From Candidatus Krumholzibacteriia bacterium (GTDB lineage: Bacteria; Krumholzibacteriota; Krumholzibacteriia; WVZY01), in assembly GCA_036478295.1 (NCBI GenBank), contig JAZGDW010000214.1, positions 1 through 41,474 on the forward strand: DNA of 41,474 nt. The letters are read 5' to 3'. A model generated the notes under the pieces. The model did not search any database. It was given only the letters and a program-made list of their open reading frames with translations, and was not told the DNA's origin. Positions 1 to 41,474 of the stretch are shown here, one piece after another. The translations under genes and the position numbers were made by a program. Within the stretch, counting starts at the first letter, position 1. Every line of letters begins with the position of its first letter.

Positions 1-1073
1 TAGGTGAGCGGGAAAGCCACGAGCAACACCGGCACCCCGCGCTCCCGGCAGAAGTCGAAAATCCGGCTCAGATTCTCCAACGTTATCTCCCATGCGCGCT
101 CAATATCCGTTGATTCTGGATCATCGATTAATCGCCGGACACTGCGGGATTGTCTTTCTTTTGCCCCTTCTCCGATATCCGCGCCAAACCGGCGCCGAAC
201 GAGGAGTCTGTGCACGACTTGCACGGCGGCGCTGTTGTGACTCAGCCGGTTGAGGAGCGAATAGTAAGAATCTGCCAGTTGATGGCCCTCTCCCCGCCCC
301 CCGAACTGCACCAGACCTAACTTCTCTGTCACGTCGTTCAAAACGAAACCGACCACGACCAGGTCCGGATCGTAGCGGATTCCCTCTTTTCTCAGGTAGA
401 CCAGCTCCTGCCAGGGTGAATATCCCCCGACCCCCGCATTGATGGTCTCTACATCCGCGCCGAATGCGCGCTGGAGCTTTGGCTCCACCGCATACGGGAA
501 CGACTGCGCGTAGTCTTCCAGCCCGAATCCGAAGGTCACTGAATCGCCGAGGTAGAGGATTCTCGTCTTGCCGGCGGGTTTTTCGTACTCGAGCTCCGGC
601 CCGCGAAGACCCTTGCCGTTGATCCGTACCGTGACGCCTTTCCACTCGTCCACCGTGTTGGGTCTGAGCTTCCACCCGAGATCCTCGTCCTTGACGAACA
701 CCGTGGTCTGCTTGGGCTGCAGGTGAACCAGTGGCCTCAGGGTGCTCTCTGCGACAAAGGGCGGCAGCACGAGCACCAGTACGGCAATCGTAAATTTCTG
801 CACCACATCGTGGTTGAAAAAGCGGTGCGGAAGCCCCCCGCTCCGCCGCGGCGAAACGAGCCTGGCAAGACCTAAAAAAAACAGACCCGCCAGCACGTAG
901 ACCACCTCGACCCGCCGGATGCCGGCAACGGTGTCACGTTCCAGCGGCGGGTTCGGGTCGAAGCGCTCGACCACAAACTCGTTGTAGACGAGCGCCAGCA
1001 ACAGGAACACCAGTCCCGACAGGAGGAACATGATCGACGGGATGCGTCCACTTTGCGGTTCGTTGTTGGTCAC
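1..1073 (-). CDS. SGNH/GDSL hydrolase family protein, N-terminal membrane anchors (partial, runs off the left edge)
   Basis: Manual translation from GTG at 1073 stays open to the window edge. Contains RILYLGDSVTFGFG (block I), INAGVGGYSPWQE (block II) and DPDLVVVGFVLND (block III). Not in the ORF track because no stop lies in the window. Confidence 0.85.
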   Translation of the reverse strand, partial: MTNNEPQSGRIPSIMFLLSGLVFLLLALVYNEFVVERFDPNPPLERDTVAGIRRVEVVYVLAGLFFLGLARLVSPRRSGGLPHRFFNHDVVQKFTIAVLVLVLPPFVAESTLRPLVHLQPKQTTVFVKDEDLGWKLRPNTVDEWKGVTVRINGKGLRGPELEYEKPAGKTRILYLGDSVTFGFGLEDYAQSFPYAVEPKLQRAFGADVETINAGVGGYSPWQELVYLRKEGIRYDPDLVVVGFVLNDVTEKLGLVQFGGRGEGHQLADSYYSLLNRLSHNSAAVQVVHRLLVRRRFGADIGEGAKERQSRSVRRLIDDPESTDIERAWEITLENLSRIFDFCRERGVPVLLVAFPLT

Positions 1074-1106
1074 GCTGCCCCTTTTTGTGTCACATGCGTT
1101 ATGGCT

Positions 1107-2705
1107 TCAGTCGGCACTGAAGATCTGTGTCACATCCACTCGATACAAACGGCGGGCCGGCTCGACGCGGACAGTCTCCACGGTCGTGAACCCGAGGCTG
1201 TCCGGGCGGAACGCGAAGTAGACCTCGTCCGGTTTCTTCTCTCGGATGAGGTTTACCATATAGGCCCTTCTTGGCAGTACGTAGTGAACATCGACTTCCT
1301 GCAGCAATCCCGAGACGAGCTTGTGATACAAGAGGACGTTTGCTTCGGCCCACTTGGCGAATATGAGACTGTTCGGCGCCACGGTATTCGCTACACTCTC
1401 ACCGTATTCTCTACCTTTCGTGCCGCTTGCGATCAAGTGCCAGAAAAAACCTTCGCCCTGTTCGATCTCCAGGATCCCGCCCGGCGAGCGGAGAAACCGG
1501 GCAAACGGAGAGGTTCGCCCGTGCCGCAGAACGGGCAACGCCACCAGAAGCACCGCCAGTGCGGCGATCGCCACCACCGATATCCTTTTGTAGCGGGCGA
1601 CGGATCTGCGGAATCGCGAGACACCGTGCGCCAAGTAGATGGCCAACACGAGGTAAATGGGGATCGAGTAGGTATAGGTTAGCGCTCCGCCCGAAAGATA
1701 GTTGAGCGCCAGGCCGGCGTACGCCACGATCAGTACGAGCCAGAAAACTCTCAACTCCCGTTCCGCCCGCCACAGCGACAGGAATCCCGCCACTATTACC
1801 AGCGAACCGAGAAACGGATATTCCAGCGATACGAGGTGCCGGACCCAGTACACCGTTTGTCTGGCGAACCCCACCGGAGTTTGCAGGATGTCGCCGTAGC
1901 GGGCCGGCCACATCTGAAAGCGCAGTTTCTCCCAGAAATGCGCGAAAGCGGCCGGATCGAAACCCCGGTCCGCGTACAGGTATCGTCCCTGGTTCTCGTA
2001 CCAGTTGAGGGCGTTCGGATTGCCCGCCACGATGTACGTGTACAGATACAGAGTGAACGGCAGCAGGAAGAGCGCCGCTCCCACTGCCACGTCCCGGCGC
2101 GATAAGTACCCGGCCAGTCTCCCCCGCTGCCGGTAGAGAACGAAGGCCAGCGCCGGAAACACGGCGATGTTCAACTGATGATGCGACACCAGAAACCCCA
2201 CGGTGAGCACGAGCATAAACCATGTCGACCTCGAACCCGTGCGTAACAATCGGAGCAATAGCAAGAGGAATACGACAAAGAGCAACGTGCCGGGCGCATA
2301 CACTTCCGCCACGACCGCGGCCTGCCAGAAGGCGTGCGACAGACCGAACGCCGCCCCGGCGATCGCCGAAGCAATCACGTCCCGTGTGATTCCGACAATA
2401 AGTACGAAGAGTAGCCCCACGGTCAGCGCCGCACATACGACGGACAGTAGCGTGACCCGAAACGCCGGCTCACCCATGGGAAGCCGCGCGAAGCAGTTGC
2501 TCAGAATGCAATAGAATGGATAGGGTTGGTGGGGAATGCCCCCCACGACGCCGATGGTTTGAAACTGCGCCGCGTCACCGGCGTCCATGGTGACGTCGTA
2601 ATGGGTCGTCAGCAGGTACAGGATGAGAAAACATGCGGTGAGCGTGCCGGCCACGCACGCCGTGATTGCCCTCGGTACGATCGACGTGTCCTCGGCGGGA
2701 GCCAT
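1107..2705 (-). CDS. DUF2723 / GT-C superfamily membrane glycosyltransferase (TMEM260-like)
   Basis: GDAAQFQ...GGIPHQPYPFY and AVVAEVY motifs; many TM helices. Confidence 0.75.
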   Translation of the reverse strand: MAPAEDTSIVPRAITACVAGTLTACFLILYLLTTHYDVTMDAGDAAQFQTIGVVGGIPHQPYPFYCILSNCFARLPMGEPAFRVTLLSVVCAALTVGLLFVLIVGITRDVIASAIAGAAFGLSHAFWQAAVVAEVYAPGTLLFVVFLLLLLRLLRTGSRSTWFMLVLTVGFLVSHHQLNIAVFPALAFVLYRQRGRLAGYLSRRDVAVGAALFLLPFTLYLYTYIVAGNPNALNWYENQGRYLYADRGFDPAAFAHFWEKLRFQMWPARYGDILQTPVGFARQTVYWVRHLVSLEYPFLGSLVIVAGFLSLWRAERELRVFWLVLIVAYAGLALNYLSGGALTYTYSIPIYLVLAIYLAHGVSRFRRSVARYKRISVVAIAALAVLLVALPVLRHGRTSPFARFLRSPGGILEIEQGEGFFWHLIASGTKGREYGESVANTVAPNSLIFAKWAEANVLLYHKLVSGLLQEVDVHYVLPRRAYMVNLIREKKPDEVYFAFRPDSLGFTTVETVRVEPARRLYRVDVTQIFSAD

Positions 2706-2712
2706 CGCGCGA

Positions 2713-3972
2713 TCACTCGCCCGCCGTCCGGTCGCCGGCTTCGAACAAACGCATGTAATCTTCGAGGCGCTCTGCGCGGCGAATCCGGGTCAGCCGGTCG
2801 CCGTCGACCAGGTACTCCGCCGGGCGCAGCCTGGCGTTATAGTTGGAGCTCATCGCGTAACCATAGGCACCGGCGTCGTGGATAGCCACGCCGGCGTCTT
2901 CTCCCGGGGTGGCCAGCTCGCGGTCCCTGCCCAGGAAATCCCCAGATTCACAGACGGGCCCGACGACGTCGAACGTGTCGCGGGGCCCGTCGACCGGCTC
3001 GATGAACTCGATGCGGTGGTACGCCTCGTAGAGGCTCGGCCGGATGAGCTCGGCCATGCTCGCGTCCGTTACGATGAACTGCTTGTTGCCGTTCGACTTC
3101 ACCCCGATGACCCGGCTTACCAGAATCCCCGCACTGCCCACGATCGACCGCCCCGGCTCGACGATCACGGTCACGTCGTCGCTGAGCACCTGTCGAACGC
3201 ACTCTACTAAATCGGACGGCTTGGGCATACGCTGCTGTCCTCCGTAGTCGATTCCCAGACCACCGCCAATATTCAAGTATTTTGCATCGAACCCCCGCTG
3301 CCGCACATCCTCGAGCACCTTCATCATCAGTGCCGTGGCATCCCGGAACACCTCCACGTCCTTGATAGTGGACCCCAGATGACATTGAACACCGACCAGA
3401 TCCACGAACCGTGACGCTTTGATTCGATCGAGGACCCGGGGCAGGTGCTTGCTGCCGATACCAAATTTCGAGTCCCGAATTCCCGTCGAGACGTGCGGGT
3501 GGACACCGGGGTCCAGATCCGGGTTGATACGGATCAACACGCGTACCGGCTTGCCGGCCGAAACAGCCGCCTGCTCTATATGCCCGAGGTCGAATTCACT
3601 GTCGACGTTGATCAACACGCCGTGCCCGGCGGCGAGGCGGAGCTCCGGCATCGTCTTGCCGTTGCCGTTGAATACGATAGCCGCGGGATCGAATCCAGCC
3701 GTCAGGGCCAGTTCGAGCTCGTTGCCGCTGACCAGCACGGCGCCGGAACCCAGCTCGCGCAGGTGCCGGAGCAGGGTCAGATTGCTGTTGGCTTTGAACG
3801 CGTAGGAGATAATGGACGGAACGCCTTGCAGCGCGGACGCGTAGGCCTGGTAGTTGTCCGTCAACTGGGCGAGGCTGTACAGATAGAAAGGACTCTCCGG
3901 TACACGCTTCTGGATGGCCTTGACCTTGAGCCGCTCACAGTGGAGATAGTTTTTCTTGTAATAAAAACTCAC
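2713..3972 (-). CDS. lysA: diaminopimelate decarboxylase
   Basis: PLP lysine motif YAFKAN; SKFG, HLGS, GGGLG, EPGRS, GPVCESGD and GAYG..MSSNYN motifs. Confidence 0.95.
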   Translation of the reverse strand: MSFYYKKNYLHCERLKVKAIQKRVPESPFYLYSLAQLTDNYQAYASALQGVPSIISYAFKANSNLTLLRHLRELGSGAVLVSGNELELALTAGFDPAAIVFNGNGKTMPELRLAAGHGVLINVDSEFDLGHIEQAAVSAGKPVRVLIRINPDLDPGVHPHVSTGIRDSKFGIGSKHLPRVLDRIKASRFVDLVGVQCHLGSTIKDVEVFRDATALMMKVLEDVRQRGFDAKYLNIGGGLGIDYGGQQRMPKPSDLVECVRQVLSDDVTVIVEPGRSIVGSAGILVSRVIGVKSNGNKQFIVTDASMAELIRPSLYEAYHRIEFIEPVDGPRDTFDVVGPVCESGDFLGRDRELATPGEDAGVAIHDAGAYGYAMSSNYNARLRPAEYLVDGDRLTRIRRAERLEDYMRLFEAGDRTAGE

Positions 3973-4216
3973 GGGGCCCTCTCGTGTGGTCAGCCCGCCT
4001 CCGAAGGACGCGCGTACTCCGGCGTCCGATCTGCCGCAACCACTGGCCTATCTTAGGGAATTCGTACAGGTTCGTCAAAGGAAGGATGAAGAGGACCGGT
4101 GGTGCGCCGCTCAACGGTTGCCGCATACTGCATCATGTAGGGGCCCGCAGACCCGCCCCGGCCAGGCGAAGCGGGTCCACCACACAAACTACCGTAAGAC
4201 CTGTCTGCCGATGCCG

Positions 4217-5011
4217 CTACGGCTTGACCGCTTCGATACTCGCCGAGACGACGAGATCCTCGATGCGCTTGCCCGGCGCCCATTCGCGGATGATCTCCTT
4301 GCTGCGCTGCAGGGGCTCGATGCGGATATCGGTGAAACCCGCCGCCGCCAGCGCGGTTTTCAGCTGGCTGATCGGCTCCGCCCCCGCCACGCACCCCGTG
4401 TACAGCGCGAGGTCCTTCTTTACCTCGTCGGGCAGCTCCGCCGTCGCCACGACATCGGACACGGCCAGCCGCCCACCCGGTTTCAGTACCCGGAACGCCT
4501 CTTCGAAGACACGAGTTTTATCCGGGGACAGGTTTATGACACAGTTGGAAATGATGACATCGATGGAATCGTCTGCGACCGGCACGCGCTCGATTTCACC
4601 GAGACGAAACTCCACGTTTTCAAATCCACCCTTGACGGCGTTCTCGCGCGCCTTGCCTATCATCTCGGGCGTCATGTCCACGCCGATCACGTGACCGTTC
4701 TCTCCCACCGCCCGGGCCGCCAGAAAGCAATCGAAGCCGGCGCCACTGCCCAAGTCCACGACGGTTTCGCCGGACCTCAGTACCGCGATCGCTTGTGGAT
4801 TGCCGCATCCCAGACCCAGGTTGGACCCCTCGGGCACCGCGGCAACCTCCTCACTGGAATAGCCCATCCCCACCGAGATACTCTCGGCCGCCGTCACGGG
4901 TCCGCAACAAGACGCCTCCGCGCCGTCGCAGCCGGCGCCGCCGGCCTCGGCGATGTCACCGTAACTCTTGCGCACCGCGCGGCGAAGATCTTCGTCCTTT
5001 AATTGCTTCAT
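4217..5011 (-). CDS. arsM: arsenite S-adenosylmethionine methyltransferase
   Basis: SCCG, GLGCGNP, DLGSGAGFD, SNCVINL and TGCVAGA Cys motifs; ATG at 5011 preceded by AAGGAGG. Confidence 0.9.
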   Translation of the reverse strand: MKQLKDEDLRRAVRKSYGDIAEAGGAGCDGAEASCCGPVTAAESISVGMGYSSEEVAAVPEGSNLGLGCGNPQAIAVLRSGETVVDLGSGAGFDCFLAARAVGENGHVIGVDMTPEMIGKARENAVKGGFENVEFRLGEIERVPVADDSIDVIISNCVINLSPDKTRVFEEAFRVLKPGGRLAVSDVVATAELPDEVKKDLALYTGCVAGAEPISQLKTALAAAGFTDIRIEPLQRSKEIIREWAPGKRIEDLVVSASIEAVKP

Positions 5012-5059
5012 TATTTGCCCTCCTTTGAGGTCATTGATTGTCAGGTTGCTTTCACCCTG

Positions 5060-5087
5060 TAGACGGTAAGACCCCAAAATGGACGCA
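5060..5087 (-). promoter_or_regulatory. putative ECF (SigZ-type) promoter upstream of arsM
   Basis: Minus strand reads TGCGTCC-N15-CGTCTA, an ECF-like -35/-10 layout (CGTC -10), between the sigZ stop and the arsM RBS. Confidence 0.5.
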
Positions 5088-5103
5088 AAGATTCTGCGGG
5101 GAT

Positions 5104-5649
5104 TCAGCAGGTGTCGCAGTCCGATCCCTTTTCCCAGTCGATGACCCTGCCCCGGTGGTCGAACTCGAAGCGGCAGCAGTCGACGAGCAGCTTTTTCAGC
5201 ATCACCCGGCCGCGCTGGATGCGGGACTTGGCCCCCGACAGAGAGACCCCCTGCCGCCGGGCCACCTCGCCCTGTGTGAGTTCCTGGATGTCGGACAGCA
5301 TGAGGGCTTCGCGGTACGGCTCCGGCAAGGTGTGGATCATCGGCTGCAACCAGCTCTGTATCTCCTGCCGCGTCTTCTCGCTGGGGTCCGCCTCGGGAGC
5401 GGAGAGAGACTCGGGAAGTTCGCCCTCTTTCTTTTGTGCGCGGTAGTGATCGACGATGGCGTTGCGGGTGATTTGATAGATCCAGCTTTGCACCTTGCCG
5501 TTATCCTGGAGCGTGCCGATCCGCGAGTGAATCCGAACGAAAACTTCCTGCAGGATGTCATCGGCGGCCTCGCTGTCGCCGATGCGGCTCTCGATGAAGC
5601 CGCGCAGACTCGTGTTGTACTGCTTCCAGATTTGCTCGGTTTGGTTCAT
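5104..5649 (-). CDS. sigZ: ECF sigma factor, SigZ family
   Basis: AADDILQEVF, WIYQITRNAIVDHYR and SLSGAKSRIQRGR regions 2/4; C-terminal DCCRFEFD..G.VID typical of SigZ. Confidence 0.85.
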   Translation of the reverse strand: MNQTEQIWKQYNTSLRGFIESRIGDSEAADDILQEVFVRIHSRIGTLQDNGKVQSWIYQITRNAIVDHYRAQKKEGELPESLSAPEADPSEKTRQEIQSWLQPMIHTLPEPYREALMLSDIQELTQGEVARRQGVSLSGAKSRIQRGRVMLKKLLVDCCRFEFDHRGRVIDWEKGSDCDTC

Positions 5650-5794
5650 GTTCGCGTACCGGCGCGCAGAGCGCGCCCTTGCACCCGTTCTCCTATACAA
5701 TAATCAATGCCGGCCCGTGCCGTAAGCAAAGTGTTTTTTGACAATAATCAAACGCCGCAGGGGACTCGAGTCGATCGGTCGGCCCGCTGCGCGC

Positions 5795-7048
5795 TCAGCG
5801 GCCGGTGTCCGGGACGCCCGATCCGGTTCTGGCCAGCCTGCCCACCGTCAGTCCCTGAACGATGATCGAGAACACGACCACGACGTACGTCACCGTCAGC
5901 AGCAGGTCACGCTCATCCCCGGCGGGAAGGGACAGCGCGAGGGCGACGGAGATGCCGCCGTGCAGGCCGCCCCAGGTCATGATCCTCACCGCCCGGGGGC
6001 TGAAGGTCCGTCGCCGGCGCATGACGGTGACGGGCACGCCAACACTAATGAAACGCGCACCGAGAACCACCGGTATCATCAGCAGCCCCGCCACGATATA
6101 GTTCTTCTCGATCGTGATGAGAAGTATCTCGAGCCCGATCAGGAGAAAAAGCACTGCGTTCAGTATCTCGTCCATCAAATCCCAAAACGAATCCAGATGT
6201 CCCCGGGTCTTGTCGCTCATGGCGAGGAGGCGCCCGCGGTTGCCGATGAGAATCCCCGCAACCACCATGGCGATGGGGCCCGACACGTGAATGGCCCTCG
6301 CCAGCGCGTAGCCGCCCATCACCAGCGCGAGCGTAAGGAGCACTTCAACCTGGTAGTTGTCCACGTTCTTCAACATCCAGTACGTCAGCCAGCCGATAAC
6401 GAAACCAAACAAGGCACCTCCGAGCGTTTCCTCTACAAACAAAAGCGTCACGTGCCCGGCGGTTACATCGTGTCCGCCCGTCGCGATTTCCGCCAGCACC
6501 AGAAACACGACCACCGCGACGCCGTCGTTGAACAGGCTCTCTCCGACGATCTTGGTCTCGAGGCTCTTGGGCACGCCCGCCCGTTTCATAATACCGAGTA
6601 CGGCGACCGGATCCGTCGGTGAGATGAGCGCGCCGAAGAGCAGGCAATACATAAAGGGAATGTCGATGTGCAGAAAACCGAACACCGCCCACGCGACAAC
6701 ACCCACGATAACCGTGGTCGTCACCAGTCCCACGGTGGCGAGAATGCTGATGATCCATTTGCGGTCGGCCAAGTCGGCGAGGTTGATGTGCAACGCTCCA
6801 GCGAACAGCAGGAAACTCAGCATACCGTGCATCAAGGCGATGTTAAAATCGATCGTACCGAGAATTTCTGCCGCCTGCGTACGCACGCCCTCGAAACCGA
6901 AATAGCCCAACCCGACCACCCCGAGCGACACGACGATCGCCATCAGCATGATGCCGATCGCGGTCGGCAGGCCGATATAACGGTAGTTGATGTAACTGAA
7001 CACCGCCGCCAGGGTCAGCAGCAGCGCGGCCAGGTCCAAAATCGCCAC
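5795..7048 (-). CDS. CPA1/NhaP-type Na+/H+ antiporter
   Basis: ISPTDPVAV, GESLFND and WGGL.GGIS.ALAL motifs; about 12 TM; GTG start after GAGGAG. Confidence 0.9.
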   Translation of the reverse strand: MAILDLAALLLTLAAVFSYINYRYIGLPTAIGIMLMAIVVSLGVVGLGYFGFEGVRTQAAEILGTIDFNIALMHGMLSFLLFAGALHINLADLADRKWIISILATVGLVTTTVIVGVVAWAVFGFLHIDIPFMYCLLFGALISPTDPVAVLGIMKRAGVPKSLETKIVGESLFNDGVAVVVFLVLAEIATGGHDVTAGHVTLLFVEETLGGALFGFVIGWLTYWMLKNVDNYQVEVLLTLALVMGGYALARAIHVSGPIAMVVAGILIGNRGRLLAMSDKTRGHLDSFWDLMDEILNAVLFLLIGLEILLITIEKNYIVAGLLMIPVVLGARFISVGVPVTVMRRRRTFSPRAVRIMTWGGLHGGISVALALSLPAGDERDLLLTVTYVVVVFSIIVQGLTVGRLARTGSGVPDTGR

Positions 7049-7206
7049 GGGTACACACTCCTCTCTGCACGGTCGGATCACGCCCATCCGCCCGATTGTG
7101 CGGGAGCGTACAGATATCGACACGACAAGTCAAAGGAATCGCCACGGCCCGCCCCGGGGCGGCATCGCTCGGCGACAGGGCCGTGGAAAAGAGCGCAAAG
7201 CGTCAT

Positions 7207-7248
7207 TTGACAACACCGGTGGATCGGCGTAAGCTATTGGCAATAGCT
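7207..7248 (+). promoter_or_regulatory. sigma70-like promoter with overlapping palindromic operator for the tricarboxylate operon
   Basis: TTGACA (7207-7212), N17, TAAGCT (7230-7235); inverted repeat AGCTATT-ggc-AATAGCT (7232-7248). Confidence 0.6.
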
Positions 7249-7324
7249 ATGTACGGCTCCATGAGCGCTTGCACGCAACACCGCGTGAGCGAGAGATTTT
7301 TTTACCTGAAACGGGAGGAATCTT

Positions 7325-7867
7325 GTGAGGGAAGCCGCCGAACGGCTCTGGCCCGAATTACAATGGATCGAAGACGAGGGTCTGCGCGAGAGCGTAACGC
7401 TCACCTGGGTCAAAGCGCTGGAGAGGAGTGCTCTCGCACCGGACGACCTGCTGGAGATTCCGTTTACGCTGCTCGTCCCCGACTGCCCCGCGACCTTCAT
7501 GGAACACAAGCGTTGCGTGGTGCACATCGCCCGCAGATCCGCCGAGTCGATGCGGGAATTTCTGGGCAAGGCCCTCGAGATCGACATGGACACGGTTATC
7601 GCCGGCGCCATACTGGCGGACGTGGGGAAACTGCTCGAGTACGAGAAAGCGGGCGGCAAGACGCGCCAGAGTGCGCGCGGTAAGCATCTCCGGCATCCGT
7701 TCACCGGCGTGGCGCTCGCCCTGGAGTGTGGCGTTCCGGACGAAGTCTGTCATATCATCGCGGCGCATGCCGCCGAAGGCGACCTCGTCCAGCGCACCAC
7801 GGAAGCAATCATCGTTCATCATGCTGACTTCATGAGTTACCTGCCGTTCAAAAATCTCGTGCGTTAA
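7325..7867 (+). CDS. HD/HDIG-domain protein (HD motif reads AD)
   Basis: EH...V, AGAILADVGKLLEY, RHPF.G, HIIAAH and IVHHAD motifs of the HD fold; RBS GGAGG. Confidence 0.8.
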   Translation: MREAAERLWPELQWIEDEGLRESVTLTWVKALERSALAPDDLLEIPFTLLVPDCPATFMEHKRCVVHIARRSAESMREFLGKALEIDMDTVIAGAILADVGKLLEYEKAGGKTRQSARGKHLRHPFTGVALALECGVPDEVCHIIAAHAAEGDLVQRTTEAIIVHHADFMSYLPFKNLVR

Positions 7868-7904
7868 GCCCGCACGCGACGGAGCGGGTGAGGGGAGAAA
7901 ACGT

Positions 7905-9281
7905 ATGTCGGACACGGTTACAGCCAAAATGGCCCGCTGGGCCGCCCAGCTCGAATTCGAACACCTCGGCGACCGGGCGATTCACGAATCCCGCCGTTAC
8001 TTGCTCGACTCGTTGGGATGTGCGTTCGGAGGCTACCGTCAGGAGGACGCGCGTATCGCACTCAAGGTCCTGGACGAGATCGGCGGGTCAGGGGCCGCGA
8101 CCATCATCGGCACGGGCAAGAAGGCGGATCCCGTGACGGCGTCACTCGCCAACGCGTTGATGATCCGTGTCATGGATTACAATGATATTTACTGGCAGCA
8201 GGACCCTTCGCATCCCTCTGACATTATCCCGGCCGCAATGGCGTGCGGGGAACGGTCCGGGCTCGGGGGCAAGGACCTCATCGTCGGTATCGTTCTCGGT
8301 CACGAGTTCGAGATGCGCCTTTGCGAGGCCGCCTTTCCAGGCATCCGCGAACGCGGCTGGCACCATGCGACGCTGACGGCGTTCGCCTCGCCCATCGTCG
8401 CCGGCTGGATGCTGCGCTTGCCCTGGGAAAAGATCCAGCACGCCATCGGTATTTCGGCTTCGCGCCACGCCACCTTCGGTGCGGTCACCGCCGGCAAGCT
8501 CACCATGATGAAGAACACTGTCGACCCGATGGCCACGCAGAGCGGCGTGCTGGCGGCGCTCCTTGCCGAGGAGGGTTACACCGGGCCGGAACACGTCATC
8601 GACGGCAAGGAGGGCATTGCGCACTGCTTTGGTCCCGAGTGGAAACTCGACGTTCTGACCGAAGGGCTCGGCGAATCGTGGCGCATCGAGCGCTGCGGCA
8701 TGAAGGCGTTTCCCACCGAGGCGCTGACGCACGCGCCAATCTCCGCCGTGCTCGACATCGTGGGCGAACATAATCTGAAGCACCCGGACGTGGAGAAGGT
8801 CCACATCCGTTCGCTCGCCCGAGCGGCGGACATTCTTGCCGATCCTTCCAAGTACGACCCGCGTACGAAGGAGACGGCCGACCACAGCCTGCCGTACGTC
8901 ATCGCGGCGGCACTCGTGGATCACCAGGTCACCCCCGCCCAGTTCGAGACCGAACGCATCATGAGCGACGACATCCGCGCGCAGTTGAACAAGGTGGAGG
9001 TCGTGGCGGATGCGGAAATCGAAAAACTTTTTCCGGAGCTCCAGCGTGTCATCGTCACCATTACGACAACGGATGGACGCGAGTTCACCAGGCAGTTGGA
9101 CTACCCGAAGGGCGATCCACGCAATCCCCTGACCGACGACGAGATCGAAACAAAGTTCGACGCCCTGGCGGCGCCGGTCCTGTCGGACGACGCGCGTAAG
9201 CGGCTGAAGGAAGCCGTGTGGGGGCTCGAAGACGTGGGATCAATATCGGAGCTTATGGCGCTGTGCCGCGCCGACAAGTAA
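7905..9281 (+). CDS. prpD: MmgE/PrpD family dehydratase (2-methylcitrate dehydratase-like)
   Basis: RVMDYND, SHPSD, RGWHH, KETADHSLPY and PKGDPRNP motifs. Confidence 0.9.
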   Translation: MSDTVTAKMARWAAQLEFEHLGDRAIHESRRYLLDSLGCAFGGYRQEDARIALKVLDEIGGSGAATIIGTGKKADPVTASLANALMIRVMDYNDIYWQQDPSHPSDIIPAAMACGERSGLGGKDLIVGIVLGHEFEMRLCEAAFPGIRERGWHHATLTAFASPIVAGWMLRLPWEKIQHAIGISASRHATFGAVTAGKLTMMKNTVDPMATQSGVLAALLAEEGYTGPEHVIDGKEGIAHCFGPEWKLDVLTEGLGESWRIERCGMKAFPTEALTHAPISAVLDIVGEHNLKHPDVEKVHIRSLARAADILADPSKYDPRTKETADHSLPYVIAAALVDHQVTPAQFETERIMSDDIRAQLNKVEVVADAEIEKLFPELQRVIVTITTTDGREFTRQLDYPKGDPRNPLTDDEIETKFDALAAPVLSDDARKRLKEAVWGLEDVGSISELMALCRADK

Positions 9282-9293
9282 GGACCTTCGACC

Positions 9294-11240
9294 GTGGGGC
9301 AGACGATAGTAGAGAAGATCGCGCAGGCCCATATGACCGAGGGCCCGGCGCGGCCACTGCGGGCCGGCGATGTTGTTTCGCTTCGCCCGCGGTACGTGAT
9401 GACCCACGACAACACGGCGGCGGTCATGAAGAAGTTCGAGGCGATCGGCGCCGGACGTATTTTTGATCCGCGCCAGCCGGTGTTCCCCATCGACCACGAT
9501 ATTCAAAACAAGTCCGAAGAGAATCTGGCCAAGTACCGGGCGATCAAAGCGTTTGCGCGCGAGCACGGGGTGGATTTCTACCCCGCGGGCACCGGTATCA
9601 GCCACCAGATAATGGTGTCGCAGGGGTACGTGGTGCCCGGCTCGCTGGTCGTGGGATCCGATTCACACTCGAACATGTACGGCGCGCTCGGCGCGTTGGG
9701 AACACCGGTTGTCAGGACCGATGCCGCGGCCATCTGGACGACCGGTGAGTTCTGGTGGCAGCTGCCGCGGACGGTGCAGGTCGTGCTCGAAGGAAGTCTG
9801 CGCGACGGCGTCACGGGTAAAGACATCATCGTCACGTTGTGCGGCCTCTATAATACGGGTGAAGTCCTGAACGCTTTTGTCGAGTTCACGGGGCCGGGAG
9901 TGCGGGTACTTACCATGGACGAGCGCATGACAATCTCGAACATGACGACGGAATGGGGCACCCTCGGAGGATGGTTTCCCGTTGACGAGGTGACCATCGA
10001 CTATCTCCGTGGGCGCAAGACACTCCTCGATGCGGCGGGTGCCCGGCGCCTGACCGAGGAGGACCTCGCGACCTGGCAGACGGATCCGCCGCAGCCCGAT
10101 GCGGATGCGGCGTATGCGGCGCTCATCACGCTCGACCTGGCGCAGGTGAGCCCGCACGTATCCGGGCCGGACAGCGTGCAGGTGATGCGCCCGCTGGCGG
10201 ACATTGCACGGGAAGAAATCACCGTGCAAAAGGCGTATCTCGTTTCGTGCGTGAACAGCCGGCTCGAGGATATCGAAGCGGCCGCCCGCGTCGTCCACGG
10301 CAAGAAGATTGCGGACTCCGTCGAGTTCTATGTGGCGGCGGCCAGCAAGGAGATCCAGGAGGCCGCCGAAGCATCGGGCGCCTGGAGCACGCTGGTAGAG
10401 GCCGGTGCGCGCACGTTGCCGCCCGGCTGCGGACCGTGTATCGGCCTGGGCACGGGCCTGCTCGAAGCCGGCGAAGTGGGTATTTCGGCAACCAACCGCA
10501 ATTTCAAAGGACGGATGGGCTCGCGTGACGCTCAGGTATACCTCGGCAGTCCGGAGACCGTGGCCGCCTCCGCCGTCGCCGGTTACATTACCGGGTCACA
10601 AGCGAGCATGAAAGGCCGTCTTGAGCGAGTGTTCGAGCAGCAACAAACGCCGCCGCCTGCCGATGAGACGGTGGAAATTATGAATGGATTTCCCCGCGAA
10701 GTTTCCGGGCGGCTCGTGCTCGTCCCGCGCGACAATTTGAACACGGACGGAATCTACGGCAAGGACTATACGTACCGCGACGAAATGACTCGCGAGCAAA
10801 TGGCGCGCGTCGTCATGGAAAACTACGACCCGGAGTTTGCGGACAAGACGAGGGAGGGCGACATTCTGGTCGGTGGGTGGAATTTTGGAACGGGTTCGAG
10901 CCGTGAACAGGCGGCCACCGCTTTGCAGGCCAAGGGCATCGTACTCGTCGTAGCGGGCAGTTTCTCGCAGACCTACCTGAGAAACGCCTATAACAACGGC
11001 TTCGTGTGCATCGAGTGCCCCGCGCTCGTGTCCCGCCTGAAGGAACAGGAGCAAGAGGAACTCGCCAGGGAGACGCCTACCATCATTCCGGGTGATGTGC
11101 TCGACATTGACTTTTCGCGCGGCACGGCGACGTACCGGGGGGAGGCATTCCGCTTTCCACCCCTTGGGTCGGTACCCCAGTCGCTGGTAGTGGCGGGCGG
11201 TATCGAGAATCTCGTGCGCGAGCGCCTGGCGGCCGGATAG
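9294..11240 (+). CDS. single-chain aconitase-family hydratase, fungal-type homoaconitase-like (Lys4/LysF)
   Basis: MTHDN, DHDIQNKSE.NL.KY, DFYPAG.GI.HQIM, SDSHSNMYG, VRTDAA.IW.TG..WWQ, SCVN, CGPCIG and GTGSSREQAATAL; large and small domains fused. Confidence 0.85.
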   Translation: MGQTIVEKIAQAHMTEGPARPLRAGDVVSLRPRYVMTHDNTAAVMKKFEAIGAGRIFDPRQPVFPIDHDIQNKSEENLAKYRAIKAFAREHGVDFYPAGTGISHQIMVSQGYVVPGSLVVGSDSHSNMYGALGALGTPVVRTDAAAIWTTGEFWWQLPRTVQVVLEGSLRDGVTGKDIIVTLCGLYNTGEVLNAFVEFTGPGVRVLTMDERMTISNMTTEWGTLGGWFPVDEVTIDYLRGRKTLLDAAGARRLTEEDLATWQTDPPQPDADAAYAALITLDLAQVSPHVSGPDSVQVMRPLADIAREEITVQKAYLVSCVNSRLEDIEAAARVVHGKKIADSVEFYVAAASKEIQEAAEASGAWSTLVEAGARTLPPGCGPCIGLGTGLLEAGEVGISATNRNFKGRMGSRDAQVYLGSPETVAASAVAGYITGSQASMKGRLERVFEQQQTPPPADETVEIMNGFPREVSGRLVLVPRDNLNTDGIYGKDYTYRDEMTREQMARVVMENYDPEFADKTREGDILVGGWNFGTGSSREQAATALQAKGIVLVVAGSFSQTYLRNAYNNGFVCIECPALVSRLKEQEQEELARETPTIIPGDVLDIDFSRGTATYRGEAFRFPPLGSVPQSLVVAGGIENLVRERLAAG

Positions 11241-11364
11241 AGCGCACCGATCCGTCACGGGTACGCCGTGCCGGTTGAAACAGCGCGCGCCCGTCCGTCA
11301 CGGGCACGCCGCGCAGGCGGACCCGGTCGCGGCGCGACGATTACAACAGGAGGCAAGAGCGAAC

Positions 11365-12549
11365 ATGCGACATACAGTGGTGACGATGCCGGGAGACGGT
11401 ATCGGCAAGACCGTTCTCCCCGAAGCGGTACGGGTGTTGGATGCTGCCGGCTTCGAAGCGGACTACGTACATGCCGACATCGGTTGGGATTTCTGGATCA
11501 ACGAGGGCAACCCGCTGCCGGACAAGACACTCGATTTATTAAGAGAACACAAATTGGGATTATTCGGCGCCATCACTTCCAAGCCCAAGGACAAGGCGGC
11601 CGCCGAGTTGCATCCCGACCTTCGTGACAAAGGCCACGTTTACTTCAGTCCCATTGTGGGCATGCGGCAGATTTTCAACCTCGACATCTGCATCCGCCCG
11701 TGCCGTTCGTTCGTTGGCAATCCGCTCAACTTCGTCCGCCAGGCCGCCGGCGGCGGTGTCGAGGAGCCCAACGTCGACGCGGTGATATTTCGCCAGAACA
11801 CCGAGGGTCTCTACTGTGGTATCGAGTGGACGAATCCGCCAGAGGCGGTCCGCGCGGCACTGGCCACGCATCCAAAGTACAAGACGTTCGCCGACGTCCC
11901 CGGCGACGAGATGGCGATGTCGGTCCGTTTGTTCACGCGGCGCGCCTGCAGGAGGATCCTGGATAGTGCCTTTCGCTACGCGAAGAAGCACGGCTACCCG
12001 TCGGTCACGATTTGCGAAAAACCGAACGTGCTGCGCGAAACATCGGGAATGCTCGAAGAAGAGGCCCGCAAAATACATGAGGACTACCCGGACATCGACC
12101 TCTGGTCGACGAACATCGACGCACAGATGATGTGGCTGACAAAAAACCCCGAGAACTACGGAGTTATCGTGGCGGGAAATCTCTTCGGCGACATCGTCTC
12201 GGACGCGTTCGCCGGTCTCGTCGGCGGACTCGGCTTTGCCTGTTCGGGGAATATCGGAGACGAGGTCGCCGTATTCGAGCCCACGCACGGCTCCGCCCCA
12301 AAGTACGCCGAACTCGACCCCTCCATCGTCAATCCCGTCGCCATGATCCTCAGCGCCGCGATGATGCTCGATCACATCGCCGAGGGGGACAAAGCGAGCA
12401 GGATTCGCGACGCGGTGGCGGCCGTCGTCAAAGACGGCAAAGTGAAGCCTTACGACATGATGCGTTTACCCGGTGGTGCCGGCGCGGTGGCGAAGGGTGC
12501 GGCAACAACAACCCAGATGGCGGATGCCATCATCGCCAGGCTCGCGTAG
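11365..12549 (+). CDS. isocitrate/isopropylmalate dehydrogenase family, homoisocitrate dehydrogenase-like
   Basis: PGDGIG, LFGAITS, YFSPIVGMRQ, RQNTEGLY, NLFGDIVSD and FEPTHGSAP; ATG 11365 after AGGAGG. Confidence 0.88.
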   Translation: MRHTVVTMPGDGIGKTVLPEAVRVLDAAGFEADYVHADIGWDFWINEGNPLPDKTLDLLREHKLGLFGAITSKPKDKAAAELHPDLRDKGHVYFSPIVGMRQIFNLDICIRPCRSFVGNPLNFVRQAAGGGVEEPNVDAVIFRQNTEGLYCGIEWTNPPEAVRAALATHPKYKTFADVPGDEMAMSVRLFTRRACRRILDSAFRYAKKHGYPSVTICEKPNVLRETSGMLEEEARKIHEDYPDIDLWSTNIDAQMMWLTKNPENYGVIVAGNLFGDIVSDAFAGLVGGLGFACSGNIGDEVAVFEPTHGSAPKYAELDPSIVNPVAMILSAAMMLDHIAEGDKASRIRDAVAAVVKDGKVKPYDMMRLPGGAGAVAKGAATTTQMADAIIARLA

Positions 12550-12562
12550 CGTGGGAGGAAGA

Positions 12563-13834
12563 ATGCAGAAGAGTAACCACAAGGAAACGCCGACCGGCAA
12601 ACGGCCCGCTAAACGCGCGGCAGCCCCTGACACAGCAAGTGCGAAGGGTGAAGCCGGCCGCCGGGGAGACGACATTCGATCCGATCTTTTCGTATCGGCC
12701 ACCGTTAGAGACGCCGGCAAACTCGACATGACCGTTTCCTCGAAGGTCGAGGCCTTCTACGGCAAGTCGATACGTGAGACGGTTGGTTCGGTTCTCGCAG
12801 CGTACGGTGTCACGCACGCAAGCGTTGAAATAGAGGACAAGGGTGCGCTGCCGTTCGTCATCGCGGCGCGTGTCGAAGCGGCGCTCCGCCGCGCGGGCCT
12901 GCGGGGAGACGCCCGTCCCGAGCGCACTGTCGCCCAGGCTGCCCCGACGGCCAGGGACCGGCTGCGGCGGTCCCGCCTCTACCTGCCGGGCAACGAGCCG
13001 AAATTCATGGTGAATGCCGGTGTCCATAAACCGGACGGGATCATCCTCGACCTGGAGGATTCAGTACATCCCTCGGAGAAGGATGCGGCGAGAATCGTCG
13101 TGAGGAACGCGCTCCGGTGTGTCGACTTTCTCGGCGCCGAGCGCATGGTGCGTATCAACCAGCTGCCCCTGGGTTTCGACGACCTCGAAGAAATCATTCC
13201 CGAAGCGCCCGATCTGACCCTCGTACCCAAGGTGGAAAGCGCGGAGGACCTCGTCGAGGTCGAAAGCCGCATCCAGCAGATTCACTCGACGCACAAGGGC
13301 GGCGGTCAAGTCTGGATCATGCCGATAATCGAATCGGCCCGCGGCGTCGAGAACGCCTACGCCATTGCATGCGCGGCGGAGACCGTCGTGGCCCTTACCG
13401 TCGGACTCGAGGATTACACGGCCGACCTCGGTGTGCCCAAGACGAAGACGGGAGACGAATCGCACTACGCGCGCTCGCGTATCGTCAACGCGGCGCGGGC
13501 CGCCGGTGTGCAGGCAATCGACTCGGTCTTCGGCGACGTCGGCGACATGGACGGGCTGAGCGCGTGGGGCGAACGGTCGCGTGCAATGGGGTTCGAGGGA
13601 ATGGGATGCATCCACCCGCGTCAGATTCGCCCCATCCACCAGGCATTCGCGCCGTCGCCGGAAGAGATCGAGAAAGCACTGAAAATCGTGGCCGCCTTCG
13701 ACGAAGCCACGGCCAAGGGCCTGGGCGTGGTCAGTCTCGGCACGCGCATGATCGACCCCCCCGTGGTGCTCCGTGCCCAGCGGCTGGTCGAGGCGGCACG
13801 GCGTGCCGGATTGCTGCCCGGCGACGACACCTAG
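12563..13834 (+). CDS. citE: fusion of citrate lyase acyl-carrier-like domain (CitD) and citrate lyase beta subunit (CitE)
   Basis: N-terminal RSDLFV...SKVEAFYGKSIRETV..VLAAYGV....VEIEDKGALPFVIAARVEAALRRA resembles CitD; then RSRLYLPG, ILDLEDSV, GLEDY, GMGCIHPRQ and MIDPP of CitE. Confidence 0.88.
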   Translation: MQKSNHKETPTGKRPAKRAAAPDTASAKGEAGRRGDDIRSDLFVSATVRDAGKLDMTVSSKVEAFYGKSIRETVGSVLAAYGVTHASVEIEDKGALPFVIAARVEAALRRAGLRGDARPERTVAQAAPTARDRLRRSRLYLPGNEPKFMVNAGVHKPDGIILDLEDSVHPSEKDAARIVVRNALRCVDFLGAERMVRINQLPLGFDDLEEIIPEAPDLTLVPKVESAEDLVEVESRIQQIHSTHKGGGQVWIMPIIESARGVENAYAIACAAETVVALTVGLEDYTADLGVPKTKTGDESHYARSRIVNAARAAGVQAIDSVFGDVGDMDGLSAWGERSRAMGFEGMGCIHPRQIRPIHQAFAPSPEEIEKALKIVAAFDEATAKGLGVVSLGTRMIDPPVVLRAQRLVEAARRAGLLPGDDT

Positions 13835-13862
13835 CCGCGGCACAGGTTTGTGGAGGAACGCA

Positions 13863-15422
13863 ATGAGCGGAAAACATGAGTTTGTAGTGAACAAGGTGGG
13901 AAGACGCGTTCCCACCACCGTCAACGGCATGACACAGACACCGTTTCAGGGTGTCGGCGCGTTCACGCCGCAAAGCGCCAAGCACGGCCCGCCGGTAAGG
14001 TCGTGCAGCGACTATCCCGACGACGGGGACAAACGCGTGCCCGATCTCGAGACCGCGCTTCGGAAATGCGGGATCAAAGACGGCATGGTCATCTCCAGCC
14101 ATCACCATTTGCGTAACGGCGACCGGGTCGCCCTGCTCGCCCTGCAGGCCGCTGCCAGCATCGGCGTCAAGGACCTCGTGTGGTTCCCCAGCGCTTCTTT
14201 TCCCTGCCAGGCGCCAGTCATCGACCTCATGGAACAGGGAGTGGTCCACCACATCGAGGGCAGCATGAACGGTCCCCTGGGAGAATACTGTTCGCGTGGC
14301 AAGATGCGGGGTTTGGGCGTGCTGCGCTCACACGGCGGCCGATGGCAGGCAATCCAGGATGGCGAAGTCAAGATCGACATCGCGGTCATCGCCGCCCCAA
14401 CGGCGGATGCGTTCGGCAACGCGGATGGTTCGCACGGTCCCTCGGCGTGCGGGTCTCTCGGCTTTGCCCTGGCCGATTCGACGTACGCCGACCGCGTCAT
14501 CGTCGTCACCGACAACCTCGTTCCGTTCCCTTGCATCCCGTGGCAGATCCAGGGCAACAACGTCGACTATGTCGTCGAAGTGAACTCGATCGGCGACCCA
14601 GCGAAGATCGTCTCCGGCACCACGCAGATCACGAAAAGTCCAGACCGCCTGCTCGTCGCCGAGTACGTTGCCCGATTTTTGAGGGACGCCGGCATCATGC
14701 GGGACGGTTTCTCGTTTCAGGCCGGCGCCGGCGGCATAGCGCTGGCATTCGTCGACTACCTGAAAGACATGATGAAGCAAGCCGGGATAAAGGCACGTTT
14801 CGTCCGCGGTGGCTCGACGCGCCTTCTCGCCGACCTGCTCCGCGACGGCCTGACCGACTATATTCTCGACGGCCAGACGTTCGACCTCGCCGGCGTGGAG
14901 TCTATCGGTTCCAATCCCCGCCACGTCGCAACCTCGCCTTTTACATCGTACAATTTCCACGGCAAGGGCAACTTCGCCTCCATGGTGGACGCCGTTGTCC
15001 TTGGGGCGACCGAGGTGGACGTCAACTTCAACGCCAACGTCGTCACGCACTCCGACCACATGCTGCTCCACGGCATCGGCGGCTGGCAGAACTGTCTCGC
15101 CGCCGGCTGTACGATACTCGCCCTCCCGTCGTTTCGCAACCGCATTCCCGTTATTATCGACGAGGTAACGACGATCACCGGCCCCGGAGACTTGATCGAC
15201 GTCGTCATTTGCGAACGCGGTATAGCGGTCAATCCGAAACGCACCGACCTGCTGAAACAGCTGCGCGGCTCAGACCTGCCGATACGGTCGATAGAAGAAC
15301 TCAAAGAAGACGTCGAACGCATCGTGGGGGGCAAACCCGAACGTACCCAACCCAACGACAACCCGGTCGCCGTGGTCAAGTGGGTCGACGGCACCCTGCT
15401 CGATACGGTGTGGCAGGTTTAG
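13863..15422 (+). CDS. citF: citrate lyase alpha subunit / citrate CoA-transferase
   Basis: GIKDGMVISSHHHLRNGD, RSHGGR, FSFQAGAGG, LGATEVDVNFNANV and GIGGW motifs. Confidence 0.92.
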   Translation: MSGKHEFVVNKVGRRVPTTVNGMTQTPFQGVGAFTPQSAKHGPPVRSCSDYPDDGDKRVPDLETALRKCGIKDGMVISSHHHLRNGDRVALLALQAAASIGVKDLVWFPSASFPCQAPVIDLMEQGVVHHIEGSMNGPLGEYCSRGKMRGLGVLRSHGGRWQAIQDGEVKIDIAVIAAPTADAFGNADGSHGPSACGSLGFALADSTYADRVIVVTDNLVPFPCIPWQIQGNNVDYVVEVNSIGDPAKIVSGTTQITKSPDRLLVAEYVARFLRDAGIMRDGFSFQAGAGGIALAFVDYLKDMMKQAGIKARFVRGGSTRLLADLLRDGLTDYILDGQTFDLAGVESIGSNPRHVATSPFTSYNFHGKGNFASMVDAVVLGATEVDVNFNANVVTHSDHMLLHGIGGWQNCLAAGCTILALPSFRNRIPVIIDEVTTITGPGDLIDVVICERGIAVNPKRTDLLKQLRGSDLPIRSIEELKEDVERIVGGKPERTQPNDNPVAVVKWVDGTLLDTVWQV

Positions 15423-15552
15423 CCGGAACAAGGGGTCAGTCGCGCAGTCCCTTCTCAGTTTTCTTATGTTATAAAAGCCGATCGTCTCTCAATGAGGGAG
15501 GACGTCGATTGCCGGGGTGCTCGAAGAGACACCGGCTTCCACGCCAGCAATG

Positions 15553-15577
15553 AAAAAGGGGCCGACCTCGGCCCCTT
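15553..15577 (-). terminator. rho-independent terminator
   Basis: AAGGGGCCGA-cc-TCGGCCCCTT inverted repeat with a U-run on the minus strand, downstream of the 15616-16158 gene. Confidence 0.7.
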
Positions 15578-15615
15578 CCATTGCAACGCATGTTCGCTCG
15601 CCGGATTTTCTCCGC

Positions 15616-16158
15616 CTAGTGTTGCACCTGGGGCTTCCGGCCGGTCGGTTGGGAAATCGCGCCATCAAAGATGATGTGTCCCTCACCCGTGAAGGCGTTG
15701 CCACTACCGTCGTACATGCCGCTTCCCGTCGCGTTTTTGAAACGTCCTGACCCTCCGGTCACGTCCCAGTCCCCGGAGAATGTTTGGGCTCCCGTGGCGT
15801 CCGGAGGCGTAGTGAATCCTACGGCCGCAATCTCCAATTCATCTCCATTCGCGGCCGAAAACACTATCGTCCCCGTTGTAACACCCATGTCTGCTTGTAA
15901 GACGCCAAAAAACGTACTTTTGCCCAAATAGGTCGCGAATCCTTCACCATTTAGTTCGACGTTGACGATGGGTGGAGGAAATGGTGGCACGAGCACGAAG
16001 GTCTCGTCGTATACCCCCCTGAATGGGACCATGACGGGGGAGACCGGCGAGATTGGTTCGAGCGCTGGATCGGACATATCGGCCTGGAGCGGGCCCTCTT
16101 CGTAGCAGCCAGTAATCAAGAGGAGCCCTACAGCGAGAAGTGGGATGAGCAATTTCAT
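15616..16158 (-). CDS. hypothetical lipoprotein (beta-rich; GGSGRFKNATGSG motif)
   Basis: MKLLIPLLAVGLLLITGC lipobox; RBS AAAGGAG. Confidence 0.7.
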   Translation of the reverse strand: MKLLIPLLAVGLLLITGCYEEGPLQADMSDPALEPISPVSPVMVPFRGVYDETFVLVPPFPPPIVNVELNGEGFATYLGKSTFFGVLQADMGVTTGTIVFSAANGDELEIAAVGFTTPPDATGAQTFSGDWDVTGGSGRFKNATGSGMYDGSGNAFTGEGHIIFDGAISQPTGRKPQVQH

Positions 16159-16558
16159 ATCGATGCTCCTTTTCACGAGTGGAATAAAAAGGCGTGGATC
16201 GAACCGAAATTTACGAACCCTTAAAAACGGACGAGAGATTTGACGATTCTGCGCAGATGTTGTTCGGGAGATGCTGCTCAGATATGCTCAGTCGAGGGTG
16301 AGCAGACGCTATCACAGACCCCGATATAAGTCAACTTGACATAAGTCAATTTAATTGTTTAACAACCGGTCAACTGTTAACAAGTTGGGCTGCAAAGCAT
16401 GTCGAAGCTGGCCAACTTGAACGACAGGGCACGGCGGCACTTGAACCCGCGCATGCTGGCAGGTTCACCCGCGACCCGGTTGCCAAACACCTGTTTTTGT
16501 ACTACCATTGTGCTCTCGATCCGCCATAGCCCCACCGAACCTCACCGGAGGTACGACC

Positions 16559-17554
16559 ATGGCCAGGCTGCAACGCACCTCCCTGGTCGCGATTCTCTTT
16601 CTCTTTGGCACTTCCCCGCTGGTGCGCCCCGCCCACGCGGAGGCCCCCTATGTCTTCGTGGAAACCTGGGGGTCGCTCGGCAGCGGCGACGGTCAGTGCC
16701 GGCGCCCGCACGGCATCGTCTACTCACCCTTCGACGGGCACATCTACGTCGCGGACACCCGCAACAACCGCATTCAGAAACTCACCACCGATGGTACGTT
16801 CGTAACGAGCTGGGGCAGCCTGGGCAGCGGCCCGGGTCAGATGAGCTGGCCGCACGGCATCGGCGTGGCACCGAACGGCGATATTGTCGTGGCGGACACC
16901 CGGAACAAGCGGGTGGAGAGGTTCACGAACGACGTGACTTTTGTCACCACGTGGGGCTCAGAAGGTGCGGCGCCCGGGCATTTCACCAAACCCATCGGCC
17001 TCGCCGTCGGCCCCAACGGCTTCGTTTTCGTGTGCGACGCCAGCGCCCACCGCGTGCAAAAGTTCACCGGCGACGGCAAGTTCGTCACCCTGTGGGGAAC
17101 GCGAGGCAGCGCGCCGGGGCAGTTCGATGTGCCGGTCGATTGTTTCGTGGATGCGAATGGGGACGTGTACGTAACGGACGCGGTGAACGGCCGCGTACAG
17201 AAATTCACCAACAACGGCGTCTTCATCCTCGAATTTGGCGAAACCGGTTCCGGTGACGGGCAGTTTCAGACACCGCACGTCCCCGCCACGGGCCCGGACG
17301 GCAACGTCTTCGTGTCCGACGAGTTCAATCACCGCATACAGAAGTTTACCAGCACCGGCACCTTCCTCACCACATTCGGGTCCTTCGGCTCCGGTGACGG
17401 GCAGTTCTGGGCGCCAATGGGTGTGGCGGTGGACGCCGACGGCAACGTCTATGTCGCCGACTCGACCAACCACCGTTTTCACAAGTGGGCCAACCCCGCG
17501 CTGGTTCCCGTGGAGAGGTCAACCTGGGGCCGGACAAAGTCCATCTTTCGCTAG
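16559..17554 (+). CDS. secreted NHL-repeat six-bladed beta-propeller with C-terminal TWG motif
   Basis: Signal peptide (..AHA/E); six repeats of G.G.GQF..P.G.AV...G..YVAD..N.R.QKF; ends PVERSTWGRTKSIFR. Confidence 0.9.
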   Translation: MARLQRTSLVAILFLFGTSPLVRPAHAEAPYVFVETWGSLGSGDGQCRRPHGIVYSPFDGHIYVADTRNNRIQKLTTDGTFVTSWGSLGSGPGQMSWPHGIGVAPNGDIVVADTRNKRVERFTNDVTFVTTWGSEGAAPGHFTKPIGLAVGPNGFVFVCDASAHRVQKFTGDGKFVTLWGTRGSAPGQFDVPVDCFVDANGDVYVTDAVNGRVQKFTNNGVFILEFGETGSGDGQFQTPHVPATGPDGNVFVSDEFNHRIQKFTSTGTFLTTFGSFGSGDGQFWAPMGVAVDADGNVYVADSTNHRFHKWANPALVPVERSTWGRTKSIFR

Positions 17555-18438
17555 TCCGCCGGGTACTCGCGCAGAATCGGCCGCGTGAGACATGTCGGTC
17601 CCCCCGCCCCTTTCAAACTGATCTCACTTGCCTCGAACTCGTGCACCTCGACACCGGCCGCCTCGAGTCTCGACCGTGTCGAGGGATTTCCGGGCAACAT
17701 GACGCACGTGCGCGGCGCGACCGCGAGAACGTTGCACGCCATGGTGTCGAATTCGTCGCCCGCAACGTCGATCAGCTCGATGCCGCGCGAGAGAAGCGCC
17801 TCGCGAAAACGCACCGGCAAGAGCGGTGAGTACACCAGGGCGAGATCCCGGTCGATGGGACTGAGGATCGACATCAGGTGAAATACGTCCTGCGGTCCGC
17901 GCCAGTGCGGCAGCGGCACGACGATCAGTTCGGCGATGCAGCCGCCGAGCAGCTGCCGCACTTGCCGAATACCGGCGTCGTTCGTCCGGTAGCCGCTTCC
18001 CACAGCGAGTGTCTGCTCGTCGATCCACACCACGTCGCCGCCTTCGATATGGCCCGCGCCGTCCACCCGCCCGTGCAGCGTCAGATCCATCTCGCCGAGC
18101 GCCGTCTCCACCGCCGCCGGCTCATCTCGCCTCTCGACCTTCGCCATGTTGCACAAGATCACGCCCTTGTCGCAGACGATGAACGCATCCCGCGTGTAGA
18201 TCGAGTCGAGGCCGGTGTGCGGGTCCAGGGGAAGAAAAGCGATGTCCATGTCGAAACGTCGTAACAAAGACACAAACCCGTCGTACTCGGTCACCGCCCG
18301 CTCGAAGTCCGGGGGACCCGCGTAGCCGAGGGGCCGCCACTGACGCCCAATGGCGCTACCCGCCACGAACGCATCCCTGGCGTGCTTGAGCACGATGCGC
18401 TTGATCGCACCGACATCCGATTGGTAACCGATATTCAT
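17551..18438 (-). CDS. amidinotransferase / dimethylarginine dimethylaminohydrolase (pentein) family
   Basis: DSIYTRD, IEGGDV, RTN..G, FHLMS and GGPTCLTRP motifs. Confidence 0.88.
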   Translation of the reverse strand: MNIGYQSDVGAIKRIVLKHARDAFVAGSAIGRQWRPLGYAGPPDFERAVTEYDGFVSLLRRFDMDIAFLPLDPHTGLDSIYTRDAFIVCDKGVILCNMAKVERRDEPAAVETALGEMDLTLHGRVDGAGHIEGGDVVWIDEQTLAVGSGYRTNDAGIRQVRQLLGGCIAELIVVPLPHWRGPQDVFHLMSILSPIDRDLALVYSPLLPVRFREALLSRGIELIDVAGDEFDTMACNVLAVAPRTCVMLPGNPSTRSRLEAAGVEVHEFEASEISLKGAGGPTCLTRPILREYPAD

Positions 18439-18447
18439 TGGCTGATC

Positions 18448-18461
18448 TTGATAAAAGTCAA
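18448..18461. promoter_or_regulatory. FNR/Crp-family-like box
   Basis: TTGAT-aaaa-GTCAA, one mismatch to TTGAT-N4-ATCAA, in an AT-rich divergent intergenic region. Confidence 0.4.
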
Positions 18462-18530
18462 ATTCAAAAGCGATACGAGAACGTTTAAGATTTTAGCAGT
18501 TCTCATTACCATCGCAAAGGAGATAGACCA

Positions 18531-19433
18531 TTGTCGTCTACCGCACCAGCCGGACACACCGCCCCAATCCCCCGGCTACGCAAGAGCGCGCTCATGTCGG
18601 GCAATGAGGCCATCGCACGCGGCGCGTGGGAGGCCGGCGTCCACTACGCCACCGGCTATCCCGGTACGCCGAGTACCGAGATACTCGAGAACATTTCCAC
18701 TTATTCGAGCATACAGTGCGAATGGTCCACCAACGAAAAGGTCGCTCTCGACATCGGCATGGGGATCTCGCTGTCCGGCAAGCGCGCGCTGGTAACGATG
18801 AAGCATGTCGGGCTCAACGTCGCCTGCGACTCGTTCATGGTGCTTGCCTACTCCGGTTGCATCGGCGGGCTCGTCGTCGTGTCGGCGGATGACCCCGGCA
18901 TGCACTCATCGCAAAACGAGCAGGACAACCGTTATTTTGCGAAGTTCGCCAAGGTGCCGTTGCTCGAACCGGTAGACCCGCAGGAGGCGAAGGACTTCGT
19001 GGCAATCGCCTTCGAAATGTCCGAGCGGTTCGAGACACCCGTGCTGCTCCGCACGACCACCCGGATTTCACACACCAAGGGCGTGGTCCAGCTCGGTGCG
19101 CGAAGCGTGGGGCCGCCGTTGCGTTACGAGACCGATATCCCCCGCTTTCTCGTGCCACCGTTCGCCCGCAAGCGGCGGCCGACGGTCGAAGCTCGAGTAA
19201 AGCGGTTGCAGGGATTCAGCGAGTCCTTCGAGTTCAACCGCGTCGAAGAGGGAGAAGCGCATACCGCCGTCATCGCGAGTGGAGTGGCCTACCAGTACGC
19301 CCGCGAAGTCTTGCCCGATGCGACGTATTTGCGTATTGGCATGGCGTTCCCGTTCCCGGTCGAGAAGGCGCACGACTTTTGCGAGCGTTTCGAGACCGTC
19401 CATGTTATCGAGGAAGGCGAGCCGGGAAGCTGA
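18531..19433 (+). pseudogene. iorA: indolepyruvate:ferredoxin oxidoreductase alpha subunit, C-terminally truncated
   Basis: GNEAIARG, YPGTPSTEI, NEKVA, MKHVGLNVA.D and ADDPGMHSSQNEQD; stops at VIEEGEPGS after 300 aa, lacking the TPP-binding and ferredoxin domains; no iorB follows. Confidence 0.75.
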
Positions 19434-19630
19434 CCGCCTTGTCATCCGGCCACACAAGTCCAAAGCGCGGACCTTGTTGGCTTGCTAGTTGCTTTTAATG
19501 CCCCAAGACCGTGAGTGCCACAGCCTGCCCCGCAGTGTTGCCAGGGGGCTGCCACGGACGAAACGTGTTAACTGGCTATTTCTGAGTGGCTCACCTGGCA
19601 AGGAAATCCCGCCTTATCATGGAGGAAATT

Positions 19631-20341
19631 ATGACCCAGCCGAAGATTGCCACTCTATTATCGCGTTTTGCAGTGGTCTGCATTGCGCTGTTGCTGGCAG
19701 CCTGCAGCAGTTCCGATACTCCGACCCAGCCGATTATCACCAATCCAGGGGGCACCGGGTCGATGACGCTCCAGGTGGATGCGGACGCCCTGGGGGCCGA
19801 CGACGGCCCAGGCGGCACTTTCATCACCGATTTTAGCGTTACCGTTAGTGATACGCTGGGCGTACCCGTTACGGGCGCGACCGTTGCCGTGCAGACGCCC
19901 TACGGCACCGTCACATTGATAGAGGCAGGCACCGCCGGAACCTACAACGCCCAGACACAGACCTACCAACCGGGCGTGTACTCGGTGAGCGTCGTGCGTG
20001 GACCGGACAACGTAACTGGAGTCACCGTGATTGGCCCCGAGATTCACACGATTACGTTTCCCACAGCGCAGTCGGCGATCGCCATGGACCAGCCGATCGA
20101 TGTTCGCTGGTCCCGTTCGACAGCCGCACAGGAATCACGTGTGGAAACGAGGGACTACACGGGCAACTGGGTCATGTCTGACACCGGTTTCTCGACCGTG
20201 CCGGCTTCCGGCAACCCGCCCCGCACCGACCAGCGTTTCCGGGTGAAGCGAGCCAACCGGCAGGCGGCGAGCGGCGGACTCGCGGGCTCCGATTTCCGGG
20301 TGCGGATTCGCACCGAGGTCGAGCCGGTCGTGTCCCAGTAG
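19631..20341 (+). CDS. hypothetical lipoprotein (Ig/beta-sandwich-like, Thr/Gly-rich)
   Basis: LLLAACSS lipobox; RBS GGAGGA at 19621. Confidence 0.75.
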   Translation: MTQPKIATLLSRFAVVCIALLLAACSSSDTPTQPIITNPGGTGSMTLQVDADALGADDGPGGTFITDFSVTVSDTLGVPVTGATVAVQTPYGTVTLIEAGTAGTYNAQTQTYQPGVYSVSVVRGPDNVTGVTVIGPEIHTITFPTAQSAIAMDQPIDVRWSRSTAAQESRVETRDYTGNWVMSDTGFSTVPASGNPPRTDQRFRVKRANRQAASGGLAGSDFRVRIRTEVEPVVSQ

Positions 20342-20349
20342 AGATCAAG

Positions 20350-20395
20350 ACACCCCTCTGGCCTGGACCCCTGCCAGGCCGGGGGGTGTTGCTTT
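20350..20395. terminator. GC-rich hairpin / probable terminator between convergent genes
   Basis: ACACCCCtctGGCCTGG-loop-CCAGGCCggGGGGTGT followed by TGCTTT. Confidence 0.55.
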
Positions 20396-20435
20396 ACCCC
20401 GCTTTCTAGACCCACACACGTCGATAATCTTCGAT

Positions 20436-21308
20436 CTACAACTTATCGGGCTCCGTGTGCACGACGACGTCGACGATCTTCAGGTGAGACTCGGATAACC
20501 GATCGGCCACATCGTGCGCTATCTCGTGTCCACGACGCACGGTAATCGCACCGTCCACGATGACGTGAATATCCATCAGCAGGCCCAGTCCGCTCTTGCG
20601 GATACGACATTTCTCGATGGCGACCACGCCGTCGACCGCTCCGGCAATGCTTCGGACCTCGCTCTCGACGCCCGACGGAACGGCGGCGTCCATCACCTCA
20701 TCGACCGCCGGCCGCAACAGGCGGATGCCGTTGTAGAAGATGACCACGCAGGCGACGAGCGCCGCCCAGTCATCGGCGGTCTCGTACCCCCTGCCACCGA
20801 TCAATGCGATGGAAATGCCGACGAAGGCGACCGACGACGTGATGGCATCGGAGCGGTGATGCCAGCTGTCGACTTTGAGAGAGTGGCTGCCGAGCGCGTC
20901 CCCGGCTTTGGAGAGAACCCGGTACATGGTCTCCTTGATAACGACCACGGCCACGAGAACGAGCAGCGTGTACCAGGCGGGGGCGTGGTGGGGCATAAAG
21001 ATTTCCCGCACACTCTGCACGGCAATAATGAGTCCCGCGACGAGCAACGACAGGGCCACAAGGACCGCCGCAAAGGACTCCGCCTTGCCGTGTCCGTATG
21101 GATGCGTGCGGTCCGGCGGTATCGCTGCAATGCGCAGGCCGCTCCACACGATGAGCGAAGAGACGATGTCGATCGTTGATTCGATCCCGTCGGCGATGAG
21201 GGCGTAGGAATTCCCGATGACCCCGGTCGTAATCTTGGTCACCGCCAGGACGACGTTGACCGCAATAGAAGCCCCGGAAAGTCGCAGACCCCGGCCCAGC
21301 AGTGTCAT
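20436..21308 (-). CDS. cation diffusion facilitator (FieF-like) transporter
   Basis: S.ALIADGIES..D, PPD..HPYGHGKAE, HHRSD and HEIAH...VVVHTEP motifs. Confidence 0.92.
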   Translation of the reverse strand: MTLLGRGLRLSGASIAVNVVLAVTKITTGVIGNSYALIADGIESTIDIVSSLIVWSGLRIAAIPPDRTHPYGHGKAESFAAVLVALSLLVAGLIIAVQSVREIFMPHHAPAWYTLLVLVAVVVIKETMYRVLSKAGDALGSHSLKVDSWHHRSDAITSSVAFVGISIALIGGRGYETADDWAALVACVVIFYNGIRLLRPAVDEVMDAAVPSGVESEVRSIAGAVDGVVAIEKCRIRKSGLGLLMDIHVIVDGAITVRRGHEIAHDVADRLSESHLKIVDVVVHTEPDKL

Positions 21309-21445
21309 TCCACAAACCCCGCGTGCACGCTGGGGTTTCCATCGGTGATTTTTAACATTCTTTTGAGCTCATTGAAGGTTAGTGACTTGTGAACGGACAG
21401 GGCACTGACAATCCCGAGACGGACCGGCTCGTGAGTTCGCCTCAG

Positions 21446-21499
21446 CTCAAGTCGCGTGCCAGACTCAAGTCGCGTGCCAGACTCAAGTCACTTGCCAGA
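21446..21499. repeat. 3 x 18-bp tandem repeat overlapping the DUF2938 stop codon
   Basis: CTCAAGTCGCGTGCCAGA x2 plus CTCAAGTCACTTGCCAGA. Confidence 0.9.
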
Positions 21500-21989
21500 G
21501 TTGCGAGGTCACATTCAATACTATTCCCAATCCAAGCCCATAGATGGAATGCTCGACCGCTGGAGAGAGCAGAGGCCTCACGTTTCCGAGCGACCTGGCA
21601 CCAAAAGGACCCCACCCAAAACCGGGAAAGAGAATGAGCCACGGTAAGAGGCCAGTCACGAGTCCCCAGATGAGGCCGGGAATCAGGTTATTGCCTGGCA
21701 TTGCAATATTGAAACCGAGGAAAATGGCGGGATAGGTAAGCGCCACCACACCACCGGTGACGTAGTGAAAGGCCCATCCAACGGCCTTCTCATTCTTGAC
21801 GGTGGCGGATTCTTTTATGTTCTCGTGTACAAATTGTCCATGGAGGAAGCCCAAAAGCCATCGCCCGACGGCCGCGCTTCCTCCTCAGCCACCCCAGGTA
21901 ATCTTCAGCTTGCCGGCAATCCCCCCGACGACGTCCATCATGACGGTGCCGACCAGCCCGCCCACCAGCGCCCAGTAGAATAATTCCAT
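21483..21989 (-). CDS. DUF2938-like membrane protein, candidate selenoprotein (in-frame TGA at codon 35)
   Basis: AGGAGGA RBS and ATG at 21989 give MELFYWALVGGLVGTVMMDVVGGIAGKLKITWGG-(TGA 21887-21885)-GGSAAVGRWLLGFLHGQFVH...GWAFHY..G...PWLILFPGFGWG....H..YGLG. DUF2938-like motifs (G..GT..MD; VGRW; GW..HY) lie on both sides of the TGA in one frame. Confidence 0.75.
21842..21884 (-). promoter_or_regulatory. putative bacterial SECIS element
   Basis: Immediately 3' of the UGA: 9-bp perfect stem GGAGGAAGC/GCUUCCUCC, internal loop, 6-bp upper stem GCCGUC/GAUGGC, apical loop GGGC starting 18 nt after the UGA. Confidence 0.65.
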
Positions 21990-22248
21990 GGGATTCCTCC
22001 TGGCCTACATTCCTCAGACAAAACCCTCCCCCAAGAGACCACCCCACCCGACTCGGGCAAGTATACCCGATTTGGTCCTCCCGCACCGCTTCCCTTTGAT
22101 TGCCACACCCTGGAGCGAGGAACCGATCACAAAGGTTTGTGGGCGTGGATCTGACGGCTCGGCCCGGGAGGATGTATCGCCCCATGTCAAGAACCGCACA
22201 AAAACACGCCAGTCGTCGTTTCGGTTTTTTCTGTCCTGCCGTCACCGG

Positions 22249-22710
22249 TTACTCGCGCGCGTAGTAGACGAACCCCTCCTGACCCATCATGTTGCCCGCG
22301 TCGTCGAGCACATCGACCGTCCATTTTCCCGTCCACTCGGGCACCAGGTTCTTGCTCGAGTGTACGCGCCAGCGCGGACCGCCGACGGCAAAGGGAACCT
22401 CGGCCTTGTTCTCTCCCCCGTACATCCACCGGTGCGTGACAGTTCTTCCTTCCATGCCCATGATCTCGGTAAAAAAGAACACGCGGGTCGAGTCGGTGGC
22501 CAGCGAATCGATTTCGTCCACCGGCTCGCGATCGATCACGCCGCTCGTGAAAACGGCCCGCTTGAGGCTACCGGCCGGCGCCGCCGGCGCCGCCGCCACG
22601 GAGGTGTCCGCTTCACCCTGAGGGGAAATCAGGGGCAGTACCACATCCGCGCCCGCCACCATCCAGCACGCCATGATGGCCAACACAACCAGCGCTTTCG
22701 TCTTGAACAT
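22249..22710 (-). CDS. DUF2914 domain secreted protein
   Basis: Signal peptide; FTSGVIDREPVD, FFTEI.G..G.TVTHRW, GPRWR..SSK.L...W.G.W.VDV. Confidence 0.85.
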   Translation of the reverse strand: MFKTKALVVLAIMACWMVAGADVVLPLISPQGEADTSVAAAPAAPAGSLKRAVFTSGVIDREPVDEIDSLATDSTRVFFFTEIMGMEGRTVTHRWMYGGENKAEVPFAVGGPRWRVHSSKNLVPEWTGKWTVDVLDDAGNMMGQEGFVYYARE

Positions 22711-22794
22711 ACACGAACCTCCTTGCTCGCGGCCGCGCCCAGCGGCTCGGTTAAACTACTAAACCACAAAAACACGTTACTGCCGGCACCGCTG

Positions 22795-23376
22795 TCAATC
22801 GACGGGCCGGTTGCGGTTCACCACATCCTCCCAGCCGTCCGGGGGAGCGATGGCGACGGTCTCGATCTTGTCGAGGAAATCCTGCATCTTGAGTCGGTCG
22901 TTATCGATCTCGGTGGATAAGACGGACCGAAGCGAGCCGTGGTAAACGCCGAAGAGCGGCTCGAAACCTTTCTCCGTGCGGAAGACGACGGCCTTCGCGC
23001 CGGGCGGCGCCCCGGAGCGTTCTGCGAGCAGCGTGTGGATCCACTCGGGCCGGATCCCAATGCAGTCGCACGCGGTGACGAATACCCAGCCGTCCGGGCC
23101 GTTGTCGTCGACGGCCGTCAACAACCCGCCGATGGGGCCCTTTTCGGGCACGATATCACCGACGGTTTTCAAGCCCAGGTCCGAGTACCGCCCGTCGCGA
23201 TCCGCGACAACGGTCACGCTCTCGGCGACGCCCGCGAGCGCATCGGCCAGGCGAACGACGGCGGGTGTTCCCTCGATCGGCGCGCGCGCCTTGTCGCTGC
23301 CGAAGCGGCGGCTCTTGCCGCCGGCGAGGATATACACGGGGATCCGCGCGCTGCTATCGTGACCCTGGCCGGTCAT
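22795..23376 (-). CDS. mobA: molybdenum cofactor guanylyltransferase
   Basis: ILAGGKSRRFGSDKA, GPIGG, TACD and EPLFGVY motifs; downstream of napAB. Confidence 0.9.
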   Translation of the reverse strand: MTGQGHDSSARIPVYILAGGKSRRFGSDKARAPIEGTPAVVRLADALAGVAESVTVVADRDGRYSDLGLKTVGDIVPEKGPIGGLLTAVDDNGPDGWVFVTACDCIGIRPEWIHTLLAERSGAPPGAKAVVFRTEKGFEPLFGVYHGSLRSVLSTEIDNDRLKMQDFLDKIETVAIAPPDGWEDVVNRNRPVD

Positions 23377-23422
23377 CCGGTTTCGCACTTCCTTTCGCCG
23401 GGCGCTACCGTAAACGCCGCGC

Positions 23423-23857
23423 TTACTTCTTGCCCGTGGGCACCCCGGCCACCTCGGCCTGCGGCACATGACACTGCAGGCAGTTGTAACGAACCCCGGT
23501 CACTCCGTCACTCGTCCTGGCACCGGTGTGCTCGTTGACGAAGTGCGACGGCGGCACGGCGGTTGCGACGTGTCCTTCCGCCACTTCGTCACCCTCGAGG
23601 TGGCAATCGAGGCAGTCGTTGGTCGTACGATCGATCACCAGTCCCACAACACTGTGCGGGACCACGGGCGGCGCACCCGCGTAGGCGCGTGGCAGCACGC
23701 TCGTCTCGCCGGGATCCGCCGAGGGGTAGGTGTTCATGCCCGGCTGTCCCGTCGCCAGGCCGGCCGCACCATAGTTGGTACCGGGTCCGGACTGGCAGGC
23801 GAACACGACAAGGAGGCTCAGCATGACGATGGCTACCATCCATTTGTGACGCTTCAT
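23423..23857 (-). CDS. napB: periplasmic nitrate reductase diheme cytochrome c subunit (possible lipoprotein)
   Basis: RAY.GAPPVVPH, CLDCH, PPSHF and RYNCLQCHVPQ; N-terminal LVVFAC lipobox. Confidence 0.88.
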   Translation of the reverse strand: MKRHKWMVAIVMLSLLVVFACQSGPGTNYGAAGLATGQPGMNTYPSADPGETSVLPRAYAGAPPVVPHSVVGLVIDRTTNDCLDCHLEGDEVAEGHVATAVPPSHFVNEHTGARTSDGVTGVRYNCLQCHVPQAEVAGVPTGKK

Positions 23858-23868
23858 AACATGCCTCC

Positions 23869-26268
23869 TTATGCAACCCTCGCGATGCTCACTGCGCATT
23901 TCTTGTAGTCGGTCTGCTTGGATATCGGGCAGAACGCATCCAGTGTGACGTTGTTTATCATCACGTCCTCGTCGAACCAGGGGACGTAGACCATGCCCTT
24001 CTGCGGGGTGACCCGTCCGCCGATTTCGACATGCAGATCGACGTGACCTCGTCTCGATGCGATCCGCACCTTGTCACCGTTCTTGAAACCCAGCCGCGCC
24101 GCATCATCGGGGTGCAGGGTGGCCGTGGCGTGAGGATACGCCCGCGCGAGGTTTTTCACCCTGCGCGTCATGGTACCGGAATGCCAGTGCTCCATTACCC
24201 GGCCCGTGCACAGCCACAAGGGATATTTCGCGTCCGGCATCTCGGGGGGATCCTCGTACGGCCGAAACCAGATCGTCGCCCTGTCGTCCTGTTTCTTGTT
24301 GCCGTAAAACTGGAATCCGCGGCCCTTCTCCACATACGGGTCGTACCCTTCGCGGTAGCGGATGAGCGTCTCCTTGCCATCAACGACGGGCCACCTCAAA
24401 CCCCGCGTTTCGTGATAGCGGTCGAAAGGCGTGAGGTCGTGCGCGTGACCGAGGCCAAACTTGCGATACTCCTCCCACAAGGCCTTCTCCATATAGAAGC
24501 CCGCCGTGACACTGGCATCCGATGCCTTGTGGCCGGCGGGAATCGCGTAATCGGTCGCGGGGTACTCGAAGAGCTTGCCGTGGCCCATGCGCTTGGCGAA
24601 CTCGATGATCTGCCACAGATCGGACCTGGACTCACCCGGCGCATCGACCATCTGTTTCCAGAAGTGCGTGCGGCGTTCCGCGTTGCCGAACGAGCCTTCC
24701 TTCTCCACCCACATGGCGGTGGGCAGCACGATGTCGGCCACCTCGGTGGACCGCGTGGGGTAGACGTCCGACACAACGACGAAGCGTCCCTCCTTGAGCG
24801 CGCCGTCGCGGTAGCGGTTGAGGTTCGCGTAATCCTGGAACGGATTGGCCGTCGTCGACCAGAAGAACTTCACGTCTCCCCGATCCAGGGCACGCACCAT
24901 CTCCACCGCGTGATAGGTTGGTTTGTCCGGAATGGTTCCGGCCGGCAAACCCCATATCTTCTCCGCCACCTCCCGGTGCTTCGAGTTCCCCACCACCATA
25001 TCGGCGGGCAGGCGGTGGGTAAACGTGCCGACCTCGCGGCAGGTGCCGCACGCACTCGGCTGGCCGGTCAGTGAATACGGATGGTTGCCGGGTTCGCTGA
25101 TCTTGCCGGTCAGCAGGTGCAGGTTGTTGATGAGGTTGTTCATCCACGTGCCGCGCGTGTGCTGGTTGACCCCCATGGTCCAGAACGACATCACTTTGAT
25201 ATTGGGGTCGCCGTAGATCCCGGCCAGGTATTCCAGGTCCGCCGGCGACACGCCGCTGATTTCCGCCACGCGCTCCGGCGTGTAATGCGCAACGGATTCC
25301 TTGAACGCGTCGAACTCGATGACCTCCGCCTTTTCCTTGAACACGGACTTGTCTTCGAGGCCGTAGCCGATGTTCTCCCTGCCCTTCTTGAAGAGCGCAT
25401 GTTTGCTCAGGAACTTCTCGTTGATCTGTCCCTTCTGGATGAGCAGGTTGGCGATACCGTTGGCGATGGCCAGGTCCGACTGCGGTTTGAAGATGATTTC
25501 TTTCTCCGCCACCTCCGACGAGCGGGTAGACATCGTCGTCAGGTTGACGAGCCGTGCGCCCGTGCTGGCGAGAAGCCGGTTGGTCATTTTGGAATGCAGG
25601 ATGGGATGCATTTCCGCGGTGTTGGCCCCCCATAGTATAAAGGCATCGCAATGGTCGAAGTCCTCGTACGTCCCCATGGGCTCGTCCATGCCGAACGTGG
25701 TCATGAAGCCCGCCACCGCGCTCGCCATGCAATGGCGAGCGTTGACCTCGAGGCTATTCGACCGCAGTCCTCCCTTCCACAACTTCGCCGCCGCGTATCC
25801 TTCCCATATCGTCCACTGCCCGGAACCGAACATCGATACCGCCGCCGGGCCTTTTTCCTCGATCGCCCGCTTCGCCATGGTCGCCATCAGGTCCAGCGCG
25901 TCGTCCCACGAGGCTTTCTCGAGCTTGCCGCGTTTGTCGTAGCGGCCGTTTCGCATCCGAATCAGCGGCACGGTCAGCCGGTCCGTGCCGTACTGGATGA
26001 ACGGCAGCGCGTAGCCTTTGACACACAGCGTCCCCTGGTTCACGGAAGATTCGGGATCGCCTTTGACCGCCATTATCTTGCCGCCGCTCACGCCGACCAT
26101 CACCGAGCAACCCGTTCCGCAAAACCGGCAGGGCGCCTTGTCCCATACGAGGTCCGTCTCCGGGTTACCGGCGAAACTTTCGAAGGGATTGAGATAGATG
26201 CCGCTCCCCGACACGAGGAGCGTACACGCACACTGTCTGATGAAATCTCTCCTCGACAGCGGTTTCAT
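23869..26268 (-). CDS. napA: periplasmic nitrate reductase catalytic subunit
   Basis: Tat signal SRRDF; CRFCGTGC..LCVKG 4Fe-4S motif; NARHCMASA; SLTGQPSACGT; C-terminal CPISKQTDYKKCAV. Confidence 0.96.
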   Translation of the reverse strand: MKPLSRRDFIRQCACTLLVSGSGIYLNPFESFAGNPETDLVWDKAPCRFCGTGCSVMVGVSGGKIMAVKGDPESSVNQGTLCVKGYALPFIQYGTDRLTVPLIRMRNGRYDKRGKLEKASWDDALDLMATMAKRAIEEKGPAAVSMFGSGQWTIWEGYAAAKLWKGGLRSNSLEVNARHCMASAVAGFMTTFGMDEPMGTYEDFDHCDAFILWGANTAEMHPILHSKMTNRLLASTGARLVNLTTMSTRSSEVAEKEIIFKPQSDLAIANGIANLLIQKGQINEKFLSKHALFKKGRENIGYGLEDKSVFKEKAEVIEFDAFKESVAHYTPERVAEISGVSPADLEYLAGIYGDPNIKVMSFWTMGVNQHTRGTWMNNLINNLHLLTGKISEPGNHPYSLTGQPSACGTCREVGTFTHRLPADMVVGNSKHREVAEKIWGLPAGTIPDKPTYHAVEMVRALDRGDVKFFWSTTANPFQDYANLNRYRDGALKEGRFVVVSDVYPTRSTEVADIVLPTAMWVEKEGSFGNAERRTHFWKQMVDAPGESRSDLWQIIEFAKRMGHGKLFEYPATDYAIPAGHKASDASVTAGFYMEKALWEEYRKFGLGHAHDLTPFDRYHETRGLRWPVVDGKETLIRYREGYDPYVEKGRGFQFYGNKKQDDRATIWFRPYEDPPEMPDAKYPLWLCTGRVMEHWHSGTMTRRVKNLARAYPHATATLHPDDAARLGFKNGDKVRIASRRGHVDLHVEIGGRVTPQKGMVYVPWFDEDVMINNVTLDAFCPISKQTDYKKCAVSIARVA

Positions 26269-26408
26269 GCCCGCCTCTCCTTTCTTGCACAACGGCAAAC
26301 GTACGCCTTTGACGCAATCATCGATTTCCGCGACTAACTGTAGCGGGCAAAGCAGGACCCGTCAAGAAACGGTGCGCCGATTCGCGGGGAGTTGACAAGA
26401 ATCATGAC

Positions 26409-28628
26409 TCACCTCGCGGGCGGCTGTACACGCACCACCACCGATTTGAACGCGGGCGTTCCTGAGGCCTCGTCGAGGCGGCGGGGCACGAGTTCGTTCG
26501 CCTCCGGGTAGTACATGGCCAGATTGCCGGGACGGATGTCCACGATCGCAACGGAAACCTCCAGGCGCCCCGTGTCGTTCGACACGGTCACGCGGTCGCC
26601 CTCCGCCAGACCGAGGCGCTCAGCATCCTCCCGCGCCATCATGACCACGTCGCGGCGCCGGTTGCCGCGGTAGATGTCCGCTTCCTCGTAGACCACGGTG
26701 TTGAACTGCCCTTCGGAGCGTACCGTCATCAGGCGAAACGCCGGCTCATCGCCACCGGCCCCTGGGCCATGCGGCGACAACTCCTGCGCGAAAGCGGGGA
26801 GCGGCGTCACGTGGAACTGCGCCTTGCCGCTTGGTGTGGCAAACTGCGGTTCGTGAAAGGTTCTTCCGTCGATCTGAAACTCCTCCTGTGTGCGGTCCAT
26901 CTCGCCGATCGCCTCGTAGCCGGGAACCACGCGCGCCATCGCTTCGCGGAGCTGCCGGTGGGAACGCATCGCCGACCAGTCGAACCGGTCCCGGGGGAGA
27001 ATGCGTTCGGCCAGCGACGCGATGATGTCGACTTCGGACCGCATCTCACCCTCCACCGAAGGCAATCCGCCATCGGAAAGGCGTACGAAGTTGAACATCG
27101 ATTCCTGGGTAGTCGTCTGCAACTCCTCGTCGCGAGCGAGCGCGGGCAGAATGAGTGAGGTCTTGCCGCGGCCGTGGATGTGCCCCTCGTTGAGCTTGGT
27201 GGACACGTAAACCGTCGTCCGTATGTTGCGCAGCGCCTCGGACGCCCACTTGCGGTCGGGGTTGCTGGCGAACAGGTTGCCACCGAGAAAGAAAGCGGCG
27301 CGCACCCGCCCGTCCGCCGCCGCCTGCATCGACCGATAGGTGTCCATGCCGGGCTTACCGGGGGGCGGGATACCGTACACCGCCTGCATCCTTTCCGCAA
27401 ACGCCTTCTTGAGTGACGGCGTCATCCCCATCGAGCCGATTCCCTGAACGTTCGAGTGACCGCGGATCGGCAGCAGCCCGCACCCGGGACTCCCGAGCCA
27501 GCCGCGGGCCAACGCCAGGTTGCTGAGCGAGAGGACATTATCGACCCCGTTGACGTGGTGTGTCAGTCCCATCGCCCAGCAGAAAATCCCACGCTTCGCG
27601 GTGAGCAGCATGTCCACGGCCTGCGTGATCGCCGCCCGGGACACCCCGCTTGCAGCGACGAGATCGTCCCAGGAAGCCGCGCTGACATCGTTCTTCACTT
27701 GTTCCCATCCATCAGTGTAATTATCTATATATTCGCTTGTTACACCACCAGCTTCGAGCACCCCTTTAAGCATGGCTTTGAATAGTGCCACGTCGCCGCC
27801 GATGTGGGGCTGCAGGTAAAGGTCGGAAATGTTCGAGCCGAATATGAAGCTTCGCCAGTCGGACGGTACGCGGAAGCGAACCAGGCCCAGCTCACGCAGG
27901 GGGTTGATGACGATGACCCGGCCGCCCCGGCGGCGGAGCCGCACCAGCTGCGTGATGAGCCGGGGATGATTGCTGGCCGGATTGGCACCGGCGATGACCA
28001 CCAGGTCGGTCTTGTCGAGATCATCCAGCGTCACCGACGCCGTCCCGGAGCCGTAGACCCGCGACAGCGCTACCCCGGACGCGGAGTGGCAGTAAAACGA
28101 GCAGTTGTTGATGTTCTGGGTGCCGAAGGCGCGGGCGACCACCTGCATGAGAAACGCCGCCTCGTTGCTCGCCCGCCCCGATGCGTAGAAAAAGGTCTCG
28201 ACCGGGCCAGCGTACTGAAACGCCCTCGCCGTACGATTGAGCGCCTCTTCCCAGGAAATGCGGCGCAGGTGCGTGTCGTTTTCTTCGACCACCATGGGAA
28301 AGGTGATGCGGCCAAGACGCTCGAGCTGAGCGGGGGTCGACGTTCTGAGACGGGCGATCGGATAATCGCGCAGAAGCGGTTCGGAGATCGAACCGCTCAT
28401 GTCGGCGGCCTGCGCCTGCAGGGACTTCTTGCACACTTCGGGAAAGTGTCCCGCCTCGTTGACCATGCCGCCCCGCTGTCCGCCCATGCCGAGCGCACAG
28501 GTCTTGCAGGTGTTACGCGATCGCATGCGACGGTAGAGACGGAGAAGGCCTCCCGCCTGTCGGCCCATGCGAAACGCATAGACAAGAGCGGCGAGGCCGC
28601 CTCCGGCGGAGACACGGGGTTTGGCCAT
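26409..28628 (-). CDS. FdhF/YdeP family molybdopterin oxidoreductase
   Basis: CKTCALGMGG, YASGRASNEA.F, NNCSFYCH..SG, PIRGHSNVQG and RSEGQFNT motifs. Confidence 0.9.
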   Translation of the reverse strand: MAKPRVSAGGGLAALVYAFRMGRQAGGLLRLYRRMRSRNTCKTCALGMGGQRGGMVNEAGHFPEVCKKSLQAQAADMSGSISEPLLRDYPIARLRTSTPAQLERLGRITFPMVVEENDTHLRRISWEEALNRTARAFQYAGPVETFFYASGRASNEAAFLMQVVARAFGTQNINNCSFYCHSASGVALSRVYGSGTASVTLDDLDKTDLVVIAGANPASNHPRLITQLVRLRRRGGRVIVINPLRELGLVRFRVPSDWRSFIFGSNISDLYLQPHIGGDVALFKAMLKGVLEAGGVTSEYIDNYTDGWEQVKNDVSAASWDDLVAASGVSRAAITQAVDMLLTAKRGIFCWAMGLTHHVNGVDNVLSLSNLALARGWLGSPGCGLLPIRGHSNVQGIGSMGMTPSLKKAFAERMQAVYGIPPPGKPGMDTYRSMQAAADGRVRAAFFLGGNLFASNPDRKWASEALRNIRTTVYVSTKLNEGHIHGRGKTSLILPALARDEELQTTTQESMFNFVRLSDGGLPSVEGEMRSEVDIIASLAERILPRDRFDWSAMRSHRQLREAMARVVPGYEAIGEMDRTQEEFQIDGRTFHEPQFATPSGKAQFHVTPLPAFAQELSPHGPGAGGDEPAFRLMTVRSEGQFNTVVYEEADIYRGNRRRDVVMMAREDAERLGLAEGDRVTVSNDTGRLEVSVAIVDIRPGNLAMYYPEANELVPRRLDEASGTPAFKSVVVRVQPPAR

Positions 28629-28728
28629 ACGGGACAGGCTAGCCTAAACCCGGACGGAGGTCAACGCGATCGCGTGGTTTTGCGGGACCACCGGAGCGTA
28701 CTTCGCCGTGAGCTCTCTCCGGGCTTTA

Positions 28729-29013
28729 TCACCGCGAGGCGGCATCGAGTACTGTGGTGCCACGCTCTTCCACTCCCCCCGGGGATGACGCGGAGCCGCA
28801 GTAAGCGCTCTGGCACCAGTTTCCCGGTGGCAGGAACTGGCTGGCCTTGACAGTGAAGGTCCCGCTGTTGTGGTTGGTCACCTGGAACCAGCTCCATTTG
28901 TAGCATGTGCCGCTGCAATCACAGCACACGACCGCTGTCATGTGTTTGGTCCAGTAGCAGGAAGATGGGCAGAAATACTCCCACCATCCGGTCTGGAGAT
29001 AAACGTAGTACAC
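28729..29013 (-). CDS. small Cys/Trp/Tyr-rich ORF, probably a gene fragment
   Basis: High GC at third codon positions; 8 Cys in about 60 aa; no clear RBS or signal peptide. Confidence 0.35.
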   Translation of the reverse strand: MYYVYLQTGWWEYFCPSSCYWTKHMTAVVCCDCSGTCYKWSWFQVTNHNSGTFTVKASQFLPPGNWCQSAYCGSASSPGGVEERGTTVLDAASR

Positions 29014-29098
29014 GGGCCCATTGCGTTGTACGGCCGCGTGCGAAAATAGTACATGGTGCGGGGTTAAGGTCGGCGATCGAACCGTTAAATTAATAGTA

Positions 29099-29114
29099 TG
29101 TGATTGATTTCACA
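29099..29114. promoter_or_regulatory. CRP-family binding site
   Basis: TGTGA-ttgatt-TCACA, a perfect match to TGTGA-N6-TCACA, in an AT-rich patch upstream of the fdhF-like and nap genes. Confidence 0.6.
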
Positions 29115-29166
29115 GATCGATTACGCAGAGCGCCATCGCGATCAGCCAGTGTCGTGGCTCGGTGGG

Positions 29167-29964
29167 CTACCACTCCACCCAGAAACCCACCACGGTCATC
29201 GCAACGTAAAAGAGGCCGTAGCCGAGCTCGGAAAACCCGATGCGTGTCGCCTTCGCCGAGCGGCGGAGCGGAGACAGGCCAAGAGCCGCCCGGGCGAACA
29301 GGACGCCGACCGCCACCACGGCCAGGCTCGGCGCCAACCCGCGCCAGGCGAGGAGCGCGACGACCGCCGTGAAGATGACATGGTTGATGATAACCGGGGC
29401 GGCACGGGTCGGCTTGCCGCGCTCGAGTCGCAAGCGCGCGCGCACGTAGAATATCGACGGGATGGTGCGCGCCGTGAGGATGATCCACAACGCGGACGCA
29501 CTCAGCCAGGACCATCCCGCGGCGACCGCGACGGCGGGGGCGATAGCGGCGAGTCCCAGCGGGCCGGCCAGCTCGGGCAGGAGGCGCCGCGCCTGTTTGG
29601 TGCTGTCGTAAAACAAGTAGACGAGAACCAGCGGCGCCATCACGAGCAACGGCAGCAGCGGGGTGGGCCCGGCGGCCGCCACCGCCAGCGCAAGACCACC
29701 CAGCGCAAACAGCGCGTACACGAGTGATATCTTCCAGGCCGCGCGGCCGCGTGGTGATTCCGCGAGTCGCCTGCGGTGTCGCCAGAAGAGTTTGACGGGG
29801 TGTCTCAGAAGAAAGGACGCCACGATCATGACCGACAGCCCGAGGCCGGCGGCTGTGGGCGCCAACAGCATCCCCAGGAGAATGGGCTCGAACAAGAACC
29901 CCCACCCGCCGTGTTCGACGGGAAAGGCGACTGTTCGCCAGGGAACGTGATCGTTGCTCGGCAT
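29167..29964 (-). CDS. YwiC-like membrane protein
   Basis: N-terminal FPVEHGGW motif, multiple TM, C-terminal RIGFSE. Confidence 0.75.
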   Translation of the reverse strand: MPSNDHVPWRTVAFPVEHGGWGFLFEPILLGMLLAPTAAGLGLSVMIVASFLLRHPVKLFWRHRRRLAESPRGRAAWKISLVYALFALGGLALAVAAAGPTPLLPLLVMAPLVLVYLFYDSTKQARRLLPELAGPLGLAAIAPAVAVAAGWSWLSASALWIILTARTIPSIFYVRARLRLERGKPTRAAPVIINHVIFTAVVALLAWRGLAPSLAVVAVGVLFARAALGLSPLRRSAKATRIGFSELGYGLFYVAMTVVGFWVEW

Positions 29965-30005
29965 GGTTCGATGCGCGGCGGCGGGAGTTGTACCGCCGCC
30001 CGTGG

Positions 30006-30611
30006 TTACGTTTTCTCCAGCGCGCGGCGGATCGCCTGCAGCTCGCCGAGCATGGCACCGAGTGTTTTCGCAGAAGCGGCGGCGGTGTCGCTCTCGACTT
30101 CGGCGGCCGTCGGCGACATGCCGCCCCGGAACCGGCGCAGCTCGCTGCCCACCATTTCGTAGACTTCCTGGACGTTGGGCAATCCAACGAGCCTTTCTTC
30201 AGCGCCCTTTGCACCGCTCATGCCCGCGGTCTGGATGTTCAACGTGCCGATGTTGAAAAACCACCGGTCGAAGATGTCACGCTTGGTCGCAATGTTGGTG
30301 ACGGTGCGGAACGGAACGTGCTTCACCGACTTGACCCAGATACCGACATGGACGATGACTTCGTCCTCTTTGACCTCGTAGTGCAAGCTGCGGTAATACG
30401 GTCCACACAGCGCCATCGCGATCATCCAGTACACAAAAGCGATTCCCAAACCCCAGGCCGTGAAAATCTCGGCCGGGCGCACGCCGTCATCGTGGCGGAT
30501 CGGCCACGCGGTCAGCAGGACGCACGCTCCGATCGCCACGGCGACCAGGGTGACGTTCAGCATCAGCTTGCTCAGGTACCGGGGGTTGGGTGTGAAGTTG
30601 CGGGTGCTCAT
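30006..30611 (-). CDS. bacterial PH-domain (bPH_2) membrane protein
   Basis: Two TM, then Y....DEVIV..GI......VPF..VTNI.....FDR.F.IG.L.IQTAG. Confidence 0.8.
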   Translation of the reverse strand: MSTRNFTPNPRYLSKLMLNVTLVAVAIGACVLLTAWPIRHDDGVRPAEIFTAWGLGIAFVYWMIAMALCGPYYRSLHYEVKEDEVIVHVGIWVKSVKHVPFRTVTNIATKRDIFDRWFFNIGTLNIQTAGMSGAKGAEERLVGLPNVQEVYEMVGSELRRFRGGMSPTAAEVESDTAAASAKTLGAMLGELQAIRRALEKT

Positions 30612-30707
30612 TTCGAATCCTTTTGGTAAAGACCGTCTTTATCTAATTACCCCGGGTCGGAGACCCTATTCAATGGGTATTTGATGGTACTTGACGGTTG
30701 GCGCCTC

Positions 30708-31331
30708 TCAACGCGCGGCAATAATCGTCGCGGCCAGGAAAATGCTGAGGTCGGCCGCCGAATGCGAGACGAGTACCACCCCGAGCCCCGCCTGCCGGCG
30801 GACGACCCAGCGCCACCCCCACGAGGCCAGCGCCAGGACGGCGACCGCCACCACGACCCATGGCGGCGTGACGAACAGCGCGAGGACCAGGACGTGATAG
30901 CCGGCGAACGCCGCATCGGTCCAGTGCGGGCGTCTTGCTGCGGGCACGAGGTAGCAACGCCAGCCGAGTTCTTCGAACAGCGGATGCAGGGTGACAAAGT
31001 ACACCCCGAAAACCAGCCAGGATGTACCCTCGAGTCCGAGACGCGACAGCGTCTCCTGCATCGTGGAGCCTTCGAGGCGTATGTACGGCCACAGTACGTA
31101 AATGAGAATGCCGCTGCCCACACAGGCGGTAACGCCAGCCACCGCCGCCCTCGCGTTCCAGCCAGAACGGACAGCGCGCCCCAGGCCGGAGGGGGTGTCC
31201 GCCACGAGGATCGCTGCCATCGTGCCGTGGTAGAGCAGGATCGCGACCCACGCGTTTTGCACCAGGTAGAGGCCGACGAAGATGGCCACATATGGAACCG
31301 CGGGAGCGAAGGAACGAAGTCTGGTTTTCAC
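30708..31331 (-). CDS. CPBP (CAAX/Abi) intramembrane glutamic endopeptidase
   Basis: PLFEELGWR, FAGYH and SHSAAD motifs; GTGA overlap with the upstream gene. Confidence 0.75.
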   Translation of the reverse strand: MKTRLRSFAPAVPYVAIFVGLYLVQNAWVAILLYHGTMAAILVADTPSGLGRAVRSGWNARAAVAGVTACVGSGILIYVLWPYIRLEGSTMQETLSRLGLEGTSWLVFGVYFVTLHPLFEELGWRCYLVPAARRPHWTDAAFAGYHVLVLALFVTPPWVVVAVAVLALASWGWRWVVRRQAGLGVVLVSHSAADLSIFLAATIIAAR

Positions 31332-32617
31332 GCGGATAGCTTCGCCATCGTTCGGCGTCCGAAATCGCTTTCGAACTGCGAGTTGCTATCATAGACGTAC
31401 CCGAAAGACTCCCGCCAGATGCTCGCCTTCTCCATGCACAGGTACATGAAGACCTGGTCGTGCCAACCGGCGAACGCCTCGCGCATGGTCCTGAACAGGC
31501 GGATCTTGACCGCATCCGGGTAAGTCAACTTGCCGTGCGGATCGGGGACGAGGTCGGCCTGCAGGATACGCGTGGGGTTACCGAGCTGCCGCACCTTGTG
31601 GATGACCGGCTTGATGAGGGTGATCGATCCGAAAGACACGAACGCGACCTCTTCGGGTCTGAAGCTGTCCATCAACATGGACGCCACCTGCGGATACTCC
31701 CTGTCCCATCCCTTGTAGTCGACCATGGGATGAAAGTGAAATGCGACTTTCATCCCACGATCGGCCACCGCGCGCGCCGCTCCGATGCGGCGATCGAGGT
31801 CGGCGGTGAAATGCTCCTCGTTCGCGATGACCACCGGTGTGTTGAGCGACCAGCTGCACACGACGTTCGGCGGTGCCTCGTTATCGATGAAGTAGCGCAC
31901 GTTGTCGGACTTGGTCTTGAACTCCAGCAGCACATCGGGGTGCTGCGCCGCAAACCGGCACAGTGCATCGAGGATACCGCCGCGGTTGCCCCAGGCCAGT
32001 GCATCGGATGCCTGGCCGGTACCGATATGATAGAAGCGGCCGGGCTCGATCAGCAACTCGTCGAGTTTTCGCGCGAAATCCGCGTCGAAGACGATGTTGT
32101 CGCGGTAAAAGGTCTGCACGCTGCAGTAGCTGCAACCAAACACACAGTTCTCTACCGCGTCGATGGTGTGCAGGTTGCAGCACACCGTCTTCTCGGAGGC
32201 CACCGGACACATGCCGAATATCTTCTTGTCCGATCTTTCGGTGACAATCGGCTTGTGCGCTCTCTGCACGGGCGTCGTAGCCCCCTCCAGCGAATAACCG
32301 ACCGGACGGCGCCTCAGCTCGGCGAGATGGGACTGCAGGTCCCGAAGTAATCGTTTCTTCGTCGCGGCACCCCTGCCGCCGCCCTCGCGGCCACGGGCCT
32401 CCGCGCGTGCGCCGCGCGCTTCATACCACTTTGCCAGCCCCCCCTGCCCCCAAAGCGACAGGTCGCGGGCAACCTCCGCCACCTGACGGAACTCCTGAAA
32501 TGTAAAGCGGTACGCAAACGCGAGGGTACGGATAACCTCTCGCTCCTCGCCGTCCAGCCTCTCATATAATGTGCGGTCCTTGAACGTCTCGAATTTTGGG
32601 GAATAGTCGAACGCCAT
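31328..32617 (-). CDS. spore photoproduct lyase-family radical SAM protein
   Basis: CVFGCSYC, GTGQASDAL, LEFKTKS, WSLN....I..EE and FHFHP...YLCME motifs. Confidence 0.82.
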   Translation of the reverse strand: MAFDYSPKFETFKDRTLYERLDGEEREVIRTLAFAYRFTFQEFRQVAEVARDLSLWGQGGLAKWYEARGARAEARGREGGGRGAATKKRLLRDLQSHLAELRRRPVGYSLEGATTPVQRAHKPIVTERSDKKIFGMCPVASEKTVCCNLHTIDAVENCVFGCSYCSVQTFYRDNIVFDADFARKLDELLIEPGRFYHIGTGQASDALAWGNRGGILDALCRFAAQHPDVLLEFKTKSDNVRYFIDNEAPPNVVCSWSLNTPVVIANEEHFTADLDRRIGAARAVADRGMKVAFHFHPMVDYKGWDREYPQVASMLMDSFRPEEVAFVSFGSITLIKPVIHKVRQLGNPTRILQADLVPDPHGKLTYPDAVKIRLFRTMREAFAGWHDQVFMYLCMEKASIWRESFGYVYDSNSQFESDFGRRTMAKLSA

Positions 32618-32803
32618 TGTCACATTGTGCCATCTCGTCCGGGATTTGCCAATGGGCTTCATTGCACGGCGCCTGCCAGTGCCTGCCAGTCAAACCGTGG
32701 CGACAATCCCGGGCTCTGGCGGAGACATGCGTCAAGCCCATCTACTCGTGCTGCCGCAGCGGCGATCGCCGCCTATCGCTCGAACACCGGGCTCAGCCGA
32801 TTG

Positions 32804-33550
32804 TCATCGGTGCTCGGGATTCGGGTGATCGAAACGGCAGCCGGCCTCCCACTTCGAGCGCTGGTTTCCGTGGGCGGGAATGCCGCCCGCGTCCTTGATC
32901 ATGCGCGCAAGGTGCAAGAGGTTCCAGGTCATGAAGGTGGTGTTGCGATTGGTGAACTCGTTTTCCGGCCCGCCCGAGCCGGGATCGAGGTACGACGGCC
33001 CGGGGCCCGCTTCGCCGATCCACCCGGCATCGGCCTGGGGCGGAATGACGTAGCCGAGGTGTTGTAACGAATAGAGGATATTCATTGCACAGTGCTTGAC
33101 CCCGTCTTCGTTGCCGGTAATGAGGCAGCCTCCCACCCTGCCGTAGTACGCGTACTGGCCTTCCTCGTTGAGATCCCCGGAGCTCGAGTAGAGCCGTTCG
33201 ATGACCTTGGTGCACACCGATGACTTCTCACCCAGCCAGATGGGCGAGGTGATGACCAGGATGTTCGCCGCCCCGACCTTTTGGTAGATTTCGGGCCACT
33301 GGTCGACCTCCCAACCGCGATCGGTCATGTCGGCATATACACCGTAAGCGATGTCGTAATCGACGGGACGCAGCACTTCGACCTGCATACCGTTCTTTTC
33401 CATGATCGCTCTTGAAATGCCGATGAGCCCCTCGGTATGCGACAGCTCCGGCGTTCGCTTGAGGGTGCAGTTGAGAAACAGGGCCTTGAGGTCCGAGAAA
33501 TCCCAGCGACTGGATTCGCACATTTCGAGCTGCTTCTTGTTGATCGTCAT
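32804..33550 (-). CDS. flavodoxin-family / NADPH-dependent FMN reductase
   Basis: NCTLK....SHT, SPIWLG..SS, GNEDG.KH and WIGEAGPGPSY motifs. Confidence 0.85.
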   Translation of the reverse strand: MTINKKQLEMCESSRWDFSDLKALFLNCTLKRTPELSHTEGLIGISRAIMEKNGMQVEVLRPVDYDIAYGVYADMTDRGWEVDQWPEIYQKVGAANILVITSPIWLGEKSSVCTKVIERLYSSSGDLNEEGQYAYYGRVGGCLITGNEDGVKHCAMNILYSLQHLGYVIPPQADAGWIGEAGPGPSYLDPGSGGPENEFTNRNTTFMTWNLLHLARMIKDAGGIPAHGNQRSKWEAGCRFDHPNPEHR

Positions 33551-34008
33551 GGGTAACTCACTTTCTTGACAAGTTGACACCGCTCCACGGCGCGGACGTG
33601 ATCCATCCACGGGCGGTGTGTATCCTCCATTCGCGGCGCCGGTCTTCGGGCGCGCGGGCGGCGGCACCTCGCATTCGCGGTGCGGCAATACAGGCATGCG
33701 GGAGCTGGGGCGACGGCATGACCTCTCGTACGACGCCCAGTATATAGTCCTTCGTGCCAGTGCTCAACTCGTTTACCTCTCCCATACGTGCGACGGTCAG
33801 ACGCTTTGCCCGCCGGGTTCAACGCCCAGGACACATGACTCGCCGGCAATCTCCTAACTCGCTCGCGAAAAAGCCCTTGAAAGGAGAAAACGGCGAGCTT
33901 ACCTTGCAGGGGGACGGGTTCGGGCCGCTGCGGGCCGGGCCTCGCACGACCCACGCGGGGCACGACGCCGTTGAACACGCCGGGCTGCACGTCCCGGAGG
34001 AAACGCGA

Positions 34009-34914
34009 GTGAAATCGACGATCAAGCGAATCATTCCCAAAGGCATCCGGCGCGGGGTCCGCAAAGTCGCACGGCGATTGGAACTGCGGCGAATGCGGGC
34101 GCGTAACCCGTCGGTCGCCAAATCCCAACTCGTGCGCGACCTGACCGCCCTGGGGCTGGAGACCGGGGATCTGCTCTACGTCCACAGCTCGCTACGTGCG
34201 CTGGGTTTTGTGGACGGCGGCGCCGATACCGTCATCGACGCCCTGCTCGACACGGTGGGCCCGGAGGGAACGCTCGTCTTTCCGACCTTCACACTGGTGC
34301 GTGGCATGAAAGAAACGCTCGAGGCGCGTGACCACGTCTTCGACCCGGAATCCTCCCCCTCAACGGTTGGCAAGATAACGAATTGTTTTCGCGCGAGGCC
34401 CGGCGTACGGCGTAGCGAGCACCCGACCCATTCGGTCGCCGCGCTCGGTCCCCTGGCGCGGGAACTCACGGAAACCCACCTGGAGGAGGGAATGAACTTC
34501 GGCAAGGGGACCCCGTTCGACAAAATCCTGCGGCACGGCGGCAAGGTCGTGGGACTGGGAGTGAACTTCAGCCCGATCACTTTTTATCACGTCTTCGAAG
34601 AGTTCAATCCGGAGAAGTTCCCGGGGGTATACCTGCCGCATGCGTTTCCCGCGAAGATAAAGGTGGGAGACAACATCCGGGAAGTGAAGGTCCGCTGTCA
34701 CGATCCCGTATTCCACCAACAGAGAATAGACAAGGTGCCCGCCATTGAGTCCTATTTCTCGTCGTACTATCACTCGGAGGGCGTGGCGCACGTGGGCAAG
34801 GTGGGTAACGGCAGTGCTCCGTCGTGGTGGATCCGCGCGGCGGATGTGATGCAGTGTCTCGACAAGCTGTACTCGCGGGGAATTACCATCTACAAGACAC
34901 CCAACCTGGACTGA
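34009..34914 (+). CDS. AAC(3)-family N-acetyltransferase
   Basis: GDLLYVHSSL, GTLVFPTF, RSEHPTHSVAA.G and TFYHVFE motifs; GTG start after GGAGGA. Confidence 0.85.
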   Translation: MKSTIKRIIPKGIRRGVRKVARRLELRRMRARNPSVAKSQLVRDLTALGLETGDLLYVHSSLRALGFVDGGADTVIDALLDTVGPEGTLVFPTFTLVRGMKETLEARDHVFDPESSPSTVGKITNCFRARPGVRRSEHPTHSVAALGPLARELTETHLEEGMNFGKGTPFDKILRHGGKVVGLGVNFSPITFYHVFEEFNPEKFPGVYLPHAFPAKIKVGDNIREVKVRCHDPVFHQQRIDKVPAIESYFSSYYHSEGVAHVGKVGNGSAPSWWIRAADVMQCLDKLYSRGITIYKTPNLD

Positions 34915-34998
34915 GCAAACCTCGTGGAACGCTCGCTACGGGTGTCCGAAGCTACCACACGCAGCGGAGGAGTGATCCACCAACAAGACGAGCGCGAG

Positions 34999-36078
34999 CT
35001 ATGCAGACAAGCGGTCTACACACGCGGATACCGGCTGAAAACTGACGACCCCTTCGTACCGGGTCCTGGCCACCTCGAAAAATTTCCTCAACTCCACCAG
35101 GTGATAATCGTAGGTGTCTTTCGGGTGCCCACTCATGCAGACGGTAAAGTCCTGGTTGCGGCAATCGTATCGTCGCAGGTAGGACGCGAGAGTCGTGAGC
35201 ATTGATTCGTGCGTGTCCGCCATGTCCAGCATGCGTGGAACCGACAGCTTCGTAAACTTGTTCTTGATCCTGGTGAACAGGCCCGGGGGCGGACCGATCT
35301 TGGTGACGGGATATCCGCGGATCTCTTGCGGGATGGTTTTCGCGCGCCGCTGGAGGCGCAGCTGGTTAATGGCGTGGTGCCACTGGGAGAAACTACCGCG
35401 GTAGGACGCGATCGAGATCACCAGCAGATCGTCTTTGCTCCCAGTATCCTCTCTAATACCGGTTTGCGGGTGCACAAACCAGGTCGGTTTATCCGGCACC
35501 TCTCTGAAATCCACGGTGTAGTCGGTGCGAAGCATCCGCAGCCCCGGCGTGACCGTGGTGTCGGCCCGGATGCCCTCAGCGAGAAGCGCCGCCACGAGCT
35601 CGGCTTCGGGTTGAAGCAGCCACCCGCCGGCACGAAACGCAACGCAGCGGTACTCCGGATTGTCTCCGCTCAGAAGATCTTCGAGGTACGCCTTGCCCCG
35701 GCGGATGAGCGCGCGGGCGCCTGCCGGGTCATTCTCGGTAAAACCGAGATCGTGCAGCGCGTGCGTCTGCGGTTTGAAGCGCCAGGACTCGTCCTCGTAC
35801 TCCGCTAATCTCCATTCGGGGTGAAGGTGCAGCTGGACGTCGTGTCCGGCGGCCGCCGCTTGTTTGATCTGGGCCTCGAACACATCGGCGTAGCCGGGTA
35901 CACTCAGCTCGCGGTGCCGCCACACCGAACAGATATCCGGAAAGAGCGTGGCCTCGATGTCGAACTCGGCCCATACCTCCAGCAGTTTCCGGGTGGGTTC
36001 GAAGAGAACCTCTTCCACGGGCAGGTGGTTCTTGCCAAGGTAGATTTCGTAGTCGGCGGTTGGGCAGATTGTCAGCAC
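34999..36078 (-). CDS. polysaccharide deacetylase-like (NodB fold) protein
   Basis: TADYE, GHDVQLHLHPEW, FRAGGW and GHPK motifs. Confidence 0.75.
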   Translation of the reverse strand: MLTICPTADYEIYLGKNHLPVEEVLFEPTRKLLEVWAEFDIEATLFPDICSVWRHRELSVPGYADVFEAQIKQAAAAGHDVQLHLHPEWRLAEYEDESWRFKPQTHALHDLGFTENDPAGARALIRRGKAYLEDLLSGDNPEYRCVAFRAGGWLLQPEAELVAALLAEGIRADTTVTPGLRMLRTDYTVDFREVPDKPTWFVHPQTGIREDTGSKDDLLVISIASYRGSFSQWHHAINQLRLQRRAKTIPQEIRGYPVTKIGPPPGLFTRIKNKFTKLSVPRMLDMADTHESMLTTLASYLRRYDCRNQDFTVCMSGHPKDTYDYHLVELRKFFEVARTRYEGVVSFQPVSACVDRLSA

Positions 36079-36106
36079 TGTCGGGTTCCGGCGTTGCGTG
36101 TGAGCG

Positions 36107-36583
36107 CTACTTCTTTGGCCGGGCTTTCTTCCAATCGATGCCCGTCACGATCTCGCGCAGTTCGTCCACACCCCTGCGCAGCGCTGCCAGTTTCGGCTTG
36201 GTGGTCTTTCTGGACAGTACACGGTGGAATTCACGCTGCCGTTTGATGAGACGCCCGAGTAGCCTCTTGCCTTGCGCGGTGAGTCCGACGAGCGGCGACC
36301 GCTCGTGATTCGGATTGTCCCGGTACACGACAAGCTGGTCTCTTACCAGCACATCCGTGATTCGTTGGACGCTCTGACGCCGGTGTCCGAACTCCCTCGC
36401 CAGGTCGGAGACCGTTTTCTTCTCACTGGAAACCGCACTCAGCAACTGCCAGCGCGCGAGTGTCTGCCCTTCCCGTTGCGCGATCACTTCCGCCGCGCCA
36501 CGGAGGACGTCGCCGAGCTCCGAGACACCCTCCACGAGCGCGGAGAGGATTCTCGCTTCTGTCATTCGAGGTTTCGTCGCCAT
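36107..36583 (-). CDS. MarR family transcriptional regulator
   Basis: T.ARWQLL, TVSDLAR..G..RQSVQR, NPNH.RS.LV.LT..G winged helix. Confidence 0.88.
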   Translation of the reverse strand: MATKPRMTEARILSALVEGVSELGDVLRGAAEVIAQREGQTLARWQLLSAVSSEKKTVSDLAREFGHRRQSVQRITDVLVRDQLVVYRDNPNHERSPLVGLTAQGKRLLGRLIKRQREFHRVLSRKTTKPKLAALRRGVDELREIVTGIDWKKARPKK

Positions 36584-36592
36584 GGTGGGAAC

Positions 36593-36642
36593 ACACTACC
36601 ACAATGACAGTATGCTGTCAAACACACGACAGTGTGCTGTCA
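36593..36642 (-). promoter_or_regulatory. MarR promoter with two tandem palindromic operators
   Basis: TGACAG-tatg-CTGTCA (36605-36620) and CGACAG-tgtg-CTGTCA (36627-36642); minus-strand TTGACA-N17-TAGTGT overlaps them. Confidence 0.7.
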
Positions 36643-36782
36643 ATTCTGGTTTCATCATCCACATTAGCCCCGCCCTTTCGACTGTGGCCCGGATGGTAAG
36701 CTCTCACGCAAGGCGAACGTCCCTGTCCGCGAAAGTGATAATAGCCAAGAAATTGTAATTGACGGTTTACATGAATCGCAAA

Positions 36783-36798
36783 TGTAATTAAGTTCACA
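36783..36798. promoter_or_regulatory. CRP/Rex-like box upstream of the cytochrome gene
   Basis: TGTAA-ttaagt-TCACA (1 mismatch to the CRP consensus); a second inverted repeat TGTAA-N8-TTACA at 36754-36771. Confidence 0.4.
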
Positions 36799-36846
36799 AG
36801 AGGAGCGTACCAGATCGACCGAATAAGCAATGAAAGGAGAGTTCTT

Positions 36847-37548
36847 ATGAAACAAGTGGTTTCGAGAGAACTTCTGGGCGTGTGCGTCCTTTTGGTGGCC
36901 GGCTTGTTTGTGTGGGCCGGGCCCGCCAACGCGTACGATCAATTCTCGCAGAACGGCGGGGATGCTACGAACTGCGGCCTCTGCCACGGAAACTTTCGCG
37001 CGGGCAGCTACATTTCGCCCGGTGACGGCCAGGACTGGGGGAACCTCCACAACTTGCATCGCTTCGACATGCTCGGCGGCGACTGCAACACCTGTCACAT
37101 CTCAAGCGGCAGGTTCCCCGTGCTCCTCAATGCGTCGGTTGGTGGCTCCGGCCTCGCGACTATCGGGTGCGTGGGCTGCCACGGGCGGGCGGAGGACAAC
37201 ACCGCTGCGAATCCCGATGTCCCGGGCCTGGGCGGCTACGGCGCCGGATTGCGCCAGCACCACACCCAAGCAGGAGTGGCGGCCTGCACCATCTGCCACC
37301 AGGATGCCGATCCGGCGAAGTATACGCCCGCCAGCGAGACGATTCAGCCACCCTACTACGGCAGCCCCTTCCATCCGGCTATGCCCACGGATGCCTGCAA
37401 CCCGGCGGGTGGCGAGGACTTTGCCGGCGATTCGGATGGGCTGGACAACGATGGCAACGGTCAGTACGACTTCAGCGACGTCAACTGCCTGTCACCGGTC
37501 GAGGAGACCACGTGGGGAGCCATCAAGGCCCTGTACGCGACGGAGTGA
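36847..37548 (+). CDS. secreted tetraheme cytochrome c with acidic DGLDNDGNG motif and C-terminal TWG motif
   Basis: Signal peptide (..ANA/Y); CGLCH, CNTCH, CVGCH, CTICH; ends SPVEETTWGAIKALYATE; RBS AAAGGAG. Confidence 0.88.
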   Translation: MKQVVSRELLGVCVLLVAGLFVWAGPANAYDQFSQNGGDATNCGLCHGNFRAGSYISPGDGQDWGNLHNLHRFDMLGGDCNTCHISSGRFPVLLNASVGGSGLATIGCVGCHGRAEDNTAANPDVPGLGGYGAGLRQHHTQAGVAACTICHQDADPAKYTPASETIQPPYYGSPFHPAMPTDACNPAGGEDFAGDSDGLDNDGNGQYDFSDVNCLSPVEETTWGAIKALYATE

Positions 37549-37649
37549 GAGGTTTGGCGGCACACGTTTTCCCAGCTGCCGGTGATTGATAACGGAAGCA
37601 CCAGTTGCGTTGGACGTACACGATCGTCTCGGTGAAGCGTCGAGGAAGG

Positions 37650-38009
37650 CTACTTCGCCTGCATGATGACGTTGCTGGGATTGGTGATGGTGATGACGCC
37701 ACCGATACCGCACGTTAGCATACTCGGCTGGGTGAGAACGGGAACGTGATTAATCTTCTTGACGATCGAGCCGGGCGTCCACATGCCGACGGGCGCCATG
37801 GCGCAGGGCGTTGGAACGCCTGAGGCCGCGGCGGTGAGAATGTTGCAGGTACCGAAGGGCGGCAGGTTCGCTCCCGTCGCACAGTCCTGAATGGTGGCGA
37901 CCAGCATGCCCCCGACCTTGACGATCTGCTGGCTGGTGACACTGAGCGTCGACGGGGCGGTACCCATCGGGCACATGCACATCGCTCCCTGGCAAACCAC
38001 CGATGGCAC
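37650..38009 (-). CDS. DUF4280 (PAAR-like) protein
   Basis: VCQGA.C.CPMG, ATI.D, N.PPFG.C, PC.....W..G and L.C..GG.I.I pattern. Confidence 0.85.
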   Translation of the reverse strand: MPSVVCQGAMCMCPMGTAPSTLSVTSQQIVKVGGMLVATIQDCATGANLPPFGTCNILTAAASGVPTPCAMAPVGMWTPGSIVKKINHVPVLTQPSMLTCGIGGVITITNPSNVIMQAK

Positions 38010-38153
38010 GGTTCATCCTCCGCTGTTCGGCCGCCGCCCCCCCGTCTCGTCCCCTACTTCTCGATCTTCTGGCGGCTACCTGCTTGCCTGGCAAGGATAA
38101 CATCTGGCGGCTCATGATGCAACGATTTACCGCGCGCCGCGCCGGAGCACACG

Positions 38154-38957
38154 TCACGGCCTTCGTACGACCCAGAACTTTTGCGCACACTCGGGAATCA
38201 AGAACGCTTCCCTCTCCAGAGTGGCGAAGTCGCCGAAGAGCGTCTCCAGGAAGGAAGGTGGATGGTAGGCCACGTATAGCTTGCTGCCCTCCATCACACC
38301 GTCTTTCACCACGATCTTGCCCGCCTGGTACAGGGCCTTGTGCTCGGGCAGCAGTCTGTCGTCGAAATCATGGAACGATGCGATGAGGATACCACCCGGC
38401 TTGAGGGCCCTGCGCATCTCCTTCACCCACCGGTAGTGGGCATCTTCGGAAAGGTGCGTGAAGACCGAGATGGCATAGACGACGTCGAACGAGGCGTCCT
38501 CGACCGGTAGCGGCGGGTTCAGATCGTTCCGAAGAAAATTCACGCCGGGTATGGATCGCCTGCACCACTCGATCGTGACGGGGTTGTAGTCCGTCCCGGT
38601 AAACCGCGCGTCCCGTCCCTCAAACAGCTGCGGCAGGTGCCTGAGCAACCTGCCGGGACCACAGCCCCACTCGCAGATCCGCAAGCGCTCTCCGGGATGG
38701 TACTTGTTGATGATCCCGGCCAGGTGCCGCGCGTAGGCAGCGCCCTGATCGAAATACGCGCGGTAGTGTGTCGAGCCGAAGGCGTCGAACATCCAGCGTT
38801 TCGGCGGCGCCACGAAATCCGGGTGCTCCTCGAGAAACTCCCGGTTTCCACGCTCCGTCCGCAAGAGCTCCCTGCGGAAGCGCACGAAGTCCAGCGGACC
38901 CAGCAATCTCATTCTGCGCGCCGCGGCTGCCAGCCTCCGCTGCAACTGCACATTCAC
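38154..38957 (-). CDS. class I SAM-dependent methyltransferase
   Basis: EWGCGPGR, FDVVYAISVFTHL and LKPGG motifs. Confidence 0.88.
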   Translation of the reverse strand: MNVQLQRRLAAAARRMRLLGPLDFVRFRRELLRTERGNREFLEEHPDFVAPPKRWMFDAFGSTHYRAYFDQGAAYARHLAGIINKYHPGERLRICEWGCGPGRLLRHLPQLFEGRDARFTGTDYNPVTIEWCRRSIPGVNFLRNDLNPPLPVEDASFDVVYAISVFTHLSEDAHYRWVKEMRRALKPGGILIASFHDFDDRLLPEHKALYQAGKIVVKDGVMEGSKLYVAYHPPSFLETLFGDFATLEREAFLIPECAQKFWVVRRP

Positions 38958-39090
38958 ACCTTCCTTCTCTGGGAGTCTGTTTGTCGATGCTCGTGATCCG
39001 CCCCTGCGGAACGCTCGCGGACGAAGTTTACTATAACACTCATTACACTGGAAAAACCGCTGATCCGAATATCCTCCACCCCGCGGTCGC

Positions 39091-40083
39091 CTATTGTCCG
39101 CGCCGGATCGCCTGCCCCTTCACCGGCTCGCCCCGCGAAACGGGCTTGCCGTCGGCGAGGTAGCCTTGGAACTGAGCCGGCAGTCCCTCGCCCAGCCCAA
39201 AGGCAGGAGTGTTCTGCAGGTGGCAATGGAGGTGGGGCTCGCTCGAATTCCCGCTATTGCCGCAGAGCCCCAGGAGGTCGCCGGTCACGACACGCTGGCC
39301 CTTCTCCACGGCGACGGTCCCCTTCTTGAAATGGGCGAGGAACGAATATTCTCCGCTGCCGTGGTCGAGGATCACGTGATTTCCCAGTGCCTGTTTTGGG
39401 TTCATTACCCCGGGGATGTTGTCCTCGACACCGTTCTCCATCACGACCACCAGGCCTGCGCCGGGCGCAAGAATACGTTCACCAAAGCAGTAGAAGTCCT
39501 GGTTCCGTTTGCCGTCGCCCGCGTGGGTCGAGCCGTCTTTCATCATCAAGATGTCGTAGGCGAATCGCTGGTCCACGGTGAACGCGTGATAATTCTCCGC
39601 GATGGTCCGGCCGCCCCACACGACAAACCATTTCCCCTCGAACGGCAACTCGAGCTTCGTCCTCGTCTCATAATCGAGGTATTTGCTGGGCGCTTCCGTT
39701 TGGACGGGGCGGATATAAAACCCGGCCACGACGCCTTTCTTGTCGAACGCCCACTGGACGTGGATCAACTGGTCGAGTTTCTCAAAGCGGGCCGTGCGCA
39801 GGTATACGCTCAAGGCGCCGACTTCTTCGACTGTCTCGGCAATGGTCGCTGTCTCCTTGCCGAGCTGTTCTCTTGTCTGCTCGTAAAACGCCCTGAGGTT
39901 GTTCTCACTGCCGAGGGCGTTTTTCATTTCCGGGGAAAAGTTCTGCCAGATCTTGTCGAGCTCGCCGCCGAAGAAAAGTGCGCAGTGCCGGCGGCCGAGA
40001 TCCATGAAGGACGGATCGGCGGATGCGCCGAGCAGCAACAATGCGGTCGCAATAACCACCACATGAAAACGAGGTTTGATCAC
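39091..40083 (-). CDS. M23 family metallopeptidase with N-terminal DUF3887-like domain
   Basis: Signal peptide; H.....QRFAYD, GNHVILDH, AHFKKG and GNSGNSSEPHLH motifs. Confidence 0.88.
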   Translation of the reverse strand: MIKPRFHVVVIATALLLLGASADPSFMDLGRRHCALFFGGELDKIWQNFSPEMKNALGSENNLRAFYEQTREQLGKETATIAETVEEVGALSVYLRTARFEKLDQLIHVQWAFDKKGVVAGFYIRPVQTEAPSKYLDYETRTKLELPFEGKWFVVWGGRTIAENYHAFTVDQRFAYDILMMKDGSTHAGDGKRNQDFYCFGERILAPGAGLVVVMENGVEDNIPGVMNPKQALGNHVILDHGSGEYSFLAHFKKGTVAVEKGQRVVTGDLLGLCGNSGNSSEPHLHCHLQNTPAFGLGEGLPAQFQGYLADGKPVSRGEPVKGQAIRRGQ

Positions 40084-40187
40084 CGTCCGGAGCTTACACT
40101 ATTTCTGGCCGCTTCGTGAATAGCCGAAGCACGTCTCGCATCCCGATTAGCCGAACAGCGCGCTCAAGCTGCCTCGTCCACGTTGGC

Positions 40188-40814
40188 TCACCGGACGAAA
40201 CTCCTGCTGAATAGGAATTTCACGAGGCCCCAGGATACGTTCTCGACCGGCACCTGTGCCGGCGGAGTGATCGAGAGAACCGCCGAGGCGGAATCGTCGT
40301 AGTCGACCCTCACGCCACCGCACGTCTTATAGTCCGGCTTTTCCAGTGGGCCATTCCAACCCATGACGCGAACCGTCATTGTGCCCGCTTCACGGGTCAA
40401 CTCGAGGTCCACCTCGCCGATAACCATTCCGGATGTTATGTCAAAACACGCCGCCGGAAAGGTCACCTCGGCAGCAACGAAGTTTCCAATGGAGTTCTGC
40501 CATGCGGCGACGTCGCCGGGGCTTCTCACCTCCGTCAGCACGACGGCCGCGGCCTCCGAAAACTGGAACCCGAAGCGATACCCCGTAACCCTTTCGGGAA
40601 GCGATCCAGAAATGACGTAAATCGTAAACGCCTCTCCCTGACCCACCTCCCGCGTGAAATCCTGCGCGGGGTCGCCGGTTAGTTGCGGGTTGAACGCCAC
40701 GACAATTTGTCCTTCGCCAGGTTCGACGACCGTTGCCGAAATGGTTGAAATGGGAGTGCACACCAGCAGCATCGCGAGGACTATTGCGACGCGTGGCATC
40801 GAGTTTCCAGGCAT
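40188..40814 (-). CDS. secreted hypothetical protein (cohesin-like beta-sandwich) with C-terminal SWG motif
   Basis: Signal peptide; beta-rich; ends VPVENVSWGLVKFLFSRSFVR; GGAGG RBS before ATG 40814. Confidence 0.7.
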   Translation of the reverse strand: MPGNSMPRVAIVLAMLLVCTPISTISATVVEPGEGQIVVAFNPQLTGDPAQDFTREVGQGEAFTIYVISGSLPERVTGYRFGFQFSEAAAVVLTEVRSPGDVAAWQNSIGNFVAAEVTFPAACFDITSGMVIGEVDLELTREAGTMTVRVMGWNGPLEKPDYKTCGGVRVDYDDSASAVLSITPPAQVPVENVSWGLVKFLFSRSFVR

Positions 40815-41309
40815 TGGGGACCTCCACGGGACGTTGGGTGGGCGTGTGGGGTGGGACGCTAAAAGATAACACGCGACTTGTATTGAGGCAACCTCTGAGA
40901 GAACGAAACGCGTAGTGTTGGCGGTCGGCGCGGCCACAGTCCGCGTGCAGGCGCACTTCGGTCCCTGGGGAGACCGAGGCGCTGGCATACTTGTCTCAAT
41001 GAGACAACCCTGATACAATGTTGAGTCAACGGGTTGTCTCAGTTACGAGCGACAACTGCTGCGCGTGAATCCCTATTTCATCAGAAGATAACGGTTTACA
41101 GGCACATTTACCGTTTAGCCCGAACATTGCAATTGGCTGTGGTATCTTCCACACAAGAACACTAAGAACAGCTCTCGTTGTCCTCCGTGCATCGGAGAAA
41201 CAACAAGTAGGCAACACTCCCCGATACTGCGAGGAAGCAGTGAATTGACGGGAGTCACAAAGGCAAGGGTGCCCGGAACCCATTCCGGCAAACCACGAGC
41301 GAGGTTCAG

Positions 41310-41474
41310 ATGACCGAGTCCAAAGAACACAACGCAGCAGTCGCAATCACACGACCCGTAAAGACGTTGGCGTCATGGGTCGGATTCTCCCTGGTCGTAG
41401 CAGCCGTTCTCGCGCTGGCCATGACCCAGCCCGGCTGTGGTTCGGATGAAGGCGGTGTTGTCGCACCCGGTACT
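41310..41474 (+). CDS. probable lipoprotein (partial, runs off the right edge)
   Basis: ATG 41310 after GAGG; MTESKEH...VGFSLVVAAVLALAMTQPGCGSDEGG, hydrophobic stretch then a PGC lipobox-like site. Confidence 0.55.
   Translation, partial: MTESKEHNAAVAITRPVKTLASWVGFSLVVAAVLALAMTQPGCGSDEGGVVAPGT

Follow-up and report, generated by a model that had tools for sequence, protein, structure and literature searches.

Citrate lyase (EC 4.1.3.6) combines a carrier, a lyase and a transferase (CitDEF), and goes with CitC, CitX and CitG, as in citCDEFXG of E. coli. Citrate (pro-3S)-lyase is an Si-type enzyme, and lyases of the CitE type favour cleavage at cellular concentrations. The ACP-dependent citramalate lyase of clostridia is related, and is likewise among the closest known systems. 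In the 2-methylcitrate cycle, made up of PrpC, PrpD, AcnB and PrpB, PrpD dehydrates an Si-type product in an arm closed to aconitases, and an aconitase-family enzyme then rehydrates the alkene. A further comparison is with the upper alpha-aminoadipate pathway of fungi, which comprises homocitrate synthase, aconitase (Aco2/AcoA) together with Lys4, and homoisocitrate dehydrogenase (PMC3556520). Fungal homoaconitases are described there as interconverting homoaconitate and homoisocitrate only (PMC3556520).

The operon described here shares features with each of these, and no published description of it was found in the literature. It lies on the forward strand at 7325-15422 of a window (the whole stretch of DNA analysed) of 41,474 nucleotides from a Candidatus Krumholzibacteriia bacterium.

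Gene content and conservation of the operon

The six co-oriented, closely spaced genes noticed in an earlier, sequence-only reading are borne out by ORF calls, Pfam and NCBIfam. They are listed in order, preceded by a promoter-like site.

7207..7235, + strand: candidate promoter-like site, TTGACA (7207-7212), 17 nt spacer, TAAGCT (7230-7235)
7325..7867, + strand: HD-fold protein, 180 aa (Pfam HD); GTG start behind GGGAGGA
7905..9281, + strand: MmgE/PrpD-family protein, 458 aa (Pfam N and C domains), proposed homocitrate-type dehydratase/hydratase
9294..11240, + strand: fused large and small subunit aconitase-family hydro-lyase of the Lys4 (fungal) homoaconitase type, 648 aa (TIGR00139)
11365..12549, + strand: isocitrate/homoisocitrate-family beta-decarboxylating dehydrogenase, 394 aa, with an NADP-type motif (Pfam Iso_dh); ATG start behind AGGAGG
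12563..13834, + strand: CitD-like carrier domain (about 12644-12910) fused to a CitE-like lyase domain (Pfam ACP and HpcH_HpaI)
13863..15422, + strand: CitF-like acyl-carrier/CoA transferase, 519 aa (Pfam CitF)

On the basis of ribosome-binding sites, the starts of the dehydrogenase (11365), CitD-CitE (12563) and CitF (13863) were placed downstream of those of the longest ORFs, which leaves intergenic gaps of 37, 12, 124, 13 and 28 nt in order. The site upstream had been called a sigma70 promoter. TAAGCT matches the -10 consensus at only 3 of 6 positions, below threshold, and a consensus scan therefore did not list it. As also noted earlier, the operon contains no synthase gene and no citC, citG or citX.

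All six genes are found in the same order and on the same strand in 61 of 80 related loci, an arrangement that is beyond chance; contig edges cut 16 of the 19 loci without the full set. The related loci carry the labels Gemmatimonadota, Latescibacterota, Rhodothermales, Acidobacteriota, Thermoanaerobaculia, Akkermansiaceae and Eisenbacteria, the cluster spans at least six phylum-level labels, and one genome (G054) has all six together in scrambled order. The surroundings of the operon include no conserved transporter, regulator or aminotransferase. The 80 loci are its closest relatives, and it is there that conservation as a unit holds. It does not hold throughout the window's phylum, where among 155 genomes the genes are common yet often dispersed and the CitDE-CitF pair is also found alone. 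Counted from match tables, HD is present in 92 of these genomes (at least 57% identity), CitF in 89 (at least 65%) and homoaconitase in 90 (at least 53%), with a spread over families that is largely shared and stays so where the genes lie apart. The common order, the reshuffled genome and the coinciding family distributions argue for one functional unit.

The least probable of the readings considered is that separate modules, two or three in number (CitDE-CitF; PrpD-like with homoaconitase; dehydrogenase; HD), have been joined in some lineages. It draws on family f9, where the PrpD-like gene adjoins homoaconitase, CitDE-CitF is on another contig or 80 kb off and HD is solitary; on genus g26, which has homoaconitase and no CitF; and on families f7 and f8, which have CitDE-CitF (CitF 53-57% identical to the window's) without homoaconitase. 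Such pairs, which occur without the rest of the operon, count against a single pathway. In two genomes with CitF 79-81% identical to the window's (G183, G184) the other four genes do not adjoin the pair within the DNA retrieved, and relatives of PrpD-like, homoaconitase and HD lie elsewhere in the genome. Against independent modules stand the occurrence of the six together across so many phylum-level labels even after reshuffling, the gaps down to 12-13 nt, and the shared distribution over families.

If the genes form one pathway, the HD-like protein would be an integral sixth part of it. It matches Pfam HD (PF01966, 36.2 bits against a cut-off of 22), and its AF2 model (pLDDT 89) is closest in fold to the YhaM HD domain (entry 9h3f; Z 15.4, 161 residues, rmsd 3.2). 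It thus shares fold and Pfam match with the metal-dependent phosphohydrolases of the HD superfamily, and to that extent was correctly described before. However, Ala-Asp (A97, D98) replaces the His-Asp dyad in 35/35 aligned orthologues (mean column identity 77%), a sequence search against solved proteins gave nothing at E 0.01 or better, and nothing in the tricarboxylate context points to a nucleotide substrate.

A putative homocitrate-type lyase pathway

The hydro-lyase passes the TIGR00139 'homoaconitase' equivalog (747.8 bits, cut-off 529.9) and not an aconitase one. Its C-x-x-C cluster ligands are invariant (71/71), and there is a third Cys at residue 319. The sequence is 53% identical to that of a protein of the fungus-like eukaryote Amoeboaphelidium, and a specificity-loop Arg is present in 67/71 orthologues, as it is in the aligned loop of a methanogen homoaconitase. 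The equivalog, the identity to a eukaryotic Lys4-type protein and the loop Arg all suggest a homocitrate-type substrate.

As citrate (pro-3S)-lyase is Si-type, the matching homocitrate would be the (S) isomer. The acetate-derived arm of (S)-homocitrate is beyond the reach of aconitase-type enzymes, a problem that PrpD solves in the methylcitrate cycle. We propose the PrpD-family gene as the second dehydratase; it neighbours homoaconitase, also in f9 where CitDE-CitF lies elsewhere. The earlier stereochemical logic, an Si-type lyase needing a PrpD-type partner, therefore stands: a second dehydratase is required because Lys4-type enzymes perform the second half-reaction only, as stated for the fungal homoaconitases (PMC3556520).

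Taken together, the six genes may form one pathway for homocitrate-type tricarboxylates, converting 2-oxoadipate to 2-oxoglutarate and acetate, to which we tentatively assign a probability of roughly 0.35. The NADP-type dehydrogenase would reductively carboxylate 2-oxoadipate to homoisocitrate, which the Lys4-type homoaconitase would dehydrate to cis-homoaconitate; hydration by the PrpD-family enzyme would then yield (S)-homocitrate. CitF would swap the acetate of a thiol carrier for this product, and the CitE domain would cleave it to 2-oxoglutarate and acetyl-carrier. The net reaction would be 2-oxoadipate + CO2 + NADPH -> 2-oxoglutarate + acetate + NADP+. Both the chain length (C7) and the direction are what we infer.

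Such a pathway would resemble the fungal one in having a fused Lys4-type homoaconitase followed by an isocitrate/homoisocitrate-family dehydrogenase, and in dividing the isomerisation between two enzymes (PMC3556520). It differs in giving the first half-reaction to a PrpD-family protein rather than to aconitase, in the expected (S)- rather than (R)-homocitrate, in its NADP-type dehydrogenase, and in that neither homocitrate synthase (0/155 genomes over cut-off) nor a lower pathway to lysine (LysW and Lys2 likewise 0/155) was found. It shares with the 2-methylcitrate cycle the PrpD-family and aconitase-family steps, but methylcitrate synthase and methylisocitrate lyase are absent, and it ends in an oxidative decarboxylation or reductive carboxylation that is impossible for 2-methylisocitrate.

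The assignment to PrpD made earlier is sound at the level of the family (MmgE/PrpD N and C domains, E 9e-70 and 8e-47), with relatives in other phyla 72-88% identical, but not beyond it: where the PrpD equivalog models ask for 950, 575 and 458 bits, it reaches 88, 78.5 and 53.6. Of the solved proteins, IDS-epimerase and IRG1/cis-aconitate decarboxylase lie closest to it (E 5e-40 to 6e-27), ahead of 2-methylcitrate dehydratase (E 2e-13), and the protein could therefore do other chemistry. It might be a decarboxylase, an epimerase or a double-bond isomerase, with the pathway handling another acid such as an itaconate-like or epimeric tricarboxylate, and a sub-threshold match of the CitE domain to RipC, a lyase of itaconate degradation (153 bits against 375), points the same way. 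We regard this as improbable. On chemical grounds, cis-homoaconitate has no carboxylate suitably placed for a vinylogous decarboxylation like that of cis-aconitate, and the Lys4-type enzyme would be left without its partner dehydratase. Because identity to every characterised member is low, homology does not settle the chemistry.

The dehydrogenase belongs to the Iso_dh family (E 4e-75), and all 67 orthologues have Lys-Tyr after the HGSAP motif, where two aligned NAD-type structures have Asp-Ile. It scores below the homoisocitrate-dehydrogenase equivalogs (265 against 540 bits, 250 against 500), and, while its substrate loop Ser-Pro-Ile-Val is invariant, a Val (67/67) aligns with a position of the Thermus enzyme that we take to be the substrate-recognising Arg85. 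The low scores and this Val speak against the proposed pathway.

The CitD-CitE fusion has ACP (PF06857) and HpcH/CitE domains, and CitF matches PF04223 (E 3.5e-131). These are the Pfam families of citrate lyase, and the operon probably goes through the same cycle of two steps, in which the acyl group is exchanged and then cleaved to acetyl-carrier and 2-oxoacid. Identities to E. coli are 38% for CitD, 35% for CitE and 39% for CitF (over 465 residues), and neither the CitE nor the CitF equivalog cut-off is reached. Unlike in E. coli, the carrier is fused to CitE, and the place of Ser14 of E. coli CitD is taken by an invariant Arg, an invariant Ser following at +1. CitG was absent from all 50 operon-bearing genomes searched, and CitG and CitX from the five carrier genomes (the window's and four others), where CitC gave a single weak match in one; the earlier remark on missing helpers thus extends beyond the operon. 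To our knowledge, every citrate lyase needs these helpers. The thiol carrier would thus differ from the canonical prosthetic group that CitG and CitX provide for CitD; candidates are free CoA and a cofactor attached at the invariant Arg-Ser-Asp motif. The operon also couples the lyase to a dehydratase, a hydratase and a dehydrogenase, rather than to a citrate carrier and oxaloacetate decarboxylase.

Slightly less improbable than a non-dehydratase role for the PrpD-family protein, though still unlikely, is an ordinary citrate lyase acting on C6 acids, with 2-oxoglutarate + CO2 + NADPH -> isocitrate -> cis-aconitate -> citrate -> oxaloacetate + acetate; the operon would then be a dedicated reductive branch alongside the oxidative cycle. 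CitDE-CitF pairs are common in genomes without the PrpD-like and homoaconitase genes: CitF is matched in 114 of the 155 genomes, compared with 60 for PrpD-like and 91 for homoaconitase. The operon's CitF score falls barely under the citF equivalog cut-off (TIGR01584, 484.7 against 501.45 bits). One lone CitDE-CitF pair is flanked by pyruvate kinase on one side and PEP carboxykinase on the other, a setting suggestive of a lyase that forms oxaloacetate. The dehydrogenase loop retains Ser at what is presumably the isocitrate-binding Ser113 position of E. coli isocitrate dehydrogenase, but two residues further on it has Ile (67/67) at the position we take to be substrate-binding Asn115. Plain citrate, moreover, being prochiral, could be handled by an ordinary aconitase, and there would be no need for a PrpD-type enzyme together with a homoaconitase of the half-reaction kind. 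For this reading the hydro-lyase passes the wrong equivalog, and AcnA and isocitrate dehydrogenase are already present in the carrier genomes.

Direction of the pathway and its genomic background

The sequence-only reading favoured a synthetic direction, giving 2-oxoglutarate or 2-oxoadipate without a classical synthase or aconitase. Citrate synthase is found in 5/5 carrier genomes and an AcnA-size aconitase in 4/5, including the window's, which also has two Iso_dh genes besides that of the operon; the operon is therefore no substitute for the citric acid cycle. Nor is it evident that 2-oxoadipate would serve lysine synthesis, with DapB in the window's genome and 3/4 other carriers, and LysW, homocitrate synthase and Lys2 each in 0/155 phylum genomes over cut-off. 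For these reasons the synthetic direction is less likely; the catabolic alternative also raised in that reading would fit better.

Approximate values place the chain near equilibrium, so the pathway could run either way. In reverse, CitE and CitF would make (S)-homocitrate from acetyl-carrier and 2-oxoglutarate, and dehydration, rehydration and oxidative decarboxylation would lead to 2-oxoadipate: a 2-oxoacid elongation without homocitrate synthase and with no CoA thioester spent. Removal of product could pull a reaction so close to equilibrium, and homocitrate synthase is unrecognisable in the 155 phylum genomes, 90 of which have Lys4-type homoaconitase. The DapB-poor families f4 (0/11) and f5 (1/10) mostly have homoaconitase (9/11 and 8/10) and saccharopine-dehydrogenase-family genes (11/11 and 9/10). 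Set against this are the missing route from 2-oxoadipate or 2-aminoadipate to lysine, DapB in most carriers, the NADP-type cofactor motif, a lyase that favours cleavage, and the lack of a CitC-like ligase to keep the carrier acetylated. We judge the reverse run unlikely, if the least so of the alternatives to the C7 shortening pathway.

For shortening, the Lys-Tyr motif (67/67) and the absence of a visible 2-oxoadipate sink are suggestive. A plausible source of 2-oxoadipate is the L-lysine 6-transaminase of the window's genome (646.7 bits, cut-off 520.8). Counting against shortening, lysine breakdown does not follow the system: this enzyme is found in 7/24 genomes with a close PrpD orthologue and 50/131 others, and is nearly missing where the system is most frequent (families f9, 1/71, and f4, 0/11). 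The saccharopine-dehydrogenase family is present in 132/155 phylum genomes and not in the window's. Reductive carboxylation is also an unusual way of breaking down a 2-oxoacid.

We think that in the cell the pathway would run towards shortening, as a catabolic route, and that the operon would represent a conserved yet uncharacterised homocitrate-type lyase system.

Operon layout and conservation

The window is contig C129 of a metagenome-assembled genome of 3.5 Mb (316 contigs, 91% complete). The starts of the six operon genes were set by ribosome-binding sites, and the layout is as follows.

Genes of the operon in the window, with the gap from each to the next
7325, + strand: HD-domain protein; gap 37 nt
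7905, + strand: MmgE/PrpD-family protein; gap 12 nt
9294, + strand: fused aconitase-family protein (homoaconitase); gap 124 nt
11365, + strand: Iso_dh-family dehydrogenase; gap 13 nt
12563, + strand: CitD-like carrier / CitE-like lyase fusion (CitDE); gap 28 nt
13863 to 15422 (operon end), + strand: CitF-like transferase; last gene
5' of the operon, + strand: promoter-like site, TTGACA (perfect), 17 nt, TAAGCT

The sequence-only reading placed these genes behind a sigma70 promoter. One half of this holds, namely the perfect TTGACA at a 17-nt spacing; the other half is poorer, since TAAGCT matches the -10 consensus at three of six positions, and the site was not returned by a consensus scan. 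A perfect inverted repeat (8+1+8, 7232-7248) lies over the -10 region. It is missing upstream of the operon in all 75 other loci searched, which rules it out as a conserved operator, and it may be either a lineage-specific operator or a chance occurrence. No Rfam riboswitch or leader element was found at E <=1 between 6900 and 16400.

The upstream neighbour of the operon is a Na+/H+ exchanger gene on the opposite strand, and the downstream genes are unrelated. Three kb downstream (18531-20341, + strand) there is an ORF with a POR_N domain, the N-terminal thiamine-diphosphate-binding domain of 2-oxoacid:ferredoxin oxidoreductases, followed by an ORF with no family match; the POR_N neighbour is not kept in related loci. 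Further along are two adjoining molybdopterin oxidoreductase genes (809 and 739 aa; 23869-28628, - strand), adjoined by a gene for a MobA-like NTP transferase (22795-23469); the oxidoreductase pair is also unrelated to the operon.

When one genome per species was scanned for the pattern, at least 600 stretches matched, and at least 590 of them encode a relative of the PrpD-family protein. Among the best 80 of these, 61 loci preserve the full set of six genes with order and strand unchanged, over 7.5-11.4 kb. A contig end interrupts 16 of the remaining 19. The other three, which are true or possible exceptions, are L039, where the last three genes are missing within 7 kb, L050, where the HD gene is missing within 9 kb upstream, and L064, with only 1.3 kb of upstream sequence. 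The records are labelled as Gemmatimonadota, Latescibacterota, Rhodothermales, Acidobacteriota/Terriglobia, Thermoanaerobaculia, Akkermansiaceae and Eisenbacteria. The PrpD-family proteins of the related loci are 72-85% identical to the window's, and the HD proteins 70-84%, values that are high for such distances and suggest that the operon has been transferred whole, that it is under strong constraint, or both.

When the flanking ORFs of the 80 related loci and the window were clustered, no family was found in more than 15 loci, and the commonest (DUF3857/transglutaminase, Ig-domain protein, acyl-AMP ligase) are all unrelated. Some lineages carry inserts within the operon. In Acidobacteriaceae a DinB_2-family gene of about 160 aa (PF12867, E 2e-15) lies between the PrpD-family gene and the homoaconitase (L020:10454-10939, with the equivalent position in L022, L026, L038, L046 and L059), and L019, L062 and L075 have lineage-specific inserts with no Pfam match between the dehydrogenase and CitDE.

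The encoded proteins

The identities to the E. coli proteins are 38% for CitD, 35% for CitE and 39% for CitF, and on sequence grounds CitDE and CitF are a distant relative of true citrate lyase. The transferase matches the Pfam CitF family (E 3.5e-131) and narrowly misses the CitF equivalog TIGR01584 (484.7 bits against a cut-off of 501.45); the lyase part falls below the CitE equivalog TIGR01588 (264.2 against 443.4 bits). In a MAFFT alignment, Ser14 of E. coli K-12 CitD, which we take to be the serine that bears the prosthetic group, lies opposite an Arg found in every one of 34 orthologues. This Arg is followed by an invariant Ser at +1, and Arg-Ser-Asp is present in 60 of 61 sequences. The alignment thus indicates that the canonical attachment position is not kept, and that a conserved Arg-Ser-Asp motif stands there instead. 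Comparison of the carrier-domain profile with solved structures gave chance matches to designed proteins and a weak match to MdcC (E 1.4).

The prosthetic group of citrate lyase is made, attached and acetylated by CitG, CitX and CitC. In a search for which an E. coli genome, matching all three, served as control, CitG was found in none of the five operon-bearing genomes (carriers) examined in detail and in none of 50 carriers, CitX in none of the five, and CitC as one weak match (33 bits) in one of the five. The lack of citC/G/X, first remarked on for the operon itself, is therefore borne out at the level of the genome. The enzyme thus differs from citrate lyase CitDEF (EC 4.1.3.6) in the CitE and CitF scores, in the Ser14 position and in the missing CitG and CitX.

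The HD protein has the HD fold and the Pfam HD domain (model pLDDT 89; best fold match the YhaM HD domain, Z 15.4), with Ala-Asp replacing the His-Asp metal-binding dyad in all 35 orthologues. Sequence searches found no solved relative, and relaxing the Pfam search to E 10 brought up no second family. By fold, nothing beyond generic HD-fold matches came up, and a protein atlas search gave only unnamed HD clusters. AcpH is a precedent for a carrier phosphodiesterase, and such a role was weighed for this protein, with no support found. A predicted complex of the HD protein with the CitD-like carrier domain, using both alignments, scored 0.00 in two runs and bears neither way.

The name PrpD is good at the level of the family, where the Pfam domains are found, and goes no further, the protein being far under all the PrpD equivalog cut-offs (88 against 950, 78.5 against 575 and 53.6 against 458 bits). 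Its closest solved structures are IDS-epimerase and IRG1/cis-aconitate decarboxylase. The assignment of a fungal-type homoaconitase proved sound, with TIGR00139 passed at 747.8 bits (cut-off 529.9). Its relatives include a protein of the aphelid Amoeboaphelidium (53% identity) and a planctomycete 'homoaconitase' (58%). Cys379 and Cys382 are kept in all 71 orthologues, and the first signature region holds Cys319; from the family signatures we take these to be the three 4Fe-4S cluster ligands. A conserved loop carries Arg in 67 of the 71.

The dehydrogenase belongs to the isocitrate/homoisocitrate branch of the Iso_dh family. It stays under the cut-offs of the two best-scoring homoisocitrate dehydrogenase equivalogs (265.2 against 540 and 249.7 against 500 bits), and the position equivalent to Arg85 of the Thermus enzyme, presumably the substrate-recognising residue, is Val in all 67 orthologues aligned. 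The substrate loop has an invariant Ser-Pro-Ile-Val. The HGSAP motif is followed in all 67 by Lys-Tyr, which we take to be the NADP signature of E. coli isocitrate dehydrogenase, where aligned NAD-type relatives have Asp-Ile.

Distribution within the phylum

The phylum was surveyed in 155 genomes, each at least 85% complete.

Homologues of four operon proteins in the 155 genomes (identity to the window's protein)
PrpD-family: 60 genomes at E <=1e-100; 24 at 62% or more, the rest at 47-54%
CitF: 114 genomes; 89 at 65% or more, 23 at 53-57%, 2 at about 34%
Lys4-type homoaconitase: 91 genomes; 90 at 53% or more
HD protein: 121 genomes; 92 at 57% or more

These four proteins overlap largely in the families that carry them (f9, f4, part of f1, and the genus g25), and their genes are arranged in various ways. 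Dispersed genes are the pattern in the large family f9: the PrpD-like and homoaconitase genes are adjacent, CitDE-CitF is 80 kb away or on a separate contig, and the HD gene is by itself. In contrast to the 61 complete loci, this shows that the operon is kept as a unit across phyla but not throughout the window's own. Genome G054 has all six genes together, in the order dehydrogenase, homoaconitase, HD, PrpD-like, CitDE, CitF. Two further genomes (G183, G184) have a CitDE-CitF pair, with CitF 79-81% identical to that of the window; the other four genes were not found beside it in the stretches fetched, and PrpD-like (53-54%), homoaconitase (58%) and HD (65-66%) genes are elsewhere in the genome. 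In families f7 and f8 the CitDE-CitF pair is more distant, and the homoaconitase is missing. In genus g23 (L089:8322-17201, L086:614-9704) a PrpD-like gene (51%) is followed by a nickel/cobalt ECF transporter with NikR and then by CitDE-CitF, the uptake genes encoding a NikL-like protein, CbiM, an ABC ATPase and NikR. It follows from these varied arrangements that the system is modular, with the window's operon as the compact version.

Some further observations were made in the survey. One of the more distant CitDE-CitF pairs of the f7/f8 kind (L100:6869-13700; CitF 54%) lies between the genes for PEP carboxykinase and pyruvate kinase, a setting that gives a hint of oxaloacetate as the product of this lyase branch. 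The g23 genomes have an HD homologue (58%) elsewhere, adjoining a zinc alcohol dehydrogenase gene. Seven of the nine homoaconitase matches in f4 have one in-frame TAG or TAA (G056-G060, G063, G066), with none in G061 and G065; the large and small subunits may be split there instead of fused.

Proposed chemistry, direction and meaning

The operon encodes a conserved, uncharacterised pathway, made up of known enzyme families in a new combination. Enzymes of the citrate (pro-3S)-lyase type are Si-specific, so that the homocitrate cleaved or formed would be the (S) isomer. The acetate-derived arm of (S)-homocitrate cannot be dehydrated by an aconitase-type enzyme, and in the methylcitrate cycle the corresponding dehydration is done by PrpD. 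The likeness to that cycle is that a PrpD-family enzyme would handle the arm closed to aconitases. Plain citrate, a six-carbon substrate, is the alternative to homocitrate, and the main argument against it is that it would require no PrpD-type enzyme. For the fungal Lys4-type homoaconitases, one paper states that they only interconvert homoaconitate and homoisocitrate, another enzyme handling homocitrate (PMC3556520).

On the basis of these observations, we hypothesise that 2-oxoadipate, CO2 and NADPH would give homoisocitrate, which the Lys4-type enzyme would convert to cis-homoaconitate and the PrpD-type enzyme to (S)-homocitrate, which the citrate-lyase-like enzyme would cleave to 2-oxoglutarate and acetate. 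The homocitrate-type chemistry proposed here is plausible. The full proposal is of an undescribed and widespread central-carbon route, a homocitrate lyase pathway that shortens (or lengthens) between 2-oxoadipate and 2-oxoglutarate plus acetate, by reductive carboxylation, an isomerase split between PrpD-type and Lys4-type enzymes, and a citrate-lyase-like enzyme with a carrier independent of CitG/CitX, either through a cofactor on Arg-Ser-Asp or aided by the His-less HD protein. It is a tentative proposal, to which we give a probability of about 30%. As a corollary, the fungal lysine enzyme Lys4 would belong to a family common in bacteria and may be of bacterial origin.

The sequence-only reading saw here a way to 2-oxoglutarate without a classical synthase or aconitase. 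This has to be abandoned, as does the idea that the operon stands in for the citric acid cycle: all five carriers have citrate synthase and four have an AcnA-size aconitase, and there are other isocitrate dehydrogenases besides. The fifth carrier, where the AcnA-size aconitase is missing, is an incomplete assembly.

Lysine biosynthesis by the aminoadipate pathway is likewise unsupported. None of the 155 genomes is over the cut-off for homocitrate synthase (TIGR02146), for LysW (TIGR01206; also none of the five carriers), or for Lys2 (TIGR03443; only three candidates scored per genome and no positive control genome), and DapB is found in four of the five carriers. Given the result for homocitrate synthase, the 90 homoaconitases of the phylum are not part of a canonical aminoadipate pathway. 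One genome, G151, is the only one of the 155 in which a homocitrate-synthase-like match (287 bits; G151:C194:1001-2229, L105) and a LysW-like match (49 bits), both under cut-off, are adjacent; this may be an acquired or contaminant aminoadipate-pathway cluster.

From approximate data on citrate analogues, we take the overall reaction to lie no more than a few kJ/mol from equilibrium at standard state, so that acetate, CO2 and the NADPH/NADP+ ratio would set its direction. The lack of a visible sink for 2-oxoadipate, together with the NADP-type motif, gives a weak tilt towards shortening, the catabolic direction. The window's genome has an L-lysine 6-transaminase (G000:C97:4035-5309; TIGR03251, 646.7 bits against 520.8). 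Across the phylum, 7 of the 24 close carriers have this enzyme, as do 50 of the 131 other genomes; it is nearly absent in the families richest in the system, and a tie to lysine breakdown was set aside for want of a positive association. The saccharopine-dehydrogenase family, present in 132 of the 155 genomes, is missing in that of the window. Both results keep the tilt weak.

It is weakened further by families in which a biosynthetic use of 2-oxoadipate, and thus the lengthening direction, stays alive. DapB_C was found in none of 16 f2 genomes, none of 11 f4 genomes and one of 10 f5 genomes, most of them more than 90% complete, so that either their DapB is too divergent or the diaminopimelate pathway is missing; these families mostly have homoaconitase and saccharopine-dehydrogenase genes. 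Against this use stand the DapB of the carriers and the LysW and Lys2 results, which leave no visible sink for its product.

No description of the operon was found in the searchable literature, subscription journals being outside its coverage. The five enzymes are soluble and of well-studied families, and the homocitrate lyase proposal is therefore directly testable in vitro. If true, it would add a two-enzyme solution to homocitrate isomerisation, unlike the two-enzyme solution of fungi, and a citrate-lyase-type enzyme able to do without CitC/CitG/CitX. It would also give a function to bacterial genes now annotated as 'homoaconitase', 'citrate lyase' and '2-methylcitrate dehydratase', labels which mislead reconstructions into false calls of citrate fermentation, the methylcitrate cycle and the aminoadipate pathway. 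A C7-C5 2-oxo-dicarboxylate route that is in no pathway map would then be present in several hundred species of soil and sediment bacteria.

Follow-up and report, generated by a model that had tools for sequence, protein, structure and literature searches.

A short C-terminal tail on small signal-peptide proteins of three uncultured bacterial phyla, a candidate minimal T9SS-type sorting signal

Small and otherwise unrelated signal-peptide proteins of the Krumholzibacteriota, and of two more uncultured bacterial phyla, end in a real and portable C-terminal tag of about 16 residues. A role of this tail as a sorting signal is supported by the genomic evidence gathered here, and the tail is probably a minimal T9SS-type signal processed by a sortase of the PorU family. 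Export through the T9SS is thought to require a folded C-terminal domain (CTD). If the proposal is true, 16 residues would be the new minimum for this system and a very small surface-display tag would become available, and tens of hypothetical proteins per genome would gain a location in abundant uncultured phyla, multiheme cytochromes possibly working outside the cell among them.

The tail in the window and in its host genome

The window, which is the whole analysed stretch of 41,474 nucleotides, carries three tail-bearing genes (Table 1). The original prediction had read the same C-terminal motif on three ORFs with N-terminal signal peptides; the translations agree with it, each tail ends at a stop codon and all three ORFs have signal-peptide-like starts. 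Two of the proposed protein identities are borne out, since PF01436 covers the NHL propeller in 6 stretches and the four CxxCH motifs of the tetraheme cytochrome are invariant across 26 aligned sequences (an AlphaFold model of this cytochrome, pLDDT 44, was set aside). The third protein, described as cohesin-like, is probably a divergent member of a cohesin-fold family, for which the support is indirect: hhalign against the cohesin family, tail included, gave 85% and E 6e-6, and Cohesin was found on 16% of the members of one Atlas neighbour cluster, whereas the cohesin-family HMM missed it at E 1e-3, no Pfam family matched it and a homologue search returned the protein itself only. As had been stated, sorting machinery is not identifiable in the window: it was absent from the 29 other ORFs scanned.

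Table 1. Tail-bearing genes of the window and their tails
Feature	Position	Strand	Evidence
Signal-peptide NHL-repeat beta-propeller gene, with tail	16559..17554	+	PF01436, E 2.9e-44
Tail 1, including stop codon	17504..17554	+	translation, three-tail HMM
Signal-peptide tetraheme c-type cytochrome gene, with tail	36847..37548	+	CxxCH motifs, homologues
Tail 2, including stop codon	37492..37548	+	translation, three-tail HMM
Signal-peptide gene, probably divergent cohesin-fold member, with tail	40188..40814	-	hhalign, Atlas neighbour cluster
Tail 3, including stop codon; 5 extra residues, slightly atypical	40188..40253	-	translation, three-tail HMM

Genome-wide, the position of the motif is far from random. 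The host genome has 49,853 stop-to-stop frames with a length of 40 aa or more. Run over these, a loose tail pattern matched 33 times in the bin 10-14 aa upstream of the stop codon, whereas each of the other 5-aa bins, up to 99 aa, had 0-7 matches. An HMM seeded with only the three window tails and applied at a threshold of 12 bits found 38 matches (next best, 8.4), two of them on gene fragments; 37 of them reach to 12 aa or less from the stop codon, one is internal, and 34 of 35 are terminal when the three seeds are excluded. A crude signal-peptide rule was satisfied by 31/38 tail ORFs compared with 596/1795 control ORFs, so that the predicted enrichment at the C-termini of signal-peptide proteins held up genome-wide. 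Across the loci of the wider collection the tail is terminal in 124 of 126, the other two being open, and the same rule holds for 61/67. Tail and CTD are mutually exclusive in the host genome (93 CTD ORFs, zero overlap), and the tail passengers are small, with a median of 225 aa versus 711 aa for CTD cargo. A 42-aa tail profile recovered 101 matches among the 8000 protein-database candidates scored, of which 100 have the motif among their last 20 aa; none of the source names of these matches mentions a signal.

A short helical tail outside the known signal models

The core of the tail is a predicted helix, W-G-x-[IV]-K-x-L-aromatic, and the protein ends about 10 aa past the Trp. Structure prediction gives, with low to medium confidence, a coil plus a short helix that lie away from the cohesin domain in the model (pLDDT about 60-68). 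The original prediction of a tail free of any transmembrane helix agrees with the hydropathy (median best 17-aa value 0.56, highest 2.0), and no basic cluster was seen. Its description of the segment as amphipathic stands on one scale and not on the other, since the hydrophobic moment after Fauchere-Pliska is 0.478, above all 2000 shuffles (0.32 +/- 0.025), whereas on the Eisenberg scale it shows no excess (0.324 vs 0.327 shuffled). The net charge is positive, about +1.6.

No known CTD model explains any of 36 tails compared with Pfam and NCBIfam, sorting-signal models included (0 matches). For the T9SS type A CTD models TIGR04183 and PF18962 the count was 0/36 tails and 0/3 window proteins, and the type B and type C models were likewise without a match among the tails; the latter CTDs are motif-bearing domains of about 100 aa, as given in PMC10202324. 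An Atlas search with the tail alone returned no usable feature match. No published description of the tail was found in a literature largely without subscription papers or supplements, and its absence from print is not proven. Poribacteria may carry a similar tail.

Seen against known systems, the tail has much in common with the type A CTD: both are C-terminal on unrelated signal-peptide proteins, without a membrane helix and with a start resembling a PorU site, both occur interchangeably on one cytochrome family, and the same genomes encode SprA (TIGR04189), the PorV family (NF033709) and PorU (NF033707). In contrast, the type A CTD is a beta-sandwich of 70-100 residues, whereas the tail has 16 in a predicted helix, its passengers are smaller, its first position is often Pro and a separate PorU-like paralogue is linked to it. 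More broadly taken, type A CTDs are folded beta domains with motifs B, D and E and a length of 40-100 aa; the tail lacks these features. Even the shortest known CTDs, those of Prevotella intermedia (40-55 aa), a shrunken T9SS signal that is still cut and glycosylated, keep three predicted beta-strands and these motifs (PMC11969387), and the tail has none of them. Known CTDs are folded beta domains, and engagement of PorV by a 16-mer is a difficulty for the proposal. PEP-CTERM/exosortase, MYXO-CTERM and LPXTG/sortase systems likewise pair a portable C-terminal tag with a dedicated transpeptidase, as proposed for the tail, but in their signals a basic cluster comes after a transmembrane helix, and the tail has neither.

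Exchange with the CTD and a start resembling a PorU site

The window cytochrome provides a link to the T9SS. Among its homologues (157 found, 120 listed and classed by C-terminus), 27 have the tail as their C-terminus (26 by HMM and one by eye) and 43 a CTD, with both together in none; the other 50, classed by eye, include PEP-CTERM-, MYXO-CTERM- and IPTL-like ends as well as dockerins. The motif [ST][GASP][VTI] is found no more than 3 aa from the last Cys in 18/25 tail forms and in 33/41 CTD forms, and the tail replaces the T9SS CTD at the same junction in these relatives. The best cytochrome tree requires 6 tail/CTD changes, of which its strongly supported branches force just 1 swap.

Measured PorU sites follow X/(GSA)(VLI), with PT/ATEQ, D/SVED and N/GVED as examples in PMC4560394, and a PT/GI cleavage consensus appears in PMC11969387. 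The 52 Latescibacterota tails start in the PT/AVE manner: V is present in 50 and followed by E in 40, and the residue before it is A, S or G in 46, preceded by T in 25. From this resemblance to a PorU cleavage site we infer that the tail may be cut there. Pro occupies the would-be first post-cut position in 33/38 tails of the host genome, in 8/31 tails sampled from paralogue lineages and in only 2/52 Latescibacterota tails; at this position it could block cleavage. The CTD linkers of Latescibacterota, which belong mostly to machinery proteins, carry the motif in 4/59 and were uninformative.

Distribution, machinery and a PorU-like paralogue

The tail spans three uncultured phyla: it occurs in 150 of the 151 genomes from the phylum of the window, in 49/51 Eisenbacteria and in 22/61 Latescibacterota. 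It was found in 0/50 other Planctomycetota genomes. One bin labelled as Planctomycetota has tails, which lie on short contigs, and neither SprA nor PorU. The host genome encodes SprA (517 bits), 6 PorV-family matches above cut-off and two PorU-like C25 enzymes, and the neighbourhoods on 7 of its contigs contain no tail-linked PorV-family copy. SprA occurs in 42 of 43 other tail-bearing genomes; in Latescibacterota its profile does not discriminate, because 60/61 have it. GldM and GldN matched in none of 5 genomes in a search that lacked a positive-control match, and the PF09721 exosortase search, whose control matched in 1/14, found nothing in the 91% complete host genome.

In Latescibacterota the tail follows PorU in part. 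Canonical-clade PorU is present in 20/20 genomes with at least two tails, and 25 of the 39 tail-less genomes show only a long PorU paralogue of about 1900 aa, which scored below the NF033707 cut-off in 3/3 tested. These long-only genomes keep SprA, and 10-14 CTD matches remain in 3/3 tested, with CTD cargo also reduced. Tail and canonical PorU may have been lost together just once; the tree includes no more than 2 of the 25 genomes that show the long form alone. Canonical PorU is not sufficient for tails, as 12 tail-less genomes have it (by size or tree). The tail-linked paralogue described below was absent from the search of the 61 Latescibacterota, where tail genes lie beside 0/40 PorU loci; the paralogue is not needed for tails.

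Tail-bearing cohesin-fold genes sit directly upstream of the PorU-like paralogue in 30/32 loci (24 by HMM and 6 with diverged tails by eye), compared with 0/8 loci of canonical PorU. Tail genes lie within 7 kb of the paralogue in 10/13 loci of other named lineages. The block is looser in Eisenbacteria, where 3/12 further loci have it; 8 of these 12 had less than 3.5 kb upstream, and 2 with 12 kb lacked it. The paralogue is also retained in seven genomes that have 0-2 tail matches. The paralogue is composed of Propeptide_C25, Peptidase_C25 with a His/Cys dyad and a C-terminal CTD-like domain, forms one side of a branch with SH-aLRT 97 (45 rows) and carries the active-site motif QxH[AM]N instead of GHG[SN], with the catalytic His and Cys retained in 40/40 aligned PorU-like rows. 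The G001 copy scores below the NF033707 cut-off (193.5 vs 420 bits), whereas canonical copies reach 555-712. The name PorU2 was rejected: NF052324 (putative T9SS sortase PorU2) is likewise a second PorU-related protein but a different family, the paralogue scoring 91.8 against a cut-off of 450.

Proposed sorting route and alternatives

Predicted signal peptides would take the tail proteins through Sec export, after which the predicted helix may be the recognised part, substituting for the beta-sandwich CTD that it replaces in the cytochromes. The proteins would then pass a translocon of the SprA/PorV type, whose genes are present, and be cut within T/[AGS]-V-E, on the N-terminal side of the small residue, with transfer to a surface acceptor, as suggested by the likeness of the motif; the outcome would be a protein anchored at the cell surface or released. 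Canonical PorU would be the processing enzyme in Latescibacterota, while the separate paralogue, specialised on tails and possibly tolerant of Pro at that position, would take this part in Eisenbacteria and the phylum of the window. A bolder version, which we hold only tentatively, sees here a fourth class of T9SS cargo signal, in which a PorU site and one short helix form a 16-residue peptide that requires no folded CTD and is cut before Pro by a paralogue evolved for it, in a motor-less SprA/PorV/PorU system of at least three uncultured phyla. As a PorU-like partner with a changed active-site motif can be named, the proposed route can be tested in vitro with no need to grow the host.

The frequent Pro at the would-be cut in the host genome would be better understood if the tail stayed uncut, a retained helix docking on a membrane surface or envelope scaffold and keeping small proteins periplasmic or surface-held, with the PorU-like start as a leftover linker. 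The positive charge, the hydrophobic face on one scale, the low- to medium-confidence placement off the cohesin domain and the small passengers are in keeping with this explanation, which we nevertheless regard as unlikely: it leaves unexplained the conserved position upstream of the paralogue and not of canonical PorU, the canonical T/AVE start where canonical PorU alone occurs and the loss of tails where it is missing. Cleavage could also be secondary if the tail were a handle binding a CTD-bearing carrier, such as the PorU-like protein itself, which drags the passenger through SprA. The paralogue does have its own CTD-like domain, CTD genes occur in 28 of 170 tail loci and the 16-mer lacks the CTD strands reported in PMC10202324 to be in contact with PorM and PorV. 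Against this, each genome has dozens of passengers for a single carrier gene, the tail genes have no further recurrent family of partners beside them, and the tail start matches a cleavage motif, beyond mere binding; such a handle is rather improbable. Nearly all genomes of these phyla encode SprA and PorU-like proteins, so that simple co-occurrence says little, and the tail might be unrelated to the T9SS, as a periplasmic-protease tag or part of another lineage-specific pathway. To this reading we give very little credence: the tail is exchanged at one and the same junction for the CTD and for further surface-sorting modules, tail and CTD exclude one another, and tail genes form a gene block with the paralogue.

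The cohesin gene block

Clustering of neighbours at the 170 tail loci returned PorU-like genes (9) and X-dockerin genes (9) besides the CTD genes, and no dedicated membrane or peptidase family beyond these. The block beside the paralogue consists of a gene for an Ig-like X-module with dockerin, the tagged cohesin-fold genes and the adjoining sortase-type gene. Cell-anchoring cohesins with X-dockerin partners are found in Ruminococcus ScaE and Clostridium SdbA/CipA. The block resembles these systems in its X-module and dockerin, its C-terminally tagged cohesin-fold proteins and its neighbouring sortase-type gene; unlike them, it belongs to double-membrane cells, has a C25-type enzyme and shows no cellulases. 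The words cohesin, dockerin and C-terminal go unmentioned in the available portion of PMC4454575. The tail proteins of the block are modelled as a cohesin beta-sandwich (pLDDT 90) whose best VIA match is 2vo8 (Z 12.4, rmsd 2.4, 119 aligned), and cohesins or cohesin-containing entries make up the top 20 rows; a PDB sequence search with the family gave one weak match (E 0.5). The host genome holds 18 cohesin-family ORFs and only 2 of the X-dockerin type.

A portable C-terminal tail on unrelated secreted proteins

The tails quoted for the NHL propeller, the tetraheme cytochrome and the cohesin-like protein of the window were all recovered by translation as given, each running to the stop codon, and the claimed signal peptides were borne out by signal-peptide-like N-termini in all three ORFs. 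Their passengers are indeed unrelated: an NHL propeller, a cytochrome whose four CxxCH motifs are invariant in the alignment, and a third protein that has no Pfam family behind its "cohesin-like" label and is probably a divergent cohesin-fold protein. As originally stated, no machinery is identifiable in the window, where the 29 other ORFs scanned are metabolic, transport-related or without assignment and none encodes secretion machinery.

An HMM built from these three tails alone recovered 38 ORFs scoring at least 12 bits in the genome of the window (G000; 3.5 Mb, 91% complete), with the following match at only 8.4; a second round gained no further tail ORFs. All but one (37/38) of the matches lie within 12 aa of the stop; the internal copy is possibly a fusion relic. 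Alignment of 36 tails gives the consensus V-P-V-E-x-x-T-W-G-x-I-K-A-L-Y, in which W, G and K never vary. Among the 34 passengers scanned we find NHL, CHRD, lamin-tail, BACON, beta-helix, DUF7450, temptin and Rax2-like domains, and one cohesin-fold family accounts for 15 of the 38 proteins; a tandem of two large tail proteins is scaffoldin-like. A crude signal-peptide rule was passed by 31/38 tail proteins versus 596/1795 control ORFs, and by 63/67 proteins with the C-terminal domain (CTD) of type IX secretion (T9SS). Tails match none of the NCBIfam models and no Pfam model of relevance, and never share a protein with a CTD (93 CTD ORFs in G000). With 37/38 terminal and CTD-exclusive, the tail stands as a real candidate for a C-terminal sorting signal, as the original prediction had proposed.

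Coordinates of features in the window and in G000
Feature	Location	Strand	Observation
Row of metabolic genes	window 7905-15422	+	PrpD, aconitase, isocitrate/isopropylmalate dehydrogenase, citrate lyase
Molybdopterin oxidoreductase genes	window 23869-28628	-	two in tandem
ORF of 386 aa	window 33754-34914	+	aminoglycoside 3-N-acetyltransferase family domain (PF02522, E 8e-50)
Internal tail copy	G000:C45:28609-30159 (L002:1-1548)	+	sole such copy, 89 aa before the end of a lipoprotein-like protein
Large tail proteins	G000:C69:11805-16667 (L006)		two in tandem, each with two cohesin-family domains flanking 4-5 BACON repeats

Taxonomic distribution

Each of 21 close relatives has tails, as do 150/151 genomes of the phylum, which is Krumholzibacteriota as judged from Atlas taxa and the name of one homologue; the lone negative (G079) shows diverged tails by eye. 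A DNA-pattern search of the genome collection returned at least 128 tail loci, and the titles of the 80 listed include Eisenbacteria, Krumholzibacteriia, Latescibacterota, Gemmatimonadota and one Planctomycetota; of the 126 distinct tails, 124 lie no more than 15 aa from the stop, the other two running off the locus. In phylum samples, tails occur in 49/51 Eisenbacteria, 22/61 Latescibacterota and 0/50 other Planctomycetota. The Planctomycetota-titled bin carries 4-5 tails, all on short contigs, neither SprA nor PorU was found in it, and contamination is probable.

Exchange with the T9SS C-terminal domain

G000 encodes SprA, C25 enzymes, 11 PorV-family matches (6 over the cut-off) and 82 TIGR04183 matches, and no exosortase was found in this 91% complete genome. 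Of 120 homologues listed for the window cytochrome, 27 carry the tail at their end and 43 a CTD, attached directly after the last Cys; by eye, others have PEP-CTERM-, MYXO-CTERM- or IPTL-like ends, or dockerins. The junction is in register between both forms, with Pro in 16/18 matching tail forms and Ala or Gly in 31/33 matching CTD forms. The best tree (69 rows, one tail row being left out for want of an anchor) requires six changes of end, and strong branches force only one. Likewise, one cohesin-family protein of G000 carries a CTD in place of the tail.

A candidate dedicated sortase

Contig C48 of G000 combines an X-module/dockerin gene and four tail genes with the first half of a PorU-like gene, the remainder of which is on C292; a canonical PorU sits on C289/C288 with PorV after it. 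PorU-like matches were found in 44/44 phylum genomes. In the loci inspected (the best match of 32 genomes and the second match of 8), tail genes lie directly upstream of the paralogue in 30/32, of which the HMM recognised 24 and the other 6 have diverged tails; two are without, and canonical PorU has them upstream in 0/8. The upstream tail-protein family has a cohesin fold (model pLDDT 90; Z 12.4, rmsd 2.4 over 119 residues vs 2vo8), and the first gene of the block resembles X-dockerin modules. The paralogue retains His and Cys, stands apart from canonical PorU in two trees and scores below the cut-offs of PorU and of "PorU2" alike. In other named lineages, tail genes lie within 7 kb upstream in 10/13 loci, and in only 3/12 further Eisenbacteria loci, most of them on short contigs. 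In Eisenbacteria, 45/51 genomes have paralogue-level matches of at least 450 bits, and two further genomes have them as halves at contig edges.

No member of the paralogue clade turned up in the 61 Latescibacterota, where SprA occurs in 60/61 and some PorU-like gene in 61/61. Canonical-clade PorU is present in 20/20 genomes carrying two or more tails. Among the 39 tail-less ones, 25 have only a long PorU-related protein (about 1900 aa, most assigned by length), 12 a PorU of canonical size and 2 incomplete matches. At the NF033707 cut-off, 3/3 long forms fell below and 2/2 short forms above; the long family (L268-L272; 1860-2460 aa) is below both PorU and PorU2 cut-offs. CTD matches number 10-14 in three long-only genomes versus 47 and 71 in two tail-positive ones. 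The tail is thus gone where the true sortase is absent, with SprA and CTD cargo persisting, and this joint loss may be a single evolutionary event.

Mechanism and alternatives

The start of the tail resembles, in sequence, a PorU site. In Porphyromonas gingivalis the measured sites have the form X/(GSA)(VLI), e.g. PT/ATEQ, D/SVED and N/GVED (PMC4560394, Table 2), and PT/GI is preferred in Prevotella intermedia (PMC11969387). The Latescibacterota consensus (52 tails) is P-T-A-V-E, with A/S/G in 46/52 and Pro in 2/52 at the position that holds Pro in 8/31 tails sampled from paralogue-bearing lineages and in 33/38 of G000, these samples being top HMM matches and related genomes and so not independent. 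With the CTD exchange and the linkage to a catalytically intact paralogue in genomes having SprA and PorV, we moderately favour a minimal sorting signal processed by PorU: tail proteins would pass through SprA, the tail helix would be recognised, and cleavage would precede attachment of the passenger.

The Pro can be read in two ways, as suited to a specialised enzyme or as shielding the tail from cutting; the latter suits an uncut docking helix, a reading that we hold to be unlikely. The cohesin model gives the helix a pLDDT of about 60-68, which is a weak prediction, and the proposed amphipathicity of the helix appears on one scale and vanishes on another. Piggy-back export seems less probable still, and a role unrelated to T9SS is very improbable for a tag that replaces the CTD in register.

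Reviews name CTD types A, B and C, each of roughly 70-100 aa (PMC10202324, PMC11285876), and short Prevotella CTDs have 40-55 aa and beta structure (PMC11969387). No description of the tail was found in the searchable literature, supplements and most subscription papers lying outside it, and it is apparently an undescribed form of C-terminal sorting signal.

Additional observations

GldM and GldN gave no match in G000, G011, G015, G076 and G172, in a search that had no positive control; SprA, PorV and PorU were found in those checked for them, and the system may be T9SS-like and motor-less. Two cytochrome homologues (P0037, P0083) are fused to a dockerin resembling that of the X-dockerin gene and could dock on tail-anchored cohesins. 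Another two (P0102, P0115) end in a different very short tail, with a P-V-E start and then L-M-T-F, possibly a sister signal. Finally, on contigs C218, C203, C190, C265 and C139 of G000, PorV-family genes immediately follow those of secreted proteins whose ends are CTD-like but atypical, an arrangement as in type B cargo/PorP pairs.
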